Assembly (NCBI GenBank): GCA_024280015.1 | Contig: JAJRQY010000064.1 | Coordinates: 29,254 to 93,253 of the forward strand | DNA from: Actinomycetes bacterium | Lineage (GTDB): Bacteria; Actinomycetota; Acidimicrobiia; Acidimicrobiales; SZUA-35 | Reading direction: 5' to 3' | DNA: 64,000 nt | Shown here: in pieces, positions 1-64,000 of the stretch | Position numbering within the stretch: position 1 is the stretch's first letter | How the letters are laid out: each line of letters starts with the position of its first letter | The notes under the pieces: generated by a model | Database searches by the model: none | What the model saw: the letters and a program-made list of their open reading frames with translations, nothing else | Told to the model about the DNA's origin: nothing | Translations under genes and position numbers: made by a program

Positions 1-119
1 AGCGAGTGGGTTCGTGTTCCTGCTGGATGACCCCGCAAGTCTCGTTCTAGGCCGACTACGGCACCAGCAGCTGCGGCTCCCAGCACACGAAGGAGGATCT
101 CGATCGGTTCCAGGTCCAT
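1..119 (-). CDS. MgtC/SapB family protein, N-terminal 39 codons only (gene runs off the left edge)
   Basis: Own translation of the minus strand from ATG 119..117 gives MDLEPIEILLRVLGAAAAGAVVGLERDLRGHPAGTRTHS. This matches the G-x-ER-(D/E)...AG-x-RTH N-terminus typical of MgtC-family proteins. The start overlaps the upstream stop (TGATG). Confidence 0.55.
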   Translation of the reverse strand, partial: MDLEPIEILLRVLGAAAAGAVVGLERDLRGHPAGTRTHS

Positions 120-730
120 CAGTCGATGGTAGCGATCGTGAAGCGGGGCAGGGCGACATGCACGATCGGCCCTATGAACAAGGCAAACGCCAATGTGCCA
201 AATCCAACAGATCCACCGAGCAGCCAGCCAACAACTAAGGCAACGGCCTCAATGGCGGTGCGAATGCGTCGTATCGGCCAACCGAACCGAGCAAATCCCG
301 TCATCAGCCCATCGCGAGGTCCTGGACCTAGCCCGGCTCCGATATAGAGCCCCGACGCAATCCCGGTCCCAACAATGCCAAGGATTAACGAGACGATCTG
401 AAGTCCTGTCCGGTCGATCTCGGGCAGTACGGCAAGGGTGACATCGACCATCAAGCCAACGATCACCGCATTACCAATGGTTCCAAGCCCAGGCTTCTCC
501 CGCAGCGGGATCCAAACAGCGAGAACGGCGAAGCTAACGGCAACCGTTGTCTGACCCAGAGTCAAGGGGATGTGGTTCGCCAACCCTTGATGCAACACAG
601 TCCAAGGGTCAGCCCCAAGGTCAGCCAACACAATCAAGCCAATACTGATACCAAACAAGACAAGACCAATGACGAGAAAGATCAGGCGCCGGGCCGTTGG
701 GGGCGGGGCAAGTAGTTGGAGCGCTGACAT
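119..730 (-). CDS. YczE/YitT-like integral membrane protein
   Basis: 203-aa ORF with 5-6 hydrophobic helices and a Gly-rich membrane profile (LIFLVIGLVLFGISIGLIV...). Assignment is by family resemblance only. Confidence 0.55.
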   Translation of the reverse strand: MSALQLLAPPPTARRLIFLVIGLVLFGISIGLIVLADLGADPWTVLHQGLANHIPLTLGQTTVAVSFAVLAVWIPLREKPGLGTIGNAVIVGLMVDVTLAVLPEIDRTGLQIVSLILGIVGTGIASGLYIGAGLGPGPRDGLMTGFARFGWPIRRIRTAIEAVALVVGWLLGGSVGFGTLAFALFIGPIVHVALPRFTIATID

Positions 731-747
731 CTCCGGCAGGCTAGCTT

Positions 748-2085
748 TTGATCATGACTTCACGAGCTTCCAATGGTCAGTCGACGACCTGCGTTGTCGG
801 GGCCGGGCCCAGCGGCCTGGCAACAGCCAGAGCGCTGTTGGCCAAGGGACTTCCGGTTGAGGTCTTTGAACGAAACGATCAGATCGGTGGAATATGGGAC
901 CCAACAAACAAGGGCACCCCCATCTACGAGTCGGCCCATTTCATTTCTTCCAAGACCCTGTCAGGCTTCTCCGGCCATCCTTTCCCCGAGGGCTATCCGG
1001 ACTATCCCCGCGCCGATCAGATTCTCACCTACCTGCAAACGTTCACCAAGAAACATGACCTGGACAGCGTCATCACCTTCAGTTGCGGAGTGGACCGGGC
1101 CGAATGGTCCTCTGATGGAGGCTGGACCGTCACGCTTGAGACCGGCGATGTCAAGCAGTTCGACAATCTGGTCTGCGCCAACGGAACCCAATGGCATCCG
1201 GCTATGCCAGACATTCCCGGTTCATTTGATGGTGAAGTGTTCCACTCCAAGGACTACTCATCGATCGATCAGCTCCGAGGCAAGCGGGTTCTTATTGTTG
1301 GGGCCGGGAACTCCGGTGTTGATATTGCCTGTGACGCTGCGTCATCAGCCGGCTACGCCGCCATCAGCATGCGTCGCGGCTACCACTTCATTCCCAAGCA
1401 CATCTTCGGCATTCCTTCCGACGTGTTCGGAGACTCGGGGCCCGAGCTTCCTCTCGCCATCAGTCAGCGTGTCTTTGCCGTCATGCTTCGACTGCTCAAC
1501 GGCAAGCAGGAGCGGCTCGGACTGCCGAAACCCGATCACAAGATGTTCGAGACCCATCCCATCTTGAATTCGGAGATCTTTCACTACCTCAGTCATGGCG
1601 ACCTTCAGGTCAAGCGAGACGTGGAGTCCTTCGACGGACCCATCGTTCGTTTTACTGACGGCACATCTGAAGAGTTCGATGTCGTCATCTTCGCTACCGG
1701 CTACAACACTCTTATCCCCTATGTGGACGAGGCAGAGTTCGAATGGACGATGGGCCGTCCATCCATGCTGATGCGAGTCTTTGACCGGCGAAACCCTCAC
1801 CTCTTCGCCGTTGGCTTTAGTGAAGGTGACGGTGGAGGGTTCCCCATCTTCGAACTGATGGCTGACGCGGTAGCCAGCGCCATTCAGCAGATCGGACCGG
1901 CGACTCAAGCTGCACCTGCCCTCTGGCTCCGGTTCCTCCGAGAGGCCGACCCCGACATCATTGGCCACGTGAAACTGATCAAGGTGCCGCGACATGCCGC
2001 CTATCTTCACGGTCCTGCCTACAAGAAGGAAATGGCGAACATCCGAGCAGAGTTCGGATGGGACGAATTGACAACTGACGATTGA
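748..2085 (+). CDS. Flavin-containing monooxygenase (FMO/BVMO-like)
   Basis: 445-aa ORF with two dinucleotide-binding motifs (VVGAGPSGL and IVGAGNSGVDIA) and the FATGY motif. Confidence 0.85.
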   Translation: MIMTSRASNGQSTTCVVGAGPSGLATARALLAKGLPVEVFERNDQIGGIWDPTNKGTPIYESAHFISSKTLSGFSGHPFPEGYPDYPRADQILTYLQTFTKKHDLDSVITFSCGVDRAEWSSDGGWTVTLETGDVKQFDNLVCANGTQWHPAMPDIPGSFDGEVFHSKDYSSIDQLRGKRVLIVGAGNSGVDIACDAASSAGYAAISMRRGYHFIPKHIFGIPSDVFGDSGPELPLAISQRVFAVMLRLLNGKQERLGLPKPDHKMFETHPILNSEIFHYLSHGDLQVKRDVESFDGPIVRFTDGTSEEFDVVIFATGYNTLIPYVDEAEFEWTMGRPSMLMRVFDRRNPHLFAVGFSEGDGGGFPIFELMADAVASAIQQIGPATQAAPALWLRFLREADPDIIGHVKLIKVPRHAAYLHGPAYKKEMANIRAEFGWDELTTDD

Positions 2086-2117
2086 CCGGGACCACAACGA
2101 GATTGTTCTAGGGTGGA

Positions 2118-2822
2118 GTGGTGCCAGCTTTCCCTCTTGTCTTGTTTGACCTTGATCACACCCTCTTCGACTTTGAGGGCTCCAAGAAGATCGCCTTTGG
2201 GGAGGTTCTGAAGGAAGAGGGAATCGAGGATCCATCTTCCTATCTCGGTGTGTTCAAACAGGTTGAGAAACCGCTTTGGGCTGGTCTTGAACGGGGTGAG
2301 CTCACCCTGGACTCACTCAACGATCGCCGCTTCAAAGAACTCGTGGAAGTTGCTGGTCTTGACGCCAACCCATCGGCCATGGCCACCAGCTACTTGGCTT
2401 GGCTTGGCAAGAGCGGCGGGCTATTCCCCGGCGCCCGAGAGCTGTTGGACGGTCTCGTCGATCACTGCTCGCTAGCCCTGGTCTCCAACGGCTACGGCGA
2501 AGTGCAGCACGCACGAATGACCAACTTTGAACTTGGCCACTACTTCGATGCCATCATTGTTTCGAGCGAGGTTGGTTTGGCCAAACCTCATCGGGGCTTC
2601 TTCGATCATGCCTTCACCGCCCTGGGCAACCCAGATCCGCAGACTGCACTGATGGTCGGAGACAGCCTGACCTCCGACATCGCCGGCGCCAACAACTATG
2701 GATTGTCGTGTTGCTGGTACAACCCGTCCGAACAGCTGGCCCCGGAACACCTGGAGATCGACTTCACCGTGTCTGACTTGGCATCCATCCGGTCAATCGT
2801 GTTGGATGGAGAGCAGCCCTGA
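2118..2822 (+). CDS. HAD-IA family hydrolase (YjjG-like nucleotidase type)
   Basis: Motif I is LFDLDHTLFDF. The C-terminal motif is VGDSLTSDIAGANNYG. Confidence 0.85.
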   Translation: MVPAFPLVLFDLDHTLFDFEGSKKIAFGEVLKEEGIEDPSSYLGVFKQVEKPLWAGLERGELTLDSLNDRRFKELVEVAGLDANPSAMATSYLAWLGKSGGLFPGARELLDGLVDHCSLALVSNGYGEVQHARMTNFELGHYFDAIIVSSEVGLAKPHRGFFDHAFTALGNPDPQTALMVGDSLTSDIAGANNYGLSCCWYNPSEQLAPEHLEIDFTVSDLASIRSIVLDGEQP

Positions 2823-3370
2823 TGAAAGCCGCAGCCAATCCCGCGAGCCAATCGATTCCCGTCATCGAATCCGACCGTCTCATCCTTCGCGGGTTCCAAG
2901 AGTCAGACTTTGAGCCGATGGCGGAGTTCTACGCTGATCCGATCTCGGCCTTCTACGGCGGGCCATGCGACCGGGAAGACGGATGGCGCAAGTTTGCGGC
3001 CTATGCCGGACATTGGATGTTGCGAGGTTATGGGCCTTGGGCATTGGACGAGAAAGCCACCGGCAATTTCGTCGGCTTGTCCGGTCTCTGGTACCCCGAT
3101 GGCTGGATCGAGCCGGAGATCACCTGGGCCTTAGTGCCGGGCCAACACGGCAAGGGATTTGCCACCGAGGCTGCACTAACCGCATTGCGTGCCGCCTATG
3201 AACTGTTCGGCTGGAACCGGGCAGTAAGCGTCATTGCCAAGGACAATCCGGCATCAGTTGCGGTTGCCACTCGCATGGGTGCCACCTTTGAGCGTGAGGT
3301 CGACTACCGCTACGGCAAAGCCAACCTCTACGTCCACGCCGGCCTTGACCAGCTCAACGCCACTTCATAG
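2822..3370 (+). CDS. GNAT family N-acetyltransferase (RimJ/RimL-like)
   Basis: The N-terminus (IESDRLILRGFQESDFEPMAEFYADP) and the acetyl-CoA fold region (QHGKGFATEA) fit the family. The start overlaps the HAD stop (TGATG). Confidence 0.85.
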   Translation: MKAAANPASQSIPVIESDRLILRGFQESDFEPMAEFYADPISAFYGGPCDREDGWRKFAAYAGHWMLRGYGPWALDEKATGNFVGLSGLWYPDGWIEPEITWALVPGQHGKGFATEAALTALRAAYELFGWNRAVSVIAKDNPASVAVATRMGATFEREVDYRYGKANLYVHAGLDQLNATS

Positions 3371-3457
3371 GTCTCGGCCTACCGCGACGCCCTGAACGCC
3401 ACGCGAGAGCAATCCTGACGATTCAATAGCGAACTACTCGGTCTTGAATCGTCAGGG

Positions 3458-3510
3458 TTGACAGGGTTTCGTCTCTCAATAATACTTCGTATTATCTACG
3501 GTATATCACC
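3458..3510 (+). promoter_or_regulatory. Candidate promoter/operator of the padR-ABC operon
   Basis: AT-rich island in a GC-rich context. It contains TTGACA at 3458..3463, TA-rich hexamers (TATTAT 3490..3495, TATATC 3502..3507) and the palindrome AATAC-TTC-GTATT at 3481..3493, about 40 nt upstream of the padR ATG. Confidence 0.35.
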
Positions 3511-3541
3511 GTCAAACTGTTCGAGCCGAGAGCAACCAGCC

Positions 3542-4135
3542 ATGACGATTCCCCACGCACTTCTTGCCCTCCTCACCCAAGAGCCCAAGTTTGGCCTTCG
3601 CCTAAAGGAAGAGTTCGAAGCCAGAACAGGTTCACTCTGGCCCCTCAATGTCGGCCAGGTCTACACCACTCTCGGCAGACTGGAGCGCGATGGCTTGGTA
3701 TCTGATGACGATGGGTCAACCCCGTCTCGCAAGTTGTACTGCTTGACCAAGTCTGGTCGTGCAGAACTGGATTCGTGGCTGTCCACTCCTCCAAGCAACA
3801 CCTCACCTCCCCGCAACGAGCTAGTAATCAAGGTGATGGTCGCCCTCTCCATTCCCGAGGTCGACATCAGTGAGGTCATTCAAACCCACCGTCGCCACCA
3901 GCTGCGGGCCATGCAAGACCTGACCAAGTTGAAACGGGCTGATGACGATCTAGCACTACTGCTGGTAGTTGATGCCGAACTGTTCCGGCTGGAAGCAACC
4001 GTACGTTGGCTGGATACCTGTGATGCCAGGTTGCGCCGCGGCGATGCTCTCAATGTCATGCAGACGGGAAGCATCTTGCGGCCAGGTATCAAGTCCGACG
4101 AGCAAGAGACCAAGAATGCTGGCAATCGATCATGA
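3542..4135 (+). CDS. PadR family transcriptional regulator
   Basis: The internal ATG at 3542 gives MTIPHALLALLTQEPKFGLRLKEEFE...VYTTLGRLERDGLV, a PadR winged-helix signature. The longer ORF from 3458 starts inside the promoter island. Confidence 0.85.
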   Translation: MTIPHALLALLTQEPKFGLRLKEEFEARTGSLWPLNVGQVYTTLGRLERDGLVSDDDGSTPSRKLYCLTKSGRAELDSWLSTPPSNTSPPRNELVIKVMVALSIPEVDISEVIQTHRRHQLRAMQDLTKLKRADDDLALLLVVDAELFRLEATVRWLDTCDARLRRGDALNVMQTGSILRPGIKSDEQETKNAGNRS

Positions 4136-4878
4136 GCATTCTTGACTTGCAAGGGCTGAGTAAGACGTTCGCTGACGGAGACAACACCATCCACGCCCTG
4201 CGCGATATCGACCTACGCGTCGCTGCTGGTGAGTTAGTGGCAGTCATGGGGCCGAGTGGTTCGGGCAAGAGCACGCTCTTAACTATCGCTGGTGGACTTG
4301 AGGCCCCGACATCCGGTCAAGTACTCGTTACCGGTCGAGACCTAGCCGAACTCAATCCTGATGAACGCGCCGGTATCCGGCGAAGGACCATTGGCTACGT
4401 CTTCCAAGACTTGAATCTGATCAACGCCCTGACCGCCGCAGAGAACGTATCCCTCCCCTTGGAGCTGGACGGGATGAAGGCCAAGCCAGCAAGAACCGAG
4501 GCCTGCACCATGCTGGAACGAGTTGGCCTAGCCGACAAGGTCCACCGGTTCCCCGATGACCTCTCCGGAGGTGAGCGTCAGCGGGTTGCCATTGCCCGAG
4601 CTTTGATCGGTGATCATCGACTCATCCTGGCTGATGAGCCGACAGGCGCCCTTGACTCGGTGAATGGCGAAGACATCATGCGCCTGATTCGCCGGGCGTG
4701 TGACGACGGCGCGGCCGGAGTGATCGTCACCCACGATGCTCAACTGGCCGCTTGGGCTGATCGCATCTTGTTCCTCCGAGATGAGCGAGCGATCGACCAT
4801 GCCGTCTCGTCCTCGTCAACCGATCTATTGCTTGAGGCCGCCTCCGGCAGTGGCACAAGCGGCGGCCAGGGCCTCTGA
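4132..4878 (+). CDS. ABC transporter ATP-binding protein (MacB/LolD/FtsE type)
   Basis: Walker A is GPSGSGKST, the ABC signature is LSGGERQRVAIARAL and Walker B is LILADEPTGALD. There is an ATGA overlap with padR. Confidence 0.9.
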   Translation: MSILDLQGLSKTFADGDNTIHALRDIDLRVAAGELVAVMGPSGSGKSTLLTIAGGLEAPTSGQVLVTGRDLAELNPDERAGIRRRTIGYVFQDLNLINALTAAENVSLPLELDGMKAKPARTEACTMLERVGLADKVHRFPDDLSGGERQRVAIARALIGDHRLILADEPTGALDSVNGEDIMRLIRRACDDGAAGVIVTHDAQLAAWADRILFLRDERAIDHAVSSSSTDLLLEAASGSGTSGGQGL

Positions 4879-7427
4879 TGGGAGCCAAACGAGCCCTTGG
4901 TCGTTGGGGATGGCGACTACTTCGCCAGGAGTGGCGTGAGCAGTTGTTGATTCTTGGACTTATCACCGTTTCCATTGCCATGGCCTCCGTCTTGGCGACT
5001 GCCATCTTCCATGCCGAGCAACCACCCTCAACCTTCACCGGTGATGCCAGCTACCGCATCTCCGTCTTCGGCGACGAGACTGAGACTCTCAATGACAAGC
5101 TGGCCCGGGCGCAGGTGGCTTTCCCCCGCGCAGAGGTCACTCGTTCAATCATTGCCAGCCGAGATGGCGCGGGTCAGGACTTCCTCATCGAAGCGCCGCC
5201 CTCTGCCTCGGCGCTCGGCGCTGAACCCATTCGCATGATCGAGGGCCGCCGACCGCAATCTGAGGGCGAGATTGCCGTCAGCACCAGCCTTGCCGTCAAG
5301 CTGCGGATCCCTATCGGGTCAACACCCATCCTGAATGGCCAAAGCTTGACGGTCGTTGGCTTGATGGAAGATCCCAGCGCCATCAATCGAGAGTTCGCCA
5401 TTGTCCATCCCGCTCACTTCCTGGGAGCCTTCCCTTCCGCCCGCACTTCCGACTTCAGTGGCTCAGACCATGCCTTCCTCCCTGACCCCCAATTCGCTAC
5501 CCTCCTGGTCTCCGCGTCTCCATCAGAAGTCAATTCCTATCTAGAGAACTCGGATCGGCCCGGATTCGCTGACTACTCCAACGTCGAAGGCTTGACCTTC
5601 GCCGACAGCGCACGCCGGGTCGCCGTGTTGGCCGTATTCCTCCTGGCCACCATTGTCATGGTAGAGATCGCCTTGCTCTGCTCGGCCGGCTTCGTGGTTC
5701 TAGGCCAGCGAAGGATTCGCCAGTCTGGATTGCTCAGTGCCGTCGGAGCCACCCCACGACATCTGCGTCAAGCCATGCGGCTCAACGGCCTAGTTCTTGG
5801 ATTCGTTGGTGGATCCCTGGGTGTTGGACTCGGTTTTGGCCTCAGCTTGGCGGGCCGTCCCTTGTTCGAGCGGCTGCTCACCCAACGAATCCAGACCTGG
5901 AGTGTCCCTTGGATTATCCTGCTACCGCCGGTCTGGTTGGCCAGCACAACTGGGCTACTGGCCGCCTGGCTGCCAGCCCGGGGCGTATCCCGAATCCCTA
6001 TTGTTGATGCACTGGCGTCACGTCAGCCCATTGGCCGGTCCACGGCTCGCTGGGGATTAGTCGGAGGTTTGGCCTTCATCGGCGGGGCAGCGACTCTGAG
6101 CGTGGCCATCGGCTCTAACGCTACGATGCTCGCCGTTGTTGGGCTCGTCGCAGCAATCGCTGGACTTCTACTGTTGACCCCAGCCCTCACCAAAGCAGCC
6201 GGTCGGCTTGCTCCCCGACTGCCGCTAGCTCCGAGAATCGCCTTGCGTGATCTGGCCCGCCATCCCAACCGAACAGCTGCTGCCCTAGCTGCCTTGGTGG
6301 TAGCCCTTGGTATCCCGGTCGGCGTCATCCTGACCAGCACCTCATCCGACGCCAACCTCGACAACGCCGGTCCCAACCTGCCGGACAACTGGGCTCTCAT
6401 CATGCCCACAATCACGATGCACGGCGGACATGGACTAGCTGATCTTGGCGACCACACCGGCGAGTTGGAGGCCATACAGGCCGTTCTGCCACTAGCAGTC
6501 TTGACCGAGATCCAGTTAGCCAAAATTCCAGAAGCTTTGGGCAGCTCAGCTCGTATGCCAGACCTTTTTTCCACCGTCACGGCAACTCACTGCCAATCGG
6601 ACGGGGACGGGTTCGGCTGTCGTGCTGGCCCCAGGGATACAGCATGGGTGGCAACACCCAATCTAATGATTGCCCTCGGCCTTGAGCCAGATCTGGCCTC
6701 GAAGCCAGTCCTCCTGTTGAGCAGCCGCGATGAGGCGGTCAACATCGGATTTTTACAAAACGGCGATGAGCTTCCAATGACGCCGGATGTGGCCGATCTC
6801 AGCCCCTACCGGGCAGTACCTAACTATTTCGTTCCCGAAGCCAGCATGGTCGATCAAGGATACGAACCAGTGTTGGCTGGATGGTTGCTGACAAACCCCT
6901 CGACCATCACCGCAGAACAATCAAAGCAACTCTTCGCCGCGGTGTCCGGAGGCTCGTCCAGCGATTTCACTCAGGTCATCGGCCAGTCCGGCATTGCGCG
7001 AGACGAATCCCTACTCGCAGTTGAGGTGCAACAACCGGATCAGAACGATGACGACATCCGGCGAAACGTACTAATCGTCGGAGTCTTGGTCTCCTTGACC
7101 ATCATTGCTGCCATGGTCAGCCTGCTTCGTGTTGACTCAGCCCGCGACGACCGGGCCCTGGCTGCCATCGGTGCGCCCTCAGGAACTCGTCGCAAGATCG
7201 TGGCGTCCACCACCGCCTTCCTCGGCCTGGGAGGTTCGTTACTAGCCTTGCCCGGCGGCTACCTCGCGCTCGTCGCCATCACCTCGGATCGGGCCGGGGG
7301 CTACCCATACGTCTTTCCCGCAGCACAGCTGGCCATCCTGCTCATTGGCGCACCCCTACTAGCCACCCTCGTGGCCGCCATCCTCGTCCGCCGACAGCCC
7401 GCATCCTTGGCGGCCAACATCCGCTGA
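4878..7427 (+). CDS. FtsX-like ABC transporter permease (double FtsX domain)
   Basis: 849-aa ORF with two clusters of TM helices separated by large extracytoplasmic regions. There is a TGATG overlap with the ATPase gene. Confidence 0.85.
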   Translation: MGAKRALGRWGWRLLRQEWREQLLILGLITVSIAMASVLATAIFHAEQPPSTFTGDASYRISVFGDETETLNDKLARAQVAFPRAEVTRSIIASRDGAGQDFLIEAPPSASALGAEPIRMIEGRRPQSEGEIAVSTSLAVKLRIPIGSTPILNGQSLTVVGLMEDPSAINREFAIVHPAHFLGAFPSARTSDFSGSDHAFLPDPQFATLLVSASPSEVNSYLENSDRPGFADYSNVEGLTFADSARRVAVLAVFLLATIVMVEIALLCSAGFVVLGQRRIRQSGLLSAVGATPRHLRQAMRLNGLVLGFVGGSLGVGLGFGLSLAGRPLFERLLTQRIQTWSVPWIILLPPVWLASTTGLLAAWLPARGVSRIPIVDALASRQPIGRSTARWGLVGGLAFIGGAATLSVAIGSNATMLAVVGLVAAIAGLLLLTPALTKAAGRLAPRLPLAPRIALRDLARHPNRTAAALAALVVALGIPVGVILTSTSSDANLDNAGPNLPDNWALIMPTITMHGGHGLADLGDHTGELEAIQAVLPLAVLTEIQLAKIPEALGSSARMPDLFSTVTATHCQSDGDGFGCRAGPRDTAWVATPNLMIALGLEPDLASKPVLLLSSRDEAVNIGFLQNGDELPMTPDVADLSPYRAVPNYFVPEASMVDQGYEPVLAGWLLTNPSTITAEQSKQLFAAVSGGSSSDFTQVIGQSGIARDESLLAVEVQQPDQNDDDIRRNVLIVGVLVSLTIIAAMVSLLRVDSARDDRALAAIGAPSGTRRKIVASTTAFLGLGGSLLALPGGYLALVAITSDRAGGYPYVFPAAQLAILLIGAPLLATLVAAILVRRQPASLAANIR

Positions 7428-7478
7428 GTTGAGCTGCCGCTCACTCGTAGCCTCCAACCGCCATTCGCTGATGGAACT

Positions 7479-7520
7479 TTGTGCAGTTGGCGACCCATTA
7501 GTGGGTCGCCAACTGCACAA
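7479..7520. terminator. Bidirectional intrinsic terminator hairpin (19-bp perfect stem, 4-nt loop)
   Basis: TTGTGCAGTTGGCGACCCA-TTAG-TGGGTCGCCAACTGCACAA lies between the convergent permease (ends 7427) and thiolase (ends 7552) genes. There is no clear U-tract. Confidence 0.7.
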
Positions 7521-7551
7521 GGTTCGAAAGAGCCACAACCCGACCAGCGGC

Positions 7552-8751
7552 CTAGACGCGTTCTACGATCATGGCGGTGCCTTGGCCAACGCCGATGCAC
7601 ATGGTGGCCAACGCACGGTCCTTGCCGCTGGCTTGCAGCTGGCGAACCGCAGTGACAATGAGGCGAGCACCACTCATGCCAAGCGGATGACCCAGGGCAA
7701 TACCACCACCCAGTGGATTCATGCGGGGGTCATCATCGGCAACACCAAGCTCTCGGGTACAGGCCAAGACCTGAGCAGCGAAAGCTTCGTTGATCTCGAT
7801 CAGGTCAAAATCGTCCATGGTCAGGCCGGTCTTGGCTAACACCTTGCGGGTAGCGAACACCGGACCAATACCCATCACCCGAGGCTCCACCCCAGCAGCA
7901 GCCGACGCGGTGATCTTGGCCAACGGTGTGAGTCCGTACTTGTCCACCGCGTCAGCTGAGGCCAGCAAGACGGCGGCTGCACCATCATTGATCCCCGACG
8001 CATTGCCCGCGGTGATTGATCCGTCAGGGACAATGGCTCGCAGCTTGGCCAACGCTTCGGGAGATGCCTCTCGCGGATGCTCATCGGTATCGACAATCTT
8101 GGTCGAGCGACGCTCCTTCACTTCCACCGGCACGATCTCGGTGACGAAAGCACCTGCGGCAATGGCAGCCGCGGCCTTGTTCTGACTCCACAAAGCAAAC
8201 GTGTCCTGGTCTTGCCGGCTGATGTTGTAGTCATCAGCCAAGTTCTGAGCGGTCTCGGGCATCGAGTCAGTGCCGTAGGCCTCCTGCAACGCCGGATTGA
8301 CGAAACGCCAGCCAATGGTGGTGTCGAACATCTGGGCAGTGCGATCAAAAGCCTTGGTCGACTTAGCGACCACCATCGGTGCCCGTGACATCGATTCCAC
8401 TCCCCCGGCAACATAGAGATCACCCATGCCCGAAGCAATCATGGCGGCAGCATTGCCAATCGAAGTCATGCCCGAAGCACACAACCGGTTCACGGTGTGG
8501 GCGGGAACCTCGGTCGGGAAACCGGCGAGAAGTGAAGCCATACGGGCAACATTGCGATTGTCTTCGCCTGCCTGGTTGGCACAACCCATGATGAGGTCAT
8601 CGACCGCAGTCCAGTCAACGCCCTCATTTCGCTCCCGAATGGCCCGAAGCACAACCGCCGCTAGATCGTCAGGCCGCACTCCGGATAGTGCTCCCCCGTA
8701 GCGACCTACTGGGGTACGGGCACCATCACAAACAAAGACATCGTCACTCAT
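7552..8751 (-). CDS. Acetyl-CoA C-acyltransferase (thiolase)
   Basis: The start is taken at the internal ATG 8751 (MSDDVFVCDGARTPVGRYGG). Thiolase blocks are NRLCASGM, NEAFAAQVL and GGGIALGHPLGMSGARL. Confidence 0.9.
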   Translation of the reverse strand: MSDDVFVCDGARTPVGRYGGALSGVRPDDLAAVVLRAIRERNEGVDWTAVDDLIMGCANQAGEDNRNVARMASLLAGFPTEVPAHTVNRLCASGMTSIGNAAAMIASGMGDLYVAGGVESMSRAPMVVAKSTKAFDRTAQMFDTTIGWRFVNPALQEAYGTDSMPETAQNLADDYNISRQDQDTFALWSQNKAAAAIAAGAFVTEIVPVEVKERRSTKIVDTDEHPREASPEALAKLRAIVPDGSITAGNASGINDGAAAVLLASADAVDKYGLTPLAKITASAAAGVEPRVMGIGPVFATRKVLAKTGLTMDDFDLIEINEAFAAQVLACTRELGVADDDPRMNPLGGGIALGHPLGMSGARLIVTAVRQLQASGKDRALATMCIGVGQGTAMIVERV

Positions 8752-8807
8752 GGCATGAAAACTAGCTGCCAGCCAGACTCTCACCAAAGCTGAGACTGAA
8801 AACCGAC

Positions 8808-9797
8808 CTACTTCCGGTAGGCCCCAATGATCCCGCGCAAGGTGTCGTCCAAAGGCTGATGATCCCATCCAAACTCCTTGGTAAAGGCACTGGAGTCGAT
8901 AATGAAGGGTCGGTCCCGCTGGTAGTCCATCTCCTTCAGCTCCCGGATAACCGGCATAAAGACTCCCAACACCCGTAGGGCGAACTTTGGGACCGACTTA
9001 GTCTTCACCGGGTCAATGCCTGCCAGTTGGCAGATCCGGGTGACGATGTCCTCAGCCGTGACTGGAGCGGCCGTTGGCACATGCCACGCCTTGCCCCAAG
9101 CAGCAGGTTCCGCCGCCAGAGTCACCAGCGCTCTGGCCGAATCATCAACCGAAGTCCAGCTATGAGGCTGCCTTGGGTCACCAAGCACGGAGACTGTCTT
9201 GGACTTCAGCAGCTTGGGCATGAGCCGGTCGGCGAATTGCCCATTCTCGGTGATCTGCGAACCGATGTAGTCCGATGCTCGGGCTTCGGTGATGCGAACC
9301 TTCCCAGCATCGTGGGCAGCCTTGGCCTCGTTCCACATGTCAACCCGGATCTGGCCCTTCTTCGAGCTCGGAAGAAGCGGGAGATCCTCTGTCAGGGGAC
9401 CGGATGGGTCGGCGTAGCCGTAGAGATTGCTCATGGTCGACAGGACAGCCCCGGTCTCTTGCGCCGCCGCCAACAGAGATGCTGCCAGCGGCGGCCAAGC
9501 CGTTGCCCACTGGTGGTATTGGGGATTGGCGCAGTTGTAGATCGCCGTTGCTCCTTCACTTTCCCGAACGAGTTCAGCGGAGTTTGCGGCATCCATTTTG
9601 ACGAGCTGGATGCCACCTGCACGGGGCCCGCTCCCCGATCGGCTAATGACCTTCACGCGGTGACCAGCATCAGAAAGAAGAGTGGCAACAGTTGAGCCGA
9701 TCGCCCCGGCCCCAACCACCACATTGAGTTCCGACGCCGAGGACTCACCTTCCCACTGATACTTGGGGGACTCACTTGTTCGCTTGCTGTCTGTCAT
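8808..9797 (-). CDS. NAD(P)-dependent epimerase/dehydratase family (atypical SDR)
   Basis: Rossmann motif VVGAGAIGSTVATLLSDAGHRV in a 329-aa ORF. Confidence 0.8.
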   Translation of the reverse strand: MTDSKRTSESPKYQWEGESSASELNVVVGAGAIGSTVATLLSDAGHRVKVISRSGSGPRAGGIQLVKMDAANSAELVRESEGATAIYNCANPQYHQWATAWPPLAASLLAAAQETGAVLSTMSNLYGYADPSGPLTEDLPLLPSSKKGQIRVDMWNEAKAAHDAGKVRITEARASDYIGSQITENGQFADRLMPKLLKSKTVSVLGDPRQPHSWTSVDDSARALVTLAAEPAAWGKAWHVPTAAPVTAEDIVTRICQLAGIDPVKTKSVPKFALRVLGVFMPVIRELKEMDYQRDRPFIIDSSAFTKEFGWDHQPLDDTLRGIIGAYRK

Positions 9798-9966
9798 AAC
9801 AATCCTCTTCTCTCAACGCTTCCTGTCCGATGATCACAAACGTGAGCACCGCTCTTGTTTAAGACAATGACATTGATCTCTGTCAAAGTCAAGAGCACTG
9901 CTCTGTTTTTAGATAAATGCTCTCGCTTCTCTTGCTTCCAGCCCGAATTCAGTCAATACTCCGGCT

Positions 9967-10725
9967 ATGAGCATGACTCCTTCTGAAAGCACAGCAGCCA
10001 CAAGCGCGACAGCTGGAACGACGAAGGCGGTCGGGATTCGGGAACGAAACCGGCAGGAACTCACAGCCGAGATCCTGGCTTCCGCCCAGCGCCACCTGGT
10101 CGAGCACGGCTCGGCCGACCTGTCCTTGCGAGCCATCACCCGCGACCTGGGCATGGCCTCCTCGGCCATCTATCGCTACTTCGCCAGCCGAGACGAGCTT
10201 CTCACGGCGCTCATCATCAAGGCCTACAACGACCTGGCCGACCGGGTTGAGGTAGCTGATGGTGGAGTCAGCAAACGGGGTGACCATCGTGCCAGATGGC
10301 AAGCCATCAGCACCAGCATCCGAGATTGGGCACTGGACAATCCTCAACAGTGGGCCCTGATTTATGGCACCCCGATCGTGGGCTACGCCGCACCTGAAGA
10401 CACCATTGCCGCTGCCACTCGCTCAACCCGGCCTCTGATTCAGCTTCTCATCGACGAGTCCGGACGGTCCGGAGCCACAGAACTTGTGACCGAGAGCAAT
10501 ACCTCAATTCTGGCCCCAGGCCTAAGCAACATTCTGGCCGAGATCGGCGGGCCAGCCGCTGAAACTGATGTCGTCAGGGGTCTTGGTGCCTGGGCGGAGA
10601 TCATCGGCCTGATCAGTCTTGAACTCTTCGGCCACCTCAAGAATGTCGTTCTCGACTGTGACGCCCACTTCACCTACTTGAGCAATGAGATCGGGACCCG
10701 CCTGAACTTCGAAGTTGGGCCATAG
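9967..10725 (+). CDS. TetR/AcrR family transcriptional regulator
   Basis: HTH region LSLRAITRDLGMASSAIYRYFASRDELL. The gene is divergent from the SDR gene. Confidence 0.85.
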   Translation: MSMTPSESTAATSATAGTTKAVGIRERNRQELTAEILASAQRHLVEHGSADLSLRAITRDLGMASSAIYRYFASRDELLTALIIKAYNDLADRVEVADGGVSKRGDHRARWQAISTSIRDWALDNPQQWALIYGTPIVGYAAPEDTIAAATRSTRPLIQLLIDESGRSGATELVTESNTSILAPGLSNILAEIGGPAAETDVVRGLGAWAEIIGLISLELFGHLKNVVLDCDAHFTYLSNEIGTRLNFEVGP

Positions 10726-10824
10726 CCACGATTGGTCACTTTGCTGGAGACCGACCGCGACTCGCTACTAGGGCTCCGGCTCCGTAACTCCGACTCCGAG
10801 ACTCCGTCTACTTGGACTCCTCGG

Positions 10825-11112
10825 CTACTTGAAGTCGTCGACCGTGGTTTCCCACTCGAACTGGGTAGTGCTGCGGGTTCTGCTCGCCTGAGGGGATGTG
10901 TGCTGGGCCCTGCGATTCGCCCACTTCCAAAGCACACGACCGATCAACCCGACTATGGGCAACAGGAACAGTCCGAGCGTGGTCGCCATGATTCGGCCAT
11001 AGCTCCAAGCGCTGGACACCACCTTCAGATAGATCACCGTTACTACTACGAAGGACAGGATTGCTGGGCTTGCTCGACGCAAGAAGGTCATCACTTCACT
11101 GTCGGTTTGCAC
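10825..11112 (-). CDS. Small hypothetical membrane protein (two predicted TM helices)
   Basis: 95-aa ORF with hydrophobic stretches AILSFVVVTVIYLKVV and TTLGLFLLPIVGLIGRVLW. I recognise no family. Confidence 0.35.
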   Translation of the reverse strand: MQTDSEVMTFLRRASPAILSFVVVTVIYLKVVSSAWSYGRIMATTLGLFLLPIVGLIGRVLWKWANRRAQHTSPQASRTRSTTQFEWETTVDDFK

Positions 11113-11390
11113 CCTCGGGCTCCTCCACTACACCTGTCTGCTTCTGACCGTCTTGCTTCTGTACGTTTCGTTTCTGTCTGTCGGCCATAAGCACAAGTGC
11201 AGCATTGGATAGTCCAGCTACCACACCCGTGCCTTCCCCTCCTGCGGACCAACACGAGCGACACTAGAGCATTGCCGTGAACCAGGCCGTAACTGCAATC
11301 TCTTCGTCACCTGCTGCCTGCCTAGAACCAAACGAACCTGCACGCCTGCGCCACCACCACAGCACGCAACTACGCGAGACTCTTTGTGAC

Positions 11391-12572
11391 ATGACGAAGA
11401 CGAACAGACCCTCAAGGCTTGAGATGGACCGGCGAAGCTTTCTTAGCCAGGCCGCCGGTTTCGGCGCCACCGTTGGTGCGGTTGTTTCCGTACCCGGGTC
11501 GGTCTCCTGGGCCATGCCTCCACCGGGCCAGGCCGCACTCCTCCGTCAGCAACCTGCCATCCGCCCTCGGTCCGACTGGGATCAGGGGAATGGTCCCACC
11601 GGTCCAATAGAGCCCGAGGATCCTCGCTTCTTGCTCGTCCACCACACCGCCCAACCCGACAACAACTATTCGGCCGAGGACGTGCCCGGCCTCCTTCGCA
11701 GCATGTACTGGTTCCACTCCGGAGACGAGAAAGGCTGGGCCGACATTGCCTACAATTTCCTCGTCGACCAGTTTGGGACAATCTGGGAAGGCCGAACCGG
11801 GAGCATCGCCGGACCGGTGCGGGGCTCAGCAACCGGAGGCAACCAAGGGTTCTCCCAGCTCTGCTGTTTCATCGGCAACCTAAGCGAAACTGACCCGACC
11901 CAGGCAGCCACCGACTCCATGGTTGAACTTCTGGCCTGGTTAGCTGTCCAGCGCAATATCGACATCCAACCGGGAGCAACCGTCTCCTTCACCTCAAGGG
12001 GCTCCAATAAGTGGCCACAGGGAACGGAGATCACCACCCCAACCATTGCTGGACATCGCGACATGTCCCAAACCAGCTGCCCTGGAGACCGAGGCTATGC
12101 CTTTGTGACGGGCCGGTTGCCCGAACTGGTTCTGGCCATGGTGAACGGGGTTGAACCGCCACCGGCTTCGGACAACCCAGACTCTGACAACCACGGGACG
12201 ACAACGGAACCACAATCCGAAACATCGACGACTGAATCTCTCCAATCCTCATCAACCACTATCGACGCCACAGATTCTGCACCGTCTACCGAGACTCCAG
12301 CCACCGGACCCAACACCACAAGTCCTAGCCCGTCCTCGCATTCACAAGCTTCAACATCAGTCCCCTCAGCCGAACTCGAGTCCGAGTTGGATGAAGACTC
12401 ATTGGCAGACCAGACATCCTCAACGGCCACCAGCTGGGTTAGTGGAACACTTCGTTGGGGCATCCCCGCAGCAACAATCGCGGCAGGCGGCGCTGCGGTC
12501 TACGCCCGAATCCAAGGCAACAACCAGCCCATCGAAAAGGACGATTCCGAATCCTCCCCCAGTGCTGACTAA
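11391..12572 (+). CDS. Tat-exported N-acetylmuramoyl-L-alanine amidase / PGRP-domain protein with Ser/Thr-rich linker and C-terminal hydrophobic anchor
   Basis: The start at ATG 11391 gives MTKTNRPSRLEMDRRSFLSQAAGFGA, a twin-arginine motif. The amidase_2 core is LLVHHTA...WADIAYNFLVD...GHRDMSQTSCPG. A hydrophobic segment (IPAATIAAGGAAVYA) lies near the C-terminus. Confidence 0.8.
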   Translation: MTKTNRPSRLEMDRRSFLSQAAGFGATVGAVVSVPGSVSWAMPPPGQAALLRQQPAIRPRSDWDQGNGPTGPIEPEDPRFLLVHHTAQPDNNYSAEDVPGLLRSMYWFHSGDEKGWADIAYNFLVDQFGTIWEGRTGSIAGPVRGSATGGNQGFSQLCCFIGNLSETDPTQAATDSMVELLAWLAVQRNIDIQPGATVSFTSRGSNKWPQGTEITTPTIAGHRDMSQTSCPGDRGYAFVTGRLPELVLAMVNGVEPPPASDNPDSDNHGTTTEPQSETSTTESLQSSSTTIDATDSAPSTETPATGPNTTSPSPSSHSQASTSVPSAELESELDEDSLADQTSSTATSWVSGTLRWGIPAATIAAGGAAVYARIQGNNQPIEKDDSESSPSAD

Positions 12573-12581
12573 GGTTAGTCA

Positions 12582-13529
12582 ATGAACCTGACCGGAGACT
12601 CCGAGCAGACCGGGCCATCCAGACTGTGCCATCTGCTGAACATCGACCGGCCCGTCCTCTTGGCCCCTATGGCTGGAATTGCTGGTGGTGAGCTGGCCGC
12701 AGATGTAACCAATAGCGGAGGTCTTGGCATTGTTGGCGCTGGCTACGGAGACCTTGAGGCCTTGGCGACACAGATGGAACTTACCAACGGAACGGAGGTC
12801 GGTATCGGCCTCATTAGCTGGACCATCAACCAGGCAACGGTTGATGCCGTTCTGGGTCACAAACCCGTCGCCGTCTGGTTGTCATTCGGCGATGCAACCC
12901 CTTACATCCGTTCAATCCGTGATGCTGGAGTGACCGTCATCTGTCAGGTCACCACCGTGGGCGAGGGCCAAGCGGTAGCCGAGGCCGGTGCAGACATTAT
13001 CGTGGCCCAAGGAGACGAAGCCGGTGGCCATGGCCGCTCAGGACGCTCACTATTTGGACTGCTCCCCGCCTTGCACGCGGCCTTGCCCGACATCCCCCTC
13101 GTTGCCGCTGGTGGAATCAACGGACGTCAGGAATTCGATGCGGCTTGCGCTCTTGGAGCGTCTGGAGTTGCCCTCGGAACTGCCTACTACGCCACCGAGG
13201 AATCGTTGGATAGCCCCGAAGCCAAGCAGCGCCTAGTTGAGGCAACAGGAGACGAAACAGTGCGAGGCATTGTGTATGACCTCATCCGCGGACCCGAATG
13301 GCCAGCGGAGTTCAGTGGTCGGTCCATTCGAACCGAGCTGACCGACCATTGGACTGGCAAAGAGAACGAGCTTCGGAAAAACAGCAAGGCCCTTGCCAAG
13401 CGCCATAGCCAGGCAGTCGAGGAGAACGACATGTCGATCCGGGTGGTGTGGGCGGGTGAAGGACTCGATGCCATTGACGCCATCGTCCCCGCCGCACAAG
13501 TCAGCCAACGATTCCCGATCTGCCGATGA
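12582..13529 (+). CDS. Nitronate monooxygenase (NMO, FMN-dependent)
   Basis: Family blocks are LLAPMAGIAGGELAADVTNSGGLGIVGAG and IVAQGDEAGGH. Confidence 0.85.
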   Translation: MNLTGDSEQTGPSRLCHLLNIDRPVLLAPMAGIAGGELAADVTNSGGLGIVGAGYGDLEALATQMELTNGTEVGIGLISWTINQATVDAVLGHKPVAVWLSFGDATPYIRSIRDAGVTVICQVTTVGEGQAVAEAGADIIVAQGDEAGGHGRSGRSLFGLLPALHAALPDIPLVAAGGINGRQEFDAACALGASGVALGTAYYATEESLDSPEAKQRLVEATGDETVRGIVYDLIRGPEWPAEFSGRSIRTELTDHWTGKENELRKNSKALAKRHSQAVEENDMSIRVVWAGEGLDAIDAIVPAAQVSQRFPICR

Positions 13530-14653
13530 GCAGCAACCAGATCTCGGAATCGGCCGTGTCGTTGAGGGGAACACCGATGCAAGCTCAGATCGTTCTTCCC
13601 TGCCAAGAGCTTGACCCAAACCTGGAGTTCTTCGTCAACGAGCTCGACTTCCAAGTCCGCATGATCACTCCGGCCGACGATCCAACCCTGGCGATCATCC
13701 TCGGGCACGGAATTGAGCTCTGCCTTGATGCAACCGGGGCCGACGCGACGCCCGAGACTGCAGCACCTCAAACCATCCGGCTGGTCACTGAGCGTTCACA
13801 GTTGCGAAATGACCTGGTTGCTCCCAACGGCACCCGGGTCACCTTCATCGACGCTGACCCTCCCTTACTCATCCCTGATCTCGTTGAAGAGTTTGCACTC
13901 AGTCGCCGCGGCGACGCCAATTGGATTACCGGCCGGGCAGGAATGCAGTATCGCGACCTCATCCCCAGCCGACTCGGCGGACGCTACATCGCCTCCAACA
14001 TCCGGATCCAGACCGGAGGGATCGTTGGCGACTATCCGCATTTCCACAAGATCCGGTTCCAGATGATCTTCTGTGTCAAAGGCTGGGTACGGGTCGCATA
14101 TGAGGACCAAGGGGAGCCACTCCTCATCGAAGCTGGTGACTGCTTTTTGCAACCACCAGAGATCCGGCATCAAGTCTTGGAAAGCTCACCGGGCCTCGAA
14201 GTAGTCGAGATTGGTACCCCGGCCGAACACGAAACCTTCGGTGACCTACAGATCCAGCTTCCAACGAAGCAATTCCGGCCAGACCGCGACTTTGGCGGTC
14301 AACGATTCGTTCACCACATCGCATCCGGTGCCAGCTGGCTTCCATTCACCCAGCCAGGAAAGACCGGTTTCCAATACCGAGACACCGGGATCGGTCAAGC
14401 TACCGAAGGCCTGGCCGATGTAGGTGTCCTTCGACTACTAGAAGATTCGGCAGAAGCTGCACTCGCCCTACCAACTAGTACCCACGATGATGAGTTCTTG
14501 CTGTTCTATGTACTGGCAGGATCGGCGCTGCTTAGCTGTCAGGGCGAGCACGCGCTAGCCCCAGGCGACAGCATGGTTATCCCAGCCGATCTGCCGTTTG
14601 GTGTTCGCGACTGCTCACCAGACCTGGAGTTGCTGCGCGTTGCCCTGCACTAG
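13526..14653 (+). CDS. Cupin-domain protein (two cupin-like barrels)
   Basis: Cupin-like blocks are GDCFLQPPEIRHQVLE and GDSMVIPADLPFGV. There is an ATGA overlap with the NMO gene. Confidence 0.7.
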   Translation: MSSNQISESAVSLRGTPMQAQIVLPCQELDPNLEFFVNELDFQVRMITPADDPTLAIILGHGIELCLDATGADATPETAAPQTIRLVTERSQLRNDLVAPNGTRVTFIDADPPLLIPDLVEEFALSRRGDANWITGRAGMQYRDLIPSRLGGRYIASNIRIQTGGIVGDYPHFHKIRFQMIFCVKGWVRVAYEDQGEPLLIEAGDCFLQPPEIRHQVLESSPGLEVVEIGTPAEHETFGDLQIQLPTKQFRPDRDFGGQRFVHHIASGASWLPFTQPGKTGFQYRDTGIGQATEGLADVGVLRLLEDSAEAALALPTSTHDDEFLLFYVLAGSALLSCQGEHALAPGDSMVIPADLPFGVRDCSPDLELLRVALH

Positions 14654-14691
14654 AGACCGAGCAATGCTCGACGAGCTAGACACCATCTAGT

Positions 14692-17600
14692 TCAGCCCCG
14701 CAACCGCTCCAGCAGGTGGACGGTTTCAGGCTCGGGTTTCAAGCCAGCTTCGTCCAGTCGCCTGATCAATGTGAGCAACGATTGATGAGCCGCTGGACGG
14801 TCCTGAGTCGCCAGCAGACAATTAGCAAAAAGACGGCCTGCCCGTTCGGACAACTCACTGACTTGGAGGGCATCTGTCGCCCAACAAAGACCCTGCTCCG
14901 GTTCCCCTTTTGCTGCGCTCAGCTCACCAACTCGGCAGAACGCGCCGAGGGCAAGCGAGTCGAGGCGTACCTGATTGTCTTCGCACCATTCCTCATCAAA
15001 ACCAGCCAAGAAGGATCCTCCGTAGAGTTCGAGGCAAGCACGGTACAGATCCAGTGCGGGGCCAGGAGCACCGCCACGGTCATGACCAAGTGCCTCCGTC
15101 ATAGTCCTCTCAAATTCCTTGACGTCGATCTTGGTCTCCGGGTGAAGAAGGACACGATCACCATCGATCTGGACATGGAAAGGGGCGCTGCCAGGTGGCC
15201 TGGCTGGCTCAAGTACTCGCTGTAGATAGCTGAGGTTGACTCGGAGATTGCTGGCAGCTTTCGCCTCGGGCAGTTCAGGCCACAGGGCTGCCGCAATCGA
15301 GGACCGCTGGACTGGACCATTCGCAACCAGATAGGCAAGTAACTCCCGCACTCGGCGGCGGCGAACCCAATCCTCGTCATCAACCAGGCTCCCGTCTCGC
15401 CATATCTGGATCTCTCCCAGCACGACGACCCGGATCTCCGAAGTCGGTAGTGGCGGGAAGCGTTTGAGTCGTCGCCCCGCTTCATCTCGAACCGACGCTG
15501 ATGCGCCAGTATCAGAAGACTCCGCTACGACGCGAGACAAGAGGTGAGGCAGGTTGGGCATCTGGTCCAGCAGGAGCGCCGCGTCGGACTCCCCAACCAG
15601 GCTGGCAGCCAGAGCGAGCTCGCACAAGTGATGCGGGAGTACTTGAACTCGCAGTAGATCTGGCTCCGTCCAAGGTAAAGCTGCGGCTTCGGTCGCTAAT
15701 CCCGCCTCTCTCAGAGCTAGCAAGGCACGCCCGGCACGGACAGAGACAACAAGTGAGCGGCCAAACTCACAACGATCAAGAACATCTCGCGATTCAGGGT
15801 TGACAACATAGATGAATGCCAAACACATGAGGTGATAGCGAGCGGGCCAATTTCCCAGCGGCACTCGTTCAAAGTTCTCCATCAGCTCGATACCTGCGGC
15901 ATCGTCACTCTCATAGACAGCTGTTTCCGCGGCCTTCCCAATGGCCACGAACTGACGGGCCCGTGCCGAACCATTTGGCAGGCAGAGGGTTTCGCCCCGC
16001 CGCAAGTACCGGCTGGCCGAATCATGGTCCCCCGCAGCAAGAGCAATGAAGATCCCAACCCCAAGCAGCGAGACACTGTTCTCGACCACACGTCGGGGCA
16101 AGGTTTCCGAAACAATGTCGGCCACGATGGCCAAGCCGATCTCGGGAGACACCTCACCACGCAACCACATGGCGAACGCGATGAGCACTTCGGCACCATC
16201 GGGTAGGTCCCCAAGGTCAGTCGGCGTAAGTGCGGCTCCGACCTCTTCGGGGCGACCAAGATCGCAGAGTCGTGTTGCTCGGTAAATCAACTCCAGCGAG
16301 GGGTCCAGAGGCTCCCACCTATCCAGCCACCATTTTGCTTCTTCCAGGTCGCCCTTGCGGATGGCCAGAGAGCTGCCAGCATGTCGCATCAGGTCGCGAG
16401 CAATGGACTGTCGCTCACCCAGTTCACCCAGCCGGGAGGTCACACTTGGGGGAACGTCTTGGAGTTCGGAGTCATGCAACTTGAGGATTTGGAAGAACGC
16501 CACTGCCTCGACGATGTCATCACCCTCAACCCGAGCCTGCTTGGCAATCCGATGGAGCTGCTCGGTCGCTTCGCCTGGCTTGGCTTGCTGCTCGATCTGA
16601 GCAGATTCATACTCAACCTCCACGAGCTTGGCCGCCGCCGAGCCAGAATGATGGCTGAGCAAGGTGTTGCGAACCAGGAGCAACTCCGAATAGTTGCGTC
16701 GCAGCGCAGGCATGGCCAGCAGGTAGCGAGCGAGATCGACTGCCTGCTCATTGTCACCAGCTTGCAGGAGGAGTTCGAGAGAGGAGGAAAGATTGTCCCG
16801 CTCCCTCTCGACCCTGGCTGCAATTCGGGCCACCTCAACCCGTTCCTCATGCGACACCCCCTCCTGGATTGCTGATCGCAGTAGGGAGTGAAGACGGAAG
16901 GAGCCGTTGCCAGTGTCCTCAACCAGAGGCAGGTCGCGAACAAGCGCTTCGGCGGTGAAGGAGCCCTCCGACAACTCAAGGGCCATTGCGTCATCGAATT
17001 CCGCCAACACCGAGACGCGAGCCAACCCACGTCGACGTTCCGGCTCAAGCGCGCTCAGAACCTCCTCTTCCAAGAAGTCGACCTCGGCCCCCGAACCGAC
17101 GACCAACCGCAGGTCAGCCAAGGCCGCGTGGCGAGGTAGATCCTCAGGGTCAATTGATCCCTCTGCTCGAGACCGCAGCAGATCATCAACCTCGGAATCA
17201 TCCAAAGCAAGATCTTCAGCGGTGAGCGAAAGCAGCTCGCCATGGGCCTGCAGCCGTGCTGTGGCCAGAGCTGGCGTTGTCCGGCCAAGCAGAACGAGAT
17301 GGCCATTTGTCGGAAGATCAGATATCAGATCCTTGAGCAAGCCAAGAGACTCCGCGCTGGTGATCAGATGTACATCATCGACAATGATGGCGATGTCGCG
17401 TGGAGCTTTGCTCCATACCTCTTCGAGAAGCACTCCCATTGTCGATTCTGTTCCAGGAACATCCATGACTCCTATCGCTTGGCAAAGTCCATCAAGAAGC
17501 TGGGAACAGTCATTGTCGGTAGCTTGGGCCCCAAGCCAGTGGTCGCTTCCGACAGGCTCAATCCGATTCGATTCAATGGCGAGGGCCAAAGCAGTGCTCT

Positions 17601-17736
17601 TGCCTGACCCGGCCGGAGCAACGACCATGGTCAAGCGTCGATCGAATCTAGCCTGCAACAACTTCACCAATCGAGGGCGGTGAACGGCGCGATCCAGTCG
17701 ACCTGCTGCTGGTTGCAGGCGAAATGCCCCGTTCAT
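14692..17736 (-). CDS. STAND/MalT-like P-loop NTPase fused to a C-terminal SARP (OmpR-type wHTH + BTAD) module
   Basis: The N-terminus has Walker A (VVAPAGSGKSTALALA) and Walker B (IAIIVDDVHLI). The middle is helical-repeat-like. The C-terminus (VVLGEIQIWRDG...RELLAYLV...LWPE...NLRVNLSYLQRVLEP, then an LYGGSFLAGFDEEW BTAD region) fits a SARP module. Confidence 0.8.
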   Translation of the reverse strand: MNGAFRLQPAAGRLDRAVHRPRLVKLLQARFDRRLTMVVAPAGSGKSTALALAIESNRIEPVGSDHWLGAQATDNDCSQLLDGLCQAIGVMDVPGTESTMGVLLEEVWSKAPRDIAIIVDDVHLITSAESLGLLKDLISDLPTNGHLVLLGRTTPALATARLQAHGELLSLTAEDLALDDSEVDDLLRSRAEGSIDPEDLPRHAALADLRLVVGSGAEVDFLEEEVLSALEPERRRGLARVSVLAEFDDAMALELSEGSFTAEALVRDLPLVEDTGNGSFRLHSLLRSAIQEGVSHEERVEVARIAARVERERDNLSSSLELLLQAGDNEQAVDLARYLLAMPALRRNYSELLLVRNTLLSHHSGSAAAKLVEVEYESAQIEQQAKPGEATEQLHRIAKQARVEGDDIVEAVAFFQILKLHDSELQDVPPSVTSRLGELGERQSIARDLMRHAGSSLAIRKGDLEEAKWWLDRWEPLDPSLELIYRATRLCDLGRPEEVGAALTPTDLGDLPDGAEVLIAFAMWLRGEVSPEIGLAIVADIVSETLPRRVVENSVSLLGVGIFIALAAGDHDSASRYLRRGETLCLPNGSARARQFVAIGKAAETAVYESDDAAGIELMENFERVPLGNWPARYHLMCLAFIYVVNPESRDVLDRCEFGRSLVVSVRAGRALLALREAGLATEAAALPWTEPDLLRVQVLPHHLCELALAASLVGESDAALLLDQMPNLPHLLSRVVAESSDTGASASVRDEAGRRLKRFPPLPTSEIRVVVLGEIQIWRDGSLVDDEDWVRRRRVRELLAYLVANGPVQRSSIAAALWPELPEAKAASNLRVNLSYLQRVLEPARPPGSAPFHVQIDGDRVLLHPETKIDVKEFERTMTEALGHDRGGAPGPALDLYRACLELYGGSFLAGFDEEWCEDNQVRLDSLALGAFCRVGELSAAKGEPEQGLCWATDALQVSELSERAGRLFANCLLATQDRPAAHQSLLTLIRRLDEAGLKPEPETVHLLERLRG

Positions 17737-17877
17737 TCGTTCTGCCCCCTCCTTCTCGCCAAATTCGCCGCTACCAGACCCTGATCAGAATCTAGCCGAT
17801 TCGTTCGATATCTGGAAGCCGAGCCCCATTGTTGCCCGAGCTTTGCCAAGTCTTGCTTTGGTCGCTTCGCTTGTCAC

Positions 17878-18531
17878 CTAGTCAGTAGTCGGTGGAGGCA
17901 GCATGGTGTCGCCTGGCTTCCAGCGACCAGCCACTGAGCGAGCTGAACTCCGGCTGAGGATGAAGGTCGCGCCAGCTGTCAGGATGACGAGAACTGCAGC
18001 GATGGCTGGCACCCATAGCCAGCTTCGATCACCTGATTCATCAGCCAATCCAAGAACAAGGCCGAAAGACAGCAGCGACACAACAGTGATCGCCGCGGTC
18101 ATCATGAGGGTTGAGACCACCAGGCTCATAGGCAGTACCGCTTCTCGTCTTCGAGCGAAGCTGAGCCGACCGAGGTCAGAGACGAACAGGGCCGAGGATC
18201 CGGCCAGGATCAGGCTCATTGGCATGAACCAATCGAGACGGGTTGCGGCAAGGCTTGAAACCACCAGGGTGTAGAGAGCTGTAGTTGTCAGAAGGCCATG
18301 GCTCCCATTCTTGATAGCCCCGTAAAGGAAGAGCTCGCCAAGGCCAAAGAGGCCTCCCCAGAAGATGAGCGTGGCCACGATTCCAGAGACTGGAATGAGC
18401 ACGATGGTCCAGAAGAGCAAGACGAGGGACGCAACTATGACTTCGGGGGCAAACAGCAGTCGACGACTCGCCGCCTTCTGTCGATCTTTCCGCTCACGCT
18501 CCGCCAAGCTCGGGGTAGCTTTTGGACTCAT
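17878..18531 (-). CDS. Polytopic membrane protein, last gene of the MoxR operon
   Basis: 217-aa ORF with about 6 hydrophobic helices. There is an ATGA overlap with the DUF58 gene stop. Confidence 0.6.
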   Translation of the reverse strand: MSPKATPSLAERERKDRQKAASRRLLFAPEVIVASLVLLFWTIVLIPVSGIVATLIFWGGLFGLGELFLYGAIKNGSHGLLTTTALYTLVVSSLAATRLDWFMPMSLILAGSSALFVSDLGRLSFARRREAVLPMSLVVSTLMMTAAITVVSLLSFGLVLGLADESGDRSWLWVPAIAAVLVILTAGATFILSRSSARSVAGRWKPGDTMLPPPTTD

Positions 18532-19853
18532 ACCTTGCTCCGGAATCGGCCAAGATGCTGACCCATTCGCTGCAGAGTCGGTTCAAGCGGCTCATTGGGA
18601 TTCCACGGAATCACAACGATGCCTTGCTCGGTCAAACTGCGACGAGTCACTTCGTTGCCAACGCGAAACACCCGTTCGGCCAACATAGAGCCACTCCGGT
18701 CCTGTCCCGTTTGACCTAACCCCGAGGGCGCCGATATCCCCGACCCCGCGGCACCTGGTCCTTGAGCTCCCGATACTCGCATCTCAGGCTGGATAACAAT
18801 CACTTCGTGACCACGTCGCCGCAGGACGACAAGATCTTGTCGCACAACGGTCGAGATCAGGGGAGAAACACAAAACACCGTCGCTCCCCGAGGAATCCTG
18901 GCTACCGGAACCGTCTGCTGATCGCCAGCCCGGCCCTGAAGAACAACGGTCGAGAGGAGGGCGTCGACAATATTGTGGAGAGCCCGTCGGCCGAGTTCTG
19001 GCGGAAGCCATCTGACTCCTGCACCACGGTCAAGCACACCAACCCGATCCATCGAGCGAAGGTGTCGTTGGGTCAAGGCAATGGCGGCGGTGACTGTCCA
19101 TCGGAGCGAGGTCTCTAAGCCAGCACCAATGTCCTGAACAGAATCAACAAAGATAACAATGTCGGCGGACTGGTCTGGGTGCCGTTCCAACACCATTGGT
19201 GTTCCGCGACGGGCGGAAAGACGGCTGTGAATCATACGAACCGGGTCGCCTGACCGGTAGGGGCGAACTTCAGCAAGTTCAGTTCCGCCGCCTCGCCTTG
19301 TGCTCCGGTGGTCACCGGTAACCTGCCGAGTTTTTTCCAGCGGGATCAGGCTGGTGAGACGTTCCGTTGGCGGGTGGACTCGCACTCGATTGGCAACTGC
19401 GACATGCTGGACGCGTTCGGTCATGCCGAGTCGGTCCCGTCCAACAATGGTGATCCACTGGGGCCCAGTAACACCCCAGCGGTTGGCCACAAGTTCGATG
19501 TTCACTGGTCGAACCGTGTTCGCGGGAAGGCTGCCAACCGTACGTAGCGTTCCGACTGGAGTGAGTAGAGCAGGAACTTGCACCTCGACCTCAAACCATG
19601 GCACCGGCCGAGACGACGACAGCACCATGCTCAACATGAGCTTGTCTCCTTCGACAATTCGAATGCTGGACAGAGTGATCTCGTCTATCGACGCGTGAGG
19701 CCACCAACCATCAACGAAGCTAAAGACAAGGGCCCAGATAAAGGGCAATCCCAAGGCCAGCGGCTCAACCTCCTTGACGAGCACCGCAAGCAGAACGCTG
19801 CCCCATCCCAGGACAGCGCATAGCCAAAATCGGCTGGTCAGATGCTGGCTCAT
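18528..19853 (-). CDS. DUF58 domain-containing protein
   Basis: DUF58 signature VRPYRSGDPVRMIHSRLSARRG with two N-terminal TM helices. The start is set at ATG 19853, which forms an ATGA overlap with the moxR stop. The longer ORF to 19943 lies inside the moxR tail. Confidence 0.8.
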   Translation of the reverse strand: MSQHLTSRFWLCAVLGWGSVLLAVLVKEVEPLALGLPFIWALVFSFVDGWWPHASIDEITLSSIRIVEGDKLMLSMVLSSSRPVPWFEVEVQVPALLTPVGTLRTVGSLPANTVRPVNIELVANRWGVTGPQWITIVGRDRLGMTERVQHVAVANRVRVHPPTERLTSLIPLEKTRQVTGDHRSTRRGGGTELAEVRPYRSGDPVRMIHSRLSARRGTPMVLERHPDQSADIVIFVDSVQDIGAGLETSLRWTVTAAIALTQRHLRSMDRVGVLDRGAGVRWLPPELGRRALHNIVDALLSTVVLQGRAGDQQTVPVARIPRGATVFCVSPLISTVVRQDLVVLRRRGHEVIVIQPEMRVSGAQGPGAAGSGISAPSGLGQTGQDRSGSMLAERVFRVGNEVTRRSLTEQGIVVIPWNPNEPLEPTLQRMGQHLGRFRSKV

Positions 19854-21121
19854 GCCCCCGTTTGTAAGGGTGAGGGCGGCTGTGAGGGCGGCTGTGAGGG
19901 AGACGGCGAGGGTGGAATCGGCTGAACCTGTGTCGATGCCCACGATGGAGCCGCAACTGGCTGTGATGGCTGTGCCGACTGTGCCTGTGGCACCTGTGCT
20001 GGCTGTGCTACCTGTGCTGGCTGTGCTGGCTGTGCTACCTGTGCTGGCTGTGCTACCTGAGCGTGGTTGCCGGCAGATACGTCATCAGAAGCATCAGTGG
20101 CGACCGGAGCAGGGACTTGCTGCAGGACTTCGGCAATCACCTGTTCTGGTTTCACTCCACGGACCCACTGGTCAGGCAAGAGGAGGATGCGATGGGCAAG
20201 GACGGGGATGGCTAAGGCCTTGACATCGTCTGGCAACACAAATGTCCGACCAGCCATCGCAGCCCTCGCTCGGGTGGCCTTCAGCAACCCGAGCGAGCCA
20301 CGGGGACTTGCTCCGGCAATCGTGCGAGTACTAGCACGAGTAGCTTCAACCAGCGCGACGATATAGCGGGCTACCGGCTCACTGACATGGACCATCTCCA
20401 CCAGCTTCTGGAGTTGAACAACCTGCTCAGAAGTGAGAACCTGATCCAGAGCTAAGCGCTCGGTTTGACGTTCTGCCCGCTTCAGGATCAGGAACACTTC
20501 ATCCTCGGTGGACGGATAGCCAATCCCGGTCCGAACCAGGAAACGATCCATCTGGGCTTCGGGCAACGGATAGGTGCCTTCAGATTCAATCGGGTTTTGG
20601 GTTCCAATTACCATGAACGGCTTCGGCAATGGGCGCGTCTCACCATCCACTGTGACCTGTCGTTCTTCCATGGCCTCTAACAGGGCCGACTGGGTCTTTG
20701 GTGGAGCCCGGTTGATCTCATCGCCAAGGACAAGGTTGGCGAAAATGGGGCCTGGCTTGAACTCGACCCCACCTTGGGTGTTGCCGCCGGTGAACACCGC
20801 AGCCCCGGTGATGTCGGCGGGAATCAGGTCAGGAGTGAACTGGATTCGAGAGAATCCCAAACCTGATGCTTCCGCCAAGGCCCGAGCCGTTGCCGTCTTG
20901 GCCACTCCAGGAACATCTTCCAAGAGCACGTGGCCGTCAGCCAGCAACGCAGTGACGATGAGTTCCATCGTCTGACGTTTGCCGACAATGGCCCGTTCCA
21001 TCTGGTTGACCAGGCGTTCGCTCGCAGTTTGAACATCAGCAATCGAAGGGGCGCTGGTCGCGGTACTGCTGGCAGCGGTACTGCTGACTGCTTGATTGCT
21101 CGTCGTGTCGTTGTCTATCAA
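19850..21121 (-). CDS. MoxR-family AAA+ ATPase with a repetitive Ala/Gln/Pro C-terminal tail
   Basis: AAA_3 core is VLLEDVPGVAKT...DEINRAPPKTQSALLEAMEERQVT. The tail is AQVAQPAQVAQPAQPAQVAQPAQVPQAQ... Confidence 0.9.
   Translation of the reverse strand: MIDNDTTSNQAVSSTAASSTATSAPSIADVQTASERLVNQMERAIVGKRQTMELIVTALLADGHVLLEDVPGVAKTATARALAEASGLGFSRIQFTPDLIPADITGAAVFTGGNTQGGVEFKPGPIFANLVLGDEINRAPPKTQSALLEAMEERQVTVDGETRPLPKPFMVIGTQNPIESEGTYPLPEAQMDRFLVRTGIGYPSTEDEVFLILKRAERQTERLALDQVLTSEQVVQLQKLVEMVHVSEPVARYIVALVEATRASTRTIAGASPRGSLGLLKATRARAAMAGRTFVLPDDVKALAIPVLAHRILLLPDQWVRGVKPEQVIAEVLQQVPAPVATDASDDVSAGNHAQVAQPAQVAQPAQPAQVAQPAQVPQAQSAQPSQPVAAPSWASTQVQPIPPSPSPSQPPSQPPSPLQTGA
19958..20058. repeat. 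9-bp-period tandem repeat inside the moxR 3' region
   Basis: Units CTGTGCTGG / CTGTGCTAC iterate about 11 times on the plus strand and encode (AQP/AQV)n on the minus strand. A second array of a 12-bp unit, about 2.6 copies, lies at 19870..19900 (PSQP repeats). Confidence 0.85.
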
Positions 21122-21182
21122 GGTGCGCCGTCCATCTTGTGATTGAGCTTTGCTAGTAAAGACCTGTGTGATCTATCGGAAA

Positions 21183-21536
21183 TTATTGGCCAACCGTGAG
21201 GGGCTCAAGTTCAAGCTTCCTCTCCAGACGCTCAACCAAGGCTTCGACCGCATGCTCTGATGTGCCCAAGGTCTGCGACGAATCAAGCCCGACCGAGTGG
21301 CAATAGCCCCGCACCATCATCAGCGTGTGGTCGGGGTTGCCCTTGAGGTTCGCGGCGATTGAGGTGACATCCCACGCTTGTGACTTCAGGCCATGAACAT
21401 CCTGAACAATGGCAACAATTGGCCCTGCTGATTGTGAACCCAGGGCCAGCTTGTTACGCGTGGCAAGCGCGTACACCAGCACCACGCTGACGGCGAGGAA
21501 GGCAAAGAGGGGAAAGAGTTCCGCGAGAGTGCTCAT
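21183..21536 (-). CDS. Hypothetical membrane-anchored protein
   Basis: 117-aa ORF with an N-terminal TM helix (LFPLFAFLAVSVVLVYALA). It lies between the DUF4129 and moxR genes on the same strand. Confidence 0.5.
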   Translation of the reverse strand: MSTLAELFPLFAFLAVSVVLVYALATRNKLALGSQSAGPIVAIVQDVHGLKSQAWDVTSIAANLKGNPDHTLMMVRGYCHSVGLDSSQTLGTSEHAVEALVERLERKLELEPLTVGQ

Positions 21537-21564
21537 GAGGACGGCCTACTCACTGGACGGTTGC

Positions 21565-22674
21565 TCACTGGAATGCCCGCTGAACCAGGTTGCGCAGTTC
21601 TGCTACCGCTTTATCCCGTTGCTCGCTGGTTGCAGCCCGGTCACCAAAGCGAATCGCGCTATAGCGATTGGTCAGAGTTCGCAAGATTGAGGCCAGCTCA
21701 GGCTCAGTCGCTGCGACTGCGTCACACCATTCGAACGGAGTCTGTTCTGAATGACGGGGAATCAGCTGACCCATACCTTGCTCGGCATAGGCATAGACCT
21801 GTCGGATGGCCTGGGTCGGATCAGGGTTGGCAAGCAGCTCAGCTAGATACGCCTCAAACGCTTCCCACGTTGTTGCCGGTCGATGACCGGCAACTTCGAC
21901 AGGGGCCAGAACCGGCCCTTCACGGAGCTGGAACTTTGGCTTCATGGCGACGAACCACCAAACGGTTCCCGCTATTGCCAGCAAGGCAATCAGGATGATG
22001 ATCAGATTACGACCACTCGGGATCCAGCCGGACCCGTTCGAACCTCGATCGGAGTCCTCGGGAAGTGCCTGTTGGTCGCCACCCTGATCTCCCTCGACGA
22101 ATTCGATATCGGTGTCTCGGGCGCTCAGCCCATCACCAAGATCAATTCGACCATCAGAATCCCGGTCGAGGTCCAAATCATTGCCGTTTCGGTCAACAGC
22201 TTGGATGCCATTCTCGCCAACCTGAATCTGTGTGACCGACCCGTCAGGCTGAATCAAGGAGAATCCCCCATCAGCTGTTGGGACAAGAATAGTTTCGCCG
22301 GAGACATCATCCCCGGGGGCGAATGGGGTGAAGGTTCCATCGTCATTGACCACCATGCCAGCGACGTTCCCGTCCGGGTCCGGCTCAAACACAAGGGTCT
22401 TGATGTCACCATCAGAACCCCGACCAAGAACTTCTCCATCGTTCAGACTGAATTCAACAACATCACCCTCAGCAGTCTCAAAGAAAAGTCGGGTGGCGTC
22501 CTGGTCCTCAAATCGTTCTTGCTGGGCCTGTTCAATCTTGACGCGATCAATGAACCCTTGTCTTGATTCTGTGTCGATGGCTAGGGATGCCAGAACAAGG
22601 ACCAATATGGCCGCCGGAATCGCTAACCATCGCATCCACGGAGGGGGCCCCTCATTGACTACGACTGGTTGCAC
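21565..22674 (-). CDS. DUF4129 domain-containing membrane protein
   Basis: It has an N-terminal TM helix, an acidic Asp/Gly-rich middle and a second TM helix. The C-terminal region (TWEAFEAYLAELL...YAYAEQGMG...EQTPFEW...LTNRYSAIRFG) is typical of DUF4129. Confidence 0.7.
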   Translation of the reverse strand: MQPVVVNEGPPPWMRWLAIPAAILVLVLASLAIDTESRQGFIDRVKIEQAQQERFEDQDATRLFFETAEGDVVEFSLNDGEVLGRGSDGDIKTLVFEPDPDGNVAGMVVNDDGTFTPFAPGDDVSGETILVPTADGGFSLIQPDGSVTQIQVGENGIQAVDRNGNDLDLDRDSDGRIDLGDGLSARDTDIEFVEGDQGGDQQALPEDSDRGSNGSGWIPSGRNLIIILIALLAIAGTVWWFVAMKPKFQLREGPVLAPVEVAGHRPATTWEAFEAYLAELLANPDPTQAIRQVYAYAEQGMGQLIPRHSEQTPFEWCDAVAATEPELASILRTLTNRYSAIRFGDRAATSEQRDKAVAELRNLVQRAFQ

Positions 22675-22762
22675 TACTCAACAGTGTCGGCGATGGATGG
22701 GGCGTCCTTAAGTCGCCCCTCCAGAAATCATCGCTATCGAGCAGTCGCTACTCGTCCGGCTG

Positions 22763-23866
22763 TTACTTCTCGAACAGCTCGCTCTGGAGCACGCCATCAA
22801 CCACAACAGATACGCCATCAAGCTCGACGGTGTGGTTGCGCATTGGCAGGTCGAAGTGTCCTCGACAGAATCGGTTGGCAACCTCATTGGCACCGGTTGA
22901 GTACAAGAAGTTCCCACTGAAGGCTCGCAACTCGGTCCCATTGATCTGGCTCTTGTCCCACATCGCCAAGACATCCCAACGCGCTCCGGCGTTCATGCCG
23001 AACCCGACATGGCTCGTGGCATACGCGTCTTGCTCACCGAAGGACTCAAGGTAGGAAGCAAACAGCTCAGCATCAAAATTGGCGCCATTTCCTCCACCAC
23101 CCGAAAATCGATTGCCACCAGTGATTGAGGTGATGTGATCATTCTCGATGGTAAGCACGATTTCGGAACGCACATATTCCTTGAACGTCAGGTTCATGTC
23201 GCCGGGCGCCATCACCACCGTCCCATTCACGGTTCCAGCTTTGGGGAAGGCCAGGACTAGGCCTCCGGGCCAGTGGGCAATATCGCCGGGCTCGGTAGTT
23301 GCTCCCCAGGAGGCAGCGACAAAGGAATCGGTCAGGTCAACAGTCAGATCGGTTCCCGCTGGTGAGGTGGCGCGCATGACCTTGGTCGAGCGCATCATGT
23401 CGGCCGCTCGCTCAACTTGTCCACGAAGCTCGGGATCGTGCCCAAGGCGCTCATAGTTCTCCGGATGCTCGTTGGAGATCATTAGGACCCGGCAGCCGTC
23501 GCTCAGGATGTCACCAAGTTCAAGGGCGTGGACCAGGCCCTCAACGGTGCAGTCAGCAACAAAGGTCGCTGCTGCTAAGCCAGCAACTGCGGCCGGGTGA
23601 CCGGCCAATGCCTGTGACGCCCCCGTTGATCGGATTGGAACCGGACCCCGGTTAGGTGGTGTGTCCATCACGAAGTGGGCCACATGATGACCCATGGACC
23701 CCAAGGCCAGGCGGGCTGTCTCAACCAGCTCTGGGCGACTAGCCGTCTCGGACAACAAAACAACAGTGTCCTCAGCAGTCACCGCACACAACTCAAACTG
23801 CTGGACGAACCGTTCGATCCAATTCCACTCAACACGCGTCATCGTTCGGTCCTCATCGTCACTCAT
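22763..23866 (-). CDS. NicX-like 2,5-dihydroxypyridine 5,6-dioxygenase / M29-aminopeptidase-fold protein
   Basis: The blocks HWPGGLV, AFSGNFLYSTGAN and GHFDLPMRN resemble my recollection of Pseudomonas putida NicX (HWPSGF, AFYGNFLFSTGPN, HLDIPLRN). There is an ATGA overlap with the upstream acyl-CoA dehydrogenase. Confidence 0.7.
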   Translation of the reverse strand: MSDDEDRTMTRVEWNWIERFVQQFELCAVTAEDTVVLLSETASRPELVETARLALGSMGHHVAHFVMDTPPNRGPVPIRSTGASQALAGHPAAVAGLAAATFVADCTVEGLVHALELGDILSDGCRVLMISNEHPENYERLGHDPELRGQVERAADMMRSTKVMRATSPAGTDLTVDLTDSFVAASWGATTEPGDIAHWPGGLVLAFPKAGTVNGTVVMAPGDMNLTFKEYVRSEIVLTIENDHITSITGGNRFSGGGGNGANFDAELFASYLESFGEQDAYATSHVGFGMNAGARWDVLAMWDKSQINGTELRAFSGNFLYSTGANEVANRFCRGHFDLPMRNHTVELDGVSVVVDGVLQSELFEK

Positions 23867-25068
23867 GCACCTGCGTGGTACTTCGTTTGTTCATCATCGT
23901 AGATCCCGTAACGAGCGAGCCGGCCTAGCAGGACCTCAACTCCCCATGGAAGCATGGTGGCGCCACATCGGGCATCGCGATACATCCGTTCCAACGGATA
24001 CTTCTTCAGCAGCGAACGACCTCCGCAAACGCGGATGGCCATGGAGGCCACCTCCGGGGCGTTGTCCATCGAAGTCAACACCGAGATCCATGCTCGACGT
24101 AACTTCTCCGGATCCGGATCGATGCCCGCCTCTCGGATCACCGAGTGGAGCAAGGTCCTGGCGTGTTCGTACTGGATCTGCATCTTGGCCCAACCTGCTT
24201 GCTTGGCCGCAACATCTCGTCGTGCACTTGGTCCTGCATCACCTCGAAGGTACGACTCAGTGAAGTCCAGAATCCCTCGCATCAATCCCACATAAGCAAA
24301 GGACAGCGTCATGTAGAAGTACGGGAAGTGCTCGGCTGCCTTATCAAAGCCTCCAGGGGGAAGCAGCTCATTCTCCGCTGGAACAAAGACATTCTTGAAA
24401 ATCAGGTCCATGGAGACGGTGCCCCGCATGCCAAGTGGGTTCCAGTCGCCGTCAATGGTGACACCCTCCGCCTCAGCGTCAAGAGACAAGAAGCGCACCG
24501 TCGGGTCCCCAGGCACCACACAGATGACGTTGTGACGATTGGCTGATCCGGCCAGAGAAGCGAAGATTTTCTTGCCGTTGACCAAGAAGCCACCATCGAC
24601 CGGAGTTGCGGTGGTGGCGATACCAGTTGTTGCTCCGGTGGAGATTCCTTCGGAGAAGGGCTGGGCATGAATATCGCCGTTGTCGACCACACCCTTATAC
24701 ATGGCATTTCGGCGTTCGTTGTGCAGCGCTCTCTCCTCAGGGGTGAAGTCCAAGACATCAGCGATAGGGCCAGTCAGCAACATGGTGGCGGTGTGCATAT
24801 TGAACGTGAGGGCAGTCGAACCACAGTGACGACCGATCTCCTCGGCAACCAAGGCATAGGTGGCAAAGTCTGCTCCAAGTCCACCCTGGTCCTCGGGGAT
24901 ACACAGGGCGAGGAATCCGATCTGGCGAAGGTCAGCAAAGTTGCCGGTTGGGAAGGCCGCATCAATGTCTGTTTGGATCGCCCGTTCCTTGAACTTGGGG
25001 CCCAACTTGGCCACCATTGCCACCAGCTCTCGTTGACGGTCGGTTGGCCATGCATTGCTATCGCTCAT
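23863..25068 (-). CDS. Acyl-CoA dehydrogenase family protein
   Basis: The start is at ATG 25068, preceded by a GAGGAG-type RBS. The ACAD-like profile includes LCIPEDQGGLG and FKNVFVPAENELL. Confidence 0.85.
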   Translation of the reverse strand: MSDSNAWPTDRQRELVAMVAKLGPKFKERAIQTDIDAAFPTGNFADLRQIGFLALCIPEDQGGLGADFATYALVAEEIGRHCGSTALTFNMHTATMLLTGPIADVLDFTPEERALHNERRNAMYKGVVDNGDIHAQPFSEGISTGATTGIATTATPVDGGFLVNGKKIFASLAGSANRHNVICVVPGDPTVRFLSLDAEAEGVTIDGDWNPLGMRGTVSMDLIFKNVFVPAENELLPPGGFDKAAEHFPYFYMTLSFAYVGLMRGILDFTESYLRGDAGPSARRDVAAKQAGWAKMQIQYEHARTLLHSVIREAGIDPDPEKLRRAWISVLTSMDNAPEVASMAIRVCGGRSLLKKYPLERMYRDARCGATMLPWGVEVLLGRLARYGIYDDEQTKYHAGA

Positions 25069-25089
25069 GCGAATGATTCTCCTCGGTTC

Positions 25090-25153
25090 GTGCTTGGTCT
25101 GTGCTTGATTTGTGCTTGGTCCTGCTGCTCGATCTTGCTGCTTGATCTTGCTG
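25090..25153. repeat. Compound short tandem repeats filling the spacer between the monooxygenase/OYE gene and the ACAD gene
   Basis: GTGCTTGRTYY (11 bp) occurs 3 times at 25090..25122. TGCTGCTYGATCT (13 bp) then occurs 2.4 times at 25123..25153. Confidence 0.85.
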
Positions 25154-27535
25154 TTAATGCAAGTCAGACTTGGTAAAGGTCGGCTCTTGCTCACGACGCC
25201 GAGCACTCTTCCCCGTCAGGTATTGACGCGGCCACTCAAGACCTTCATAGCCTTGGTCCAACGCCGCGTTCATCGTCCAATAGGGGTCGATGAGGTGGGG
25301 GCGGGCCAAGGCGCAGAGGTCGGCTCGACCGGCAACCAGGATGGTGTTCACGTCATCAACACTGGCGACACCACCAACGGTCATGGTCGGGATCCCAGCT
25401 TCCAAACGGATACGTTCGGCGAACGGAACTTGATAGAGGCGGCCGTACTCGGGATCGCTGGCTGGATCGGTCTGACCAGTGGAAACGTCGATCAGGTCGG
25501 CTCCAGCCTTGTGCAAGCCACGGGCGATTTCTAGTGCATCCTTCTCATCGTTTCCACCTTCGATCCAGTCAGAGGCCGAGATGCGCACAAACACCGGACG
25601 ATTCGACGGCCAGGCCTTGCGAACGGCCTCAATGACCCGAATGGGGAACCGGAGTCGGTTCTCCATTGAGCCTCCAAAATCATCAGTTCGTTTATTTGTT
25701 ATCGGGCTTAAGAAGCAAGCAAGTAAGTAGCCATGGGCGGCATGGACTTCGACCAGGTCAAAGCCAGCAACGACGGCTCGTTCGGTGGCGGCCACATAGT
25801 CGCCAACAACCTGATCCATCTGTTCCACCGTCATCTCTTGTGGAGTCTGACTTCCCTCGGCATAGGGAATGGGGGAAGCTGAGATCAAGGGCCAATTCTT
25901 GGTAGCTCCATCGCTGCCCGGCCCATCGCTGCCTGGTCCATCGCTGCCTGGTCCATCAACAAGTGGTTCGTCATCAAGCGGTTCGTCCATGCCTTCCCAA
26001 GCAACCTTGGTTGAACCTTTCCGGCCAGCATGGCCAAGCTGGAGCCCAATCTTGGACTGGGTCTCACCATGAACAAAATCGACGATGCCCTTCCAGGCGG
26101 CGGCCTGCTCGTCATTCCAAATTCCCGCACAACCCGGCGTGATTCGAGCATCTCGACTGATGGCCGCCATTTCCGTCATGACCAGTCCGGCTCCACCAAC
26201 CGCCCTACTTCCAAGATGGACTTCGTGCCAACGATCGGGCATGCCTTCGGTGGCGCAGTATTGCGACATGGCGGAGACGACCACTCGATTGGGTAGCCGG
26301 AGGCCACCAATTTCATAGGGGTGGAACATGGGCGGAGTCTTCGCATCAGCGGGACGAGTTGACTCGGGCTGGTGCTCCCACCAATCAGCAAGAACCGCGT
26401 CAATGAAGCCTTGATCGCGCATTGCCAGGTTGTCATAGGTGACTCGTAGCGAGCGAGTCATCATGGAGAAGTTGAACTGGTGTGCGGATAGGCCCCAACG
26501 CAAACCAACATCCTCGAACCATCGCTGACTGGTTACAGCCGAACGCTGCAATGAGTCGGCTCCCGGACGCCGCTCCGCCTCATAGCGAGCCAACGCCGAG
26601 GCAATATCATCTTCATGCTCAACCGCACTGGCCAGAGCAACCGCATCCTCCAAGGCAAGTTTGGTTCCCGAACCAATGGAGTAGTGGGCGGTGTGGACAG
26701 CGTCACCGATAAGGACCACATTGTCGAAAGACCAATTCTTGTTGCTGACGCCGGGAAACGCCCGCCAAACCGAACCGTTTGGAATCAAGGGATAGCCATC
26801 AAGATGGTCGGCGAAAAGAGCTTCACAAGTGCTGACGGCAAGATCATCGGTCTCACCCGGGGCGAACTTCTGGTCGGCGGTGGCATCAAGACCAAGGCCG
26901 CGCCAGGTATCGCCATCCATCTCGACAATAAAGGTGCAGAGCTCATCGTCGTATGGATAGACGTGGGCTTGCACAATTCCGTGCGGTGTCTCCTCGAAGA
27001 GGAAGGTAAAGCGGTCGAACTTCTGCTTGGTTCCGAGCCAGACAAAGCGCGTATCTGATACCGGCATAGTCAGTTGGAATTCATCAGCCCACGTATCCCG
27101 GACCAAGCTGCTGAGTCCGTCGCAACCAATGACGAGGTCGGCATCACGGTACGCATTGGGATCACCGATCTCGGTGAGGTAGCGAATCTCTACTCCAAGC
27201 TCAAGGGCTCGCTTACCCAAAATCTGGAGCAGGCGAAGACGAGACAAGGCGGCAAATCCATGACCGTCGCTGGTGATGGTTTGGCCCTTGGCCACGGTGT
27301 CCATCTGGGTCCAGTAGCGCATCTCGGCTTCAATGGCGGCGATCGAGACTGGATCGCCGTCGGCGAAGTTAGCCAGCGTCTCATCGGAGAAGACCACGCC
27401 GAAACCCCAGGTGAAGTCGGGTCCGCTTCGCTCAGTAACCCGAACCTGGCACGTTGGATCAGCCAGCTTTAGCAAGATGGCGGTGAACAACCCTCCGGGC
27501 CCACCACCCAAACACTCAACACGCATCCCCTTCAT
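25154..27535 (-). CDS. Bifunctional FAD-monooxygenase / Old-Yellow-Enzyme reductase (salicylyl-CoA 5-hydroxylase or 2-aminobenzoyl-CoA monooxygenase/reductase type)
   Basis: The N-terminal half is a FAD monooxygenase (CLGGGPGGLF..., GDAVHTAHYSIGSGTKLA). The C-terminal half is an OYE/NADH:flavin oxidoreductase (LPNRVVVSAMSQY..., VEVHAAHGYLL). The start is uncertain (ATG 27535 or 27526). Confidence 0.85.
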   Translation of the reverse strand: MKGMRVECLGGGPGGLFTAILLKLADPTCQVRVTERSGPDFTWGFGVVFSDETLANFADGDPVSIAAIEAEMRYWTQMDTVAKGQTITSDGHGFAALSRLRLLQILGKRALELGVEIRYLTEIGDPNAYRDADLVIGCDGLSSLVRDTWADEFQLTMPVSDTRFVWLGTKQKFDRFTFLFEETPHGIVQAHVYPYDDELCTFIVEMDGDTWRGLGLDATADQKFAPGETDDLAVSTCEALFADHLDGYPLIPNGSVWRAFPGVSNKNWSFDNVVLIGDAVHTAHYSIGSGTKLALEDAVALASAVEHEDDIASALARYEAERRPGADSLQRSAVTSQRWFEDVGLRWGLSAHQFNFSMMTRSLRVTYDNLAMRDQGFIDAVLADWWEHQPESTRPADAKTPPMFHPYEIGGLRLPNRVVVSAMSQYCATEGMPDRWHEVHLGSRAVGGAGLVMTEMAAISRDARITPGCAGIWNDEQAAAWKGIVDFVHGETQSKIGLQLGHAGRKGSTKVAWEGMDEPLDDEPLVDGPGSDGPGSDGPGSDGATKNWPLISASPIPYAEGSQTPQEMTVEQMDQVVGDYVAATERAVVAGFDLVEVHAAHGYLLACFLSPITNKRTDDFGGSMENRLRFPIRVIEAVRKAWPSNRPVFVRISASDWIEGGNDEKDALEIARGLHKAGADLIDVSTGQTDPASDPEYGRLYQVPFAERIRLEAGIPTMTVGGVASVDDVNTILVAGRADLCALARPHLIDPYWTMNAALDQGYEGLEWPRQYLTGKSARRREQEPTFTKSDLH
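25907..25957. repeat. 15-bp tandem repeat x3.4 inside the OYE half (encodes GPGSD x3)
   Basis: TCCATCGCTGCCYGG units. An adjacent imperfect 15-bp pair lies at 25961..25990 (DEPL repeats). Confidence 0.9.
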
Positions 27536-27698
27536 CGGTTCCCCTTTTCTCAGCGATCTGACCGGCCGCAAAGTGAACTCTCGCCGACCCAGCGGCCAGC
27601 AGCATGATGGTCCACGAGACGACGATTGGACCGTACTACATTATTTTGACGATCGTACAATCAAGCGTATATTCCCGAATTGGGACTACAGTCACAAC

Positions 27699-28574
27699 AT
27701 GAAGCGAGAGCCAGCTACCACCAACTCCGCGTCGCAAGTCCAACCACGGTCTGCCATCATTTCTCTCTTTGGTGGCTGGCTCGTCTTCATGGACAACTGG
27801 ATCGCCATCGCTGACCTCGTTGCCCTGATGGAGACTCTGAACCTGGAAGGTCCTGCCGTGCGTGCGGCTGTTGGCCGACTCAAGAAACGCGGGCTTCTGG
27901 AAGCAACGACCAAGGAAGGCATCGCCGGGTATTCAGCCACCACGGAACTTCAAGCAGTCCTCGACAAGGGTGAGTCACGTATCTTCAGCACCGAAGTACC
28001 AGCCGACTTGTCCGATGGCTGGGTATTGGCCATCTTCTCCGTCCCCGAATCAAAGCGAGAGCAACGTCGCCAGCTTCGAAACCAGCTCACATCCCTTGGC
28101 TTTGGCCCAATCGCTTCGGGAGTACTCATGGCGCCATCACGCGTTGAGGCCGACGCCAAAGACCTGATGGTCCGCAATGGACTTGACCAGTACGTCCACT
28201 TCTTCCGATCCGACCATGTCGGTTTTGGCCCAATCACCGAACTGGTTGAGACGGCGTGGGATTCAGAACAGTTGGGCTTGGAGTACATGAGATTCAACGA
28301 ACGCAACCACAAGGCAACCGAACTCACGGTGGCTTCAGCCACACCCAACCGGCAGGCGTTCATCTCCTGCATGCAGGCGTTGGAGGACTGGCGACCCTTG
28401 TCGTATCGAGACCCGGGCTTACCAGATGAGATACACGCCTTCGCCGCTGAGCGAAGAATGGCCAGAAAGCTCTTTGCTAGGGTCGGCGACCAGCTCAAGA
28501 TGCAAGCCGATGACTTCGTCAAGGACAGCATGCGCCAGTACACCAATGGCAGACTCACCGCAGACCAGACATGA
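27699..28574 (+). CDS. PaaX family transcriptional repressor
   Basis: The internal ATG 27699 gives MKREPATT...SAIISLFGG...VALMETLNLEGPAVRAAVGRLKKRGLL, a PaaX-type N-terminal wHTH. The gene is divergent from the monooxygenase operon. Confidence 0.8.
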   Translation: MKREPATTNSASQVQPRSAIISLFGGWLVFMDNWIAIADLVALMETLNLEGPAVRAAVGRLKKRGLLEATTKEGIAGYSATTELQAVLDKGESRIFSTEVPADLSDGWVLAIFSVPESKREQRRQLRNQLTSLGFGPIASGVLMAPSRVEADAKDLMVRNGLDQYVHFFRSDHVGFGPITELVETAWDSEQLGLEYMRFNERNHKATELTVASATPNRQAFISCMQALEDWRPLSYRDPGLPDEIHAFAAERRMARKLFARVGDQLKMQADDFVKDSMRQYTNGRLTADQT

Positions 28575-28586
28575 TTACAGCGACTA

Positions 28587-28667
28587 CCAGCTGAACGATT
28601 GCCAGCTGAACGATTGCCAGCTGAACGATTGCCAGCTGGACGATTGCCAGCTGGACGATTGCCAGCG
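28587..28667. repeat. 15-bp tandem repeat x5.4 in the paaX-hpaB-like spacer
   Basis: CCAGCTGAACGATTG occurs 3 times, then CCAGCTGGACGATTG 2 times, then a partial unit. The array starts 13 nt after the paaX stop and ends 32 nt before the ATG at 28699. Confidence 0.95.
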
Positions 28668-28698
28668 GCATGAATCAGCCAACAGACCTGGAGCACAG

Positions 28699-30222
28699 AT
28701 GACGACGCCCGAAACGACACCAGAGGTGACCGAGAGCAACAGGATGTACAACGGTAAATCCTTTCTGGAAAGTATGGACGACGGACGCGAGATCTGGTTC
28801 GAGGGTGAGAGGATCAAGAGCATCACCACCCACCCGGCCTTCATCAACTCGGGTCGTTCCGTTGCTGGGTTGTATGACTCGCTGCATGACCCCGCCAAGG
28901 CCGAGACTCTCACCACCGTCGACCGATTCGGCCATCGGACCCACCGCTTCTTCGCTCCCAGCTATAGCGCTGATGACCTTCTGGCCAGTCGAGGCGCCAT
29001 CGAATCATGGCAACGCCAAACCTTCGGATGGATGGGCCGCACACCCGACTACAAGGCAGCCTTCATGGCCCAATTGGCCGAGGGACACAGCTACTACGGC
29101 CAGTACGCCGACAACGCGCTTGCCTGGTACAAGAAATCAGCGTCCAGGGTCATGTTCATCAATCACGTTCTGATCGATCCACCGGTTGATCGATCACAGA
29201 ACCGGACCGACGTTCGAGACGTTTACGTCACCGTTGACCGCGAGGACGACAACGGCATCTATGTCACCGGGGCCAAGATGGTTGCCACTGGTTCAGTTCT
29301 CACCCATGCCACCTTCGTTGCCGTGAACAGTGGTGTCGCTTCTCGCATGGAAGCAGGACGAGACGACGACATGGCCCTGGTGTTCATGGTCGACATGAAT
29401 GCTCCCGGTCTCAAAATGATCTGCCGACCGTCCTATGAAGCGTCGGCTCGGAGCCCCTTCGAGGCACCATTGGCCAGCCGGTTCGAAGAGAATGACTCAG
29501 TCATCATCTTCAAGGAGTGTTTTGTCCCCTGGGAAAACGTCTTCGCCTACCGCGACGTCGAAACGACAAAGGGCTTCTACGCCAATTCCGGATTCTTCAA
29601 TCGCTACAACCTCCAGTCGGCTACAAGACTCTCAGTCAAGCTGGATTTTGCCGCAGGCATGTTGCTAATGGGGGCCGAAGCCACCGGCACTGACCAATTC
29701 CGCGGCGTGCAGACTGCCATTGGTGAGATCATCGCCATGCGCGAGACCATGTGGGCCATGACCACTGCCATGGCGCTGGACCCCGAACCCTCCATCGGAG
29801 GGACCGTTGTTCCTCGTCTACTCACGGCCGCGGCAAGTCGTCTCTATGCCACCAATTGCTGGCATCGAGTCCGAGACCTGTTTGAGGCCTACCTGGCCGG
29901 CGCCCCCATCTATACGGTGTCCGGACCCAAGGACCTCTTGAACCAAGAGTTGCGACCCGACATTGATCAGTACTTCCGCGGAACGGGTATGGATGCTGAG
30001 GCAAGGATCAAGCTGTTCAAACTCATTTGGGATGGCATGTACAGCGAGTTCGCTGGCCGCCACGCAATGTATGAGCGAAACTATGCAGGAAACCAGGAAC
30101 AACAGCGCTTGGATGCCTTGCGCTGGGCCAAAGAACGAGGCGACGCCGACCGTTACCGCACCCTGATCAACGACTGCATGGCCAGCTATGACCTGAACGG
30201 CTGGCTTCCCGGCCAGCCCTGA
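28699..30222 (+). CDS. HpaB-family flavin-dependent monooxygenase oxygenase component (4-hydroxyphenylacetate 3-hydroxylase family)
   Basis: The start is at ATG 28699 with an upstream GGAG. The N-terminus (GKSFLESMDDGREIWFEGERIKSITTHPAF) and overall length fit the HpaB/4-hydroxybutyryl-CoA dehydratase-like fold family. Confidence 0.8.
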   Translation: MTTPETTPEVTESNRMYNGKSFLESMDDGREIWFEGERIKSITTHPAFINSGRSVAGLYDSLHDPAKAETLTTVDRFGHRTHRFFAPSYSADDLLASRGAIESWQRQTFGWMGRTPDYKAAFMAQLAEGHSYYGQYADNALAWYKKSASRVMFINHVLIDPPVDRSQNRTDVRDVYVTVDREDDNGIYVTGAKMVATGSVLTHATFVAVNSGVASRMEAGRDDDMALVFMVDMNAPGLKMICRPSYEASARSPFEAPLASRFEENDSVIIFKECFVPWENVFAYRDVETTKGFYANSGFFNRYNLQSATRLSVKLDFAAGMLLMGAEATGTDQFRGVQTAIGEIIAMRETMWAMTTAMALDPEPSIGGTVVPRLLTAAASRLYATNCWHRVRDLFEAYLAGAPIYTVSGPKDLLNQELRPDIDQYFRGTGMDAEARIKLFKLIWDGMYSEFAGRHAMYERNYAGNQEQQRLDALRWAKERGDADRYRTLINDCMASYDLNGWLPGQP

Positions 30223-30223
30223 A

Positions 30224-30271
30224 GCTCAAATCTCGACAGGCTCAAATCTCGACAGGCTCAAATCTCGACAG
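30224..30271. repeat. 16-bp perfect tandem repeat x3 at the convergent hpaB-like/phzF junction
   Basis: GCTCAAATCTCGACAG occurs 3 times. The third copy encodes the last four codons and the stop of the minus-strand phzF-like gene. Confidence 0.95.
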
Positions 30272-31238
30272 TGCCAGTGACGGAAGCAACGGCAACCCCG
30301 CCAACCCAGATGACGCCTTCGGGATCTTGCTCGATGTAGACCCGACCACGGCGACCCATGGCCGTGCCCTGACTAGCCACGTAGCTGGTTGGCAACGACG
30401 AAACCGGTGAGTTCTCCCCCAGCAGCCACTGGGCCACCGAAGCGTTGAGGCTTCCGGTAACTGGATCCTCAAAGATGCCTCCGGTGCCATCGGCGAAAAA
30501 GGCTCGGATCTCCATGGCACACGAATCAGTGTTGTCACCCGAGTCATTCTCATCACCCGAGCCAGTGTCGTCACCTGAGTTTCGGTACAACCCAACCACA
30601 CCAAGATCCAGTTCCGTTCGAGGTCCACTCGGCGCATCCAATGCCAGCACCGCCTCGGCATCGGCCAGCATCAAGATCACCCAGCCTGGACCATTGTCAC
30701 CCCATTGGGCGTCAACAACCTCACCCCGCTCAACACCGAGCACCTCCGCCATCTCCTCAATGAATGACTCTTCGACCTCACCAGATCGAATCAACGCAGG
30801 TGCCGCGAAGGAAATCTGATCGCCATTCTCGCCACCGGCAGCACCAGCAACACCACCAGCAGCACCGTCACCGCCGTTTGGACCTGCGTCCGCGCCTGCG
30901 GTCAACTTCAATTCGATCAGTCCGGCACCGCACTCTTGCACTACCCGACCAGGAGTCTTGGGTTGCCCGCCAGCATCTAGCCAAGCCTGACAAGAACCAA
31001 TGGTTGGATGCCCGGCGAAGGGCAGCTCCCGAGGGATGGTGAAAATCCGAACCCGGTAGTCGGCCTCGGGCACCGTTGGCTTCAGGAGGAACGATGACTC
31101 CGACAAATTGGCCCACTTGGTGAATCGGTGCATTTCCTCCGTTGTCAGCCCATCAGCATCTATGACGCAAGCCAGCGGGTTTCCCGAGAAGGGGATCGAG
31201 GCAAATACATCAAGTTGTGAGAATCGTCGCTTACTCAT
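30258..31238 (-). CDS. PhzF family isomerase with low-complexity insertions
   Basis: The N-terminus FSQLDVFASIPFSGNPLACVIDADGLTTEEM is typical of PhzF. Gly/Ala/Asp-rich inserts are GADAGPNGGDGAAGGVAGAAGGENGD and SGDDTGSGDENDSGDNTDS. Confidence 0.85.
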   Translation of the reverse strand: MSKRRFSQLDVFASIPFSGNPLACVIDADGLTTEEMHRFTKWANLSESSFLLKPTVPEADYRVRIFTIPRELPFAGHPTIGSCQAWLDAGGQPKTPGRVVQECGAGLIELKLTAGADAGPNGGDGAAGGVAGAAGGENGDQISFAAPALIRSGEVEESFIEEMAEVLGVERGEVVDAQWGDNGPGWVILMLADAEAVLALDAPSGPRTELDLGVVGLYRNSGDDTGSGDENDSGDNTDSCAMEIRAFFADGTGGIFEDPVTGSLNASVAQWLLGENSPVSSLPTSYVASQGTAMGRRGRVYIEQDPEGVIWVGGVAVASVTGTVEI

Positions 31239-31252
31239 TACCTAACTCTACG

Positions 31253-31282
31253 GGACCTGACTCTGCAGGACCTGACTCTGTG
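31253..31282. repeat. 15-bp tandem duplication in the divergent phzF/AKR promoter spacer
   Basis: GGACCTGACTCTG-CA followed by GGACCTGACTCTG-TG. Confidence 0.8.
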
Positions 31283-31306
31283 GCTCAGATCATGTAGCTT
31301 CGAATC

Positions 31307-32206
31307 ATGATCGAGACCGCAGCCTTCGGATCTACTGGGCACCTGAGCAGCCGCGTCATATTCGGAGCCGCCGCCTTGGGCGCGATGAGTCAAGAACGCT
31401 CCGACAAAACAATTGAACTTGTCCGTGCCGCTGGGGTCAATCACTTCGACACTGCCGCCGACTACGGACAGTCCGAAGATCGACTCGAGCCTTGGCTCAG
31501 CTCCCACCGCGGAGAAGTCTTTTTGGCTACCAAGACCGGTGATCGAGACGGGCCCGGAGCACGGGCAAGTCTTGAGCGGTCATTGGAGCGAATGGGAGTC
31601 GACCATGTCGATCTGATCCAGCTCCACAACTTGGTCGAAGATGGCGAGTGGGCAACCGCTCACCGAACCGGCGGCGCGGTGCAAGCCCTAGCCCAAGCGC
31701 GTGACGAAGGCCTTGTTCGTTTCATCGGTATCACTGGTCACGGCACCAGGGTCTCCCGGTTCCACCTCCGCAGTTTGGCCGAGTTCGACTTTGATTCGGT
31801 ACTGATTCCCTACAACTTCACCATGATGCAAAACCCCCAGTACCGCGCCGATACAGAGGAACTTCTGGCCCTCTGTTCTGACCGAGGAGTAGCAGTGCAG
31901 ACCATCAAGGCCATTGCCCGCGGTCGTTGGCCTGAGGGGCAAGATGGCATCGCTGAAAGCCGTGGCCCCAGGTTCAGCTGGTACCAGCCCCTTGAGGACG
32001 AAGCAGCCATCGGCCGCTCTGTTCGCCACATCCTTGGCAACGAGCAGCTCTTCTTGAACACCACCAGTGATGCCACCAAACTCCCCATGGTCTTGGCCGC
32101 CGCTGCGGCTAACGGCATGGCTCCGACCGAACAAGAGTTACAGACAGATACCGACACTTTTAGCATCACTCCCCTATTTGACGGGAAAGAACTTGAACGA
32201 ATCTAA
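31307..32206 (+). CDS. Aldo/keto reductase
   Basis: AKR blocks are GVNHFDTAADYGQSE and DHVDLIQLHN in a 299-aa ORF. Confidence 0.85.
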   Translation: MIETAAFGSTGHLSSRVIFGAAALGAMSQERSDKTIELVRAAGVNHFDTAADYGQSEDRLEPWLSSHRGEVFLATKTGDRDGPGARASLERSLERMGVDHVDLIQLHNLVEDGEWATAHRTGGAVQALAQARDEGLVRFIGITGHGTRVSRFHLRSLAEFDFDSVLIPYNFTMMQNPQYRADTEELLALCSDRGVAVQTIKAIARGRWPEGQDGIAESRGPRFSWYQPLEDEAAIGRSVRHILGNEQLFLNTTSDATKLPMVLAAAAANGMAPTEQELQTDTDTFSITPLFDGKELERI

Positions 32207-33011
32207 CAACAACAAGTCAACCGAGACCTACCTGGATCAAGTGGCCGAACAGGGATACACCATCATCCCTGACGTCTTTGACGCCGAGCGGGCCCTTGCG
32301 ATTCGAGACCGGTTGGATGAGTTGGAGACTGAACTCGACATCGAAACAGGCACCAACAGATTCGAAGGAACCAAGACCCGCAGGATCTACAACCTGTTAG
32401 CTCATGGCAAGCTGTTCGAGGAGATCGCTCTGGATCCGGCGGTGCTTGCCATCGTCGAAGGTGTATTGGATCATGAGTTCCAGGTTTCGACGGTGGCTGC
32501 CATCACCATCGGACCGGGTCAAACCGCTCAACCCATCCACGCCGACGATCAGGTCATGCCGATCGAGCGACCTCACAAGGCCACGGTCTGCAACTCGATG
32601 TGGGCAATCACTGATTTTACCGAAGCCAACGGGGCCACCAGGATCATCCCCGGCAGTCACCTTCGAGATCACGGCCCCGAGTACGGCACCCACTACGACT
32701 CGATTCCAGCCGAGATGAAGATGGGGAGCGTGATGGTCTGGCACGGTTCGTTTTGGCATGGCGGAGGAGCGAACACCTCCGACGAATGGCGCTACGGCAT
32801 TGCCATGAATTACTGCGCTGGCTGGGTTCGGCCTCAGGAGAACCAGCAGCTGGGAGTCCCTTTGGAAACCATCAAGAGGTTCGACCCTCGGCTACAAGAG
32901 ATGTGCGGATTCGGAACCTATCGTGGCTTGATCGGCCACATCGATCGCCAGACCGCGGCCCAACGTATTCTTGGCGCCACCGATTCATCCATGCTCTGGG
33001 ATCGGACCTGA
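32193..33011 (+). CDS. Phytanoyl-CoA dioxygenase (PhyH) family Fe(II)/2OG oxygenase
   Basis: Family features are YLDQVAEQGYTIIPDVF, HADD and a distal His (WHGGGAN). The start is tentatively the in-frame TTG at 32193. The tracked ATG at 32067 would overlap the AKR gene by 140 nt. Confidence 0.7.
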   Translation: MNESNNNKSTETYLDQVAEQGYTIIPDVFDAERALAIRDRLDELETELDIETGTNRFEGTKTRRIYNLLAHGKLFEEIALDPAVLAIVEGVLDHEFQVSTVAAITIGPGQTAQPIHADDQVMPIERPHKATVCNSMWAITDFTEANGATRIIPGSHLRDHGPEYGTHYDSIPAEMKMGSVMVWHGSFWHGGGANTSDEWRYGIAMNYCAGWVRPQENQQLGVPLETIKRFDPRLQEMCGFGTYRGLIGHIDRQTAAQRILGATDSSMLWDRT

Positions 33012-33042
33012 CCGACACCACCGGCACGACAGACAGGCCTGG

Positions 33043-34185
33043 CTACAAGCCGGGCGCATCATAGTAAGCGGCGCCGCCACCCTGATCCATCAGGTCATCA
33101 AACCAGTTTCCGTCATAGACATCGTTCGGACCCTGCAACAAGTCTGGGGCCTCTCCCGGTGTGGAGGTGGCAAACGTCCAAGCTTGACGCTTGTAGGTCC
33201 AATTCTCTGGATGCAGGTGGTGGGCCTCTTGCCACCATCTCACCGCTGCGGCCACGGCTTGGTTGTCATCACTCTTGAGTGAAGCACCTTTGAGTGAAGC
33301 ACCTTTGGCTACACCCTCAGAAGCGGCCCGAGTCCAATGCCATTGGCCGAGCTCGAAACAGGCCGTCGCTCGGGCATGGTCCATGGGCAGTGGTCGTGAC
33401 CTCGCAACAACCTCGTCTGCCGATAGGCAGAACTCGCTCTCACTCCCCTTGTCAACCCAGTCATGAATAGCGGCCAGGTAGCCCTCGGGGTTGCCCTGGA
33501 ACTTGCCAATCTCGGTGAAGACCTCCTTGATCCGGTCGGGAAGATCATCCGGAAGTGACCCACCTTTTGGCCGGGGTTCGATCGAAGCCAGCTCAGCAGG
33601 GCGAACCAGCTGGCCTTCCTCGTCAATCCAGACTGCCATTGGCACATTGGTGAAACCAAAGAGCTCATCACTGATATGGCGAGTGTCAATCAGAGACGGA
33701 TGCGTGGGCTCAGCTAGCTCAATCCAAGGCATGGCGTCATCCCGCTCAACATCAAGAGCAACCGTCACCACAGTCAGCCCCTTGGACTCAAGCTCGGTGT
33801 GTAGTGCTTGCCACACGGGCAAGCTGTTGCGACAACCTCACCAGCTGGCCCAAGCCACAAGCAAGACCTTGCGGCCATGCAGACTGGACAGCTTGAACAG
33901 GTTGCCGTCGGCATCTTCAAGCTCAAGTTCGGCCGCGGTGGCCGAAGCCAATGCTCGGCCGCCGCTGCTTGGCCCAAGGGCCCAGATCGAGGCGTCCTCG
34001 TCGCGGATCAGTGGCATTTGCAACCGTTCGGCCACCACAGCCAGATCGAGGTCACCGGCCGCGGTGCTGGCCCCATCAGGCAAGGGCACACACTGATCGG
34101 CTCGACACATACCTTCAGGTTTGATCTCCCACCCCGTGCGGGCAGCGAAAGAGAGTGGGTCGATAGTTAAGGATTCAACAATCAC
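33043..34185 (-). CDS. ResA/TlpA-like thioredoxin-fold protein with an in-frame TGA at the redox-Cys position (candidate selenoprotein, alternatively a pseudogene)
   Basis: ORFs 33838..34185 and 33043..33822 share one frame and are separated only by TGA 33838..33840. Read-through gives GRKVLLVAWASW-U-GCRNSLPVWQALHTELESKGLTVVTVALD, which matches the FWASWCxPC(R/K)xE(L/M)P block of TlpA/ResA. A hairpin lies at 33806..33824, downstream on the mRNA. Confidence 0.55.
33275..33304. repeat. 15-bp perfect tandem duplication inside the thioredoxin-fold gene (GASLK x2)
   Basis: TTGAGTGAAGCACCT occurs 2 times. Confidence 0.9.
33806..33824 (-). promoter_or_regulatory. bSECIS-like stem-loop downstream of the in-frame UGA
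   Basis: The RNA reads 5'-GCUUGCC-CGUGU-GGCAAGC-3', a 7-bp perfect stem with a 5-nt loop. The stem starts 13 nt after the UGA. The loop starts 20 nt after it and has G at loop position 2. Confidence 0.45.
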
Positions 34186-34265
34186 CGAGACATGCTATTG
34201 CAGAGCCCAATCCAGCGCTAGTTCATCGTCGGTTCAGGTGGTCTGTGACACTCAACACCTGACTC

Positions 34266-35771
34266 GTGCTGCCGATGCTGTACCCAATGGACATATCGCC
34301 TTGGTTCCTGGTTGCCAGCCTGAGTGGTCTGGCTTGCGCGTCACTTTCTCTAGCAGTAATCGTCGCAGGGTGGGTGCGTCGCGTCGCCGAAGTCGCCATT
34401 CTTGGCAGTGGATTGTTCTCCCTTTCCATCTTTGCTGCCGCGTTTGGGCTCAGCGTCACTGATCTTGGCGGTGGCTCACCGGCTAGCCCAATGCTGGCGT
34501 ACTTGGCCTTACCATCGGCGGTTTTCACCGCCTTTCCTCTCCTTTCACCAACGACAGTCACCGCACGTTTCATCGGTCAGCACTGGCGATCCTGGGTTGC
34601 GTTTTGCGCTGCTACCAATATCGCCGGAGTCGTCCTACTCATTGGGAATACCGCCCCAGTCGGAATAGTGACCAAGACGGTGCTCCTGACCATTGGCATC
34701 CTCGGCAGTTTGAAGCTGGCCAACCGCCAGGTTTACCTCTACAGAATCAGTGGTCGTACAACAGCCCTAGCCACTGCCGCGGCCGTTGCGTCGCTCACCC
34801 TCTCCACCTCGATGGGGCCAGCGGTTCAGCCTGGCAGTGTCTGGTCCTGGATAGTCCTGGCCGCCGAAAACGCCGCCGTCCTCTCAGCCGGAGGGGCCAT
34901 CATCTATGGCTACCGTACCGGGCAGAGTGTTGCTGACATTCTCGGACCAATGCTGTCCAACGAACCGCTTGCGGCCCTGGAACTTGGCCTAAGCCCAGAG
35001 GTCCACAGCTTTGTCGCTGCGCTGGAACAGAAGGACCAGGTCACTCGAGATCATGTTGTTCGGACATCGGCGCTAGCTATGCGGGTCGCCATCCGAGCCG
35101 AATTGAAACCAACCGAGGTACGCGAGATTGCCCTCGGGGCTTTGCTACACGACATTGGCAAGCTCATCGTTCCCAGCAGCATCATCAACAAGCCTGACCG
35201 CTTGACCGATGAGGAGTTCGCCACCATCCAAACCCACCCCGAACAAGGTGAGCGGTTACTCGAGGGATCGGTGGTACTCGCCCCCGCCGCTCGCTTCGTA
35301 CGAGGCCACCACGAACGGGTCGATGGCAAGGGCTATCCCGATGGCTTGAAGGGGGATGAGCTTTCATTGGAAGTGGCCATCGTCAGTGTTTGCGATGCCT
35401 GGGATGCCATGACCCACACCCGCCAGTACCGCCAAGGTATGGGAAGCGAGCGAGCGACGGAGATTCTCCAAAGGGGCGCAGGCAGCCAGTGGCGGGCAGA
35501 TGCCGTACTACTTGTTCTCGCCGAGATATCGAGCAATGGTCAGTCCGATCTGGAAGCAGCTGGTCCAATTGGCCGCCACAATCTGGTCGACATGCAATGC
35601 CAGCTAACGGAACAAACCCTGGCCAACCAAACGCTGGCTGAGCAAACACTGGCAGAGGAAGCGCTGAGTTGCTGTGTTCCGGAGATCGCTTCTCAGGAAA
35701 CAGCCCGCACTAAGTCAATGGCCCGGCCAAGTGTGTCCAATCGATCAGACAAGGTGTCCCCGGCCGGATAG
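34266..35771 (+). CDS. Membrane-bound HD-GYP domain phosphodiesterase
   Basis: About 7 N-terminal TM helices precede HDIGKLIVPSSIINKPDRLTDEEF...HPEQG...GHHERVDGKGYPDGL (HD and GYP motifs). The start is uncertain (GTG 34266, ATG 34275 or ATG 34287). Confidence 0.8.
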   Translation: MLPMLYPMDISPWFLVASLSGLACASLSLAVIVAGWVRRVAEVAILGSGLFSLSIFAAAFGLSVTDLGGGSPASPMLAYLALPSAVFTAFPLLSPTTVTARFIGQHWRSWVAFCAATNIAGVVLLIGNTAPVGIVTKTVLLTIGILGSLKLANRQVYLYRISGRTTALATAAAVASLTLSTSMGPAVQPGSVWSWIVLAAENAAVLSAGGAIIYGYRTGQSVADILGPMLSNEPLAALELGLSPEVHSFVAALEQKDQVTRDHVVRTSALAMRVAIRAELKPTEVREIALGALLHDIGKLIVPSSIINKPDRLTDEEFATIQTHPEQGERLLEGSVVLAPAARFVRGHHERVDGKGYPDGLKGDELSLEVAIVSVCDAWDAMTHTRQYRQGMGSERATEILQRGAGSQWRADAVLLVLAEISSNGQSDLEAAGPIGRHNLVDMQCQLTEQTLANQTLAEQTLAEEALSCCVPEIASQETARTKSMARPSVSNRSDKVSPAG

Positions 35772-36733
35772 AGCCTCACCGTGGTGATGCCACTCTCACT
35801 CCAACATTGGAGCCGTTCCCGGACATGCTCTTCGGGCCCGATCAGGGTGGTTGCCAGAACCATCTCGTCGGGGATGACCTCAGCCGCACCAGCACGGTCC
35901 CCAGCCAACCAACGCCGCTGCGACTCCGCTGCCACGTCCTCATACCCGGCACGAGCGTAGGCCGAGTTATAGAAGTTCGTGTTGCCGCTGCCCATGCCAC
36001 CGAGACTGAAGGCCAGACCCATCTTGCGCTCGGTCGTCATTGCTTCGAGGTCATCACCAAAAGCCACTTCGGCGCCCTGGCAGAGATCGAGATCGGCCAG
36101 CTTGCGTCCAGCTTTCTCGGCGCCTGCTCGCAGGTGTTTCCAGTAGGCAGACTCTGCACCTTCTGGGACAAACGAAGTTCCGATCCAGCCGTTGGCGACC
36201 TCGCCGGTATAGCTCAGCATCTTGGGTGACAGGGACGCGACATAGAGGGGAATCGGGGTTTCGGGAATGGGTTGAGACAATCGCAAGGCTTTGCCCTCAC
36301 CCCCGGGCAGAGGCAATGTGAGGGTTGACCCATCATGCTCAATGCGCTCGCCCGCTTCGGCCTTGCGCAGGACAGCGACCGTATCCTTGAGGCGCGACAG
36401 TGGCTTAGCGAACGACACTCCGTGCAGTCCTTCCATCACCTGAGGACCGCTAACACCAAGGCCTAACAGGAAGCGGCCGTTCGTGATTCGCTGCAAGGTC
36501 AGGGCGGTCATGGCGGTGAGTGCCGCCGAGCGAGCGCCAACCTGGAAGATGCCCGAGCCGAGGAGCACGGTGGAGGTTCGGGCAGCCAGATAGCCAATGG
36601 GAGTAGCAGCATCAGTTCCCCAGGCTTCGGCCACCCAACAAACCTCGACTCCCATGGCCTCGGCCTCAACCACATAGCCCACCAGCTCGTCCCAAGGACC
36701 AGCATCCGCCGTCAGCTGGATAGCGACTCGCAT
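35693..36733 (-). CDS. LLM-class (luciferase-like) F420-dependent oxidoreductase
   Basis: MRVAIQLTA...VCWVAEAWGTDAATPIGYLAART...GRFLLGLGVSGPQVMEGLHG is a typical LLM F420 family profile. There is a TGATG overlap with the upstream SRPBCC gene. Confidence 0.85.
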   Translation of the reverse strand: MRVAIQLTADAGPWDELVGYVVEAEAMGVEVCWVAEAWGTDAATPIGYLAARTSTVLLGSGIFQVGARSAALTAMTALTLQRITNGRFLLGLGVSGPQVMEGLHGVSFAKPLSRLKDTVAVLRKAEAGERIEHDGSTLTLPLPGGEGKALRLSQPIPETPIPLYVASLSPKMLSYTGEVANGWIGTSFVPEGAESAYWKHLRAGAEKAGRKLADLDLCQGAEVAFGDDLEAMTTERKMGLAFSLGGMGSGNTNFYNSAYARAGYEDVAAESQRRWLAGDRAGAAEVIPDEMVLATTLIGPEEHVRERLQCWSESGITTVRLYPAGDTLSDRLDTLGRAIDLVRAVS

Positions 36734-37248
36734 CAGACGCTTCCCATGCCCTGCGGATCTTCAAGCCTGGACTTGAGAGTTTCGAGGTTGGCCAGCATGT
36801 TGGCTTCGTGGAACTTCATCCGACCGGCGACGATTCGTTCTTCCTTGTCCGGCATGGCCTTGATTGCTGGAGTCAAGCCAGAATCGCCAGGACCAATCCG
36901 AACTCGCTGAGTAACCAGCAGCGAACCGTTCTCCTGCTCAGTCATCTCAAACCACCATTGGGCTGCCTGGTGCGGGGCATCGCCGATCATCCAACTCCAA
37001 TGACTGAGAGGCACCCACTCAACGACCAGCGACTCCGTCGTCCACTCACCGATGGCCTCATGACGATTTCGACCAAAGATGGTCACACCAAGCCCACCCT
37101 CCTCTGCACCGACCCAGGATGCTTCCTGTAGTTCCGAACTCACTGAAGCCGGGAACCCTGGGTCGCTGATCAGCTCCCATACTGCTTCAGGAGAAGCGTC
37201 TACCTCGATTGAAGCTTCGGCGGTCGGACCATCGGCATAGAGAACCAT
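36733..37248 (-). CDS. SRPBCC family protein (polyketide-cyclase/START-like fold)
   Basis: The internal ATG 37248 gives MVLYADGPTAEASIEVDASPEAVWELISDPG, a typical SRPBCC N-terminus. The longer ORF would overlap the ALDH gene. Confidence 0.7.
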   Translation of the reverse strand: MVLYADGPTAEASIEVDASPEAVWELISDPGFPASVSSELQEASWVGAEEGGLGVTIFGRNRHEAIGEWTTESLVVEWVPLSHWSWMIGDAPHQAAQWWFEMTEQENGSLLVTQRVRIGPGDSGLTPAIKAMPDKEERIVAGRMKFHEANMLANLETLKSRLEDPQGMGSV

Positions 37249-37288
37249 AGGGAATGAACCTAGCTCAGACTGCCCGCAAACTGCAGGT

Positions 37289-38824
37289 TCAGACAGTGCC
37301 CTCAAAGGCTGGATCAACACCAGCTTGATCGCCACCAAAAGTGTCATGCCAGGTGGTGACAACAACCTTCTTGTCGGTATAGAAATCAACCGCATCCACG
37401 CCACGGCCCCGCAGGGCACCGTAAAAGGACGACTTTCGGCCGCCGACCGGGTAGAAGGCAATTGGAGCCGGAGTTCCAACATTGATGCCGACCTGGCCGG
37501 TCTGTACCGACTGGCGGAACCGTCGGGCCAATCCGCCACGCTCGGTGTAGATCACGGCCGAGTGTCCGTAGGTGGAGGCATTGATGATGTCTATGGCCTC
37601 GTCAATACTATCGATCACGGTGATGCAGCGAACCGGGCCAAACAACTCGGTGGCCCACACGGGGTTAGATGGATCGGTCTCGATCAGGGTCGGGCCAAGC
37701 CAATGTCCCTCTTGGTATTCCTCTGGGTTTCCTTCTACCGTTGCCCCTCGACCGTCACGAATGATGCGGGCCCCGCTGGCTTCGGCCGCATCGATTGCTT
37801 CGGTGAACTTCGCTAACGCGGCAGCATTGATGACCGGGCCCATGCCGACTCCTTCAATGGTGCCGGGCCCCATTACCACATCGTCGATGGCAGCCAAGAA
37901 TCTCTCCATGAACTCCTCATAGACCGAGCGATAGACCAGCAGGTTGGAGCCAGCAAAGCAGCGTTGTGAGGCACATCCAAACAGCGATGAGGTGATGTTG
38001 GGCAAGCACCGGTCAAGGACTGCCGTGTCGGTGACAACCAGATTGTTCTTGGCTCCACCCTGGGCTTGGCAGCGCTTGGAGTTTCCGGTCGAGCGGCGGT
38101 ACACGATCTCTGCCACTTCGGAAGATCCAACGAAGGTGACTCCTTCGATGGCCTCATGGTCACACAGTCGCTCCACCGTGATCTTCTCGCCGAGCACCAT
38201 ATTGAGCACACCATCAGGGATGCCAGCTTCGGCCGCCAACTCAACCATGCGAATGGTGGTGAGGGGGCAATACTCACTTGGCTTGAGCACCACCGTGTTA
38301 CCGGTGGCAACAGCCCAACTGAAGTAAAGGGGGATCATGGCCGGGAAGTTGAATGGAGCGATAACGGCAAACACACCAAGGGGTTCCTTGATGTACTCGA
38401 TGTCGACCGAAGTAGCGACGTTCTCCGTCACCGCGCCCTTCTGGGTCTCGGTCACAGCAGCGGCATTCTCCACATACTGGATAGCCCGAAGCAGCTCACC
38501 CAATGCCTCAGGGGTCGACTTGCCATTCTCCTCAACAATGATGGCAGCCAACTCATCCCGGGCGTCAAACAGCAACTGGCGGTAGCGGAACATCATGGCC
38601 GAACGGGTCGGCACCGGAACCATGCGCCAGGTTTCGTATGCCTCAGATGCGGCATCGATTGCAGCATCGATTGCAGCATCTGAAGAGTTCGGGTGAACGG
38701 CTATGCCAGCACCGGTAGCCGGATTGGTGACGATGGACTCGCTGATGGAATCGATGTCGACCCAGTTCCCATTCACGAAGTTCTGAAGTACGCGTTCGGG
38801 CCTTACGGGGGAAGATGTTGACAT
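37289..38824 (-). CDS. CoA-acylating (methyl)malonate-semialdehyde dehydrogenase-type aldehyde dehydrogenase
   Basis: MmsA-type blocks are IAPFNFPAMIP, VLKPSE, FVGSSEVA, GGAKNN (in place of the ELGGK of classical ALDHs) and the catalytic Cys in ASQRCFAG. An AGGAG RBS overlaps the enamidase-like stop. Confidence 0.8.
   Translation of the reverse strand: MSTSSPVRPERVLQNFVNGNWVDIDSISESIVTNPATGAGIAVHPNSSDAAIDAAIDAASEAYETWRMVPVPTRSAMMFRYRQLLFDARDELAAIIVEENGKSTPEALGELLRAIQYVENAAAVTETQKGAVTENVATSVDIEYIKEPLGVFAVIAPFNFPAMIPLYFSWAVATGNTVVLKPSEYCPLTTIRMVELAAEAGIPDGVLNMVLGEKITVERLCDHEAIEGVTFVGSSEVAEIVYRRSTGNSKRCQAQGGAKNNLVVTDTAVLDRCLPNITSSLFGCASQRCFAGSNLLVYRSVYEEFMERFLAAIDDVVMGPGTIEGVGMGPVINAAALAKFTEAIDAAEASGARIIRDGRGATVEGNPEEYQEGHWLGPTLIETDPSNPVWATELFGPVRCITVIDSIDEAIDIINASTYGHSAVIYTERGGLARRFRQSVQTGQVGINVGTPAPIAFYPVGGRKSSFYGALRGRGVDAVDFYTDKKVVVTTWHDTFGGDQAGVDPAFEGTV
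38652..38680. repeat. 12-bp tandem repeat x2.4 in the ALDH 5' region (AIDA repeats)
   Basis: GCATCGATTGCA units. Confidence 0.85.
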
Positions 38825-38835
38825 AAGAAGGGCTC

Positions 38836-39999
38836 CTAGACAGAGAACGAGATGGTGCGAGTAGCTGGTGGCGTGTTGCGGCTCTTTGAGAATTTGACCT
38901 GGCCGTCAATGATCAGTCCGGCAACGGCCATGGTGTCGCCAATGGCCAAGGCACCCAGGGCATCACTGGCCTGGGATCCCATTGGGGCATCGACGATGGC
39001 GAGGTCGGCTTCGGCCCCAACCCGGATGATGCCACGGTTCACGTTGTGCAGCTTCGCCGTGTTGCCGGTGGCCATGGCTACGGCAAGTTCGGGGGCAACA
39101 GCACCGAAGCTGGCCACATAGGACATGACCCGCAGGATGCCAAGCGGCTGCACTCCAGACCCAGCGGGACAGTCGGTCCCAATAACAACCCGATGCAACT
39201 CGTCCCGTTCTTGGGCCAGCCGAGCCACCTCACCCAATGAGACAATGTTGCCATTGTGGACCAGCTCGATATGGGCCGTCGTTTCATCCAAGATCCGAAT
39301 GACGTCGTCAATGGGCAATGCCGTCGGACCGCCGTTCACGTGTCCGGCGACGTCGGGCCTGACCTCGCCAACAAAGTCGGCATCGATCACACCACTACCG
39401 GGGATGGAGGCCCCTCCGGTATGAACCATGACTCGCATATCTCGAGCTTGAGCCCAGCGAGTCATCTGTGCCGCCTGGACCGGATCCTTCAATCCGGAGA
39501 TGCCTATCTCACCGACCAATCGGCAACCAGCAGCAGCCAGGTCGTCAAAGTCGGCTTCGACGAGGCCTTCTTCTAACAGGATGGCTCCGGCATGAACCTT
39601 GACCCCCGAAGGGCGAAGGTTGCTGAAGGACTTGTGGGCCAAGATGGCCAGCGCCTTGACTCCGGCTGGATCGGTTGGGCGGCCAGGCACATGCGGCTCA
39701 CCGGCAGATTGCATGGTCGAGACGCCGCCATGCATGCAGGAATCAATGAAGTCGAAGGTTCGCTGCCGCGGGGTGAAGTCACCAATCACGGGGTGAACAT
39801 GGTTGTCGTGCAAGCCAGGAATGACCGTTGCTCCGCCTGCATCAATCACCTTGGTGATTCCGTCGGCATCACAGTCGGCCTCCGCTCCAACGGCACTGAT
39901 CAGGCCGTCACGAACAACGATGGTGTTCGCTTCGACCAGCGGTGCGTCAAGGTCTCCAGACACCACGGTGCCAATGCCTTTGATCACAAGATCGTTCAT
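38836..39999 (-). CDS. Enamidase-like amidohydrolase (1,4,5,6-tetrahydro-6-oxonicotinate amidohydrolase type)
   Basis: Amidohydrolase fold (DNHVHP metal motif). The blocks GDFTPRQ, HTGGASIPGS, VNGGPTA and SRNTPPA and the 387-aa length match my recollection of Eubacterium barkeri Ena. This needs an alignment to confirm. Confidence 0.7.
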   Translation of the reverse strand: MNDLVIKGIGTVVSGDLDAPLVEANTIVVRDGLISAVGAEADCDADGITKVIDAGGATVIPGLHDNHVHPVIGDFTPRQRTFDFIDSCMHGGVSTMQSAGEPHVPGRPTDPAGVKALAILAHKSFSNLRPSGVKVHAGAILLEEGLVEADFDDLAAAGCRLVGEIGISGLKDPVQAAQMTRWAQARDMRVMVHTGGASIPGSGVIDADFVGEVRPDVAGHVNGGPTALPIDDVIRILDETTAHIELVHNGNIVSLGEVARLAQERDELHRVVIGTDCPAGSGVQPLGILRVMSYVASFGAVAPELAVAMATGNTAKLHNVNRGIIRVGAEADLAIVDAPMGSQASDALGALAIGDTMAVAGLIIDGQVKFSKSRNTPPATRTISFSV

Positions 40000-40051
40000 G
40001 GGAGAGATCCTTCTGTTGGAGGCTTGTTGTTGAAGACTTGTTGGTAGAAAA

Positions 40052-40161
40052 CCGACTGGCTACTGGCTGTCATTTGACTGGCAATTGACTAGCTGTTGAC
40101 TGGCAATTGACTAGCTGTTGACTGGCAATTGACTAGCTGTTGACTGGGGAGCGACTGGGCG
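40052..40161. promoter_or_regulatory. Array of 11-bp-phased TTGACT boxes (22-bp unit x3 plus degenerate flanks) in the divergent promoter spacer
   Basis: Exact TTGACT occurs at 40074, 40085, 40096, 40107, 40118, 40129 and 40140. Degenerate boxes are CCGACT at 40052 and GCGACT at 40151. The unit is TTGACTGGCAATTGACTAGCTG. Confidence 0.6.
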
Positions 40162-40258
40162 CCTCGCCCCGAAGTTCACTTGTGTACGAGTGAGTTGATG
40201 CTAGTGTTGTGATCAATCTCACGCAAGACATCACACAAGCTTTCTGGGGACCAAGCGT

Positions 40259-41203
40259 TTGAGCTATCTGCTTCCAACTTCAATCGAAGCGGCCCTGAGT
40301 TTGTTGGACAGCGCGCCTGAGAACGAACGCGCGCCAACCATCGTCGCTGGAGCCACCGACTACTACCCACAGCTCAGTCACACAGTGGCCAAAATCCAGC
40401 CAACCGAAGACATCCTCGACATCACGCGTCTCGACGAACTTCGTTTGATTCAAGAAGTTCGCGCGGACCAACAAGATGGCGACTACTGGCGTATTGGCGC
40501 TCTCGCCACCTGGGCTGGTGTTTCCCGCACAGACATGCCGCCAGCATTTGCCGGGTTGCAGCACGCCGCCACCCAGATCGGCAGCGTGCAGATTCAGAAT
40601 GCGGCAACCATCGTTGGCAATGTTTGCAATGCCTCGCCAGCCGCCGACGGTGTGCCACCCCTTCTGACTCTGGGAGCCAAGGTCGAACTGCGATCCCTTA
40701 CTCAGGCCCGCTTGGTTCAAACCCGCTTGGTCCCGTTGGAAGAATTCATCCTCGGCAACCGGCGGACAGCAAGACAACCAAACGAGCTGGTCACCGCCAT
40801 CCTCATACCCACCCCGCAGCGTGGCATGGTCGGGAGTTTTGAGAAGTTGGGGGCGAGGGCCTACCTGGCTATCTCCATTGTCATGGTGGCCGCGGTGGCC
40901 GATATTGATGAGGACGGAACTATCAACTCAGCCCGGATCGCCGTCGGGGCATGCTCGGAAGTAGCCCAGCGCTTGCCCGATCTGGAACACGACCTGGTTG
41001 GGGTTCAGGTGAGCAATCTTGGAACTGACTTCAGTATCAGCGACAACCATCTTGCCCCACTCGCTCCCATTAGCGATGTGCGGGCCAGTGCGACCTACCG
41101 GATGTCGGTGACTCCTCCACTGATCGCCCGAGCTCTGGCTCAGTGCAGGCAACAGAAGAATCCACTGACCAAGAGGCAGGGTCATGAGCAAGCATCCAGC
41201 TGA
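40259..41203 (+). CDS. Molybdenum hydroxylase FAD-binding subunit (CoxM/XdhB-like)
   Basis: The FAD_binding_5 profile includes [10 protein letters not shown] and IGALATW. The start is TTG at 40259. Confidence 0.85.
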
Positions 41204-44090
41204 CGACACAGCCGACCAAACAGTCAAGCTCATCGTCAACGGTAAACGGGTCGAAGTAGACGTCGAGCCAATGACTCGGCTCAGCCAGGTACTGCGAACC
41301 GAGCTTGGTCTGACCGGGACCAAGGTTGGTTGCGATGCCGGAGACTGCGGCGCCTGCACAGTTCTGATCGATGGTGAGCCGCTTTGCTCGTGTCTAGCAC
41401 CCATTGGCCGCCTCAGCGGAAGCAAGGTGGAGACCGTCGAATCTCTTTCGGAGAGCGAAGCCGGGCGAGTGCTACAAAACTCATTCCTCAGCAACGCTGG
41501 CACCCAATGCGGATTCTGCACCCCGGGCGTACTGATGGCAAGCACCGCACTACTCGCCAACAATCCGAGTCCCACCACCCAAGAGATTGAGGCAGGGTTG
41601 GGTGGCGTCTTGTGTCGCTGCACCGGCTATCGCCAGATCATTGACAGCGTTGCCGCCGCAGCCCAGGCGGCCCAATCCGGTTCTATCGATGTTGAAGAAC
41701 CGACGACGGGCAAGGCAGTCGGTGTCTCAATCGGTCGAGTTGATGGTCGTCAGAAACTGTCGGGCCAGGACATCTTTGGCGACGATGGAGCACCAGATGG
41801 CGCCTTGGAAGTCCGGGCAATCCGATCGCCCCATCACCGCGCAAGTTTCACCCTCGGAGACCTTGACGCCTACATCAGTTCCAGTCCAGGAATCGTCGCC
41901 ATTCTGACAGCGTCAGACATCCCCGGTATCAATCAGTTTGGCGTCATTCCCCCAATGGCTGACCAGCCAGTGTTTGCGGAAACCGAAACCCGGTTCATGG
42001 GCGAGGCAATCGCTGCGGTCATAGTTAAGCCACAAACTGAACCACAAACCGGGCCACCATCTGGGCTCGGTACCCGAGTAGATCTGTCCGGATTCCCCGT
42101 CACTTGGACCGAGCTGGAACCGGTAATGGACCCGACCGAGGCTCAGACCCCGGATGCTCCCCTTCTGCATGCCGATCGGCCCGATCGGGCCAACAATGTG
42201 ATGGCCCGGCGCCTCGTATCCCGAGGTGACCTCGCAGCGGCGATGTCGGCCGCAGTAGTGACTACCAGTGGCGAGTTCCGAACCTCCTTCGTTGAACATG
42301 CCTACATCGAAACCGAGTCCGGCTGGGCCGAGGTCAGTGACGGACCTGGCAGCTACATCGTCTCCATCCATGTGACGACCCAAGCACCGTTCTCAGACCG
42401 CAATGACACCGCCGCCATTCTTGGCGTTGATCCCGAACGTGTCATCATTCGGCCAACAGCTTGCGGTGGTGGCTTCGGCGGCAAGCTGGACATGTCGGTA
42501 CAGCCAATCCTGGCTTTAGCCGCAATCAAGGTTGGTGTGCCGGTTCGCATGACCTATGACCGGGCCGAGTCCATTGTGTCAACAACCAAACGCCATCCGG
42601 CCATCATGACCGCAACTCTTGGTGCCGATGCCAGTGGCTCGTTCACTGGCTATCAATTCGATGGCACTTTCAACACTGGTGCCTACGCCTCATGGGGTCC
42701 AACGGTGGCAACCCGTGTTCCCCTTCACGCTGGCGGACCCTATACCTATGACGCCTATCAGGCTCGCAGCGTGGCCGTCCACACCAATGGCCCTCCGGCT
42801 GGGGCTTTCCGTGGCTTCGGAGTTCCCCAGGCCGCCATCGTGCAAGAAACATTGGTTGACATCCTCGCAGAGCAACTGGATCTTGATCCTCTGGAGATTC
42901 GTCTGACTAATGCCCTTGGCGCCAATCAACCGACGGTGACTGGCCAGACATTCGCCTCTGGCATGGGCTTCGCCGAGTGCCTGGAAGCCCTTCGTGAACC
43001 CTACGAGAAGGCCAAGGAACGAGCCGCTCTGTTCAACACAGCCCAATCCAACACAGCCCAATCCAACACAGCCCAGTCCAACACAGCCCAGTCCAACACA
43101 GGAACGGCAACCTCGATCCGTCGGGCCGGCGTTGGCATCGCCGGAGCCTGGTACGGCTGTGGCAATACTGCCTTGCCCAACCCATCGCAGATGAAGGTCG
43201 GACTCGATCCCGATGGTCGAATTCGGCTTCATCAGGGGGCCGTCGACATTGGCCAGGGTGCCAACACGGTCATGAGCCAGATCTGCGCCGATGGCCTTGG
43301 GGTGCCTCTGTCCAAGGTCCATCTGGTTTCGGCCGATACTGACCACACGCCGAACGCAGGCAAGACATCGGCGTCACGCCAAACCTTCATCACCGGCAAC
43401 GCCACCTACCTGGCTGCTCAGGCCTTGCGGGCCGAGATTTTGGCCCTGGCTGGCTTGGCGTCGGACCCAGAAATCGATTCCAATACCACAATCGATCTAG
43501 ATGGTTCGGACCTCTCTGTCCTTACCCGATCCGACCGCGTGATCGTTGACCTCACAACCCTCAAACTCGACAACGATGGCTACGTTGCCGCTGGCTTCGG
43601 AACCTATGATCCACCAACCAAAGAACTGGATGACCAAGGCCAGGGCGAGCCATACGCTGTCTACGGATTTGGGGCCCAGATGGTTGAGCTTGAAGTCGAC
43701 ATGGAAACCGGGATTGTCAGCCTCCTGTCGGTTGAGGCGGTCTACGACGTTGGCCGGGCCATCAACCCAGCCCTGGTTCGGGGGCAGATCACCGGAGGCG
43801 TCGCCCAAGGAATCGGCCTGGCTCTGATGGAGGAATACATCCCCGGCGCCACCAACAACCTGCATGACTATCTGATTCCGACCATCGGCGATGTTCCTGA
43901 AGTACGGGTCACCCTGGTCGAGTCCGGCGACCCACTCGGACCCTACGGGGCGAAGGGTGTCGGCGAGCACTCCTTACTGCCGACGGCCCCAGCCATTCTC
44001 AACGCCCTGCGTCAAGCAATTGGCACCCCGGTGCGTCACATTCCTGCCACCCCAGATCGACTCTTGGCCATCATCGAGGGCCGATCATGA
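41184..44090 (+). CDS. Fused [2Fe-2S] + molybdopterin-binding hydroxylase subunit (xanthine dehydrogenase / aldehyde oxidase family)
   Basis: The N-terminal ferredoxin-type clusters are [12 protein letters not shown] and QCGFCTPG...LCRCTGY. A roughly 800-aa Moco domain follows (GGGFGGK, GFGVPQ, AKGVGE). Confidence 0.9.
43035..43101. repeat. 15-bp tandem repeat x4.4 inside the Moco domain (NTAQS x4)
   Basis: AACACAGCCCARTCC units. Confidence 0.95.
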
Positions 44091-45733
44091 ATGAGTCGAC
44101 CAAGAATGGATCAACGAACAACGGATCGACAAACACAGCCTCTGAGCCGGCACGTCGTACCCAGCCGATACAGGCTGACCACACGCCGACCGAACAATTT
44201 GCGTCTGAGCTAGCCGAATACGTCGACCCAAACAGCACAGGCAGCCCAGTCGACCCAAACAGTACAGGCAGCCCAGAAAACTCGGGTGACTCAGACGTAA
44301 AGATTCGCTGCGATGCCTGCCCGATCCGTTGCTTCATCCTGCCCGGCCGAACTGGCTCATGTGATCGCTACGGCAATGTTGACGGGGTGCTCACCCGCAT
44401 GGATCCGGTGACGGTTCTGCAACGAGCTACCGAGAGGGGTGCGGACGTTGTGCCGTTCGCTCTGGTCAGCGATAGCTGGTCAGGTGAAGTGGTACGCCAG
44501 GCTGACGTCTTCGTCACCGGCACCGGTTCGGGCACCACCTATCCCGACTACAAGCCCGCCCCATTCATCGTGTCCCAAGAGGTCGACGGCATCGACATGG
44601 TGACGGTGGTGACTGAGGGGATCTTCTCCTACTGCGGGGCCAAGGTAAAGATCGACACCGACCGTCATGTCGGGGCCGAACGTTCCCTGGTCTACTCCGA
44701 AGGCGAGGAGATTGGTCATGTCACAACGGCGGAGTACGGATCGCAGATGCTGTCTCTCGGAGGCGTGCATCACCTGACTGGTCTCGGTCGTAAAGCTGGA
44801 CTGGCCACCATGCGGGCTCTGGTTGACCTGTGTGCGGGGAAGCCGATCACGGTGCAGGTTGAGGATGGAGCCGAGCTTGTTCTGCAAGCCGGCAGCGCTC
44901 CAATTATCGATGGCGTTGTCGATGAGCGGATGCGGGTCGGCTGCGGTTCAGCCGCCATTGGCATGTTCGCCAGCCAATGGGCCCCGCACGTGGACGAGGT
45001 GGTTGTTGTTGATGACCACATCACCGGAGTTTTAACCGAGCACCAAGCAGGTGTTGTGCTTGGTATCAAGCCCAGTGGTATCAAGTTGAAGGGGCGCCGT
45101 TCCACCCCCGGCCGCTACTTCGAGATTGCCAACCCTGGTTCAGGTTGGGGCGGAACTGATCTGGAGGATCCACTCTCCATCGTCCAGTTCTTCAAGCCCA
45201 AGAAGGCTTGGCCCGGTTTGACCCTGCTGATGGTGTCAACCACGGGAACCGATTACGCCTACTACGTGCTGGATGACAAGCTGGTGCCTCAGCCCGCTCC
45301 CCTTCCCGCCATCTTGCAAGAGTCGGTGGATCGGGTGCGGTCCAACTGCGAACCGACCATGACGTCGGTCCTGTTTATGGCCGGAGCTGGAGGTTCACTC
45401 CGGTCTGGCGTGACGGCAGATCCGGTTCGACTGACCCAATCGGTTCGAGCAGATGAGACGCTAGTTACCTGTGGCGGTGCGCCAACCTATGTGTGGCCTG
45501 GCGGCGGTATCACCTTCACCGTTGATGTGACCCGTACCCCGGTTGATTCATTCGGCTATGTGCCGACTCCGGCACTGGTGGCCCCGATTGAATTCACCAT
45601 GCCACGAAAGACCTACCTCGCGTTGGGTGGCCATGAGGATTCGATCCTGACGCTAGATGAGGCATTGACCGAGGTCCCGACCCAGGTCGTCACCGCTGAC
45701 CCGCAGAATCCTTGGCCCGGCGATCGGCCTTGA
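44087..45733 (+). CDS. Cys-cluster protein, putative 6-hydroxynicotinate reductase-like
   Basis: The N-terminal motif is [23 protein letters not shown] (C-x2-C-x3-C-x9-C). It lies between the Mo-hydroxylase and UPF0280 genes with an ATGA overlap. The assignment rests on context and motif, not on an alignment. Confidence 0.5.
44222..44275. repeat. 27-bp tandem duplication in the 5' region of the reductase-like gene (VDPNSTGSP x2)
   Basis: GTCGACCCAAACAGYACAGGCAGCCCA occurs 2 times. An imperfect 15-bp pair lies at 44105..44134 (NGSTN x2). Confidence 0.9.
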
Positions 45734-46770
45734 TGGACACTCAGATAGCCAGTCAGTTAACAGCTGACCCACCGGCAGTCGCGCCACAGACAGTCGCGCC
45801 ACCGAGAACCCAGCCACAAGCAGGTGGACCTCAGGCGACACTCATCGCTGACGGAAGTCGTCTACACCTCAACCATGGCCCCATCGATCTGATCATCTCG
45901 GCTGATGGCTCACCCGCAGCCCGGAGGCGGGCATTCGATGCTGCCGCCAGCCGGTTTGATGGCCTATTGGAGGAGCTGGTACACGAGCTCGACGTTCTTC
46001 GCACTCCGGCCCAATCCCAGCCAACGTCACAATCACAGTCACATCCTCAGACACCGGCAGCCGGCGGTGCCGTAGCCCAACGCATGCTGGCCGCGGTCTG
46101 GCCATACCGGGACCGGGAACGGATTACCCCGATGGCTGCGGTAGCTGGGGCGGTGGCCGATGAGATTGGGGCGGCCATCACCAACTCAGATCCAGCGGGT
46201 GACCTCACCCGTTGGATGGTCAACAATGGTGGCGACATAGCGATATGGCTGGCGGCCGGACAGGCCTATCGCGTCGGGGTCGTCATGGGCCACCCATCTC
46301 TGCTGGCGCCGCTGGAGCCTCTTGTTGCGTGTTCTACCGGTGCCGGGACGGATCGAATCGACACTCACGCAGGAGCGCTAGCAATCACAAGCGAGATGCG
46401 CATTGGCGGGATCGCCACTAGCGGTCAGCCAGGCCGAAGTTTCTCCCTTGGTATTGCGGACTCCGTCACCGTCTTGGCCAATAATGCTGCAGCTGCTGAT
46501 GCGGCGGCCACCCTTATTGCCAATCGGGTCGATCTTCCTGACCACCCTGGTATCAGGCGAACTCCGGCCTGTGAACTGGATCCGGACAATGATCTTGGCC
46601 AGATCCCCATCACCGTCGACGTACCTTCGCTAGAAGAAGCCGAGGCCGCAACGGCTCTGGGCGCCGGGCTCAGCTTTGCCAATGAACTGGTGTCTGACAA
46701 GCTCATTGTTGCTGCCATCCTTCACCTCTGCGGACTCACTGTCTCAACTTCACGACAGAGCAGCCAGTGA
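45733..46770 (+). CDS. UPF0280 (ApbE-like) family protein
   Basis: The block SRLHLNHGPIDLIISADG resembles the UPF0280 signature as I recall it. ATG 45733 overlaps the upstream stop (TGATG). The tracked TTG at 45712 is an alternative start. Confidence 0.55.
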   Translation: MDTQIASQLTADPPAVAPQTVAPPRTQPQAGGPQATLIADGSRLHLNHGPIDLIISADGSPAARRRAFDAAASRFDGLLEELVHELDVLRTPAQSQPTSQSQSHPQTPAAGGAVAQRMLAAVWPYRDRERITPMAAVAGAVADEIGAAITNSDPAGDLTRWMVNNGGDIAIWLAAGQAYRVGVVMGHPSLLAPLEPLVACSTGAGTDRIDTHAGALAITSEMRIGGIATSGQPGRSFSLGIADSVTVLANNAAAADAAATLIANRVDLPDHPGIRRTPACELDPDNDLGQIPITVDVPSLEEAEAATALGAGLSFANELVSDKLIVAAILHLCGLTVSTSRQSSQ

Positions 46771-46805
46771 CGACAGAGCAGCCAGTTACGACAGAGCAAC
46801 CAGAG
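46752..46805. repeat. 18-bp tandem repeat x3 spanning the UPF0280 stop and the marR start
   Basis: ACGACAGAGCARCCAGWK units. Unit 1 carries both TGA 46768..46770 and GTG 46767..46769. Confidence 0.9.
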
Positions 46806-47309
46806 CAACCAGGCCAGCCAGGCAAGCGGCCTGCCAAGCGGCCGGCCAAAAAGCGTCAGCAAGCTGGCACCAAGGCGACCGTCAAGGATGGCTATGTCCT
46901 GGAGGACCAGATTGGATTCTTGCTGCGGAAAGCGAACCAACGCCATCGTTCCATTTTCGGCAACCAGGTCAAGAACAACATTGCTCCCGCTCAGTTCTCC
47001 GCTCTGGCCAAACTTCACCAGCTGGGGCCCCTGTCTCAGAATCACCTTGGGCGCCTCATCGCCCTGGATTCCGCCACCATCAAGGGTGTGGTGAACCGCC
47101 TAGTCCAGGCTGACTATGTGACCAGCGAACGGTCCGAGGACGACGCCAGATTGCGAATCATTGACCTCACCACCCATGGTCGAATCCGTATCAAGGGTCT
47201 GCTTCCCTTGGCTGAAGAGATTACTCAGCTCACGCTTGCCCCTCTCAACGATCAAGAAGCGAAGACGCTCCATCGACTCCTGAGCAAGATTGCCGGATCA
47301 CTGGACTAG
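46767..47309 (+). CDS. MarR family transcriptional regulator with a repetitive/basic N-terminal extension
   Basis: The wHTH region is FSALAKLHQLGPLSQNHLGRLIALDSATIKGVVNRLVQADYV. The N-terminus is TTEQPVTTEQPEQPGQPGKRPAKRPAKK. There is a GTGA overlap with the upstream stop. Confidence 0.85.
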   Translation: MTTEQPVTTEQPEQPGQPGKRPAKRPAKKRQQAGTKATVKDGYVLEDQIGFLLRKANQRHRSIFGNQVKNNIAPAQFSALAKLHQLGPLSQNHLGRLIALDSATIKGVVNRLVQADYVTSERSEDDARLRIIDLTTHGRIRIKGLLPLAEEITQLTLAPLNDQEAKTLHRLLSKIAGSLD

Positions 47310-47315
47310 CGAAAT

Positions 47316-47393
47316 CGTGCTACCTCAAACCGTGCTACCTCAAACCGTGCTACCTCAAACCGTACTATCTCAAACCGTGCTACCTCAAACCGT
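47316..47393. repeat. 15-bp tandem repeat x5.2 at the convergent marR / AA_synth junction
   Basis: CGTGCTACCTCAAAC units (the 4th copy is CGTACTATCTCAAAC). The 5th copy contains the stop and the last three codons of the minus-strand gene. Confidence 0.95.
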
Positions 47394-47997
47394 CTTCGCC
47401 GACGATCTCATCGACAGTCAACCCACCGACTCGGGGGAGTGGCCGACCACCATCGGTTACCGCAACTGCGAGCACGATCTCATCGGCTGCTGGACCATCG
47501 GGCACCCGGAACTCCACTGCGTCAAAGTGACTGCGAACAAAGGCTGCGTTGCGGTGATGGAGCGGAATATCGAGAGTGCAGCCCGGACCACCTCGCTTCT
47601 TCGCTGAGGGGATGATGGACTTTCCCCCACCGCAGGCTTCACGAAGTGGAGCACCAAGCGCTGGATGCAAAAGGGCGGCGGCGTGCTCAAGTTCACCATT
47701 GGTACCAACAATGACCCCCTTGCCATAACTGTGAACTTCAGCACCATCTAGAAGGGCGACGGCACGCTCAGAGAGTTGCTTGGCCAACACCTTGCTCGCT
47801 TCGATGAAGGGAGTGAGGTCTTCGACGTAGCGACCGGCATAGGGGTTAGAGAGCACGGCGGCAACCACGACTCGGCGAATCGGATGTGAGAGCTCTCGGC
47901 CAACTTCAACGTGCCGGTCATCAATCGTTGCCAGGGTGCGCAGAATCCTGATGTCGTTGCTCATATTGGTGTCGCTGGCATTGGTCATGTCAGTCAT
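47380..47997 (-). CDS. Amino-acid-synthesis family protein (AA_synth/DUF1185-like)
   Basis: The blocks PIRRVVVAAVLSNPYAG, HSYGKGVIVG and GELEHAAALLHP resemble that family as I recall it. The function is unknown. Confidence 0.7.
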   Translation of the reverse strand: MTDMTNASDTNMSNDIRILRTLATIDDRHVEVGRELSHPIRRVVVAAVLSNPYAGRYVEDLTPFIEASKVLAKQLSERAVALLDGAEVHSYGKGVIVGTNGELEHAAALLHPALGAPLREACGGGKSIIPSAKKRGGPGCTLDIPLHHRNAAFVRSHFDAVEFRVPDGPAADEIVLAVAVTDGGRPLPRVGGLTVDEIVGEDGLR

Positions 47998-48059
47998 GTC
48001 GGCCTCTCCTCATTGCTGGTATGCAAGTGAACTGAACCTATCCAGTAGGACCCGACCGC

Positions 48060-48119
48060 GCAAGGTCGACTGGTGCAAGGTCGACTGGTGCAAGGTCGAC
48101 TGGTGCGAGGTTGACTATG
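48060..48119. repeat. 15-bp tandem repeat x4 in the divergent AA_synth / pncA promoter spacer
   Basis: GCAAGGTCGACTGGT occurs 3 times, followed by the degenerate copy GCGAGGTTGACTATG. Confidence 0.95.
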
Positions 48120-48207
48120 GTCATTCCCAAGTCGTGAACAGGATCACCTGTAGCAGGACATCACACCGCAAGAAATCAAGACAGCAAAGAAGTGAGCCAA
48201 CAGAGAG

Positions 48208-48795
48208 ATGGAGCCAACAACAATGAAGCGAGCCTTGATCGTGGTGGATGTGCAGAATGATTTCTGCGAAGAAGGCTCGCTCGCTGTTGTTGGCGGAGGA
48301 GCGGTGGCCGGGCGGATCTCGGCCTACCTGCGAGACAGTGCGGCTGACTACTCAGCCATTGTTGCTACCCGAGATTGGCACATTGACCCCGGCGAACATT
48401 TTGCCGATGAACCCGACTTTGTCGACACCTGGCCCAGTCATTGTGTGGCCGACAGTTCCGGAGCCGACTTCCATCCCAACGTCGATGAGCATGTTGTGTT
48501 CTCCGAAGTGATCGATCTGATTGTGTCCAAAGGACAATACGCCGCCGCCTATAGCGGGTTTGAGGGAACGGCACCCGACGGTGGATCACTCAATGGCTAT
48601 CTGCAAGCCCGAGGAATCACGGCTCTCGATGTCGTTGGCCTCGCCACTGACTACTGCGACCGAGCAACGGCAATGGACGCCAAGAAACTTGGCTACGACG
48701 TTCGCTTGTTGACCGACATGTGCGCCGGTGTCGCACCGGAGACGACCACTCAAGCATTGACTGACATGACCGAAGCTGGCATCGAGATCGCCTAG
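48208..48795 (+). CDS. pncA: Nicotinamidase/pyrazinamidase (isochorismatase family)
   Basis: Family blocks are ALIVVDVQNDFCEEGSLAV, TRDWHIDPGEHF, WPSHCV and GLATDYCD (catalytic Cys). Confidence 0.85.
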   Translation: MEPTTMKRALIVVDVQNDFCEEGSLAVVGGGAVAGRISAYLRDSAADYSAIVATRDWHIDPGEHFADEPDFVDTWPSHCVADSSGADFHPNVDEHVVFSEVIDLIVSKGQYAAAYSGFEGTAPDGGSLNGYLQARGITALDVVGLATDYCDRATAMDAKKLGYDVRLLTDMCAGVAPETTTQALTDMTEAGIEIA

Positions 48796-48806
48796 CACTG
48801 CGGTTG

Positions 48807-50489
48807 TCATGGGGCACCGGGATTCTCGGGTTCGCATTGGATCGATGCTTGCGTCTCGCACTGTTCTCCTTGGCCACGGATCCCGCGACCACCTGAATTC
48901 ACATTGACTGGGGGTGGGTCATCTGTTGCCTCGTCTTCTGGAGAACCCTGGTTGGGCTGTTGACGATCAGGATGGGCCTCATTGCGAGTGAAATGAACCG
49001 ACCAGGGATCGTACGATTCACCCAGTGGGTGGGTGTAGGTCCCTTCGGGTGGAGCATCAGGAACGGGATGTGCCCTCTGGATATCGCGGCCACCCTTGGC
49101 AATGAAACGCAGACCATCGCCACTGGAAGTCTGTAGCCCGAACGGTGTCTCCGGATTGCCCACAATGGAAAAAGCGTGGCGGTGATGCTCACGATGATGC
49201 CGGCGACACAAGGTCACCAGATTGTCGGTGTCGGTGAGGCCGCCCTTGACCCAATGCTTCATGTGATGAACGTCCAGCCAGCGCTGGGCTGCGCATCCGG
49301 GAAAGCGACAGCCATTGTCTCGGTTGAGGATGATCTCCCTCAGCCACGAAGGCACTGCCGCTTGTGTCAAACCTAAGGACACAGGCTTGCCAAACTTCGT
49401 CAACAGCAGCTGGACTGAACTCTCACACGACAGCAGGTCCATAACGTCGGTGGTGAGCACTGGGCCGAGATGCAAGTTGGGGCGCAAGCCCTGAGCCCAT
49501 GACGAAAGTTCGCTGGCCTCCAAATGGATGAGCACTCGGTTGTCGGCGCCACGAGAACCAGATGGGTCGGCCTCGACTCCGGCGCGAATCATGGTGAGGA
49601 ACGAGTCAAACCCGCTGACGTCAGTTTCACCGGTGTCGGCCTTCAATCGAGCACGCGCCTGATCGAGTGCAGCGACAATCTCGGCTCCGTCATCGGCACC
49701 ACAACGCATCCACATCCGGAAGTTCCCATCATCATCAAAGCCGTAGCCAAACCCGCGGTAGGGCTTGTCCAACTCTTCTTGGACGAAACCATCAGGCATG
49801 TCTGAGGGGCAGCAGTTGTCAGGAAGCGAGTCGGGAAGGGACAAGCCATCGGATCCATCTGCGTGGTCAGGATTGTTGGAGGAATCCGAAGAGGGCTCAG
49901 CACCGGGATCGCTAGTCGAATCGTCATCGGAGTTGTCCGAAGGATCGGGATCGGGATCGGGATCGGGATCGGGATCAAGGAAGCAATAGTCACGCATGAT
50001 GCGGCGAAGTTGCGGGATCGTGGCATGGACGGCGAGGGCGGAAACCGTCTGGTCATAGTCGACCGGACAGTGGCGGGCGATAAGAGTCATTTGGTCGATA
50101 CTGAGCTGACCGTCGGAGAATCGGTCAAAGGCAAAGGGCAACTCGCAACGACGCTCGGCGATGCGAACCAGGCGACCAGAATGCTGCCGGGTAAGCCCAA
50201 GTTGCCATTCGACCCAGTGGAAAATGGAGTTGATCCCCGAGACACACCACTCGCCCGAGCCAATGACATCGGCGATCATGTTGACAACAGCGTGATCGGC
50301 CAAGTTGCGTGAGCCGGCCAAGGATGCGACCAGGTGTTCCGGAGCAACAAGCTCGTCTTCGGTGCGGCAACGCTCCCCTGGCACCTCCGAGACAGTCCGG
50401 ACATCAGCGGTCGAAGAGCTGGCCACCGTGGAGGCCGAATCAGGTGAGGACTGCTGCCCTTCCATCAGTGTATCGAACATATGTACCAT
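48807..50489 (-). CDS. DUF222 + HNH endonuclease domain protein (actinobacterial 13E12-repeat type)
   Basis: The C-terminal HNH motif is CRFPGCAAQRWLDVHHMKHWVKGGLTDTDNLVTLCRRHHREHH. The N-terminal part is DUF222-like, with a central DPDPDPDPDP low-complexity stretch. Confidence 0.85.
   Translation of the reverse strand: MVHMFDTLMEGQQSSPDSASTVASSSTADVRTVSEVPGERCRTEDELVAPEHLVASLAGSRNLADHAVVNMIADVIGSGEWCVSGINSIFHWVEWQLGLTRQHSGRLVRIAERRCELPFAFDRFSDGQLSIDQMTLIARHCPVDYDQTVSALAVHATIPQLRRIMRDYCFLDPDPDPDPDPDPSDNSDDDSTSDPGAEPSSDSSNNPDHADGSDGLSLPDSLPDNCCPSDMPDGFVQEELDKPYRGFGYGFDDDGNFRMWMRCGADDGAEIVAALDQARARLKADTGETDVSGFDSFLTMIRAGVEADPSGSRGADNRVLIHLEASELSSWAQGLRPNLHLGPVLTTDVMDLLSCESSVQLLLTKFGKPVSLGLTQAAVPSWLREIILNRDNGCRFPGCAAQRWLDVHHMKHWVKGGLTDTDNLVTLCRRHHREHHRHAFSIVGNPETPFGLQTSSGDGLRFIAKGGRDIQRAHPVPDAPPEGTYTHPLGESYDPWSVHFTRNEAHPDRQQPNQGSPEDEATDDPPPVNVNSGGRGIRGQGEQCETQASIQCEPENPGAP
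49942..49976. repeat. 6-bp microsatellite (GGATCG)x5.8 inside the HNH gene
   Basis: It encodes (DP)n on the minus strand. Confidence 0.95.
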
Positions 50490-50689
50490 AATAGAGAGTA
50501 GGTATGACAGTGAATACAGAACCGAATGACTCTACGTGTACAAGAAGGTGTCGACGGCGGTCGTAGGGCGAGCCGTAGGGTCATATGGGTTGCGAGCGTC
50601 CCCGAGACACGAACCGTCCTGAGGCAGTCGAGTAGGTACCACCGATAATCACTTGACCGCGCTGAAGAACCCAAACCACAATTGCGACC

Positions 50690-51271
50690 ATGGCCAATAT
50701 CCGACGGGCAGACATGTTCACTGAGGATGGCGAGCCATCCAATGATGACCCACGCGAGCACCGCCAAAGGCTGGGTGATGAGCGAACCACTCTGGTCGAG
50801 TCCCTTCGCTGCCTGCGCCTTACCCTGGAAATGAAGTGCGCTGACCTTGATGTGGAAGCAATGGCACGGCGGGCGGTCGCCCCGTCAACCATGTCACTCC
50901 TCGGAATCATTCGCCATCTGGCAGAAGTCGAACGCGGCACCTTCCGAGAAATGATGGCTGGCGCAGATGTGCCACGGTTGTTCTGCTCTGAAACCAACCG
51001 CGATGGCGACTTCGACGGAGCTATCGCTGACCCTCGAGTAGTTTCCGAGGCTTGGGAATTGTGGCGCGAAGAGGCCAAGTTCACCGACCGGTTCATTGCC
51101 AACGCGCCGAATCTTGACATGACCGCAGACGATGCCTTGAACCAGCATGGCAGTGGTGGTGGGGCAATGTCTCTGCGAGAAGTTCTGGTGGGATTGATTG
51201 AGGAATACGCCCGCCACCTTGGACATGTTGACATCCTTCGTGAACAGATCGATGGCCGCCTCGGTCAGTAG
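50690..51271 (+). CDS. DinB-fold / DUF664 (mycothiol-transferase-like) protein
   Basis: Family blocks are LLGIIRHLAEVERGTF and LIEEYARHLGHVDILRE. Confidence 0.8.
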   Translation: MANIRRADMFTEDGEPSNDDPREHRQRLGDERTTLVESLRCLRLTLEMKCADLDVEAMARRAVAPSTMSLLGIIRHLAEVERGTFREMMAGADVPRLFCSETNRDGDFDGAIADPRVVSEAWELWREEAKFTDRFIANAPNLDMTADDALNQHGSGGGAMSLREVLVGLIEEYARHLGHVDILREQIDGRLGQ

Positions 51272-51309
51272 CACGAGCGGCCAGCGACCCAGCAACGCGA
51301 GCGACCAGT

Positions 51310-51723
51310 TCAGGTCCAGGGACCGAGGCCAGAGATTCGATCGACGGCGATGGAGATGGTACGAACCTCGTCACCCATCTCTTGCAATGGATGCCGCTCT
51401 CCTTCACGATAGATCCCGCCTAGTCGATCCAGCAGGGCATGATCTGGACCATCAGAAACGGAGGCAGTACCGCGGACAACGAGGTGGCGTTGATAGCCGC
51501 GCTCGTTTCGTTCTTCGTCTTCGATGCTCATCACCACCTTTGGGTTCAAGCGAAGATTTCGGACCTTACGACTGGCCGTCGACGCGCCAAGAAGGATGAC
51601 GTCGCCCTCAATCAGAACCCACACCACCGACACTTGGGGTGAGCCATCCGGATTTTGCGTCCACAGATGGGCAACGGCGTTGGACCCAAGGAGGGCACGG
51701 GCAGGAGCATTGAGCTCGGTCAT
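51310..51723 (-). CDS. PPOX-class (pyridoxamine 5'-phosphate oxidase fold) probable F420-dependent enzyme
   Basis: ARALLGSNAVAHLWTQNPDGSPQVSVVWV...RKVRNLRLNPKVVMSI fits the family, in a 137-aa ORF. Confidence 0.8.
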   Translation of the reverse strand: MTELNAPARALLGSNAVAHLWTQNPDGSPQVSVVWVLIEGDVILLGASTASRKVRNLRLNPKVVMSIEDEERNERGYQRHLVVRGTASVSDGPDHALLDRLGGIYREGERHPLQEMGDEVRTISIAVDRISGLGPWT

Positions 51724-51873
51724 CGGAGTCCCCTTCCGATCAAGATGTCGAAGTCGACCAGGCGATCGACTTCAACAAACTGTTTAACACCGTTTCGTGG
51801 ATACGTCCAGGAAGAAGCAAGGATTGCTCCAAAGAAATCTTCCCACGGAAGGTCGCCAGCGGTTGCTTGGCCC

Positions 51874-53163
51874 ATGGCGGGACCTCGTATGCTCCAGCGA
51901 GTGCCAACAACCACTCCTGCTCGGGAGAAAACTCCAAGCTCCCCCAAAGCTGATCGTCACTCCTGGATTGTGCTGGCGCTAGCTACCACCACGGCCGCAC
52001 TGACTGGGCCCGGTCAAACCATCGGCGTTTCCGTCTTCATCGACCACTTCGTCAGCGACCTGAATCTAACCCGATCCCAGGTGGCTGGCGCCTACCTTGT
52101 CGGCACCTTGACGGGAGCCACTCTTCTGCCATCTGTTGGTCGCTTTATCGATCGCCGCGGTGTCCGACGATCACAGATCATTGTTGGCCTCTTGTTTGGA
52201 CTGGCGTTGGCCAACATGTCCCAAGTGAACGGCTTGGTCTGGCTGGCCTTCGGCTTTACCGGCATCCGACTCCTTGGACAAGGGTCGCTCTCACTGATCG
52301 CCACCGTCACGGTCTCTCTCCAGTTCGTTCGCAACCGAGGGACCGCTCTCGGCATCTTTTCTACCGTTGCTGGTGCACTGATGGCCATTGTTCCTGTAGC
52401 CATGTCCTTTGCCATCAGTCAATGGGGTTGGCGAGTCGCGTGGATGGTTTCCGCCGGCGTTGTACCAGCCACCGTCGTTGCCTTTGCCGCATTCGGCCTG
52501 CGAGACCTTCCCCCTGGCTCAGCCTCTTCCACGGCGAAAACCCATCTCGACAGTGATTCGACTGACCGGGCTGACGCCCTCCGCTCTCGCGGTTTCTGGG
52601 TCTTGGCTGCGGTAAGCGGCTCGTCCGGCATGCTGGGAACGGCGTTGAATTTCCACCAGATCGACCTGCTCGGAGATGCCGGACTCACTAGCACGGCGGC
52701 TGCCATCATGTTCCTCCCCCAAGTTCTCGGTTCGTCGATCGCTGGATTGAGTGTCGGCTTGATCAGTGACCGCGTCGGCACACGGTTCTTGCCTGCGGCC
52801 GGAATGGCACTACTTGTCGCCGCTCACTGGATGGCCGCAATTGTCTCACCGGGCATTGTTGTTGTCCTCTATGCCATCGTGCTCGGCGCCATGGCTGGGG
52901 CTGTCCGCACCACGGCCTCGACCCTGCTACCCCAATGGTTCGGCACCGGCCACCTCGGGTCGATCCAGGGGTCGCTGACCTTCTTCACCGTCGGCGCATC
53001 AGCCATTGGGCCCGTCGCCCTGGCACAGCTGGAACAGGGCTTTGGCTCCTATCGACCAGCCGTTCTGCTCCTGAGCATCATTCCCGCCATCGCCTTGGTC
53101 TTCTCACTGGCTGACCCAAAGCAGACTGCACACCCAAGACAGACTGCACACCCAAGATCGTGA
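51874..53163 (+). CDS. MFS transporter
   Basis: About 12 TM helices and a GRFIDRRGVRR loop motif. The start is uncertain (ATG 51874, or 51745 which overlaps the PPOX gene less plausibly). The C-terminus carries QTAHPR x2 from an 18-bp duplication at 53122..53157. Confidence 0.8.
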   Translation: MAGPRMLQRVPTTTPAREKTPSSPKADRHSWIVLALATTTAALTGPGQTIGVSVFIDHFVSDLNLTRSQVAGAYLVGTLTGATLLPSVGRFIDRRGVRRSQIIVGLLFGLALANMSQVNGLVWLAFGFTGIRLLGQGSLSLIATVTVSLQFVRNRGTALGIFSTVAGALMAIVPVAMSFAISQWGWRVAWMVSAGVVPATVVAFAAFGLRDLPPGSASSTAKTHLDSDSTDRADALRSRGFWVLAAVSGSSGMLGTALNFHQIDLLGDAGLTSTAAAIMFLPQVLGSSIAGLSVGLISDRVGTRFLPAAGMALLVAAHWMAAIVSPGIVVVLYAIVLGAMAGAVRTTASTLLPQWFGTGHLGSIQGSLTFFTVGASAIGPVALAQLEQGFGSYRPAVLLLSIIPAIALVFSLADPKQTAHPRQTAHPRS

Positions 53164-53249
53164 CCGGCAGTCATCCAAACAACTGCAGAAACTGCCGAGG
53201 AAACAGTCGTCCAATGCACTCGTTCCATACAAGCGTTCAAACCGCTGGT

Positions 53250-55262
53250 CTAGCGACGAAGTAGGCGACGTAGGACCGCCTGGCCAACAAATGTTCCGAA
53301 GCCAATAATCGCCAGGGACCCGTAGCTGGTTCCCCCCGCCTTCATCATGTCGAGCCGCCGACCTTGCTCGACGTCCTCAGACTCTGCAGACTGACCGACA
53401 GCGAGACGAGAAGCGTAGGGCCACGGAGCATTCCGTACCGGAACCGAACGCTCACGCTCGGCCGCCAAAAGGGTTTGGAGCTGAACAAAGACCGAAGAAT
53501 GGTTAGGACTGTTCCACAAATTCACCGCCTCGATCGGATCCATGGTCAGGTCATAGAGCTCCCACTGATCATCAAGGGCCTCCGTTCGATACGCCATCTT
53601 CTTCGACCCAGTATCACTGAGGTGTCGTACATGCGGCTTGGTCCAAGTTGCAGGGTCATCGAAGCACCGGACCAACTTCCACAAATGGCCAGCTTGGCCA
53701 CCAGGCTCGGTCGGATGGCCAGAGTCGACCAGACCGACAGAACCAGCTGGTCCACTGGGGCCAGCAATTCGGGCGACGATGCCTTCAAAGTTGGACCCAA
53801 CGTTTGCTGGCACTCGGATGCGGAGGGGCAGCGGAGGGTTGTCCGTCTGACCCAACCGGCGAGCAGCAGCCGAAGCGCCACTGTCACCTTCCAGAATATT
53901 GTCCCGGGTCAGCAGGTAGACCGAACGATGAAGGTCAGCCGGGTCAACGCCATCGACCACCGGCATCAGGTCGCGACCCGGCAAGGTGTGCACCTCCGAG
54001 AAACTCTTCTTCAACACGGCCGCTGTTTCCGCCTGATCAATTCCAGCTGCCGCCAACAGGGTTGGCACAATATCGACATGGGAGGTCGGCGCATCTTCAA
54101 TCACGCGGCCAGCGGTGGCCACCCCACCACGCATTCGGGCAATGGAGAACGGAACTCGGGTGGCCTCGTCATAGAGATTGAACCACTTCTGATGTAGTCC
54201 ACCGTGGGCACCAAGGAGGTCACCGTGATCGGAGGTGCGAACAAGGACCGCTTCTTGGGAACCGCCACTGGTGACCGCTCGACGAACCTGATCAATTGGG
54301 CCATCGACCTCGGCGTGTAGCCGGTAGTACAGGTCCCGGTATTCCTGGGAGCGCTTCTGATAGGCCCGCCTAATCAGAGGTGCGGGGCCATAGGCCGTTG
54401 GGTAGGAATCCCGGTACGCCGCCTGGGCCGCCGGTTTCGTGGACAGGTCCTCATCCGCGGTCGGAGCTTGAGCAATCGGCGGTGACCAAGGGCCATGCGG
54501 CTCATCGCTCGCGGATCGGTCTTCGAAGGGCAGGCCGCGCCGGGCCCAGAGTGGCCACAGCACAATGTCGTGCGGATTGACAAAGCTGGCAACCAGCAAG
54601 AATGGTTTGGCTGCAACCCTGTCTCCCGCACGTCGCCGGGCATAGCGATCCTCAAGCCAGGACACCACCCTGGCCGCAATCAACGGATCCCGACGGAATC
54701 CGCTATTGGCCAGTGGTGCACCGTGGGGCTCAGGACCAACCCAGCCGGAGAACCCGAAGGGCTCCAGAGGATTGGCTTCCAAATAGGTACCAACCGCAGC
54801 CTGGTCAACAACTCCACGAGCATCGTTGGTGGCTAGCGGCCCTCCAGTTTCCGGATTGATCAGATCGGCATGGGAGACATGCCATTTTCCGTCGTAGTGG
54901 GTGTCGTATCCAGCGGCCCGAAACCAGTTGCCCAGGGTTGGGACCTCACCTTCGGGAAGCCAGCGCAGGCGAGAGTCATCGGGCATCTTGCCCAGGCCAT
55001 CGGTCTGGGTGACCCCATGCAGATCCGGGTAGTGCCCGGTAAGGATTGTTGGCCGACTAGGTACGCAGGCCAACGAACCGGTGTAGTGGCGCTTGAAGTT
55101 TGTCGCGTTGGTGTCAAACCAGGCGGCCCCCGCCAGCGAACGACGACGCCAGTCTGCCAGTTCGCCTGACTCATAGGAAGGAGCGGCGCGTTCCTCGTCA
55201 GTCATGATGATGATCACATCAGGACGAACACTTCCGACGGCAGCTTCGTTCAATTGGGCCAC
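53250..55262 (-). CDS. Sulfatase family protein (Cys-type, no signal peptide, C-terminal hydrophobic tail)
   Basis: The N-terminus is VIIIMTDEE and the formylglycine motif is CVPSRPTILTG. GTG start 55262 overlaps the upstream rdhA-like gene by 13 nt. The C-terminal segment is SLAIIGFGTFVGQAVL. Confidence 0.85.
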   Translation of the reverse strand: MAQLNEAAVGSVRPDVIIIMTDEERAAPSYESGELADWRRRSLAGAAWFDTNATNFKRHYTGSLACVPSRPTILTGHYPDLHGVTQTDGLGKMPDDSRLRWLPEGEVPTLGNWFRAAGYDTHYDGKWHVSHADLINPETGGPLATNDARGVVDQAAVGTYLEANPLEPFGFSGWVGPEPHGAPLANSGFRRDPLIAARVVSWLEDRYARRRAGDRVAAKPFLLVASFVNPHDIVLWPLWARRGLPFEDRSASDEPHGPWSPPIAQAPTADEDLSTKPAAQAAYRDSYPTAYGPAPLIRRAYQKRSQEYRDLYYRLHAEVDGPIDQVRRAVTSGGSQEAVLVRTSDHGDLLGAHGGLHQKWFNLYDEATRVPFSIARMRGGVATAGRVIEDAPTSHVDIVPTLLAAAGIDQAETAAVLKKSFSEVHTLPGRDLMPVVDGVDPADLHRSVYLLTRDNILEGDSGASAAARRLGQTDNPPLPLRIRVPANVGSNFEGIVARIAGPSGPAGSVGLVDSGHPTEPGGQAGHLWKLVRCFDDPATWTKPHVRHLSDTGSKKMAYRTEALDDQWELYDLTMDPIEAVNLWNSPNHSSVFVQLQTLLAAERERSVPVRNAPWPYASRLAVGQSAESEDVEQGRRLDMMKAGGTSYGSLAIIGFGTFVGQAVLRRLLRR

Positions 55263-56545
55263 CAGTCTCGTGATTTCAGGCGTTCCCCGGTTCCCAAACG
55301 ATCATGTATTCGCAAAGCAAGCGACCGCTGCCTTGTTCCAGCGAGTCGTCGCCACCATCGATTGATTGGCTTGGAGTAGTCACGGTTGTAGGGACAGACC
55401 CGGACACAGATGGCACAGTCGCTATTGATCTTTGACCAATAGCCAAAGCAGGATTCGCCGTTGACCGACCACTTGTTGACGTCCAACAAGTTGGACTTGT
55501 TGTGCTGCTTCCTCGTCGGTGGACCGAGCGGAATGGCGTTGGATGGGCAGGCATCGGCACAGCGGGTACAGGTGTCACAAAAGGAGCGCACACCAAAGTC
55601 GATTGGTCCATCATGGGCCAGCGGAAGATCGGTGAATATCTTCCCTACTCGGATTCGGGGGCCGAACTCGGGGGTGATGACCAAGCCATTTCGTCCGTAC
55701 TCCCCCAGCCCAGCCTTGATGGCATAGGGAATGCCAAGCGTGGTGTCGTTCATGGAAGGCACAGCCTGGTAACCCAGGTTCTTCAAGTACTGCGAGACGC
55801 CGAGCAAGACCATGGCATCGTGGGAGTACCCCAAGCCCGTTGCTGTGCCAGCTAAGGCCGACGGTGCGGTCCGGATCAGATCATGGTCCATTGACTGTCC
55901 GATGACGATCACATGCTTCAATGATTCATCCAACGGATTGGGTTTGCCCTTACCGGTGGTGGCGGAGAACCGCTCGGTGTAGGTCCAGCGATCGTCCCGG
56001 GCAGTCATGCCAACCAGATCAGCCCCAAAGGTCATCGCCACCTTCTTTACCGTCTGCGACGCTTCGTCGGGCGAGCCACAATCGACCTGCTCATCCGGAC
56101 CGTCCCGCAGCATGGAAAGCGGATCGAGAAAGCCGTCCCGCAGGTCTTGGTCTTGGTGCATCTCGGCGAAGAGGTCGGTGATATGCCAGGAAGCGTTGCG
56201 AAGGGCATAGTCGCGCTGGCGGAAGCCACGCGCCTTTCGCCACTTGTCCAAGGGCCGTCGATAGGTGGCATAGAAACGGTCAGAGTGTTCGCTCCGTACC
56301 TCCTCATCCCAAAACGAGCGACTGAACACGTCATTAACCTGGTTGAACCGGCGGAAGCCAGGACCGACTTCGAAGCCACAGTCGGCATCGGAGTCTCCGG
56401 GCAACACCCGAATGCCCCTACCCCGCGACGTTGCCTCCTTAGCCAAGCCCGCGTCGATTCCGGCTGCAGCCCGAATCTTCCGATTCACCTGGTCCTGGAG
56501 CTTTTCCCAATTTTGGGTGCTCAAGCTGGTCTTCATTCCCTGCAT
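55250..56545 (-). CDS. Reductive dehalogenase (RdhA)-like corrinoid/Fe-S protein, no Tat signal
   Basis: Two Fe-S motifs are CDTCTRCADACPSNA and C-x11-CAICVRVCPYN. The N-terminal blocks FRRFNQVNDVFSR and VKKVAMTFGADLVGM are typical of RdhA. The start is ATG 56545 or 56536. Confidence 0.7.
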   Translation of the reverse strand: MQGMKTSLSTQNWEKLQDQVNRKIRAAAGIDAGLAKEATSRGRGIRVLPGDSDADCGFEVGPGFRRFNQVNDVFSRSFWDEEVRSEHSDRFYATYRRPLDKWRKARGFRQRDYALRNASWHITDLFAEMHQDQDLRDGFLDPLSMLRDGPDEQVDCGSPDEASQTVKKVAMTFGADLVGMTARDDRWTYTERFSATTGKGKPNPLDESLKHVIVIGQSMDHDLIRTAPSALAGTATGLGYSHDAMVLLGVSQYLKNLGYQAVPSMNDTTLGIPYAIKAGLGEYGRNGLVITPEFGPRIRVGKIFTDLPLAHDGPIDFGVRSFCDTCTRCADACPSNAIPLGPPTRKQHNKSNLLDVNKWSVNGESCFGYWSKINSDCAICVRVCPYNRDYSKPINRWWRRLAGTRQRSLALRIHDRLGTGERLKSRDWWPN

Positions 56546-56645
56546 CCTTGCATGAAACAGCGCCGAGCATCGAACCAGTCGCCTCATCCCGATCGTCGAC
56601 CACCGACCGACCATCGAGTCACCTCGACCGTCCTGCCGTCACTTC

Positions 56646-57842
56646 TTGGCAACCATGGGCCAAGACCTTCACCCTATGCTCGGCGCCATGGTTGAACCGT
56701 TCAAGAACTTCTTTGGTGTCGCTCCAATTCGTTCACTTGCTCGGCATCTTGCTCGGGTCTATCCAGATTTCTCCGAACAGGAGTTTGTTGCCTTCGCGAT
56801 TGCCGGGCTGGATCAGCTGGAGCTGAAGGAACGCTCAAGCCAGATCACTGACGGCCTGGTGAAGTTCTTGCCCACCGACTTCCGAGCGGCCACCCAGGTG
56901 CTGTTGAACAGTCTGCACCCCGAGACCAGGTTTGGGATTGCCGAGACTGCTGAGGCATCAGAGGGAGCAACGGACAGTCTCGGGATCGCTGGATGGCTGG
57001 TCATGCCAATGGCTGACTATGTCACCCGTGTTGGCCTGGGCGATGTCGAGTTCTCGCTTGAGGCCCTTCGGCAGATGACCATGCGCTCAAGCTCAGAGTT
57101 CGCCGTCCGGCAATTTCTGGTTGACCATCCCGAGGTAACCCTCCGAACCTTTCAGCAGTGGATCGACGACCCCAACGAGCATGTCCGTCGCCTGGTGAGT
57201 GAGGGCTGTCGTCCGAGACTTCCTTGGGGTATGCGACTACATCAATTTATCGAGGACCCGATGCCGGTGGTGCAGTTGTTGGAACAGTTGAAGGACGACC
57301 AATCGGAGTATGTCCGGCGCTCCGTGGCCAACAATCTGAACGACATCGCCAAGGACCATCCTGACCTGGTCACCACGACGGCCAAAAGCTGGATGCGTGG
57401 TGCTTCGGCTGACCGGGAACGTCTGGTCCGACATGCCCTTCGCAGCCTGGTCAAGGCCGGCAATAGCGACGCTCTGTCCGTCCTGGGTTACGGCCCACCC
57501 AAGATCGCAATCAATACATTCTCCGTCACGACTCCCGTGGTCGCATTCGGCCCTCCTCTGAAGTTCACTATCGAGTTGGAGTCACAATCGGCCTCGGACC
57601 ACCGGCTCTTGATTGACTACGTGATCCACCATGTGAAGGCCAATGGGCAGACCTCACCCAAGGTGTTCAAATGGAATAACATCACCCTGGCTGGCGATGA
57701 GAAGCTAACTGCATCGCGCAAACATCCCATCCGGGCCATCACGACGCGTCGCTACTACCCGGGAACTCACCGAGTCGAATTGCAGATCAATGGCGAACCC
57801 TTTGGCGGTTGCGACTTCGAATTGACCGGGGTACCTGGCTAG
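56646..57842 (+). CDS. DNA alkylation repair protein (AlkC-like HEAT-repeat glycosylase with extra C-terminal domain)
   Basis: The block EFAVRQFLVDHPE...NEHVRRLVSEGCRPRLPW...DQSEYVRRSVANNLNDIAKDHP matches the alkylation-repair HEAT-like repeat family. Confidence 0.7.
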   Translation: MATMGQDLHPMLGAMVEPFKNFFGVAPIRSLARHLARVYPDFSEQEFVAFAIAGLDQLELKERSSQITDGLVKFLPTDFRAATQVLLNSLHPETRFGIAETAEASEGATDSLGIAGWLVMPMADYVTRVGLGDVEFSLEALRQMTMRSSSEFAVRQFLVDHPEVTLRTFQQWIDDPNEHVRRLVSEGCRPRLPWGMRLHQFIEDPMPVVQLLEQLKDDQSEYVRRSVANNLNDIAKDHPDLVTTTAKSWMRGASADRERLVRHALRSLVKAGNSDALSVLGYGPPKIAINTFSVTTPVVAFGPPLKFTIELESQSASDHRLLIDYVIHHVKANGQTSPKVFKWNNITLAGDEKLTASRKHPIRAITTRRYYPGTHRVELQINGEPFGGCDFELTGVPG

Positions 57843-57955
57843 CTTCGCCAGGGACAGACCAGTCCACGGCTTCGGGCAGCCGTGCCAAGACACAGGACCC
57901 CGAGGGCTTTAACGCAGCGTGACGGGCCGACTCAGTCACTGCAATACTCATCGCC

Positions 57956-58276
57956 ATGACTGACCGTCCCATTACCGCCCACATCACCTATCAGATCGAT
58001 CCGACCAAGATCGACGAGTTTGAGCAGTACGGCAAAGCGTGGATTGCCTTGGTCAATGGTTTCGGTGGCAATCACCACGGATATTTCTTGCCATCGGAGG
58101 GCAGCAGCGACACCGCCTACGCCCTGTTCTCGTTTCCCTCAATGGCCGACTACGAGCGCTATCGCATCGAGGCCGAAACCGATCCGGAATGCGCCAAGGT
58201 CTACCAGAAAGCCAGGGAGAGCGGCTGCATTGTTCGCTTCACTCGAACATTCGTCCGGCCAGTGCTGACTCCATAG
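57956..58276 (+). CDS. NIPSNAP family protein
   Basis: 106-aa ORF. The block FGGNHHGYFLPSEGSSDTAYALFSFPSMADYERYR fits the family. Confidence 0.7.
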   Translation: MTDRPITAHITYQIDPTKIDEFEQYGKAWIALVNGFGGNHHGYFLPSEGSSDTAYALFSFPSMADYERYRIEAETDPECAKVYQKARESGCIVRFTRTFVRPVLTP

Positions 58277-58316
58277 CAAAATCCGATCGGTGTAGCCCTG
58301 CGGACCAGGGGTGACG

Positions 58317-59342
58317 TCACTGTCTTTCGGTCGTGGCAAACAGCTCGGGGAAAACCTTGGAAACCTTGGCAGTCAGATACTCGCCATAGGTTCCGTTCCA
58401 GGCCGACGGATCAGACTTGTCCCAGCGGTTTCGGCCGTCACCAATTGGTGAGCCAGTAAGAGGCAGGGGCTCGACAATGGCGTCCCATGATGGGTCAAAG
58501 AAGAAGGGGAAGGACAAACGATCTTGTCCTGAGGTGTTGCGAACACGGTGCGGTGTTGAGCGGTAGCGCCCCTCGGTTAGTCGGTCCAGCATGTCCCCGA
58601 TATTGCAGACAATGATGTCCGGATCAGCTGGAACCTCAAGCCACTCACCTCGGCTGTGAACTTGCAGACCACCACACCGGTCCTGTCCAAGCAGGGTCAG
58701 CAAACCATAGTCAGTGTGTTCGCCGACCCCCCACAAATCCTGCCCATCACCCGTCGACGCGCCAGACCCACCAGCCTGCTGAGGCGGATAGTGAAAGATG
58801 CGAAACAAGGCTGTCGGATCAGTGGTTAGATGTTGCTCGAACCAGTCAGCATCAAGGCCGAGTCCCAACGCGATTCCCCGCATGACCGCATGACCCAGAT
58901 CCATCATCGAGTCCAGCCACCCCAATACCGCAGGGCGAAGCTGAGGTGGCGAGTCAGGGAAAAGGTTCTCGCCATGGAGTGGAAGACCGGCAACAACTCG
59001 TGGGGCGTCCATGGGGTGTTCGATACCGAAATAGATGCCTTCCTTCTGGTCAGGTCGACCAGAAGTCAGCTCACCACCGACCGGGAACCAGCCCCGCCAG
59101 GCTGAGCCACCGTGACTCATCGCGATCCTGGCCTTCTCCGCTTCTGGCTGGGCAAAAAAGGTCCGGGCCGCAGCGTCCAGAGTGGAGAGAACTCCCGGTT
59201 CCAACCCATGCCCAGTAATGCGAAAGAAACCGATATCGCGGCAAGCTCGATCTATGTCAACAGCGGCAGCAAGATCGTCCTGACCAGCAAGCAATCCAGA
59301 AACATCTACGAGCGGTAGGGGCTGGTCGACCATTCTCAGCAC
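58317..59342 (-). CDS. 2OG-Fe(II) oxygenase (isopenicillin-N-synthase family)
   Basis: The N-terminal non-haem dioxygenase region is IGFFRITGHG. The HxD...H facial triad region is GEHTDYGLLTLL...STPHRV. Confidence 0.85.
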   Translation of the reverse strand: MLRMVDQPLPLVDVSGLLAGQDDLAAAVDIDRACRDIGFFRITGHGLEPGVLSTLDAAARTFFAQPEAEKARIAMSHGGSAWRGWFPVGGELTSGRPDQKEGIYFGIEHPMDAPRVVAGLPLHGENLFPDSPPQLRPAVLGWLDSMMDLGHAVMRGIALGLGLDADWFEQHLTTDPTALFRIFHYPPQQAGGSGASTGDGQDLWGVGEHTDYGLLTLLGQDRCGGLQVHSRGEWLEVPADPDIIVCNIGDMLDRLTEGRYRSTPHRVRNTSGQDRLSFPFFFDPSWDAIVEPLPLTGSPIGDGRNRWDKSDPSAWNGTYGEYLTAKVSKVFPELFATTERQ

Positions 59343-59484
59343 CCTATTGCCTTACGCACTCAAGCTGTCAACCCAAGTCCAGCTAGCGCTGACGAAACCA
59401 CTTAGCTGAGGCGTTTCGCTAATCCGTCCTGCCAGCAACCCGAGGCTGATCACTGACGATTAACCAACAACCTGGAGACCTCGC

Positions 59485-61287
59485 ATGGCGGTATCTGAAA
59501 GCAAGCGGCCACATCTGAAGAAGCAACTAGTGCTCCTGCTGCTACTTCCCATGCTTGGGTTGGCTTGGGCCAATGGGTCAACGGCCTTCCGTCGAAGCGG
59601 CGACATCGGCGAGTCACGCACCGTCAATCGATTGGTCATCCTCGCCATCGACTCTGGCCAACTGCTCCACGAGAATCAGAAAGAGCGAGGCCTCACTGCT
59701 CTCTTCCTCAGCGCTGGACCAGGCGCCGACCCAAGCGCATTGAATACCCAACGACTGGCAACAGACCAGGCGTGGGAGGAAATCGAGGGCTTCTTACACG
59801 ATGAGCAAGACTCACTTCCAGCTGATGCCAGAGCCACAACCTTGGAAATGGAATCAGGCGTGGGCGGCCTCGCAAGCCTGCGAGCCGAGGTTGACTCACA
59901 TTCAGTCGATCTATCAACGGCGATCGCCCACTACACCGAAACGAACCGGCTGTTGCTTGACCTGATCGCCAACAGTTCAGCCCACAGTACCGACGCCAGC
60001 ATTACACGATCAACCACTTCATTCTTCGCCCTTCTGGATGGCAAGGAACGCGCCGGACTGATACGGGCTCAGCTGGCCAACGTCTTCACCACCGACACCT
60101 TTTCCCCCGGCCAGCGAAGGGTCGTCTCAGACCTGATCACCGAGCAAGAGACCTACTTTGATGTATTCCAACATATGACTTCTCAAGCCCTCCTGACCGA
60201 GTTCGACGCCTTCACCGAGGCACCGGCGACCCAGGCCGTTGACGCCTTCCAGGAGCGAGCCCTGTCCGAAGAAGGTGCTCCGTTTGGCATTGTTCCAAAC
60301 GAATGGTTCTCCACCATGACTGAGCGAATCGACATCCTCAAGGAGCTGGAAGACTCACAAGCAAACGAGATCGAGCTGATCGCAAAAGAGATTTCCTCCG
60401 ATGCCTCGGCTGGCTTTCGCAATTCCCTCATCTTCTTCTTTGGTTTCAGCCTGGCGACGACACTGCTGGCGTACTTCAATATTCGCTCCATCACCGGAAC
60501 TCTGAGCGACCACGCCCATAATCTCACCACGACCTCCGTCGAACTTGGCGGAAGTGCCGACAAAATCTCTGATGTTGTAAGTGCCGCGGCCGAAACTGCT
60601 GGCTTCGCCTCAGGCGCTGCTGATGAGGTGTCAGACAGTGTCGGACGAGTAGCCGCTGCCGTTGACGAGCTAGCTCAGGCAGTTACGGAGATCTCGGTCA
60701 ATACCAGCCGAGCCAGCCAGGTCGCAGGACAGGCCGTCCAGCAGGCAGCAGCAACCAATGAGGCAGTCAGCCAGCTTGGTAACTCCTCCGAGCAAATTGG
60801 TGCGGTGGTGGAAGTCATTTCTGGTATTGCCGAGCAGACCAACCTTCTGGCCCTCAATGCCACCATCGAAGCAGCTCGGGCCGGTGAGTCAGGCAAGGGC
60901 TTCGCTGTTGTGGCCAATGAGGTGAAGGAACTGGCTCAGCAAACCAATGCATCAACCGAGCAGATCGCCATCCTGGTGTCAGCCATTCAGGCTGACTCGG
61001 ACAAGTCCGCCCACGCAATCCAAGAGATTGGCGACATCATCCAGGAAATAGCGGAGATCCAGACCAGCATCGCGGCTGCAGTCGAAGAGCAGTCAGCAAC
61101 GACCGGTGAGATCTCTCGCAACATCGCCCAAGCGGCCGACGGTTCAAACGAGATCGCCTTGTCCATTCGGGCAGTTGCCGAACAGACGACCGACGCTCAA
61201 AGTGATATCGCGGTGACCGTTCAATCGGCCAGAACCCTGGACGCGGTTGCCGAGTCCATCCAGGAGATGGTTGGTGCCCACTCCTAG
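59485..61287 (+). CDS. Methyl-accepting chemotaxis protein with periplasmic NIT (nitrate/nitrite-sensing) domain
   Basis: It has an N-terminal TM helix, a NIT-like block ([17 protein letters not shown]), a second TM helix and a conserved MCP hairpin tip ([35 protein letters not shown]). Confidence 0.85.
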
Positions 61288-61327
61288 CCCCCGGGCAAGT
61301 TGGCCACGAGTCTCACGCTGCAACCCA

Positions 61328-61365
61328 GACGAACCGGACGAACCCGACGAACCGGACGAACCGGA
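61328..61365. repeat. 9-bp tandem repeat x4.2 downstream of the MCP gene
   Basis: GACGAACCS units. Confidence 0.9.
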
Positions 61366-61484
61366 AAGGGCCCCCTCACCTCCCGCACGCGAGCTGTCAG
61401 CTCACGGAGGGATAGCGTGAAACGCGAAGCACGACCCGAGCTGATTGTTCCCTCGCTGGAACCAGTGACCAGGAGAGACCGACC

Positions 61485-62135
61485 GTGGCATTTGATGGCA
61501 TTAGTGATCGCTGGAAAGTCTGGCGCGATCGGCTTCCCCTGGACCAGTACGAAGCCCGATTTGCCAAGTTGGCGGCCGAGGGTCAAAACATCCATGGCGA
61601 AGTCGACGCCCTTGACCGCCTCCGCAACGAGAACAGCTGGGCGACTCCGACCGTCTTCGATGCCGGCTGTGGTACCGGGCGGACCGCATTGGAACTCGCC
61701 AGTCGTGGCTGGTCCGTAAGCGCTGCAGACTCCGATCCAGACATGATCGCCCTGGCGACCTCCAAATCAGTCGACATCCACTGGGAACATGGCGACCTCA
61801 CCACCATCGACCTAGGCCAGAAGTTCGATGTCGTGCTGATGGCAGGCAACATCTTGCTCTTCGTTCACGAACAAACCGAAGCACAGATTCTGTCCAACAT
61901 GGCCAAGCATCTGGAGGCCGGTGGCTTGCTAATCGCGGGCTTTGCCCTGACCGAGTTCACCTTGGCTCAGTACGAGCAATGGTGTCGTGAAGCCGAACTG
62001 GCGCTAGTCCAGCAATGGGCGACCTGGGACGGGGACCCCTATGAAGGTGGCGACTATATTGTCTCAATCCACCGGCTTGCCACTGTGCAAGCAAACGAAA
62101 CCGAAGACACTAAGACGACGCAGGTGAATGCATGA
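61485..62135 (+). CDS. Class I SAM-dependent methyltransferase
   Basis: Motif I is VFDAGCGTGRTALELA. The GTG start is preceded by an AGGAGAG RBS. Confidence 0.85.
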   Translation: MAFDGISDRWKVWRDRLPLDQYEARFAKLAAEGQNIHGEVDALDRLRNENSWATPTVFDAGCGTGRTALELASRGWSVSAADSDPDMIALATSKSVDIHWEHGDLTTIDLGQKFDVVLMAGNILLFVHEQTEAQILSNMAKHLEAGGLLIAGFALTEFTLAQYEQWCREAELALVQQWATWDGDPYEGGDYIVSIHRLATVQANETEDTKTTQVNA

Positions 62136-62566
62136 CCGAATCACGCGGACCTTCACCCAAGCCACTTGACCCCCACGAGATCACCGCCACGGTTCAAGCA
62201 GCATTCCCAGGTGCTGCAGTAGCTTGCCACCAGATCGGTCCCGATTGGGTCATCGCCCGAACTGTTCCGGATTCCGGTTCAGTTCGGCCAGGAGGCTTCA
62301 TTTCTGGCCCAACCCAATTCGCCTTGGCCGACTCGGCCCTGTGGTACCTGACATTCGTTGCCATTGGCAAGATCGAATTGATGGCGCTGACATCAGAGCT
62401 GTCCATCCGCTTTCTACGTCCGGCCATCGGGGAAACTCTGTGGGCGAGAGCAACCCTGGACAAGGCCGGGCGACGAAGTGTCGTTGGCACCGTTCGACTT
62501 TGGACCGACGACAACGAAAGCAAGCCAACGGCCACCGCCCAGGGAACCTACATGCTGCCGGCCTAG
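62132..62566 (+). CDS. PaaI-family hotdog-fold thioesterase
   Basis: The profile GGFISGPTQFALADSALWY...GRRSVVGTVRLW fits the family. There is an ATGA overlap with the methyltransferase gene. Confidence 0.8.
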   Translation: MTESRGPSPKPLDPHEITATVQAAFPGAAVACHQIGPDWVIARTVPDSGSVRPGGFISGPTQFALADSALWYLTFVAIGKIELMALTSELSIRFLRPAIGETLWARATLDKAGRRSVVGTVRLWTDDNESKPTATAQGTYMLPA

Positions 62567-62963
62567 CCGTTACCCCTAGCAACATCGGATGAGTTCGTCA
62601 TCGTGATCTTGTTGAGGCCGCGAGGATGCTCGGGATCCAACGATCGAAGCTCGGTCTCTCGGTGGCAGAACAGCTGTCCCATAACAATGGCCGGAACTGG
62701 GGTGAGCCACTCGGGCAGGTCCCCAGGCAGAGGCAAGATGTGCCCAGGGAGATCGGTCTGATTGGCGCTCAGCACTCACCAGGGCACGAGCAGCTCCCTC
62801 GACCTAGTCGGCTTGGGCCAACGTTGATCTGCCTTTGTCGCTTCGCCTCCCTCAATACTTCAACCAGATCGGGAGATTGACCCCACTGCGAGATCCCGTC
62901 CACCAGGGCACCATCAAGAGCTGCCTTCTTCCGGCCAACCGAGACGACGTGGCCAAGAAACAT
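62563..62963 (-). pseudogene. Possible remnant of a SIS-domain sugar-phosphate isomerase/deaminase (frameshifted, N-terminally truncated)
   Basis: Two short minus-strand ORFs lie in different frames. ORF 62769..62963 starts FLGHVV...AALDGALV (compare the FLGRG...ALEGALKLKE block of SIS proteins). ORF 62563..62775 ends LTPVPAIVMGQLFCHRETELRSLDPEHPRGLNKITMT, like the C-terminus of GlmS/AgaS-type proteins. Confidence 0.35.
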
Positions 62964-62993
62964 CAGGTTGTTCGTGGATCTCTGACCAAAGGC

Positions 62994-64000
62994 TCATTGC
63001 AGCTTTTTTCTGTCTTGATGTACCAACAGTCCATCAATCACTGTTGCCACCACGTTCACGTCATCATCGATGACAACCAGATCGGCCCGCGCCCCAGGCA
63101 CAAGCAGGCCACGCGCGCCGCCCCGCATGACCGGCGAATCGGCCAGAACCCGAGCGGGCACTGTCGAAGCTGCGTGGAGTGCGTCGGCCAGGCAGCACCC
63201 GGTGAAGGCTTGAAACCTTCGTATTGCCGTTGGCATGTCCAACACACTTCCGGCCAGGGTTCCATCGGACAACCGGGCAGAGAGTCCATCCAGATGTACC
63301 TCGTAGGCACCAAGCTTGACTACACCTGGTGGCAGGCCCAAACCAGCCATGGTGTCAGTAACCAGAACAAGGCGGTCAGCACCGATTTGCCAAGCAAGAT
63401 TCACCATCTCTGGAGCCGAATGAATGCCGTCGGCGATGAGGCCGAAGAAGGCATCACTGGTCAGCAGAGCAGCGGCTAGGCCTGGATCCCGGTGGTCGAG
63501 TCCACTCATTGCGTTGAAGAGATGCGTGCCCATCGTTGCGCCAGCAACTAGGCCCTCCGTGGCCACCGTCGAAGCTGCATCACTGTGTCCAAGCGAAACA
63601 ATAATGCCGCGTTCGCGAAGCGTTTTGATGGCAGCCAAACAGCCATCCATTTCGGGAGCGAGGGTCAGAAGCGCCACACCGCGGGACGAATCGAACAGTG
63701 GATCCAGAGGTAGCTGAGGCGTTCGCAGCAACTCTTGGCCATGAGCACCCTTGCGTTTCGGGTTGAGCCACGGTCCTTCAAAGTGCCAGCCCAATGGCTC
63801 TGCCCCCACCCAATCAGAAGGTCGATCAGCCAAGGCGTCCAGCGCCGGTTGCCAGCGATCTTCGGGAGAAGTAATCAGGGTTGGCAGCCAAGCGGTTACC
63901 CCGGTCGAGGCCAGGCGTTGGCCAACCTCCCAGATGCCCTCGGGATTACTGGCAAAGTCGATTCCCCAGCCACCATTAACCTGCAGGTCGATGAACCCTG
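62994..64000 (-). CDS. nagA: N-acetylglucosamine-6-phosphate deacetylase, 5'-partial (runs off the right edge)
   Basis: My in-frame translation upstream of the tracked TTG continues open to the window edge: GFIDLQVNGGWGIDF...WHFEGPWLNPKRKGAH...THLFNAMSG. These are NagA blocks. Confidence 0.85.
   Translation of the reverse strand, partial: GFIDLQVNGGWGIDFASNPEGIWEVGQRLASTGVTAWLPTLITSPEDRWQPALDALADRPSDWVGAEPLGWHFEGPWLNPKRKGAHGQELLRTPQLPLDPLFDSSRGVALLTLAPEMDGCLAAIKTLRERGIIVSLGHSDAASTVATEGLVAGATMGTHLFNAMSGLDHRDPGLAAALLTSDAFFGLIADGIHSAPEMVNLAWQIGADRLVLVTDTMAGLGLPPGVVKLGAYEVHLDGLSARLSDGTLAGSVLDMPTAIRRFQAFTGCCLADALHAASTVPARVLADSPVMRGGARGLLVPGARADLVVIDDDVNVVATVIDGLLVHQDRKKLQ

Follow-up and report, generated by a model that had tools for sequence, protein, structure and literature searches.

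Why does a 64-kb stretch of DNA from an uncultured member of the Acidimicrobiales carry so many short tandem duplications, and what process produced them? The original prediction, made for this stretch (referred to here as the window, 64,000 nt at its full length), had listed 20 arrays concentrated at gene ends and in spacers. The birth of tandem repeats is still debated, and the model of microhomology-mediated tandem duplication (MTD) is only now being generalised. We followed the arrays through the window, the 4.8-Mb genome and related genomes, and our results make it probable that they are the scars of one process, MTD, which acts across the genome and the genus with a preferred length of 15 nt and is sieved by purifying selection.

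Arrays in the window and in a sister species

Arrays in the window were located using TRF, which found nearly all of those listed at the stated coordinates, and all 20 listed arrays were re-tested by a direct lag-p check. All 20 were present, three of them weakly, namely 25961-25990 (11/15), 44105-44134 (12/15) and the composite 25090-25153. TRF found three arrays beyond this list, at 21539-21572, 30535-30580 and 35613-35653. The window is collinear with the genome of a sister species (G001) at 73-83% identity. About 17 of the 22 window arrays correspond to a clean gap or a single unit in G001, and about five sites are common to both species with differing copy number. That most arrays correspond to gaps in the sister species agreed with the recent origin proposed for them.

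The C-terminal tail of a MoxR-like AAA gene on the minus strand contains two in-frame arrays, an exact 12 bp x2.6 array at 19870..19900 (19/19 matches at lag 12) and a 9/27-bp array of about 11 copies at 19958..20058 (69/92 matches), with a similar but longer array at the second site in G001. A 15 bp x2.2 array lies at a gene junction (21539..21572), at a site common to both species where G001 has at least 4 copies. The composite 11/13/22-bp array at 25082..25153 is intergenic, with a minus-strand gene on either side, and its period is not a multiple of 3. An Oxidored_FMN-type flavoprotein gene carries two in-frame arrays, one of 15 bp x3.4 and, after it, a degenerate one of 15 bp x2 (25907..25990), and 57 nt of this site are missing in G001. 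A 15 bp x5.4 array (28587..28667, 64/66 matches) lies between the conserved ATG of an HpaB-like gene and the stop that precedes it, and is represented by 2 degenerate copies in G001. Two arrays are associated with a PhzF-like gene. One, an exact 16 bp x3 array, lies in a convergent spacer and overlaps the 3' end of the gene (30224..30271, 32/32 matches; G001 has 2 copies of the identical unit), and the other, of 18 bp x2.6, is in frame within the gene (30535..30580, 30 nt missing in G001).

A 15 bp x2-2.7 array sits in a divergent spacer at 31240..31282, and an exact 15 bp x2.2 array lies in frame in a minus-strand gene at 33275..33307, where about 51 nt are missing in G001. A degenerate 15 bp x2.7 array was found at 35613..35653, close to the 3' end of gene 34266-35771. 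The 12 bp x2.8 array at 38648..38680, in frame in a minus-strand gene and close to its N-terminus, is old, as the site in G001 is equally long and its copies have diverged. The divergent spacer 39999-40259 holds an 11/22-bp array with three exact 22-bp units (40052..40161) that is not conserved in G001. In a plus-strand Mo-hydroxylase gene, a 15 bp x4.5 array encodes NTAQS repeats in frame (43034..43101, 51/52 matches over 43035-43101) around where the second of the enzyme's two Moco-binding domains begins, and 42 nt are missing in G001. Also on the plus strand are a degenerate 15 bp x2 array at the N-terminus of a 548-aa gene (44105..44134), an in-frame 27 bp x2 array in an N-terminal extension (44222..44276, 26/27 matches, 48 nt missing in G001), an 18 bp x3 array with 9-bp sub-repeats at the junction of gene 45733-46770 and a MarR gene (46752..46827), and an in-frame 18 bp x2-2.4 array that ends 6 nt before the stop of gene 51970-53163 (53114..53157, 18/18 matches over 53122-53157). 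The remaining arrays comprise a 15 bp x5.2-5.5 array in a convergent spacer (47312..47393; 59/63 matches over 47316-47393; 44 nt missing in G001), a 15 bp x4 array (48060..48119) that occupies a divergent spacer and is exactly a single unit in G001, an exact 6 bp x5.8 array in frame in a minus-strand gene (49942..49976) and a 9/18-bp x4.2 array in the spacer past the stop at 61287 (61322..61365). The inserts in the window occupy linkers and tails, in ordinary metabolic enzymes.

Array load across the genome, genus and order

TRF gave 593 merged arrays in the 4.8-Mb genome, and exact tandem duplications with a unit of at least 10 bp numbered 235, or 49/Mb. The contig of the window was the densest region of this genome, a 2.5-fold hotspot where 13.7 arrays were expected and 34 were observed (P=2.6e-6). 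In two genomes of the same genus, one of them nearly closed in 2 contigs, the load of exact duplications with a unit of at least 10 nt was 58 and 57/Mb, and in a set of unrelated bacterial loci totalling about 1.6 Mb it was 7.4/Mb. The signature spans the whole genome and the genus, and a local phenomenon was therefore ruled out. Block-shuffling the genome left zero exact tandem duplications with a unit of at least 12 bp and triplet-shuffling gave 21 TRF rows compared to 728 in the real genome, which excludes a chance origin.

Compared with the unrelated loci, TRF arrays were in excess about 2.7-fold, exact duplications about 7-fold and exact duplications of 15 bp about 16-fold. The exact-duplication load of other Acidimicrobiales ranged from 5 to about 110/Mb. 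Raw TRF density was similar in several of these and in one Rhodococcus replicon (400 kb of pRHL1); by this measure the genus is unexceptional among Actinobacteria. The suggestion that such a density is atypical for a bacterial chromosome thus held against unrelated loci but not against several other Acidimicrobiales and the Rhodococcus replicon. The original prediction had named a repeat density like that of related taxa as evidence against it, and raw density was indeed not unique to this genome. A literature search found no paper on tandem duplications in Acidimicrobiia.

A preferred unit length of 15 nt

The unit-length spectrum was determined with a threshold-free exact scan in place of TRF. 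The TRF peak at 15 was rejected as proof because unrelated DNA peaks at 15 too (score >=50), which means that the TRF excess of 15-bp units is in part a score-threshold effect. The exact scan of the genome detected 19 duplications with 12-nt units, 14 with 14-nt, 94 with 15-nt, 10 with 16-nt, 9 with 17-nt and 21 with 18-nt units. The ratio of 15-nt to 12-nt units was 107:24 in the genus vs 13:27 elsewhere (P=1.2e-8), and 9- and 12-nt units showed no enrichment over unrelated DNA. Among the genomes compared, the sharp 15-nt mode in the exact scan was confined to this genus. The over-representation of 15-bp units raised in the original prediction is therefore a real, genus-specific spike.

The intergenic spectrum was low at 10-13 nt followed by a hump at 14-17 nt (5, 4, 13, 22, 9, 8 and 5 duplications at 12, 13, 14, 15, 16, 17 and 18 nt), with the qualification that gene calls were crude and some of the intergenic 15-nt arrays may sit in unannotated gene ends. 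Because the peak persists where frame is irrelevant, it appears to reflect how the mutations arise and not selection on the proteins, the mutational spectrum being read from fixed events. An intrinsic 15-nt periodicity of genomic microhomologies was rejected, as microhomologies spaced 15 nt apart showed no surplus in the genome beyond the contribution of the arrays themselves. The sharp preferred length points to a putative molecular ruler. Simple slippage predicts a frequency that declines with distance and no 15-nt peak, and this counts against an account of MTD by slippage.

Position, reading frame and spacer type

Between 36 and 40% of arrays were intergenic vs 9.5% expected, about a 4-fold enrichment, and 60-64% were in genes vs 90.5% expected. 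Within genes, array positions were U-shaped. At distances of up to 50 bp, 174 arrays lay near a stop (52 expected) and 118 near a start (55 expected). The concentration at gene ends and in spacers first noticed in the window is thus genome-wide. All intragenic arrays in the window were in frame as had been proposed, and genome-wide 92-93% of arrays in genes were multiples of 3 vs 38-41% of those between genes. Array density was highest in convergent spacers (0.87 per kb), lower in co-directional (tandem) spacers (0.48) and lowest in divergent spacers (0.33). This order of the spacer classes, with divergent spacers poorest and convergent spacers richest, also led us to reject a ruler set by a transcription bubble or promoter.

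These distributions bear on whether the arrays were selected. Contingency loci, in which selected switches vary expression through copy number, would account for near-perfect repeats that are dense near gene starts and in spacers. However, with 92-93% of genic arrays in multiples of 3 they are unable to toggle frame, they lie in ordinary metabolic enzymes, their units are unrelated and promoter regions are the poorest spacer class. The selection for contingency-like variability offered in the original prediction is accordingly a reading to which we give almost no credence. A broader proposal is that selection retains some arrays for a use, in-frame repeats giving flexible or disordered protein segments and intergenic repeats giving regulator-binding arrays. 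Inserts are located in linkers and tails, both species hold arrays at 21539, 28587 and 30224 (the last with an identical unit), and at 40074-40147 TTGACT recurs with 11-bp phasing within a divergent promoter region. Against this, most arrays are species-specific gaps, the promoter array near 40 kb lacks conservation in G001, density falls to its minimum in divergent spacers, which bear promoters, and peaks in convergent ones, units are unrelated and the length spectrum is alike inside and outside genes. We regard retention for use as improbable.

The frame bias was also informative about artefacts. The genome is a 175-contig MAG, so that an assembly or sequencing artefact might be suspected, but an artefact cannot know the reading frame (93% multiples of 3 in genes vs about 40% outside), and the independent 2-contig assembly of a sister species has an equal load and spectrum. 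A fixed 15-nt length likewise resembles the target-site duplication of a mobile element. Yet no sequence is shared among the units or found elsewhere in the genome, and microhomology arms and multi-copy arrays misfit plain cut-and-fill. An artefact or mobile-element origin of the arrays is extremely unlikely.

Unit sequences and junction microhomology

The best pairwise identity among 180 15-bp units was that of random genomic 15-mers, and 175 of the 180 were single-locus with no other occurrence in the genome, which upheld the earlier impression that the units are unrelated. A dispersed or MIRU-type family was rejected on this identity, and a CRISPR array because the copies are contiguous without spacers. 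Palindromic or hairpin units were also rejected as a cause; they were not enriched, and palindromes were fewer than in random 15-mers.

Two-copy arrays had a mean of 5.7 extra in-register bases vs 0.8 expected. Part of this apparent microhomology is run-on because older degenerate copies flank 67 of the 144 classifiable two-copy arrays (148 in all). In cleanly flanked arrays, mean microhomology was 4.2 for 15-nt units, 3.3-6.6 for other units of at least 13 nt and about 1.0, near chance, for 10-12-nt units. Microhomology of at least 3 nt was present in 41% of cleanly flanked 15-nt arrays vs about 8% expected, and about 43% of cleanly flanked two-copy arrays had 2 nt or less. Copy number reached 3-6. 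A blunt staggered-cut fill-in was rejected for the 15-nt events as microhomology is present at the junctions, and a transposon footprint was rejected on the microhomology arms, the 3-6 copies and the finding of no common flank or unit sequence.

Repair genes and a size-gated alternative

The inspection of mismatch-repair and recombination genes suggested in the original prediction yielded no explanation. MutS and RecJ were absent order-wide, low-load genomes included; this absence cannot explain differences in load and was rejected as the cause. NucS was found in 18 of 21 genomes, including all three of the genus, and ExoVII was present. A gene set with NucS and Ku/LigD but no MutS is consistent with the Acidimicrobiales. 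PF02739 matched in 21/21 genomes, with at least 2 matches in 20/21, and all three genus genomes have a Pol I-length gene and a FEN-like gene of about 295 aa. Loss of a flap nuclease, NucS or ExoVII was therefore rejected, as was a flap-nuclease-deficient mutator of the rad27 or polA 5'-exo type, the 5' flap nuclease genes being predicted from sequence. Gene-content differences among the genomes examined accounted for neither load nor ruler.

One association was seen. Within the order, duplications of 13-18 nt occurred at 2.3/Mb in three genomes with Ku absent or truncated vs 21.8/Mb in six Ku-bearing genomes (P=3.6e-5, phylogeny uncorrected); two of the three also lack LigD-pol and two are streamlined (1.8-2.0 Mb). 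This would fit a size-gated process on top of ordinary slippage, in which end-joining (Ku plus the LigD Prim-Pol) or a protein footprint adds about 15 nt per event. A break or stalled 3' end would be re-primed via microhomology at a distance set by a bound protein with a footprint of about 15 bp, for example a Ku ring, the replisome or a ligase. The sharp, genus-specific peak, the missing enrichment of 9- and 12-nt units over unrelated DNA, the intergenic hump at 14-17 nt after the low at 10-13 nt, the differing microhomology of the 10-12-nt and >=13-nt classes and the known MTD spacing ruler of S. pombe all favor such a process. However, Ku/LigD tracks the 13-18-nt class only loosely. One genome without Ku (G019) still has a high total load, the Rhodococcus replicon bears Ku and has no 15-nt mode, the genus and its Ku-bearing relatives have the same NHEJ genes and differ in modal length, and the Ku comparison is weakened by its uncorrected phylogeny and by the streamlining of two of the three genomes. 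We consider this process unlikely as the explanation of the arrays.

Discussion

The arrays are real and span the genome and the genus, their unrelated units are flanked by microhomology and filtered by frame and position, they turn over fast and the 15-nt peak belongs to this genus only. Several features of MTD are seen. Duplications are head to tail and locus-specific, with unique units and one unit or a clean gap in G001, junction microhomology exceeds chance except in the 10-12-nt class, and arrays are depleted from coding sequence with a frame-preserving bias. In the MTD model a short stretch that is unique in its neighbourhood and lies between direct repeats of a few bases would be copied a single time, the likeliest route being slippage or misalignment of a strand as DNA is replicated or a fork restarts, and later slippage would expand or contract the array to 3-6 copies. 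Purifying selection would then sort the events. Within genes nearly only multiples of 3 would persist, mainly in termini, linkers and loops, and between genes all lengths would persist, best in convergent spacers that have no promoter. The length preferred by the genus would be 15 nt with shoulders at 14-17. From the pattern of fixed duplications we infer an origin in replication slippage or Okazaki maturation. The original prediction put forward a lineage strongly prone to duplicate its DNA locally through slippage or replication restart. A heritable tendency of this kind is supported by these data, the duplications being genome-wide, present in two sister species, recent and microhomology-flanked.

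A bolder possibility, which we hold only tentatively, is that the genus has a heritable size-gated duplication process in which a replisome/Okazaki or Ku/LigD footprint fixes the distance from the slipped 3' end to its microhomology at 15 nt, and that related, possibly sponge-associated, Acidimicrobiia run the same process with other quanta. If a size-gated reading is true, these genomes are natural records of a molecular ruler acting at the birth of tandem repeats, with convergent spacers gaining nearly 1 array/kb. The clade offers a natural data set with hundreds of independent events per genome and young duplications at 7-16x the level of typical loci, and its frame-neutral intergenic events separate mutation from selection. 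As the 15-nt preference is missing in sister clades, the question of what sets duplication length becomes testable by comparative genomics and deep sequencing. Gene callers and alignments in the clade should expect many lineage-specific 5-residue inserts in conserved enzymes, and the arrays are usable as strain markers.

Several known systems resemble these arrays. Schoelmerich et al. reportedly found that the Borg elements of Methanoperedens carry dense, near-perfect, locus-specific tandem repeats with fast turnover. The Borg repeats are said to be in frame within genes and also to occur in spacers, with flexible or disordered segments proposed. Borg elements are archaeal and extrachromosomal, whereas the arrays described here occupy a bacterial chromosome and a whole genus. 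VNTRs, MIRUs and phase-variable SSRs are likewise short arrays that vary between relatives, often at gene junctions. However, MIRUs are a dispersed family with a consensus and the units here are unrelated, and phase-variable repeats shift the frame or promoter spacing of particular genes while those found here are in frame and spread across ordinary enzymes. Mutators lacking the rad27/FEN1 or E. coli polA 5'-nuclease also produce short duplications flanked by short direct repeats. Unlike in these mutators, a Pol I 5'-nuclease domain and a FEN-like gene were read from the sequence of all 21 genomes, which excludes simple loss of a flap-nuclease gene.

The closest match is published MTD, described between 2021 and 2026. 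In the parts of this work drawn on here, MTD occurs across bacteria, is depleted from coding sequence and is raised in yeast rad27 mutants (PMC13167724), and in S. pombe it shows a spacing peak at 150 nt that is absent from E. coli (PMC8639346). As in our genomes, the duplicated segments are locally unique, lie between short direct repeats and expand to tandem repeats, with coding depletion, mostly neutral evolution and a proposed link to replication and Okazaki maturation. Those same parts describe no bacterial lineage with such a load and no 15-nt mode, the sole ruler being that of about 150 nt in S. pombe, and formation is read here from fixed events. The kind of mutation is therefore already known, and what is distinctive in this genus is its sharp preference for 15 nt.

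Results

All 20 short tandem repeats (arrays) of the original prediction were present where it had placed them when the tandem-repeat finder program (TRF) was run on the window and each array was checked directly at lag p. Three were weak, namely 25961-25990 (11/15 matches) and 44105-44134 (12/15 matches) in the lag-p check and the composite 25090-25153. TRF also detected extra arrays at 21539, 30535 and 35613. On a rough gene map built from home-made gene calls, units of the window arrays inside genes were all multiples of 3, as had been claimed, and arrays with 11-, 13-, 16- and 22-bp units lay in spacers or touched just the final few codons of a gene. A chance origin was excluded because shuffled genomes gave almost no arrays: block shuffling left 0 exact tandem duplications with a unit of at least 12 bp, and TRF returned 728 rows from the real genome vs 21 from a triplet-shuffled one.

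The window is collinear with G001, a sister species of the same genus, at 73-83% nucleotide identity. About 17 of 22 window arrays correspond to a clean gap or a single unit in G001 (4 units vs 1 at 48060), and about 5 sites (19994, 21539, 28587, 30224 and 38648) carry arrays of differing copy number in both species. The arrays are therefore genuine insertions whose turnover outpaces the divergence of the species. Both species carry the same 16-bp unit at 30224-30271 (3 copies here vs 2 in G001) within DNA that is ~80% identical, and the proximal copy encodes the PhzF-like C-terminus plus stop. Either duplication has recurred at a single microhomology site, or the copies have evolved in concert. 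The divergent spacer at 39999-40259 contains three exact 22-bp units (40074-40147) with TTGACT at 11-bp phasing. No conserved counterpart exists at the orthologous position in G001, and this speaks against a regulatory role of long standing.

Collinearity with G001 is broken at 57950-62560, where the G001 counterpart of 58339-59388 lies ~12 kb further along and the order of 59405-61291 and 61461-62559 is swapped. This arrangement indicates an insertion in G001 along with local rearrangement. Separately, 55023-55067 (+) matched the Mycobacterium sRNA Ms_AS-5 in Rfam above the gathering score (49.7 bits, E=4e-6). The match falls within coding sequence (gene at 53250-55262) and may be no more than the antisense of a conserved protein motif.

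Genome-wide (4.80 Mb, 175 contigs, 58.2% G+C), TRF gave 593 merged arrays at a score of at least 50, or 123/Mb, 74% of which had units that were a multiple of 3. Unrelated bacterial loci likewise peaked at 15 in TRF output. As this threshold biases TRF towards 15-bp units whatever the DNA, we instead scanned every period for maximal exact runs that contain two or more full copies. Exact duplications numbered 95 at 9 nt, 19 at 12, 5 at 13, 14 at 14, 94 at 15, 10 at 16, 9 at 17, 21 at 18 and 10 at 21 nt, a spectrum whose peak at 15 nt shows that the spike is real. Compared to 1.62 Mb of unrelated bacterial loci there was no enrichment of 9-nt units (19.8/Mb vs 27.7/Mb) or 12-nt units (4.0/Mb vs 3.1/Mb), and units of at least 10 nt were enriched ~7-fold (48.9/Mb vs 7.4/Mb). 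The suggested check for a genome-wide excess of 15-bp units was positive, with the 94 exact cases ~16-fold over the unrelated loci (19.6/Mb vs 1.2/Mb). The 114.6-kb contig C94, which holds the window at 29254-93253, was the densest part of the genome (34 arrays vs 13.7 expected, P=2.6e-6); among 59 windows of 64 kb, the seven richest all came from it. In G001 the syntenic 100 kb was not dense, lying at or below the G001 genome mean. The array-rich part of C94 overlaps faster-diverging catabolic genes (72-77% vs 78-83% identity to G001).

We sampled eleven relatives, several by 60-270 kb only, for exact duplications with units of at least 10 nt. Both sister species had a 15-nt mode, with loads of 58/Mb (G001, 2 contigs) and 57/Mb (G002). 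Loads in the same family were 35/Mb (G006), 30/Mb (G010), 25/Mb (G011) and 5/Mb (G008, a 1.8 Mb genome), and elsewhere in the order 68/Mb (G016), 90/Mb (G020), 117/Mb (G015, only 60 kb sampled), 110/Mb (G019, only 82 kb sampled) and 12.5/Mb (G018, a 2.0 Mb genome). Relatives outside the genus, when pooled, peaked at 12 nt (20 events) with 11 events at 15 nt, and the 15:12 ratio was 107:24 within the genus vs 13:27 elsewhere (P=1.2e-8). A 400-kb sample of Rhodococcus jostii pRHL1 had 20 exact duplications per Mb, none of 15 nt, and 108 TRF arrays/Mb. Among Actinobacteria, therefore, raw TRF density does not stand out, and the atypical density that had been proposed holds only for young, exact duplications, whose number, along with the 15-nt mode, is what sets the genus apart.

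The unit sequences were unrelated, as first noticed. For 180 units of 15 bp, best pairwise identities were distributed as for random 15-mers, 175 of the 180 were found nowhere else in the genome, and palindromes were not enriched among units. A dispersed element or MIRU was rejected on this ground. An assembly artefact was also rejected, as it can yield neither a reading-frame bias nor agreement with the independent two-contig assembly of the sister species.

Arrays were intergenic in 36-40% of cases vs 9.5% expected, and positions of those inside genes were U-shaped. The reported pile-up at gene ends was borne out, as array counts within 50 bp exceeded expectation both for stops (174 vs 52) and for starts (118 vs 55). 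Units were multiples of 3 in 92-93% of arrays inside genes vs 38-41% between genes. Array density fell from 0.87/kb in convergent spacers to 0.48/kb in co-directional and 0.33/kb in divergent ones (P=1e-5). Arrays are retained at the highest density where constraint on the DNA is weakest. Contingency-like variability was not borne out, since genic arrays keep the reading frame and spacers with promoters are the poorest in arrays. Among intergenic events, on which frame selection does not act, the spectrum also peaked at 15 nt (5, 4, 13, 22, 9, 8 and 5 exact duplications for units of 12 through 18 nt). The ratio of genic to intergenic events hardly differed between 12, 15 and 18 nt (14:5, 72:22 and 16:5), which fits a single mutational spectrum filtered equally at these lengths.

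Two-copy arrays extended a mean of 5.7 extra bases in register vs 0.8 expected for a randomly doubled segment, a run-on that is partly extension into older, degenerate copies. Where flanks held no further copy, mean junction microhomology was 4.2 nt at 15-nt units, 3.3 nt at other 13-17-nt units, 6.6 nt at 18-30-nt units and just 1.0 nt, near chance, at 10-12-nt units. Exact duplications of 10-12 nt and of at least 13 nt may thus arise by different routes. Short direct repeats 15 nt apart showed no genome-wide surplus apart from the arrays themselves.

Discussion

We consider it probable that the arrays are microhomology-mediated tandem duplications (MTD). A segment would be duplicated when strands slip or misalign at short direct repeats, presumably during replication or restart; slippage would then expand and contract the array, and purifying selection would decide where it survives. 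Simple slippage should decay with distance, leaving the genus-specific peak at 15 nt unexplained by slippage.

Several candidates for whatever sets this length were rejected. The studied genome lacks MutS and has NucS, Ku and LigD, a gene content that fits Actinobacteriota. Loss of NucS or of ExoVII was discounted as both are present, and flap-nuclease loss as a Pol I 5'-nuclease and a FEN-like gene occur in 21/21 genomes. MutS and RecJ are missing from the whole order (all 21 Acidimicrobiales genomes searched), low-load genomes included. The low array density of divergent spacers, the poorest class, contradicts a ruler based on the transcription bubble or promoter, and the microhomology arms contradict blunt staggered-cut fill-in.

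In 10/13 family genomes (G000, the studied genome, at C128:45537-46025 and C128:48683-49420, and G001, G002, G004, G006-G009, G011 and G012), the separate gene for a FEN-like 5'-nuclease is found ~1-11 kb (mostly 3-6 kb) from a second LigD-type Prim-Pol gene, a conserved neighbourhood that we take to resemble the mycobacterial Prim-PolC/LigC repair module.

Duplication could instead be size-gated by a process separate from plain slippage. Ku and the LigD polymerase are both missing only from G018 and G019 among 21 genomes searched, Ku is truncated in G008, and 13-18-nt duplications are far rarer in these three (2.3/Mb) than in six relatives beyond the genus that carry Ku (21.8/Mb; P=3.6e-5 with kinship ignored). 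However, this link is confounded by small genome size, total load remains high in G019, which lacks Ku, and Ku cannot account for the genus differing from its Ku-bearing relatives. We judge such a separate process improbable. In S. pombe, an MTD spacing peak at 150 nt (PMC8639346) gives a precedent, showing that an MTD ruler set by a bound protein is possible. For this reason the boldest form, in which the genus has a size-gated variant of MTD, is rated as conceivable, if doubtful.

MTD with selection is a known kind of mutation, and the proposed propensity for local duplication was upheld in this part; what is unusual here is the high load of young events and the unexplained 15-nt ruler of the genus. 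Published MTD is depleted from coding sequence, has mostly neutral dynamics and is increased in yeast rad27 mutants (PMC13167724). The array features of this genome all match published MTD.

What the first reader, a model, noticed from the sequence alone, without database searches (positions are those of the whole stretch)
33043..34185. In-frame TGA at the catalytic-Cys position of a ResA/TlpA-like thioredoxin-fold gene plus a bSECIS-like hairpin: candidate selenoprotein with a W-A-S-W-U-G-C centre
Seen: two minus-strand ORFs (33838..34185 and 33043..33822) share one frame and are separated only by TGA 33838..33840. Read-through gives ...LHGRKVLLVAWASW-[TGA]-GCRNSLPVWQALHTELESKGLTVVTVALD... 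Established: TlpA/ResA-type proteins have ...FWASWC-x-P-C-(R/K)-x-E-(L/M)-P... at this place. The TGA therefore sits exactly on the first redox Cys, and the C-R-x-x-L-P that follows is conserved. Seen: 13 nt after the UGA the mRNA can fold into GCUUGCC-CGUGU-GGCAAGC (33806..33824). Its apical loop begins 20 nt from the UGA and has G at loop position 2, which fits the known layout of bacterial SECIS elements (fdhF paradigm). The 259 codons after the TGA remain open and keep a thioredoxin-fold-like sequence. Oddity: U-G-C has one residue between the redox positions rather than the two of CxxC. This means either an unusual UxC/CxC-type centre or early gene decay.
Basis: partly seen in the sequence, partly recalled or inferred. 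Interest (0 to 1): 0.8.

Follow-up and report, generated by a model that had tools for sequence, protein, structure and literature searches.

The report
Known UGC selenoprotein gene, ResA-like
The in-frame TGA is real and almost certainly encodes selenocysteine, but the gene belongs to a selenoprotein family that is already curated (NCBIfam NF041054, "ResA-like WAxxUGC motif-containing protein"), so this is a correct rediscovery and not a new kind of thing.

Summary
One minus-strand gene (34185..33043, 380 codons) is interrupted only by TGA 33838..33840 inside W-A-S-W-[TGA]-G-C-R, and a 7-bp hairpin follows at 33806..33824.

The selenoprotein interpretation is supported.
- The read-through protein scores 462 bits (cut-off 300) against NCBIfam NF041054, "ResA-like WAxxUGC motif-containing protein".
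- Reviews list a Prx-like/TlpA-like UGC selenoprotein family, first tabulated in 2008.
- The one-residue U-G-C spacing is family-wide: 63 of 65 full-length homologues carry C-G-C. It is not decay.
- I recovered 180 distinct homologous DNA segments from many phyla with TGA at this codon and an open frame after it.
- The hairpin is kept in 98% of them, with compensatory changes. Only 3 of 8 Cys-form genes keep it.
- The part after the TGA is under strong purifying selection (dN/dS 0.035-0.05).

What could not be shown: Sec machinery (selA/B/C/D) in this genome, because none lies in the window. The window's hairpin taken alone is not more stable than shuffled sequence.

The protein has three domains and looks cytoplasmic: an N-terminal C-x4-C domain with no solved relative, a ResA-like thioredoxin fold, and a C-terminal domain with a TPR motif. 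Its substrate is unknown.

Low novelty, low interest.

The parts
33043..34185 (-). Complete selenoprotein gene. GTG start at 34185, 115 codons, UGA (Sec116), 264 codons, TAG stop 33043..33045. The product is 380 aa.
   Evidence: NF041054 at 462 bits. Full-length alignment with Cys-form homologues, which start M-I-(L/V) at the same place. An in-frame TAG lies three codons upstream of the GTG.
33838..33840 (-). UGA codon 116, read as selenocysteine. It aligns with the first (nucleophilic) Cys of the CxxC of TlpA/ResA/DsbE proteins.
   Evidence: Identical in L001-L004.
33829..33852 (-). Redox motif W-A-S-W-U-G-C-R (aa 112-119).
   Evidence: In the model of the Cys-form homologue P0004 the corresponding motif lies at the N-terminal end of helix 116-134.
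33806..33824 (-). SECIS-type hairpin GCUUGCC-CGUGU-GGCAAGC, made by the codons for S-L-P-V-W-Q-A. The family consensus is a 6-bp stem and a 5-nt loop with an invariant G at loop position 2.
33946..34185 (-). N-terminal domain (aa 1-80) with the invariant motif G18-W19...C27-x4-C32. The Cys pair is encoded at 34090..34107.
   Evidence: The AF2 model has pLDDT above 90 for aa 1-70. No Pfam match, no PDB sequence match and no PDB fold match.
33595..33939 (-). ResA/TlpA-type thioredoxin-fold domain (aa 83-197). It includes H162-P163, D167, H170 and the N180-V-P182...W186-I-D-E-x-G motif.
   Evidence: Pfam AhpC-TSA and Redoxin. Foldseek finds ResA 1su9, TlpA 1jfu and DsbE-like 3gl3. phmmer against PDB sequences.
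33046..33588 (-). C-terminal helical domain (aa 200-380). It holds one TPR-like motif (A-x-A-C-F-E-L-G-Q...P-E-N-W-T-Y-K-R-Q-A-W) and the C-terminal Y-Y motif.
33259..33327 (-). Lineage-specific insertion (aa 287-309, AASEGVAKGASLKGASLKSDDNQ) between the two helices of the TPR motif. It contains a perfect 15-nt tandem duplication (33275..33307, KGASL twice).
   Evidence: One unit fewer in L004, and 19 aa absent in L001.

Best explanation
This is one intact gene for a selenocysteine-containing, ResA/TlpA-like thioredoxin-fold protein of the curated WAxxUGC family.

Shown by comparison:
- The UGA at codon 116 is not a stop.
- The frame stays open and under purifying selection for 264 more codons.
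- The UGA column is Cys in the non-selenium homologues.
- A 6-7 bp hairpin with a 5-nt loop, carrying an invariant G at loop position 2, sits 13 nt downstream. It is built from the codons for (S/D)-L-P-x-W-Q.

Inferred from the established bacterial mechanism (the fdhF paradigm): this hairpin recruits SelB-GTP-Sec-tRNA(Sec) to the ribosome, so that UGA is read as Sec.

Inferred from the fold and the alignment:
- Sec116 sits at the N-terminal end of helix alpha-1, where ResA/TlpA carry their attacking Cys. It acts as the nucleophile.
- Cys118, only one residue away because the Pro of C-G-P-C is deleted, resolves the intermediate as a selenenylsulfide.
- This gives a cytoplasmic thiol-disulfide (or peroxide/sulfenate) oxidoreductase.
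- The N-terminal domain, conserved across phyla with its C-x4-C pair, probably supplies a second redox pair or a partner site.
- The C-terminal domain with its TPR motif probably binds a partner.

The substrate is unknown.
For: Family membership. NF041054 gives E 1.4e-138 and 462 bits against a cut-off of 300. P0082 from Frankia is named this way by NCBI.

The CGC/UGC spacing is family-wide.

Sec forms are numerous.
About 115 of these hits are true homologues with 190-260 open codons after the TGA. They come from Acidobacteriota, Chloroflexota, Actinomycetota, Proteobacteria and others.
- 547 metagenome stretches were confirmed.
- Among the 150 best 50%-identity cluster representatives, 68 start just after the UGA and only 6 carry the intact Cys motif.

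The hairpin.
- All 5 core pairs are present in 97.8% of 180 Sec-form segments, against 3 of 8 Cys-form genes.
- The Leu codon in the stem is CTG or TTG in 176 of 179 cases, against 50% elsewhere in the same genes.
- Compensatory variants occur. UUGCC/GGCAA is the window's own variant, and CUCUCC/GGGAGG is another.
- Pair 18-34 shows CG 33, UA 13, GC 7.
- The covariation score is 0.249 against 0.121 in shuffles (0 of 500 reach it) and at most 0.091 for slid partners.

Selection. dN/dS after the TGA is 0.051 against L004 and 0.035 against L001.

TGA is the commonest ordinary stop in the window (24 of 37 long ORFs), so it is not globally reassigned.

Fold. The AF2 model has pLDDT 90.6. Its best PDB matches are ResA, TlpA and DsbE-like proteins. 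U aligns with the first Cys of CGPC.

Literature lists a UGC selenoprotein family: PMC2398784 Table 2, PMC9312934 and PMC13188914.
Against: - No tRNA-Sec and no selA/selB/selD were found in the window or in 1.39 Mb of flanks of homologous loci. The decoding machinery of this genome is therefore unverified.
- The window's hairpin alone is not more stable than shuffled sequence, and a competing fold exists.
- The hairpin overlaps a conserved peptide (L-P-x-W-Q), so part of its conservation is protein-level.
- The Cys-form DNA control is small (n = 8).
- The codon and covariation statistics are not corrected for phylogeny.
- No experimental evidence exists for any family member. Reviews list the family only as predicted.
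- The roles given to Cys118 and to the N- and C-terminal domains are inference.
Confidence: 0.88

Rival explanations
1. Pseudogene: a Cys codon (TGC/TGT) mutated to TGA, and the gene is decaying. The U-G-C spacing would then be a further lesion.
For: A single in-frame stop at a catalytic codon, and a 21-aa insertion with a tandem duplication in the C-terminal domain.
Against: - The TGA is conserved in 180 distinct homologous segments across phyla.
- dN/dS after the TGA is 0.035-0.05 at dS 0.33-1.6.
- Every residue that is invariant across the aligned homologues is also present in the window protein.
- The C-G-C spacing is the family norm.
- The insertion is in frame and lies in a loop of the TPR motif.
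Confidence: 0.02
2. Two separate genes: a 115-aa protein that ends at a true TGA stop, and a 259-aa protein that starts at TTG 33822, as automatic gene callers annotate the relatives.
For: Gene callers split the homologues this way: 115-aa plus 238/252-aa products in L001-L004. Many database entries start just after the UGA.
Against: - The split falls inside one thioredoxin fold, between strand beta-3 and the active-site helix.
- Cys-form homologues are single 344-368-aa chains that are colinear with both halves.
- The called start positions differ between relatives (252, 238 and 259 aa).
- The stretch that would carry the start codon is the conserved hairpin.
Confidence: 0.02
3. The UGA is recoded, but not as Sec. 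Cys could be inserted by a tRNA-Sec-like tRNA(Cys) with a SelB-like factor, or another residue by near-cognate read-through. The SECIS-like hairpin would still be used.
For: Sec machinery could not be shown for this genome. From my own knowledge, natural Sec-to-Cys recoding systems have been described in some bacteria. This was not checked here.
Against: Low prior. The family is listed as a selenoprotein family by NCBIfam and by reviews. TGA forms greatly outnumber Cys forms among near relatives, which is hard to explain if the product were the same Cys protein.
Confidence: 0.06
4. Sequencing or assembly error: the true codon is TGC or TGT.
For: It is a single-base difference from a Cys codon.
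Against: The same TGA occurs in four independent assemblies of close relatives and in more than 170 other loci.
Confidence: 0.01

Closest known systems
NCBIfam NF041054 WAxxUGC_long, 'ResA-like WAxxUGC motif-containing protein' (equivalog model)
   Same: Full-length match at 462 bits against a cut-off of 300. It has the defining W-A-x-x-U-G-C motif and the long three-domain architecture.
   Different: Nothing essential. The window member carries a 21-23-aa lineage-specific insertion with a KGASL duplication in the C-terminal domain, which splits the HMM match into two stretches.
[quoted passage not shown]
   Same: U-G-C motif, and Pfam PF00578 as the best Pfam hit. It is described as TlpA-like (cd02966), predicted only, and more abundant in non-marine samples. 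That fits the soil and freshwater MAG sources of the loci found here.
   Different: Identity with the published exemplars (MBL6689828.1, MDE0950781.1) was not tested by direct sequence comparison. The papers do not describe the N- and C-terminal domains or the SECIS consensus.
ResA / TlpA / CcmG (DsbE) thiol-disulfide oxidoreductases
   Same: The central domain has the same fold (Foldseek TMt about 0.75 over about 115 residues). The W-A-S-W-C context and the C-R-x-x-(L/F)-P that follows are shared. Sec aligns with the attacking Cys.
   Different: - U-G-C/C-G-C in place of C-x-x-C, a one-residue deletion.
- No membrane anchor or signal peptide (maximum Kyte-Doolittle value over 19 residues is 0.96), so probably cytoplasmic.
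- Extra N-terminal (C-x4-C) and C-terminal (TPR-motif) domains.
- No cytochrome c maturation or Sco genes nearby.
Escherichia coli fdhF-type bacterial SECIS
   Same: A hairpin inside the coding region immediately downstream of the UGA, with a small apical loop carrying a conserved G. It shows conservation and covariation in UGA-containing genes only. The SECIS features are as described in PMC1088965.
   Different: A short 6-7-bp stem without the bulged U of fdhF (my recollection of fdhF). Binding by SelB is untested. No Rfam model exists for it.
Other one-residue-spaced redox centres: bacilliredoxins BrxA/B (C-G-C), SELENOF/Sep15 (C-G-U), SelD (U/C-G-C-K). All three are recalled from my own knowledge and were not tested.
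   Same: Two chalcogen residues separated by a single Gly, in the first two cases in a thioredoxin-like fold. This suggests a strained, reactive (seleno)disulfide suited to exchange reactions.
   Different: No detectable sequence relationship was sought or found. In Sep15 the Sec is the second residue of the pair, not the first.

Membership tests
NCBIfam NF041054 (ResA-like WAxxUGC motif-containing protein) | Whole-protein HMM score at or above the curated cut-off (300 bits) | tested here: met
   462 bits, E 1.4e-138, with Cys substituted for the UGA.
NCBIfam NF041054 (ResA-like WAxxUGC motif-containing protein) | W-A-x-x-U-G-C motif with UGA (or Cys) at the U position | tested here: met
   W112-A-S-W-[TGA]-G-C118. 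The same column is Cys or TGA in homologues.
Bacterial selenoprotein gene | In-frame UGA aligned with Cys in homologues, with the frame open and conserved downstream | tested here: met
   dN/dS downstream is 0.035-0.05.
Bacterial selenoprotein gene | SECIS hairpin shortly after the UGA with a G in a small apical loop, conserved in UGA forms | tested here: met
   The stem lies at +17/18..+34/35 and the loop at +24..+28, with G25 invariant. 97.8% of Sec forms keep the core stem against 3 of 8 Cys forms. Covariation exceeds the shuffled and slid controls. The single-sequence stability is not significant.
Bacterial selenoprotein gene | selA, selB, selD and tRNA-Sec present in the same genome | not testable with these tools
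The rest of the genome is not available. The window's proteins are not on record.
Bacterial selenoprotein gene | Selenium found in the protein (75Se labelling or mass spectrometry) | not testable with these tools
   This needs an experiment. Reviews list the family as predicted only.
ResA/TlpA/CcmG thiol-disulfide oxidoreductases | TlpA-type thioredoxin fold | tested here: met
   Foldseek finds 1su9, 2h1g, 1jfu, 4txo and 3gl3 at E about 1e-9 to 1e-7 and TMt 0.55-0.78. phmmer against PDB sequences agrees.
ResA/TlpA/CcmG thiol-disulfide oxidoreductases | C-x-x-C active site | tested here: not met
   U-G-C here and C-G-C in Cys homologues. There is a one-residue gap relative to C-G-P-C of 3gl3.
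ResA/TlpA/CcmG thiol-disulfide oxidoreductases | N-terminal membrane anchor or signal peptide (extracytoplasmic location) | tested here: not met
   No hydrophobic segment (maximum 19-residue Kyte-Doolittle mean is 0.96). Scores against the ResA, TlpA and DsbE equivalog models are far below their cut-offs.
Peroxiredoxin (AhpC/TSA) | Pfam PF00578 above its gathering score, plus the P-x-x-x-T/S-x-x-C peroxidatic motif | tested here: not met
   PF00578 scores 40.5 bits against 26. The sequence before U116 is L109-V-A-W-A-S-W, with no Pro at -7 and no Thr/Ser at -3. The motif definition is from PMC13188914.
Glutathione peroxidase | Pfam PF00255 above its gathering score | tested here: not met
   25.3 bits against a cut-off of 27, and only the first 58 of 108 profile positions match. 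A-S-x-U-G resembles the GPx active-site string, but no N-Q-F motif follows (the GPx motif is from my own knowledge).
Published 'UGC-containing Prx-like / TlpA family' selenoprotein | Sequence identity with the published exemplars MBL6689828.1 / MDE0950781.1 | not tested
   Only the motif (UGC) and the domain assignment (PF00578, cd02966) agree. The exemplar sequences were not retrievable here.

The most novel reading that the evidence does not exclude
The family may not be a simple ResA analogue. It could be a cytoplasmic three-domain selenoenzyme. Its N-terminal domain has a confidently predicted fold with no solved or Pfam relative. That domain would bring a C-x4-C pair, conserved across phyla, next to the U-G-C centre. 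Together they would form a four-chalcogen site: an internal redox relay, or a site that binds a metal or selenium. The TPR-motif domain would select a partner. The family would then have a so far undescribed biochemical function, and it is predominantly Sec-dependent in soil and freshwater Acidobacteriota, Chloroflexota and Actinomycetota.
Probability: 0.2. Interest if true: 0.5.

Novelty: already known. Interest (0 to 1): 0.2.

Why it matters
For genome annotation, the locus should be one Sec-containing CDS. Automatic gene callers split its relatives into a 115-aa and a ~240-250-aa "hypothetical protein".

The presence of the gene also implies that this actinobacterial lineage, probably Acidimicrobiia, decodes UGA as Sec.

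Biologically the family is widespread. Near this member it is mostly in the Sec form. No member has ever been characterised. The SECIS consensus, the three-domain anatomy and the conserved N-terminal Cys pair described here give concrete handles for a first biochemical study.

None of this changes the fact that the kind of element is already catalogued.

Tried and rejected
- **Rfam.** Gathering thresholds on the whole window and permissive E-values on 33600..34000 gave nothing relevant; the only hits were chance ones at E about 9.
- **tRNA-Sec and SelD near the gene.** Neither found anything. The SelD negative is weak because of the probe.
- **Sec machinery in the window.** The 20 largest window ORFs were scanned against NCBIfam. 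None is SelA, SelB or SelD.
- **Source record.** Looking up the window's own contig through an exact protein match found nothing on record.
- **N-terminal domain.** Pfam, a profile search of PDB sequences and Foldseek against the PDB (best E 0.52) found no relative.
- **Cys-form DNA control.** The metagenome scan seeded with Cys forms returned mostly Sec forms. With four extra look-ups only 8 distinct Cys-form genes were obtained.
- **Peroxiredoxin and GPx membership.** Both were considered and rejected on motif and score.
- **Literature.** A search for 'WAxxUGC' found no paper.
Full report
**1. The observation**

The minus strand between 34185 and 33043 carries one reading frame of 381 codons. 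It has a single internal stop, TGA 33838..33840, and a terminal TAG. The translation reads ...KVLLVAWASW*GCRNSLPVWQALHTELESKGLTVVTVALD...

The GTG at 34185 is the first possible start, because an in-frame TAG lies three codons upstream. It matches the M-I-(L/V) start of homologues.

There are two corrections. First, 264 sense codons follow the TGA, not 259. Second, the hairpin of this one sequence is not more stable than chance: z = -0.39, and 64 of 200 shuffles fold as well. In a 60-nt context a competing fold is marginally better. The case for the hairpin therefore rests on comparison with other sequences.

**2. What the gene is**

With Cys in place of the stop, the protein matches NCBIfam NF041054, "ResA-like WAxxUGC motif-containing protein". 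This is an equivalog model. The E-value is 1.4e-138 and the score is 462 bits against a cut-off of 300.

Pfam sees AhpC-TSA and Redoxin over aa 83-194.

A search of 5.8 billion proteins gave 1551 homologues. The best 120 fall into two classes.
- 65 are full-length proteins of 328-368 aa. Of these, 63 read W-A-S-W-C-G-C-R.
- 55 are proteins of 226-252 aa that cover only the part after the stop. These are gene calls truncated at a TGA.

Against solved TlpA/DsbE-like proteins the motif aligns as WASWCG-CR against WASWCGPCR (3gl3). The UGA falls on the first, attacking Cys, and the Pro is deleted.

**3. The family is known**

[quoted passage not shown] It counts 46 selenoproteins and 855 Cys homologues, and finds the family more abundant in non-marine samples.
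- A 2022 review lists "UGC-containing Prx-like protein" (PMC9312934).
- I did not find any functional study. Only these three papers hold the term.
- That the literature family equals NF041054 is inferred from the motif and the domain assignment. It was not tested against the exemplar sequences.

**4. Evidence that the UGA is decoded**

(a) Close relatives. Four independent assemblies, whose products are 83-95% identical, have the same TGA and an identical hairpin, with synonymous differences around them.

(b) Selection. dN/dS for the 264 codons after the TGA is 0.051 against L004 (dS 0.33) and 0.035 against L001 (dS 1.6). This is as low as, or lower than, the value for the part before the TGA.

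(c) Breadth. About 115 hits are true homologues with 190-260 open codons after the TGA. They are MAGs of Acidobacteriota, Chloroflexota, Actinomycetota, Alpha-, Beta- and Deltaproteobacteria, Rokubacteria, Binatia and others.

(d) Sec forms dominate near this member. A metagenome scan seeded with Cys forms still returned mostly TGA forms. Among the 150 best 50%-identity cluster representatives, 68 start just after the UGA and only 6 carry the Cys motif.

(e) No global reassignment. TGA is the commonest ordinary stop in the window, used by 24 of 37 long ORFs.

**5. The SECIS element**

Positions are counted with the U of UGA as nt 1. The family consensus is a stem pairing 18-23 with 29-34 and a loop at 24-28. 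G25 is invariant. The window adds a seventh pair, G17-C35. The stem is made by the codons Leu-Pro on one side and Trp-Gln on the other.

- Of 180 distinct Sec-form segments, 97.8% keep all five core pairs and 87.8% keep six. Of 8 distinct Cys-form genes, only 3 keep them. Mean local MFE is -10.5 against -6.7 kcal/mol.
- The Leu codon in the stem is CTG or TTG in 176 of 179 cases. The same genes use those codons for only 50% of other leucines, and use CTC for 39%. The binomial p is 3e-48, but it is not corrected for phylogeny.
- Synonymous compensatory changes occur. UUG...CAA, the window's own variant, is found 9 times. CUG...CAG is found 142 times. Mismatching combinations are found 3 times.
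- On a 66-sequence alignment the covariation score is 0.249. Column shuffles give 0.121 (0 of 500 reach the observed value) and slid partners give at most 0.091. Pair 18-34 shows CG 33, UA 13, GC 7, UG 4.
- At the protein level, L-P-x-W-Q is present in 162 of 180 Sec forms. By my reading, only about a third of Cys-form proteins have it, the others reading L-A-G-W-R, L-S-G-W-R, L-R-L-W-Q and so on. This fits an RNA constraint on the peptide.
- Rfam has no model that matches.

**6. What could not be shown**

No tRNA-Sec, SelA, SelB or SelD is encoded in the window or next to any of the 210 related loci. The machinery is therefore unlinked to the gene, and its presence in this genome is untested. 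The window's source record could not be found.

**7. Anatomy and likely mechanism**

An AF2 model of the Cys-form homologue P0004 is confident (pLDDT 90.6, pTM 0.89). The C-G-C motif sits at the start of helix 116-134.

Foldseek matches only the central domain, to ResA, TlpA and DsbE-like structures.

The protein has no hydrophobic segment. Unlike ResA/TlpA, it is therefore probably cytoplasmic.

The N-terminal ~72 residues form a confidently predicted small alpha/beta domain. It has no Pfam match, no PDB sequence match and no PDB fold match. It carries a C-x4-C pair that is invariant in the aligned Cys-form homologues and recurs in Sec-form members from other phyla. In Acidobacteriota, for example, the motif reads KPQGVCRxxLCFPLP.

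The C-terminal domain is helical and contains one TPR motif, detected as TPR_2 in 11 of 14 members.

In the window this TPR motif is interrupted by a 21-23-aa insertion that contains a perfect 15-nt duplication (KGASL twice). Its length varies among the closest relatives.

My best reading has four parts.
- Sec116 is the attacking nucleophile.
- Cys118 resolves the intermediate as a selenenylsulfide.
- The N-terminal Cys pair may relay electrons or bind a partner.
- The TPR-motif domain may bind a partner.

Only the position of Sec in the fold is supported by data. The other three points are inference.

Gene neighbours give no clear functional lead. They are an SRPBCC/polyketide-cyclase-like gene, an F420-dependent LLM oxidoreductase, an HD-domain protein, PhyH, an aldo-keto reductase and a multicopper oxidase. 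They are partly conserved within the actinobacterial clade, including around a Cys-form gene.

**8. Rivals**

- Pseudogene, two separate genes, and sequencing error are each contradicted by sections 2 and 4.
- Recoding of the UGA to something other than Sec cannot be excluded without the genome or the protein. It has a low prior.

**9. Verdict**

The kind of element is already catalogued (NCBIfam, and selenoproteome surveys since 2008).

These are useful for annotation and for a first biochemical study, but they would not surprise a specialist.

Noticed in passing
window 28587-28666, 43034-43101, 47312-47393, 48060-48116, 25907-25957, 30224-30271, 40074-40147, 19994-20054, 33275-33307: The window holds many near-perfect short tandem repeats, mostly of period 15 (also 16, 22 and 27). 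Several lie inside ORFs, including the HpaB-like N-terminus, the Mo-hydroxylase large subunit and the target gene. Copy number of the one in the target gene differs between close relatives. This looks like a genome-wide tendency to in-frame 15-nt duplications.
   Followed up: partly
window 55253-56614 (-), 53253-55262 (-), 55023-55067 (+): One ORF matches the reductive dehalogenase family TIGR02486 above its cut-off (190.9 against 160 bits). It lies next to a sulfatase-like ORF. The only Rfam gathering-level hit in the window, the Mycobacterium sRNA Ms_AS-5, lies antisense inside the sulfatase ORF.
   Followed up: no
window 34266-35768 (+): An HD-domain protein lies divergently, 80 bp upstream of the target gene. 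Its best match is to the NosR-family c-di-GMP phosphodiesterase at 103 bits, below the cut-off. It has a hydrophobic N-terminal half and a LAEQT-type 15-nt repeat near its C-terminus (35613-35653). It is present in L004 and, as a shorter HD_5 gene, near the Cys-form locus L205. It is absent between the same neighbours in L001.
   Followed up: partly
window 48810-50489 (-): A 560-aa ORF has a weak match (31 bits, cut-off 175) restricted to the HNH region of the IscB model. It is probably an HNH-endonuclease-domain protein and not an IscB.
   Followed up: no
L036, L055, L070, L071, L075, L089, L102, L109 (Dehalococcoidia and others): A shorter subgroup of the Sec-form family has the motif F-(M/A)-W-A-S-W-U-G-C-R-(E/A/D)-Q-L-P-x-W-Q and about 190 codons after the UGA. 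Its C-terminus differs (…IRKQIWA(V/I)(E/Q)NP(D/E)(K/R)FY…). In some members the region upstream of the thioredoxin fold also differs. It may correspond to a separate, short NCBIfam model.
   Followed up: no
L008, L010, L057, L058, L040 and other Acidobacteriota/Proteobacteria loci: In these Sec-form homologues the open frame upstream of the UGA is 170-240 codons long, against 115 in the window. They may carry an N-terminal extension, possibly a signal peptide, that the actinobacterial members lack. Start codons were not mapped.
   Followed up: no

Follow-up and report, generated by a model that had tools for sequence, protein, structure and literature searches.

Comparison of a 64-kb stretch of DNA (64,000 nucleotides, hereafter the window) with related loci and solved structures indicated that the region at positions 35693-48795 is a genuine cluster for the breakdown of nicotinate (vitamin B3) by the reductive route originally discovered in Eubacterium barkeri. 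It is reasonably probable that the genes there cover the whole path from nicotinamide or nicotinate as far as glutaryl-CoA. The first four steps, from a PncA-like amidase to enamidase (Ena), were assigned by homology; the fifth, by an aldehyde dehydrogenase (ALDH) of the methylmalonate-semialdehyde dehydrogenase (MMSDH) family, we infer.

Table 1. Genes, junctions and intergenic features of the predicted nicotinate cluster
Feature	Positions	Strand	Basis or detail
Luciferase-like (LLM) oxidoreductase	35693..36733	-	PF00296, 244.7 bits
SRPBCC/LLM junction		-	1-nt overlap within TGATG
SRPBCC (Polyketide_cyc2) protein	36733..37248	-	PF10604, 44.2 bits
ALDH to SRPBCC		-	40-nt gap
MMSDH-family CoA-acylating ALDH, enamidase-linked clade	37289..38824	-	TIGR01722 MMSDH
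Enamidase stop to ALDH ATG		-	11-nt gap; GGAG over ena stop
Enamidase (Ena)	38836..39999	-	Amidohydrolase; PDB 2VUN
Divergent promoter spacer	40000..40258	.	Between the two operons
FAD-binding subunit of molybdenum hydroxylase, NdhF-like	40259..41203	+	PF00941, PF03450 (FAD_binding_5/CO_deh_flav_C)
FAD gene/fused FeS/Moco gene junction	stop 41201-41203, ATG 41184	+	Overlap; stop falls 20 nt past ATG
Fused [2Fe-2S] and molybdopterin subunit	41184..44090	+	Six Pfam domains
Moco/Hnr junction	44087-44090	+	4-nt overlap
6-Hydroxynicotinate reductase (Hnr) homologue	44087..45733	+	Similarity to Hnr of L166
Hnr/UPF0280 junction		+	1-nt overlap within TGATG
UPF0280/DVU1097-like (ApbE-like) protein	45733..46770 (alternative 45712)	+	PRK04334.1-2, 332 bits
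UPF0280/MarR junction		+	4-nt overlap
MarR-family regulator	46767..47309	+	PF01047, 44.5 bits
DUF1185/AA_synth protein	47380..47997	-	PF06684, 237 bits
Isochorismatase-family hydrolase	48208..48795	+	PF00857, 82.8 bits

A direct check of open reading frames across the region reproduced every coordinate of the original prediction (Table 1), and the 1-20 nt overlaps that it had claimed for the plus-strand genes were confirmed by reading the junctions directly. The divergent architecture is shared with the independent assemblies L004, L086, L168 and L169, and this recurrence indicates that the arrangement is more than chance. The core FAD-Moco-Hnr-UPF0280-AA_synth-Ena is repeated in loci of Firmicutes, Proteobacteria, Acidobacteriota and Actinomycetota, and the closest named relatives are Acidimicrobiales metagenome-assembled genomes. 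The description of the region as an island was not borne out, as GC content is flat (0.57-0.61) over the whole window and leaves the region unmarked.

The gene at the right end of the region, predicted to be pncA, does encode a member of the isochorismatase family, and its best NCBIfam model is that of nicotinamidase/pyrazinamidase (PRK11609), at a score (129.5 bits) under the cutoff of 174. Isochorismatase genes are recurrent in related loci, and this one probably encodes a nicotinamidase that supplies the pathway from nicotinamide.

Both hydroxylase genes were compared with L166, an E. barkeri-type locus with an enamidase 97% identical to E. barkeri Ena. The FAD subunit, whose TTG start lines up with an ATG start in the sister locus L004, is 30% identical to NdhF. 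The other subunit carries Fer2, Fer2_2, hammerhead and MoCoBD_1/2 domains in one 968-aa chain, with identities of 41% to NdhS, 33% to NdhL and 40% to NdhM, and is predicted to be the equivalent of these three proteins together and a nicotinate 6-hydroxylase. The expectation of a nicotinate-type hydroxylase was upheld, in that the best solved relative of each domain was the E. barkeri nicotinate dehydrogenase 3HRD, with 206.5 bits for the L part (126.8 for the next match) and 222.9 bits for the M part (162.1 for the next match). CO, xanthine and aldehyde enzymes were more distant from both parts.

The proposed reductase aligned with Hnr of L166 at 40% identity over 460 aa (E 3e-96), while searches with Pfam and NCBIfam models gave no match to this protein. 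Its invariant cysteines are C75-x2-C78-x3-C82...C92, its first ~70 residues are of low complexity, and a 27-bp repeat in two copies lies within the gene at 44222-44276. The Hnr homologues number more than 8000, many labelled 6-hydroxynicotinate reductase; the window protein is 59-64% identical to alphaproteobacterial ones, Xanthobacter among them. The proposed enamidase aligned with PDB 2VUN at E 1.3e-123 over residues 2-382 of 387, is 52% identical to Ena of L166, and by these alignments is a full-length enamidase orthologue. None of the testable outcomes that the original prediction had named as speaking against it was found, and the interpretation is supported. Its remark that it knew of no description of the route in an actinobacterial, F420-using background holds for written descriptions, with the qualification that databases label actinobacterial homologues 6-hydroxynicotinate reductase.

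The ALDH scored 457.7 bits with TIGR01722, 9 bits above the cutoff of 448.5, and contains the PFNFPAM and GGAKN blocks expected of an MmsA-type enzyme; its top PDB matches are all MMSDH, the first being B. subtilis MmsA/IolA, 1T90 (E 1.5e-110), to which it is ~40% identical over the full length. In a neighbor-joining tree without bootstrap values, all enamidase-linked ALDHs formed one clade, sister to canonical MmsA. Among the 31 clade ALDHs whose upstream flank reached 1.3 kb or more, 30 had an ena gene on their own strand at a distance of no more than 3.5 kb (18 of the 30 at a gap of 10-232 nt); of 18 ALDHs of less than 47% identity, at most one had ena nearby (Fisher p = 4.8e-11). This ALDH subgroup is consistently linked to ena and was previously unremarked. 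The clade co-occurs with ferredoxin-type Hnr in loci without Hgd and the B12 mutase. It was absent within 10 kb of hnr from the 80 best Hnr loci of reference genomes (Proteobacteria, Acidobacteriota and two Actinomycetes), which indicates that the ALDH is optional for the pathway overall.

Arg124, Asn169, Arg301 and Cys302, which the window ALDH shares with MmsA/IolA, are kept in 37 of 37 clade members, and Gln replaces Glu268, which MmsA/IolA also lacks, in all 37. In the window protein the kept residues are R113, N159, R288 and C289, and Gln rather than Glu occupies position 255. Fixed differences of the clade from MmsA/IolA are N to Y117, W177 to Y, F to V178, L/M303 to F, N to H421, F to Y426 and F465 to V; the changes at 117, 177, 303, 421 and 465 were found in every one of the 37 members, and the fixed switches of the window protein are Y117, Y167, F290, H421 and V460. 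We presume, from ALDH2 numbering and not from a structure, that the switched residues lie on the substrate channel. Valine and inositol genes form the genomic context of MmsA/IolA, whereas ena forms that of the clade. The chemistry of MmsA/IolA (oxidation, beta-decarboxylation and transfer to CoA) would be expected also for the window ALDH, acting on a substrate predicted to bear carboxyethyl where the MmsA/IolA substrates have methyl or hydrogen. Taken as sequence evidence, these features suggest that the ALDH is probably a decarboxylating 2-formylglutarate dehydrogenase forming glutaryl-CoA. For the MmsA-type shortcut that had been predicted, the ena-linked clade, the kept MMSDH catalytic and carboxylate-binding residues, the substitutions at presumed channel positions and the missing E. 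barkeri lower-pathway genes add support beyond the original prediction, and the reaction with 2-formylglutarate is still an inference.

In the proposed route, the PncA-like amidase would convert nicotinamide to nicotinate, the two-gene molybdenum hydroxylase (FAD plus fused FeS/Moco) would form 6-hydroxynicotinate, and Hnr would reduce this to 1,4,5,6-tetrahydro-6-oxonicotinate, the ring of which would be opened by enamidase to give (S)-2-formylglutarate and NH3. 2-Formylglutarate is a 2-substituted malonate semialdehyde, and its NAD+-dependent oxidation by the ALDH would yield a thioacyl-enzyme. Arg124/Arg301 would hold the C1 carboxylate, which would be lost as CO2, and the glutaryl group would be passed to CoA. 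A glutaryl-CoA dehydrogenase was sought in the 64-kb window and none was found; glutaryl-CoA would presumably be oxidized by a dehydrogenase encoded outside it.

Alternatively, 2-formylglutarate might be decarboxylated before oxidation, spontaneously or by the DUF1185 protein, to glutarate semialdehyde, from which the ALDH would form glutaryl-CoA or glutarate. This order is unlikely, although a DUF1185 gene next to ena even in clusters without the ALDH makes its product a possible next-step enzyme, and the changes of F465 to V and N to H421, giving a larger and more polar pocket, would suit the distal carboxylate of a linear C5 semialdehyde. In Azorhizobium, too, decarboxylation reportedly comes ahead of oxidation to free glutarate (Kitts 1992), which is followed by a CoA transferase with no direct formation of glutaryl-CoA. 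The clade nevertheless keeps Arg124 and Arg301 throughout. In B. subtilis MSDH this pair reportedly binds the carboxylate that is lost (Talfournier 2011), and its retention argues against prior decarboxylation. The E. barkeri-type cluster has DUF1185 as well, yet Hgd there uses intact 2-formylglutarate, so DUF1185 is no obligatory decarboxylase in that cluster.

It is rather improbable that the cluster serves another N-heterocyclic carboxylate (such as a substituted nicotinate, or a carboxylate of pyrazine or of another pyridine), which would be hydroxylated, reduced and ring-opened in an analogous way, with a different 2-formyl dicarboxylate as the ALDH substrate. Specificity is unreadable at the identities of the hydroxylase (30-41%) and Hnr (40%) to their E. 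barkeri-type counterparts, and the PncA-like protein scores under the nicotinamidase cutoff; however, Ena resembles a characterised enamidase over its full length at 52% identity, a nicotinamidase-type gene is a recurrent neighbor, and gene content and order agree with those of the E. barkeri and Azorhizobium/Bradyrhizobium nicotinate clusters (PMC3511419). Databases annotate every clade member as CoA-acylating methylmalonate-semialdehyde dehydrogenase, and the TIGR01722 cutoff is passed, as would be expected if the enzyme simply served valine, beta-alanine or inositol catabolism as a common methylmalonate/malonate-semialdehyde dehydrogenase and had come to lie beside ena by chance. Such a coincidence is very improbable, because the ena linkage spans the clade and is missing in canonical MmsA, at least five presumed substrate-channel positions are fixed differently, and valine or inositol catabolic genes were not found adjacent.

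The conserved pairings of UPF0280 with Hnr and of DUF1185/AA_synth with enamidase span Firmicutes to Actinomycetota. The proposed comparison of gene neighborhoods found UPF0280 downstream of hnr in most Hnr loci (85 compared) and likewise in L166, whose counterpart is 30% identical to the window protein (E 3e-23). The orthologue profile had a single PDB match, the DVU1097-like structure 2O34 (E 1.1e-15); orthologues fall in the precomputed Pfam family PF27030 'AbpE_bact' and show faint or weak PF02424 ApbE matches. Bona fide ApbE was not directly matched by the profile among solved structures, and Pfam gave no ApbE match for the window protein, but its motifs NNGGDIA, ATSG..GRSF and ADAAAT are, we assume, ApbE-like. 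The flavinylation motif D-x-x-[ST]-G-A-[ST] (PMC12052999) is absent from Hnr family members. UPF0280 is a candidate cofactor-maturation factor for Hnr and in the proposed route would probably mature it.

The DUF1185 protein matches 2QTP over its full length (E 7.9e-64) and is 53% identical to the product of the gene directly after ena in L166; its gene was found in the majority of the Hnr loci and of the ALDH-clade loci. For this family, represented by 2QTP (SPO0826) and 3BYQ (BB2672), a role in amino-acid metabolism was proposed from neighboring BCAA-type ABC transporters (PMC2954203). Here enamidase is the consistent neighbor, which would point to nicotinate catabolism instead; DUF1185 probably aids the enamidase chemistry.

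The LLM oxidoreductase, encoded by the final gene of the minus-strand operon, is probably F420-dependent, as its best model is TIGR03559 (F420; 320 bits, under the cutoff of 335). An F420-using background for the pathway was not supported, since the LLM gene adjoins the cluster in the window and L004 only and the sole SRPBCC homologue among 169 loci is that of L004. Both are lineage-specific additions and no conserved part of the pathway, for which they would be dispensable.

The spacer between the operons contains a perfect tandem repeat (22 bp x 3.4, at 40074-40147; TRF score 148, 100% matches) with three exact copies, found nowhere else in the window. The repeat is absent from L004, which retains AAGTTCACTTGTGTACGAGTGAGTTGATGCTAGTGTTG. 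A block at ~40173-40210 is conserved between the two loci and may serve as operator or promoter; a sigma-70 consensus was not found in the spacer. The MarR gene occupies an equivalent position in L001, L004 and L168, and its product is likely the repressor of both divergent operons, probably governing their promoters.

In conclusion, the window shares with the E. barkeri cluster (Alhapel et al. 2006; 3HRD, 2VUN) the clustering of nicotinate hydroxylase, Hnr and enamidase genes, and with L166 the position of UPF0280 downstream of hnr and the presence of DUF1185, the gene for which follows ena in L166. It differs from E. barkeri in the fusion of the S, L and M subunits, in a MarR instead of a LysR regulator, and in an Hnr without the N-terminal 2x[4Fe-4S] ferredoxin domain that the anaerobic enzyme carries; within the family this domain is confined to distant members. 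The predicted replacement of the E. barkeri lower branch was confirmed to the extent that Hgd, Hmd, the B12-dependent 2-methyleneglutarate mutase (Mgm), Mii, Dmd and Dml are all absent from the window, and the MMSDH-family ALDH follows ena where E. barkeri has Hgd; the single ALDH step would stand in for the Hgd/B12-mutase branch. With the Azorhizobium caulinodans/Bradyrhizobiaceae cluster (Kitts 1989, 1992; Shettigar 2012, PMC3511419) the window shares an aerobic-type organization and a predicted end point at glutaryl-CoA. Proteobacterial and acidobacterial loci have a BCAA-type ABC transporter, which the window cluster lacks, and members of the ALDH clade were not found there within 10 kb. 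In the window the single ALDH step would take the place of the decarboxylation, oxidation and CoA transfer reported from Azorhizobium.

All open reading frames of the original prediction were present at their coordinates (see table), and the Pfam and NCBIfam assignments agreed with the predicted domain labels, with three of these, for the LLM oxidoreductase, the PncA-like protein and the margin of the aldehyde dehydrogenase (ALDH), being softer than had been stated. Direct reading of the junctions confirmed the predicted overlaps on the plus strand: the fused FeS/Moco gene has its ATG (41184) 20 nt ahead of the stop codon of the FAD-subunit gene, the Moco/Hnr and UPF0280/MarR overlaps are 4 nt each, and the Hnr/UPF0280 overlap is 1 nt (TGATG). 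On the minus strand, SRPBCC and LLM overlap by 1 nt within TGATG, Ena and ALDH are spaced by 11 nt with GGAG lying across the ena stop, and ALDH and SRPBCC are spaced by 40 nt. The GC content is flat throughout the window, so nothing marks the cluster region as an island, and this label was dropped.

An HD_5 gene is convergent with the LLM gene, the two 3' ends overlapping by 79 nt (35693-35771), an arrangement also present in L004, the syntenic sister locus. A DUF222/HNH-endonuclease gene borders the nicotinate cluster in the window as well as in L004; in L169, an Acidimicrobiales-type metagenome-assembled genome (MAG), a DUF222 gene comes after that for the ALDH. A mobile or selfish element recurring at the cluster border is a possible explanation.

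Coordinates of features in the window and in the comparison loci
Locus	Feature	Coordinates	Strand	Observation
Window	3-oxoadipyl-CoA thiolase (PcaF) orthologue	7552-8868		TIGR02430 618 bits, cutoff 597
Window	Separate aromatic-acid catabolic cluster	21500-31300
Window	ACAD-like gene, divergent	23863-25206		Aromatic-acid cluster
Window	Salicylyl-CoA 5-hydroxylase/oxidoreductase-like, bifunctional	25154-27571		NF006101 1021 bits, just under cutoff
Window	HpaB-2-like oxygenase	28426-30222		Aromatic-acid cluster
Window	PhzF-family gene	30258-31238		Aromatic-acid cluster
Window	HD_5 gene	34266-35771	+	501 aa; HD-GYP-like, c-di-GMP phosphodiesterase-type
Window	LLM	35693-36733	-
Window	SRPBCC	36733-37248	-
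Window	ALDH	37289-38824	-
Window	Enamidase (Ena)	38836-39999	-
Window	Divergent promoter spacer	40000-40258
Window	22-bp tandem repeat	40074-40147		3.4 copies, 100% identical
Window	FAD subunit	40259-41203	+
Window	Fused FeS/Moco	41184-44090	+
Window	Hnr	44087-45733	+
Window	Low-complexity start of hnr	44087-44300		First ~70 codons, outside homologue coverage
Window	27-bp x 2 tandem repeat in hnr	44222-44276
Window	UPF0280	45733-46770	+	L166 counterpart 30% identity, E 3e-23
Window	MarR	46767-47309	+
Window	DUF1185	47380-47997	-	L166 counterpart 53% identity, E 1e-74
Window	PncA-like	48208-48795
Window	DUF222/HNH endonuclease	48807-50489
Window	Sulfatase	53250-55262
Window	Reductive-dehalogenase-resembling protein	55250-56614		4Fe-4S dicluster
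L004	DUF222/HNH endonuclease	14577-16280
L166	UPF0280/ApbE-like gene	2824-3672		Overlaps hnr end
L166	DUF1185 gene	10703-11284		Right after ena
L169	Isochorismatase by DUF1185	575-2067		Fused to RidA (Ribonuc_L-PSP) domain
L169	DUF222 gene	11513-12817

The predicted assignment of the amidohydrolase to enamidase was borne out by comparison with E. barkeri Ena (2VUN; E 1.3e-123, residues 2-382, gap-free); the ~386-aa protein is similar to 2VUN over its full length, and it is 52% identical (E 8e-141) to Ena of L166, the E. barkeri-type nicotinate locus. The Cys-cluster protein, predicted to be a 6-hydroxynicotinate reductase (Hnr), aligned with L166 Hnr over 460 aa at 40% identity (E 3e-96). In the comparison with the PDB by domain, the closest relative of the hydroxylase was nicotinate dehydrogenase (Ndh), as predicted, and not the CO, xanthine or aldehyde enzymes, with the Moco domain searches giving 206.5 bits for 3HRD_A (126.8 for the next match) and 222.9 bits for 3HRD_B (162.1 for the next match). 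Searching the 968-aa chain whole had instead favored D. gigas aldehyde oxidoreductase, because the Ndh of E. barkeri consists of several chains, and this candidate was overturned by the domain-wise search. The L166 counterparts NdhS, NdhL, NdhM and NdhF showed 41, 33, 40 and 30% identity, respectively (E 4e-36, 5e-66, 4e-67 and 2e-24). None of the sequence-based results that would have spoken against the original prediction was obtained. These results indicate that the genes very probably form a true cluster for nicotinate/nicotinamide catabolism of the reductive type, which proceeds through 1,4,5,6-tetrahydro-6-oxonicotinate (THON).

The assignment of the PncA-like protein as a nicotinamidase held only at the level of the isochorismatase family (PF00857, 82.8 bits), the score with the nicotinamidase model PRK11609 being 129.5 bits, under the cutoff of 174. 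The RidA fusion of the isochorismatase in L169 has neighbors resembling 3-hydroxyanthranilate dioxygenase and ACMSD genes, which hints at imine/enamine handling and at a link to NAD/quinolinate metabolism.

The window Hnr matched no Pfam, NCBIfam or PDB entry, and more than 8000 homologues were found, many of which bear the NCBI/JGI name 6-hydroxynicotinate reductase. Alignment of 20 diverse family members identified an invariant C-x2-C-x3-C...C pattern (C75, C78, C82 and C92 in the window). The N-terminal 2x[4Fe-4S] ferredoxin domain (CxxCxxCxxxCP, twice) is present in L166 Hnr and in distant family members, and is lacking in the actinobacterial, acidobacterial and proteobacterial relatives of the window Hnr and in the window Hnr itself, which has ~70 low-complexity residues instead. 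E. barkeri Hnr reportedly contains two [4Fe-4S] clusters. The AlphaFold2 model of the window protein was poor (25-sequence alignment; mean pLDDT 56.7, pTM 0.46), and Foldseek found nothing with E <0.1 in the PDB. In all of the non-fermentative loci examined, the Moco stop and the start of hnr overlap, and the ferredoxin-less Hnr may draw its electrons from the coupled hydroxylase, in which case the conversion of nicotinate to THON would be net redox-neutral.

Conservation of the cluster was analyzed in an Hnr-centered set consisting of 80 loci among the matches listed by a reference-genome profile scan (56-68% identity) and five exact look-ups. In these 85 loci, among the matches listed, the recurring set was FAD-Moco-Hnr-UPF0280-DUF1185 (one or two copies)-Ena, frequently accompanied by an isochorismatase gene, and the Firmicutes loci L166 and L167 likewise had Hnr next to UPF0280 and Ena next to DUF1185. 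ALDH, SRPBCC and LLM genes were found, among the matches listed, in none of the 85 loci except L004, which is syntenic with the window and whose Hnr is 88% identical to the window Hnr; most proteobacterial and acidobacterial clusters among these matches are without the ALDH. The same divergent Ena-ALDH / FAD-Moco-Hnr-UPF0280 layout was found in the NCBI MAGs GCA_029263195.1 and GCA_054033895.1, with neither SRPBCC nor LLM at the cluster. The closest named ALDH homologues (72-79% identity) are from Acidimicrobiales, Acidimicrobiia and Actinomycetota MAGs, and named Hnr homologues of ~64-69% identity are from Actinomycetota MAGs, while closer homologues outside this named set reach 88%. Together with the DUF222/HNH gene at the cluster border, these names make it likely that the window is of actinobacterial origin, probably from Acidimicrobiia.

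A profile built from 22 UPF0280 orthologues had a single PDB match, 2O34 (DVU1097; E 1.1e-15), and matched no solved ApbE, while the window protein itself had no Pfam match, including ApbE (PF02424). Precomputed annotations of the orthologues gave PF27030 'AbpE_bact', with faint or weak PF02424 matches. The canonical ApbE target motif, D-x-x-[ST]-G-A-[ST] (PMC12052999), was found in none of the 20 Hnr family sequences. The canonical ApbE mechanism was therefore rejected for UPF0280, for want of both the target motif in Hnr and a match to solved ApbEs, and the protein was demoted to a possible maturation factor. A maturation role in Hnr is a doubtful hypothesis, attractive because E. barkeri Hnr reportedly carries a covalently bound flavin; the searchable literature yielded nothing linking Hnr to ApbE-like proteins, and no discussion of the UPF0280/ApbE-like or DUF1185 genes of the E. 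barkeri-type cluster. The window DUF1185 protein matched 2QTP (E 7.9e-64), and the structure paper for this family describes a chorismate-mutase-like fold with no known function (PMC2954203). That DUF1185 is constantly found beside ena suggests that it functions during ring opening or immediately afterwards.

The predicted MmsA-type identity of the ALDH was supported by the methylmalonate-semialdehyde dehydrogenase (MMSDH) model TIGR01722 with a margin of only 9 bits (457.7 bits, cutoff 448.5), and all of the top ten PDB matches were MMSDH. Window proteins were mapped onto 80 loci obtained by scanning metagenome contigs for close relatives of the ALDH, and linkage to ena (same strand, within 3.5 kb) was counted for ALDHs of at least 47% identity whose upstream sequence spanned at least 1.3 kb. 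Linkage was found in 30 of these 31 ALDHs, with ena directly upstream in 18 (gap 10-232 nt), separated by one small gene in eight, ~1 kb upstream in one (L118), and in reversed order in three. Below 47% identity, ena was near at most one of 18 ALDHs (Fisher p = 4.8e-11); the sole possible exception, L121 (46.9%), is just below the cut and has near-identical neighbors, L119 and L120, in the clade. The commonest order was DUF1185-Ena-ALDH, followed in 15 loci by a BCAA-type ABC transporter. In a neighbor-joining tree (without bootstrap values, L121 left out), the ena-linked ALDHs formed a single clade, whose sister group was canonical MmsA with B. subtilis 1T90 among its members; the database label of this clade is ordinary MmsA / methylmalonate-semialdehyde dehydrogenase.

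In B. subtilis MSDH, Cys302 and Asn169 are catalytic, Arg124 and Arg301 bind the carboxylate, and there is no general-base Glu268. The corresponding R113, N159, R288 and C289 (Arg124, Asn169, Arg301 and Cys302 in ALDH2-style numbering) were kept in 37/37 clade members, and position 255, the Glu268 site of hydrolytic ALDHs, was Gln in all 37. Compared with 24 canonical MmsA sequences, the changes fixed in the clade were N to Y117, W to Y167 (177), L/M to F290 (303), N to H421 and F to V460 (465), along with several more within the 451-460 loop. As read from the sequences, this residue pattern fits a predicted enzyme that would bind and expel a beta-carboxylate, yet take a larger polar 2-substituent. 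The candidate substrate, 2-formylglutarate, is methylmalonate semialdehyde with carboxyethyl replacing methyl, and the products would be glutaryl-CoA and CO2. For the lower step, this predicted shortcut from 2-formylglutarate to glutaryl-CoA is the reading with the best support and probably the correct one. The main rival, in which decarboxylation would come first and be followed by oxidation of glutarate semialdehyde, appears unlikely.

The ena-linked ALDH clade also occurs together with a ferredoxin-domain, anaerobe-type Hnr in the metagenome loci L117 and L119-L121, where both Hgd and the B12 mutase, lower-branch genes of the E. barkeri fermentation, are missing, which argues that the ALDH branch can stand in for the Hgd branch whichever type of Hnr is present. 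In these four loci, glutaryl-CoA may be reached anaerobically by a route other than the E. barkeri fermentation.

No glutaryl-CoA dehydrogenase was found within the 64-kb window. The only ACAD-like ORF was considered for this role and rejected, as it scored far under every NCBIfam cutoff and lies in the unrelated aromatic-acid cluster. The PcaF orthologue, unrelated to the nicotinate finding, could serve aromatic catabolism or, downstream of glutaryl-CoA, the lower steps of the beta-oxidation type. Elsewhere in the window, the sulfatase gene is coupled to that for the reductive-dehalogenase-resembling protein, a pair kept in L004.

The SRPBCC and LLM genes, which occur only in the window and L004, are not counted as parts of the pathway. 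The F420-using background of the original prediction was retained in part: TIGR03559 is by far the best-matching model for the LLM protein, but the score of 320 bits is under the cutoff of 335, and the gene is cluster-linked only in these two loci, so that use of F420 is plausible, not established. The MarR gene recurs in the same position at related loci. The divergent spacer contains a perfect 22-bp tandem repeat (TTGACTGGCAATTGACTAGCTG), each unit of which contains the hexamer TTGACT twice and the palindrome CAATTG, as well as a 38-nt block common to the window and L004; neither an inverted repeat nor a sigma-70-like promoter was found in the spacer. The repeat occurs neither in L004 nor elsewhere in the window and is therefore a recent expansion, which could alter promoter spacing or operator number.

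Knowledge of the reductive nicotinate route dates from the work on E. barkeri, and a physiological description of an aerobic version ending in glutaryl-CoA was reportedly given for Azorhizobium in 1992. Within the literature that could be searched, only E. barkeri and Azorhizobium/Bradyrhizobiaceae papers, and reviews citing them, were found to treat the THON route; no MmsA-type enzyme was tied to 2-formylglutarate, and no gene was found for the post-enamidase steps outside the fermentative branch. A dedicated MMSDH-type enzyme would close this gap in one step. A joint reading, offered tentatively and falling somewhat short of probable, is that the ALDH clade, which is frequent among Acidimicrobiia and other uncultured bacteria of soil and freshwater, would be an unrecognized decarboxylating, CoA-acylating 2-formylglutarate dehydrogenase, the missing post-enamidase gene of the non-fermentative nicotinate route; that the UPF0280/DVU1097-like protein would mature the covalent flavin of Hnr; that DUF1185 would be an enamidase partner, acting for example on an enamine/imine intermediate; and that Hnr may take electrons from the hydroxylase. 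Such a dehydrogenase would extend a well-studied ALDH family by a new substrate specificity, and hundreds of metagenomic 'methylmalonate-semialdehyde dehydrogenase' labels would need correcting. The route would sit in Acidimicrobiia-like Actinomycetota, which are abundant and poorly cultured, and would matter for the turnover of vitamin B3 in soil and water, while the universal Hnr-UPF0280 and Ena-DUF1185 pairs would provide testable functions for two families whose structures have been functionless since 2006-2010.

For comparison with the known systems, L166 was obtained by a search with the 2VUN sequence, which identified a 97%-identical enamidase and then its contig. Its order, LysR / Hnr-UPF0280-Hgd-NdhF/S/L/M-EIIC-Ena-DUF1185-B12 mutase-PrpF-type isomerase-MutL-ICL-type lyase-468-aa protein-aconitase pair, agrees with that of the published E. 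barkeri nicotinate cluster. The window differs from the E. barkeri fermentation in missing its lower-branch genes, as tblastn with the L166 proteins found none of Hgd, Hmd, 2-methyleneglutarate mutase, Mii, Dmd and Dml, and E. barkeri-type Hnr has a ferredoxin domain whereas the window Hnr is without it. The canonical MmsA pocket consists of W177, L/M303, F465 and N409 (B. subtilis numbering), of which positions 177, 303 and 465 presumably line the substrate channel, as in ALDH2, whereas the ena-linked clade has Y167, F290, V460 and H421.
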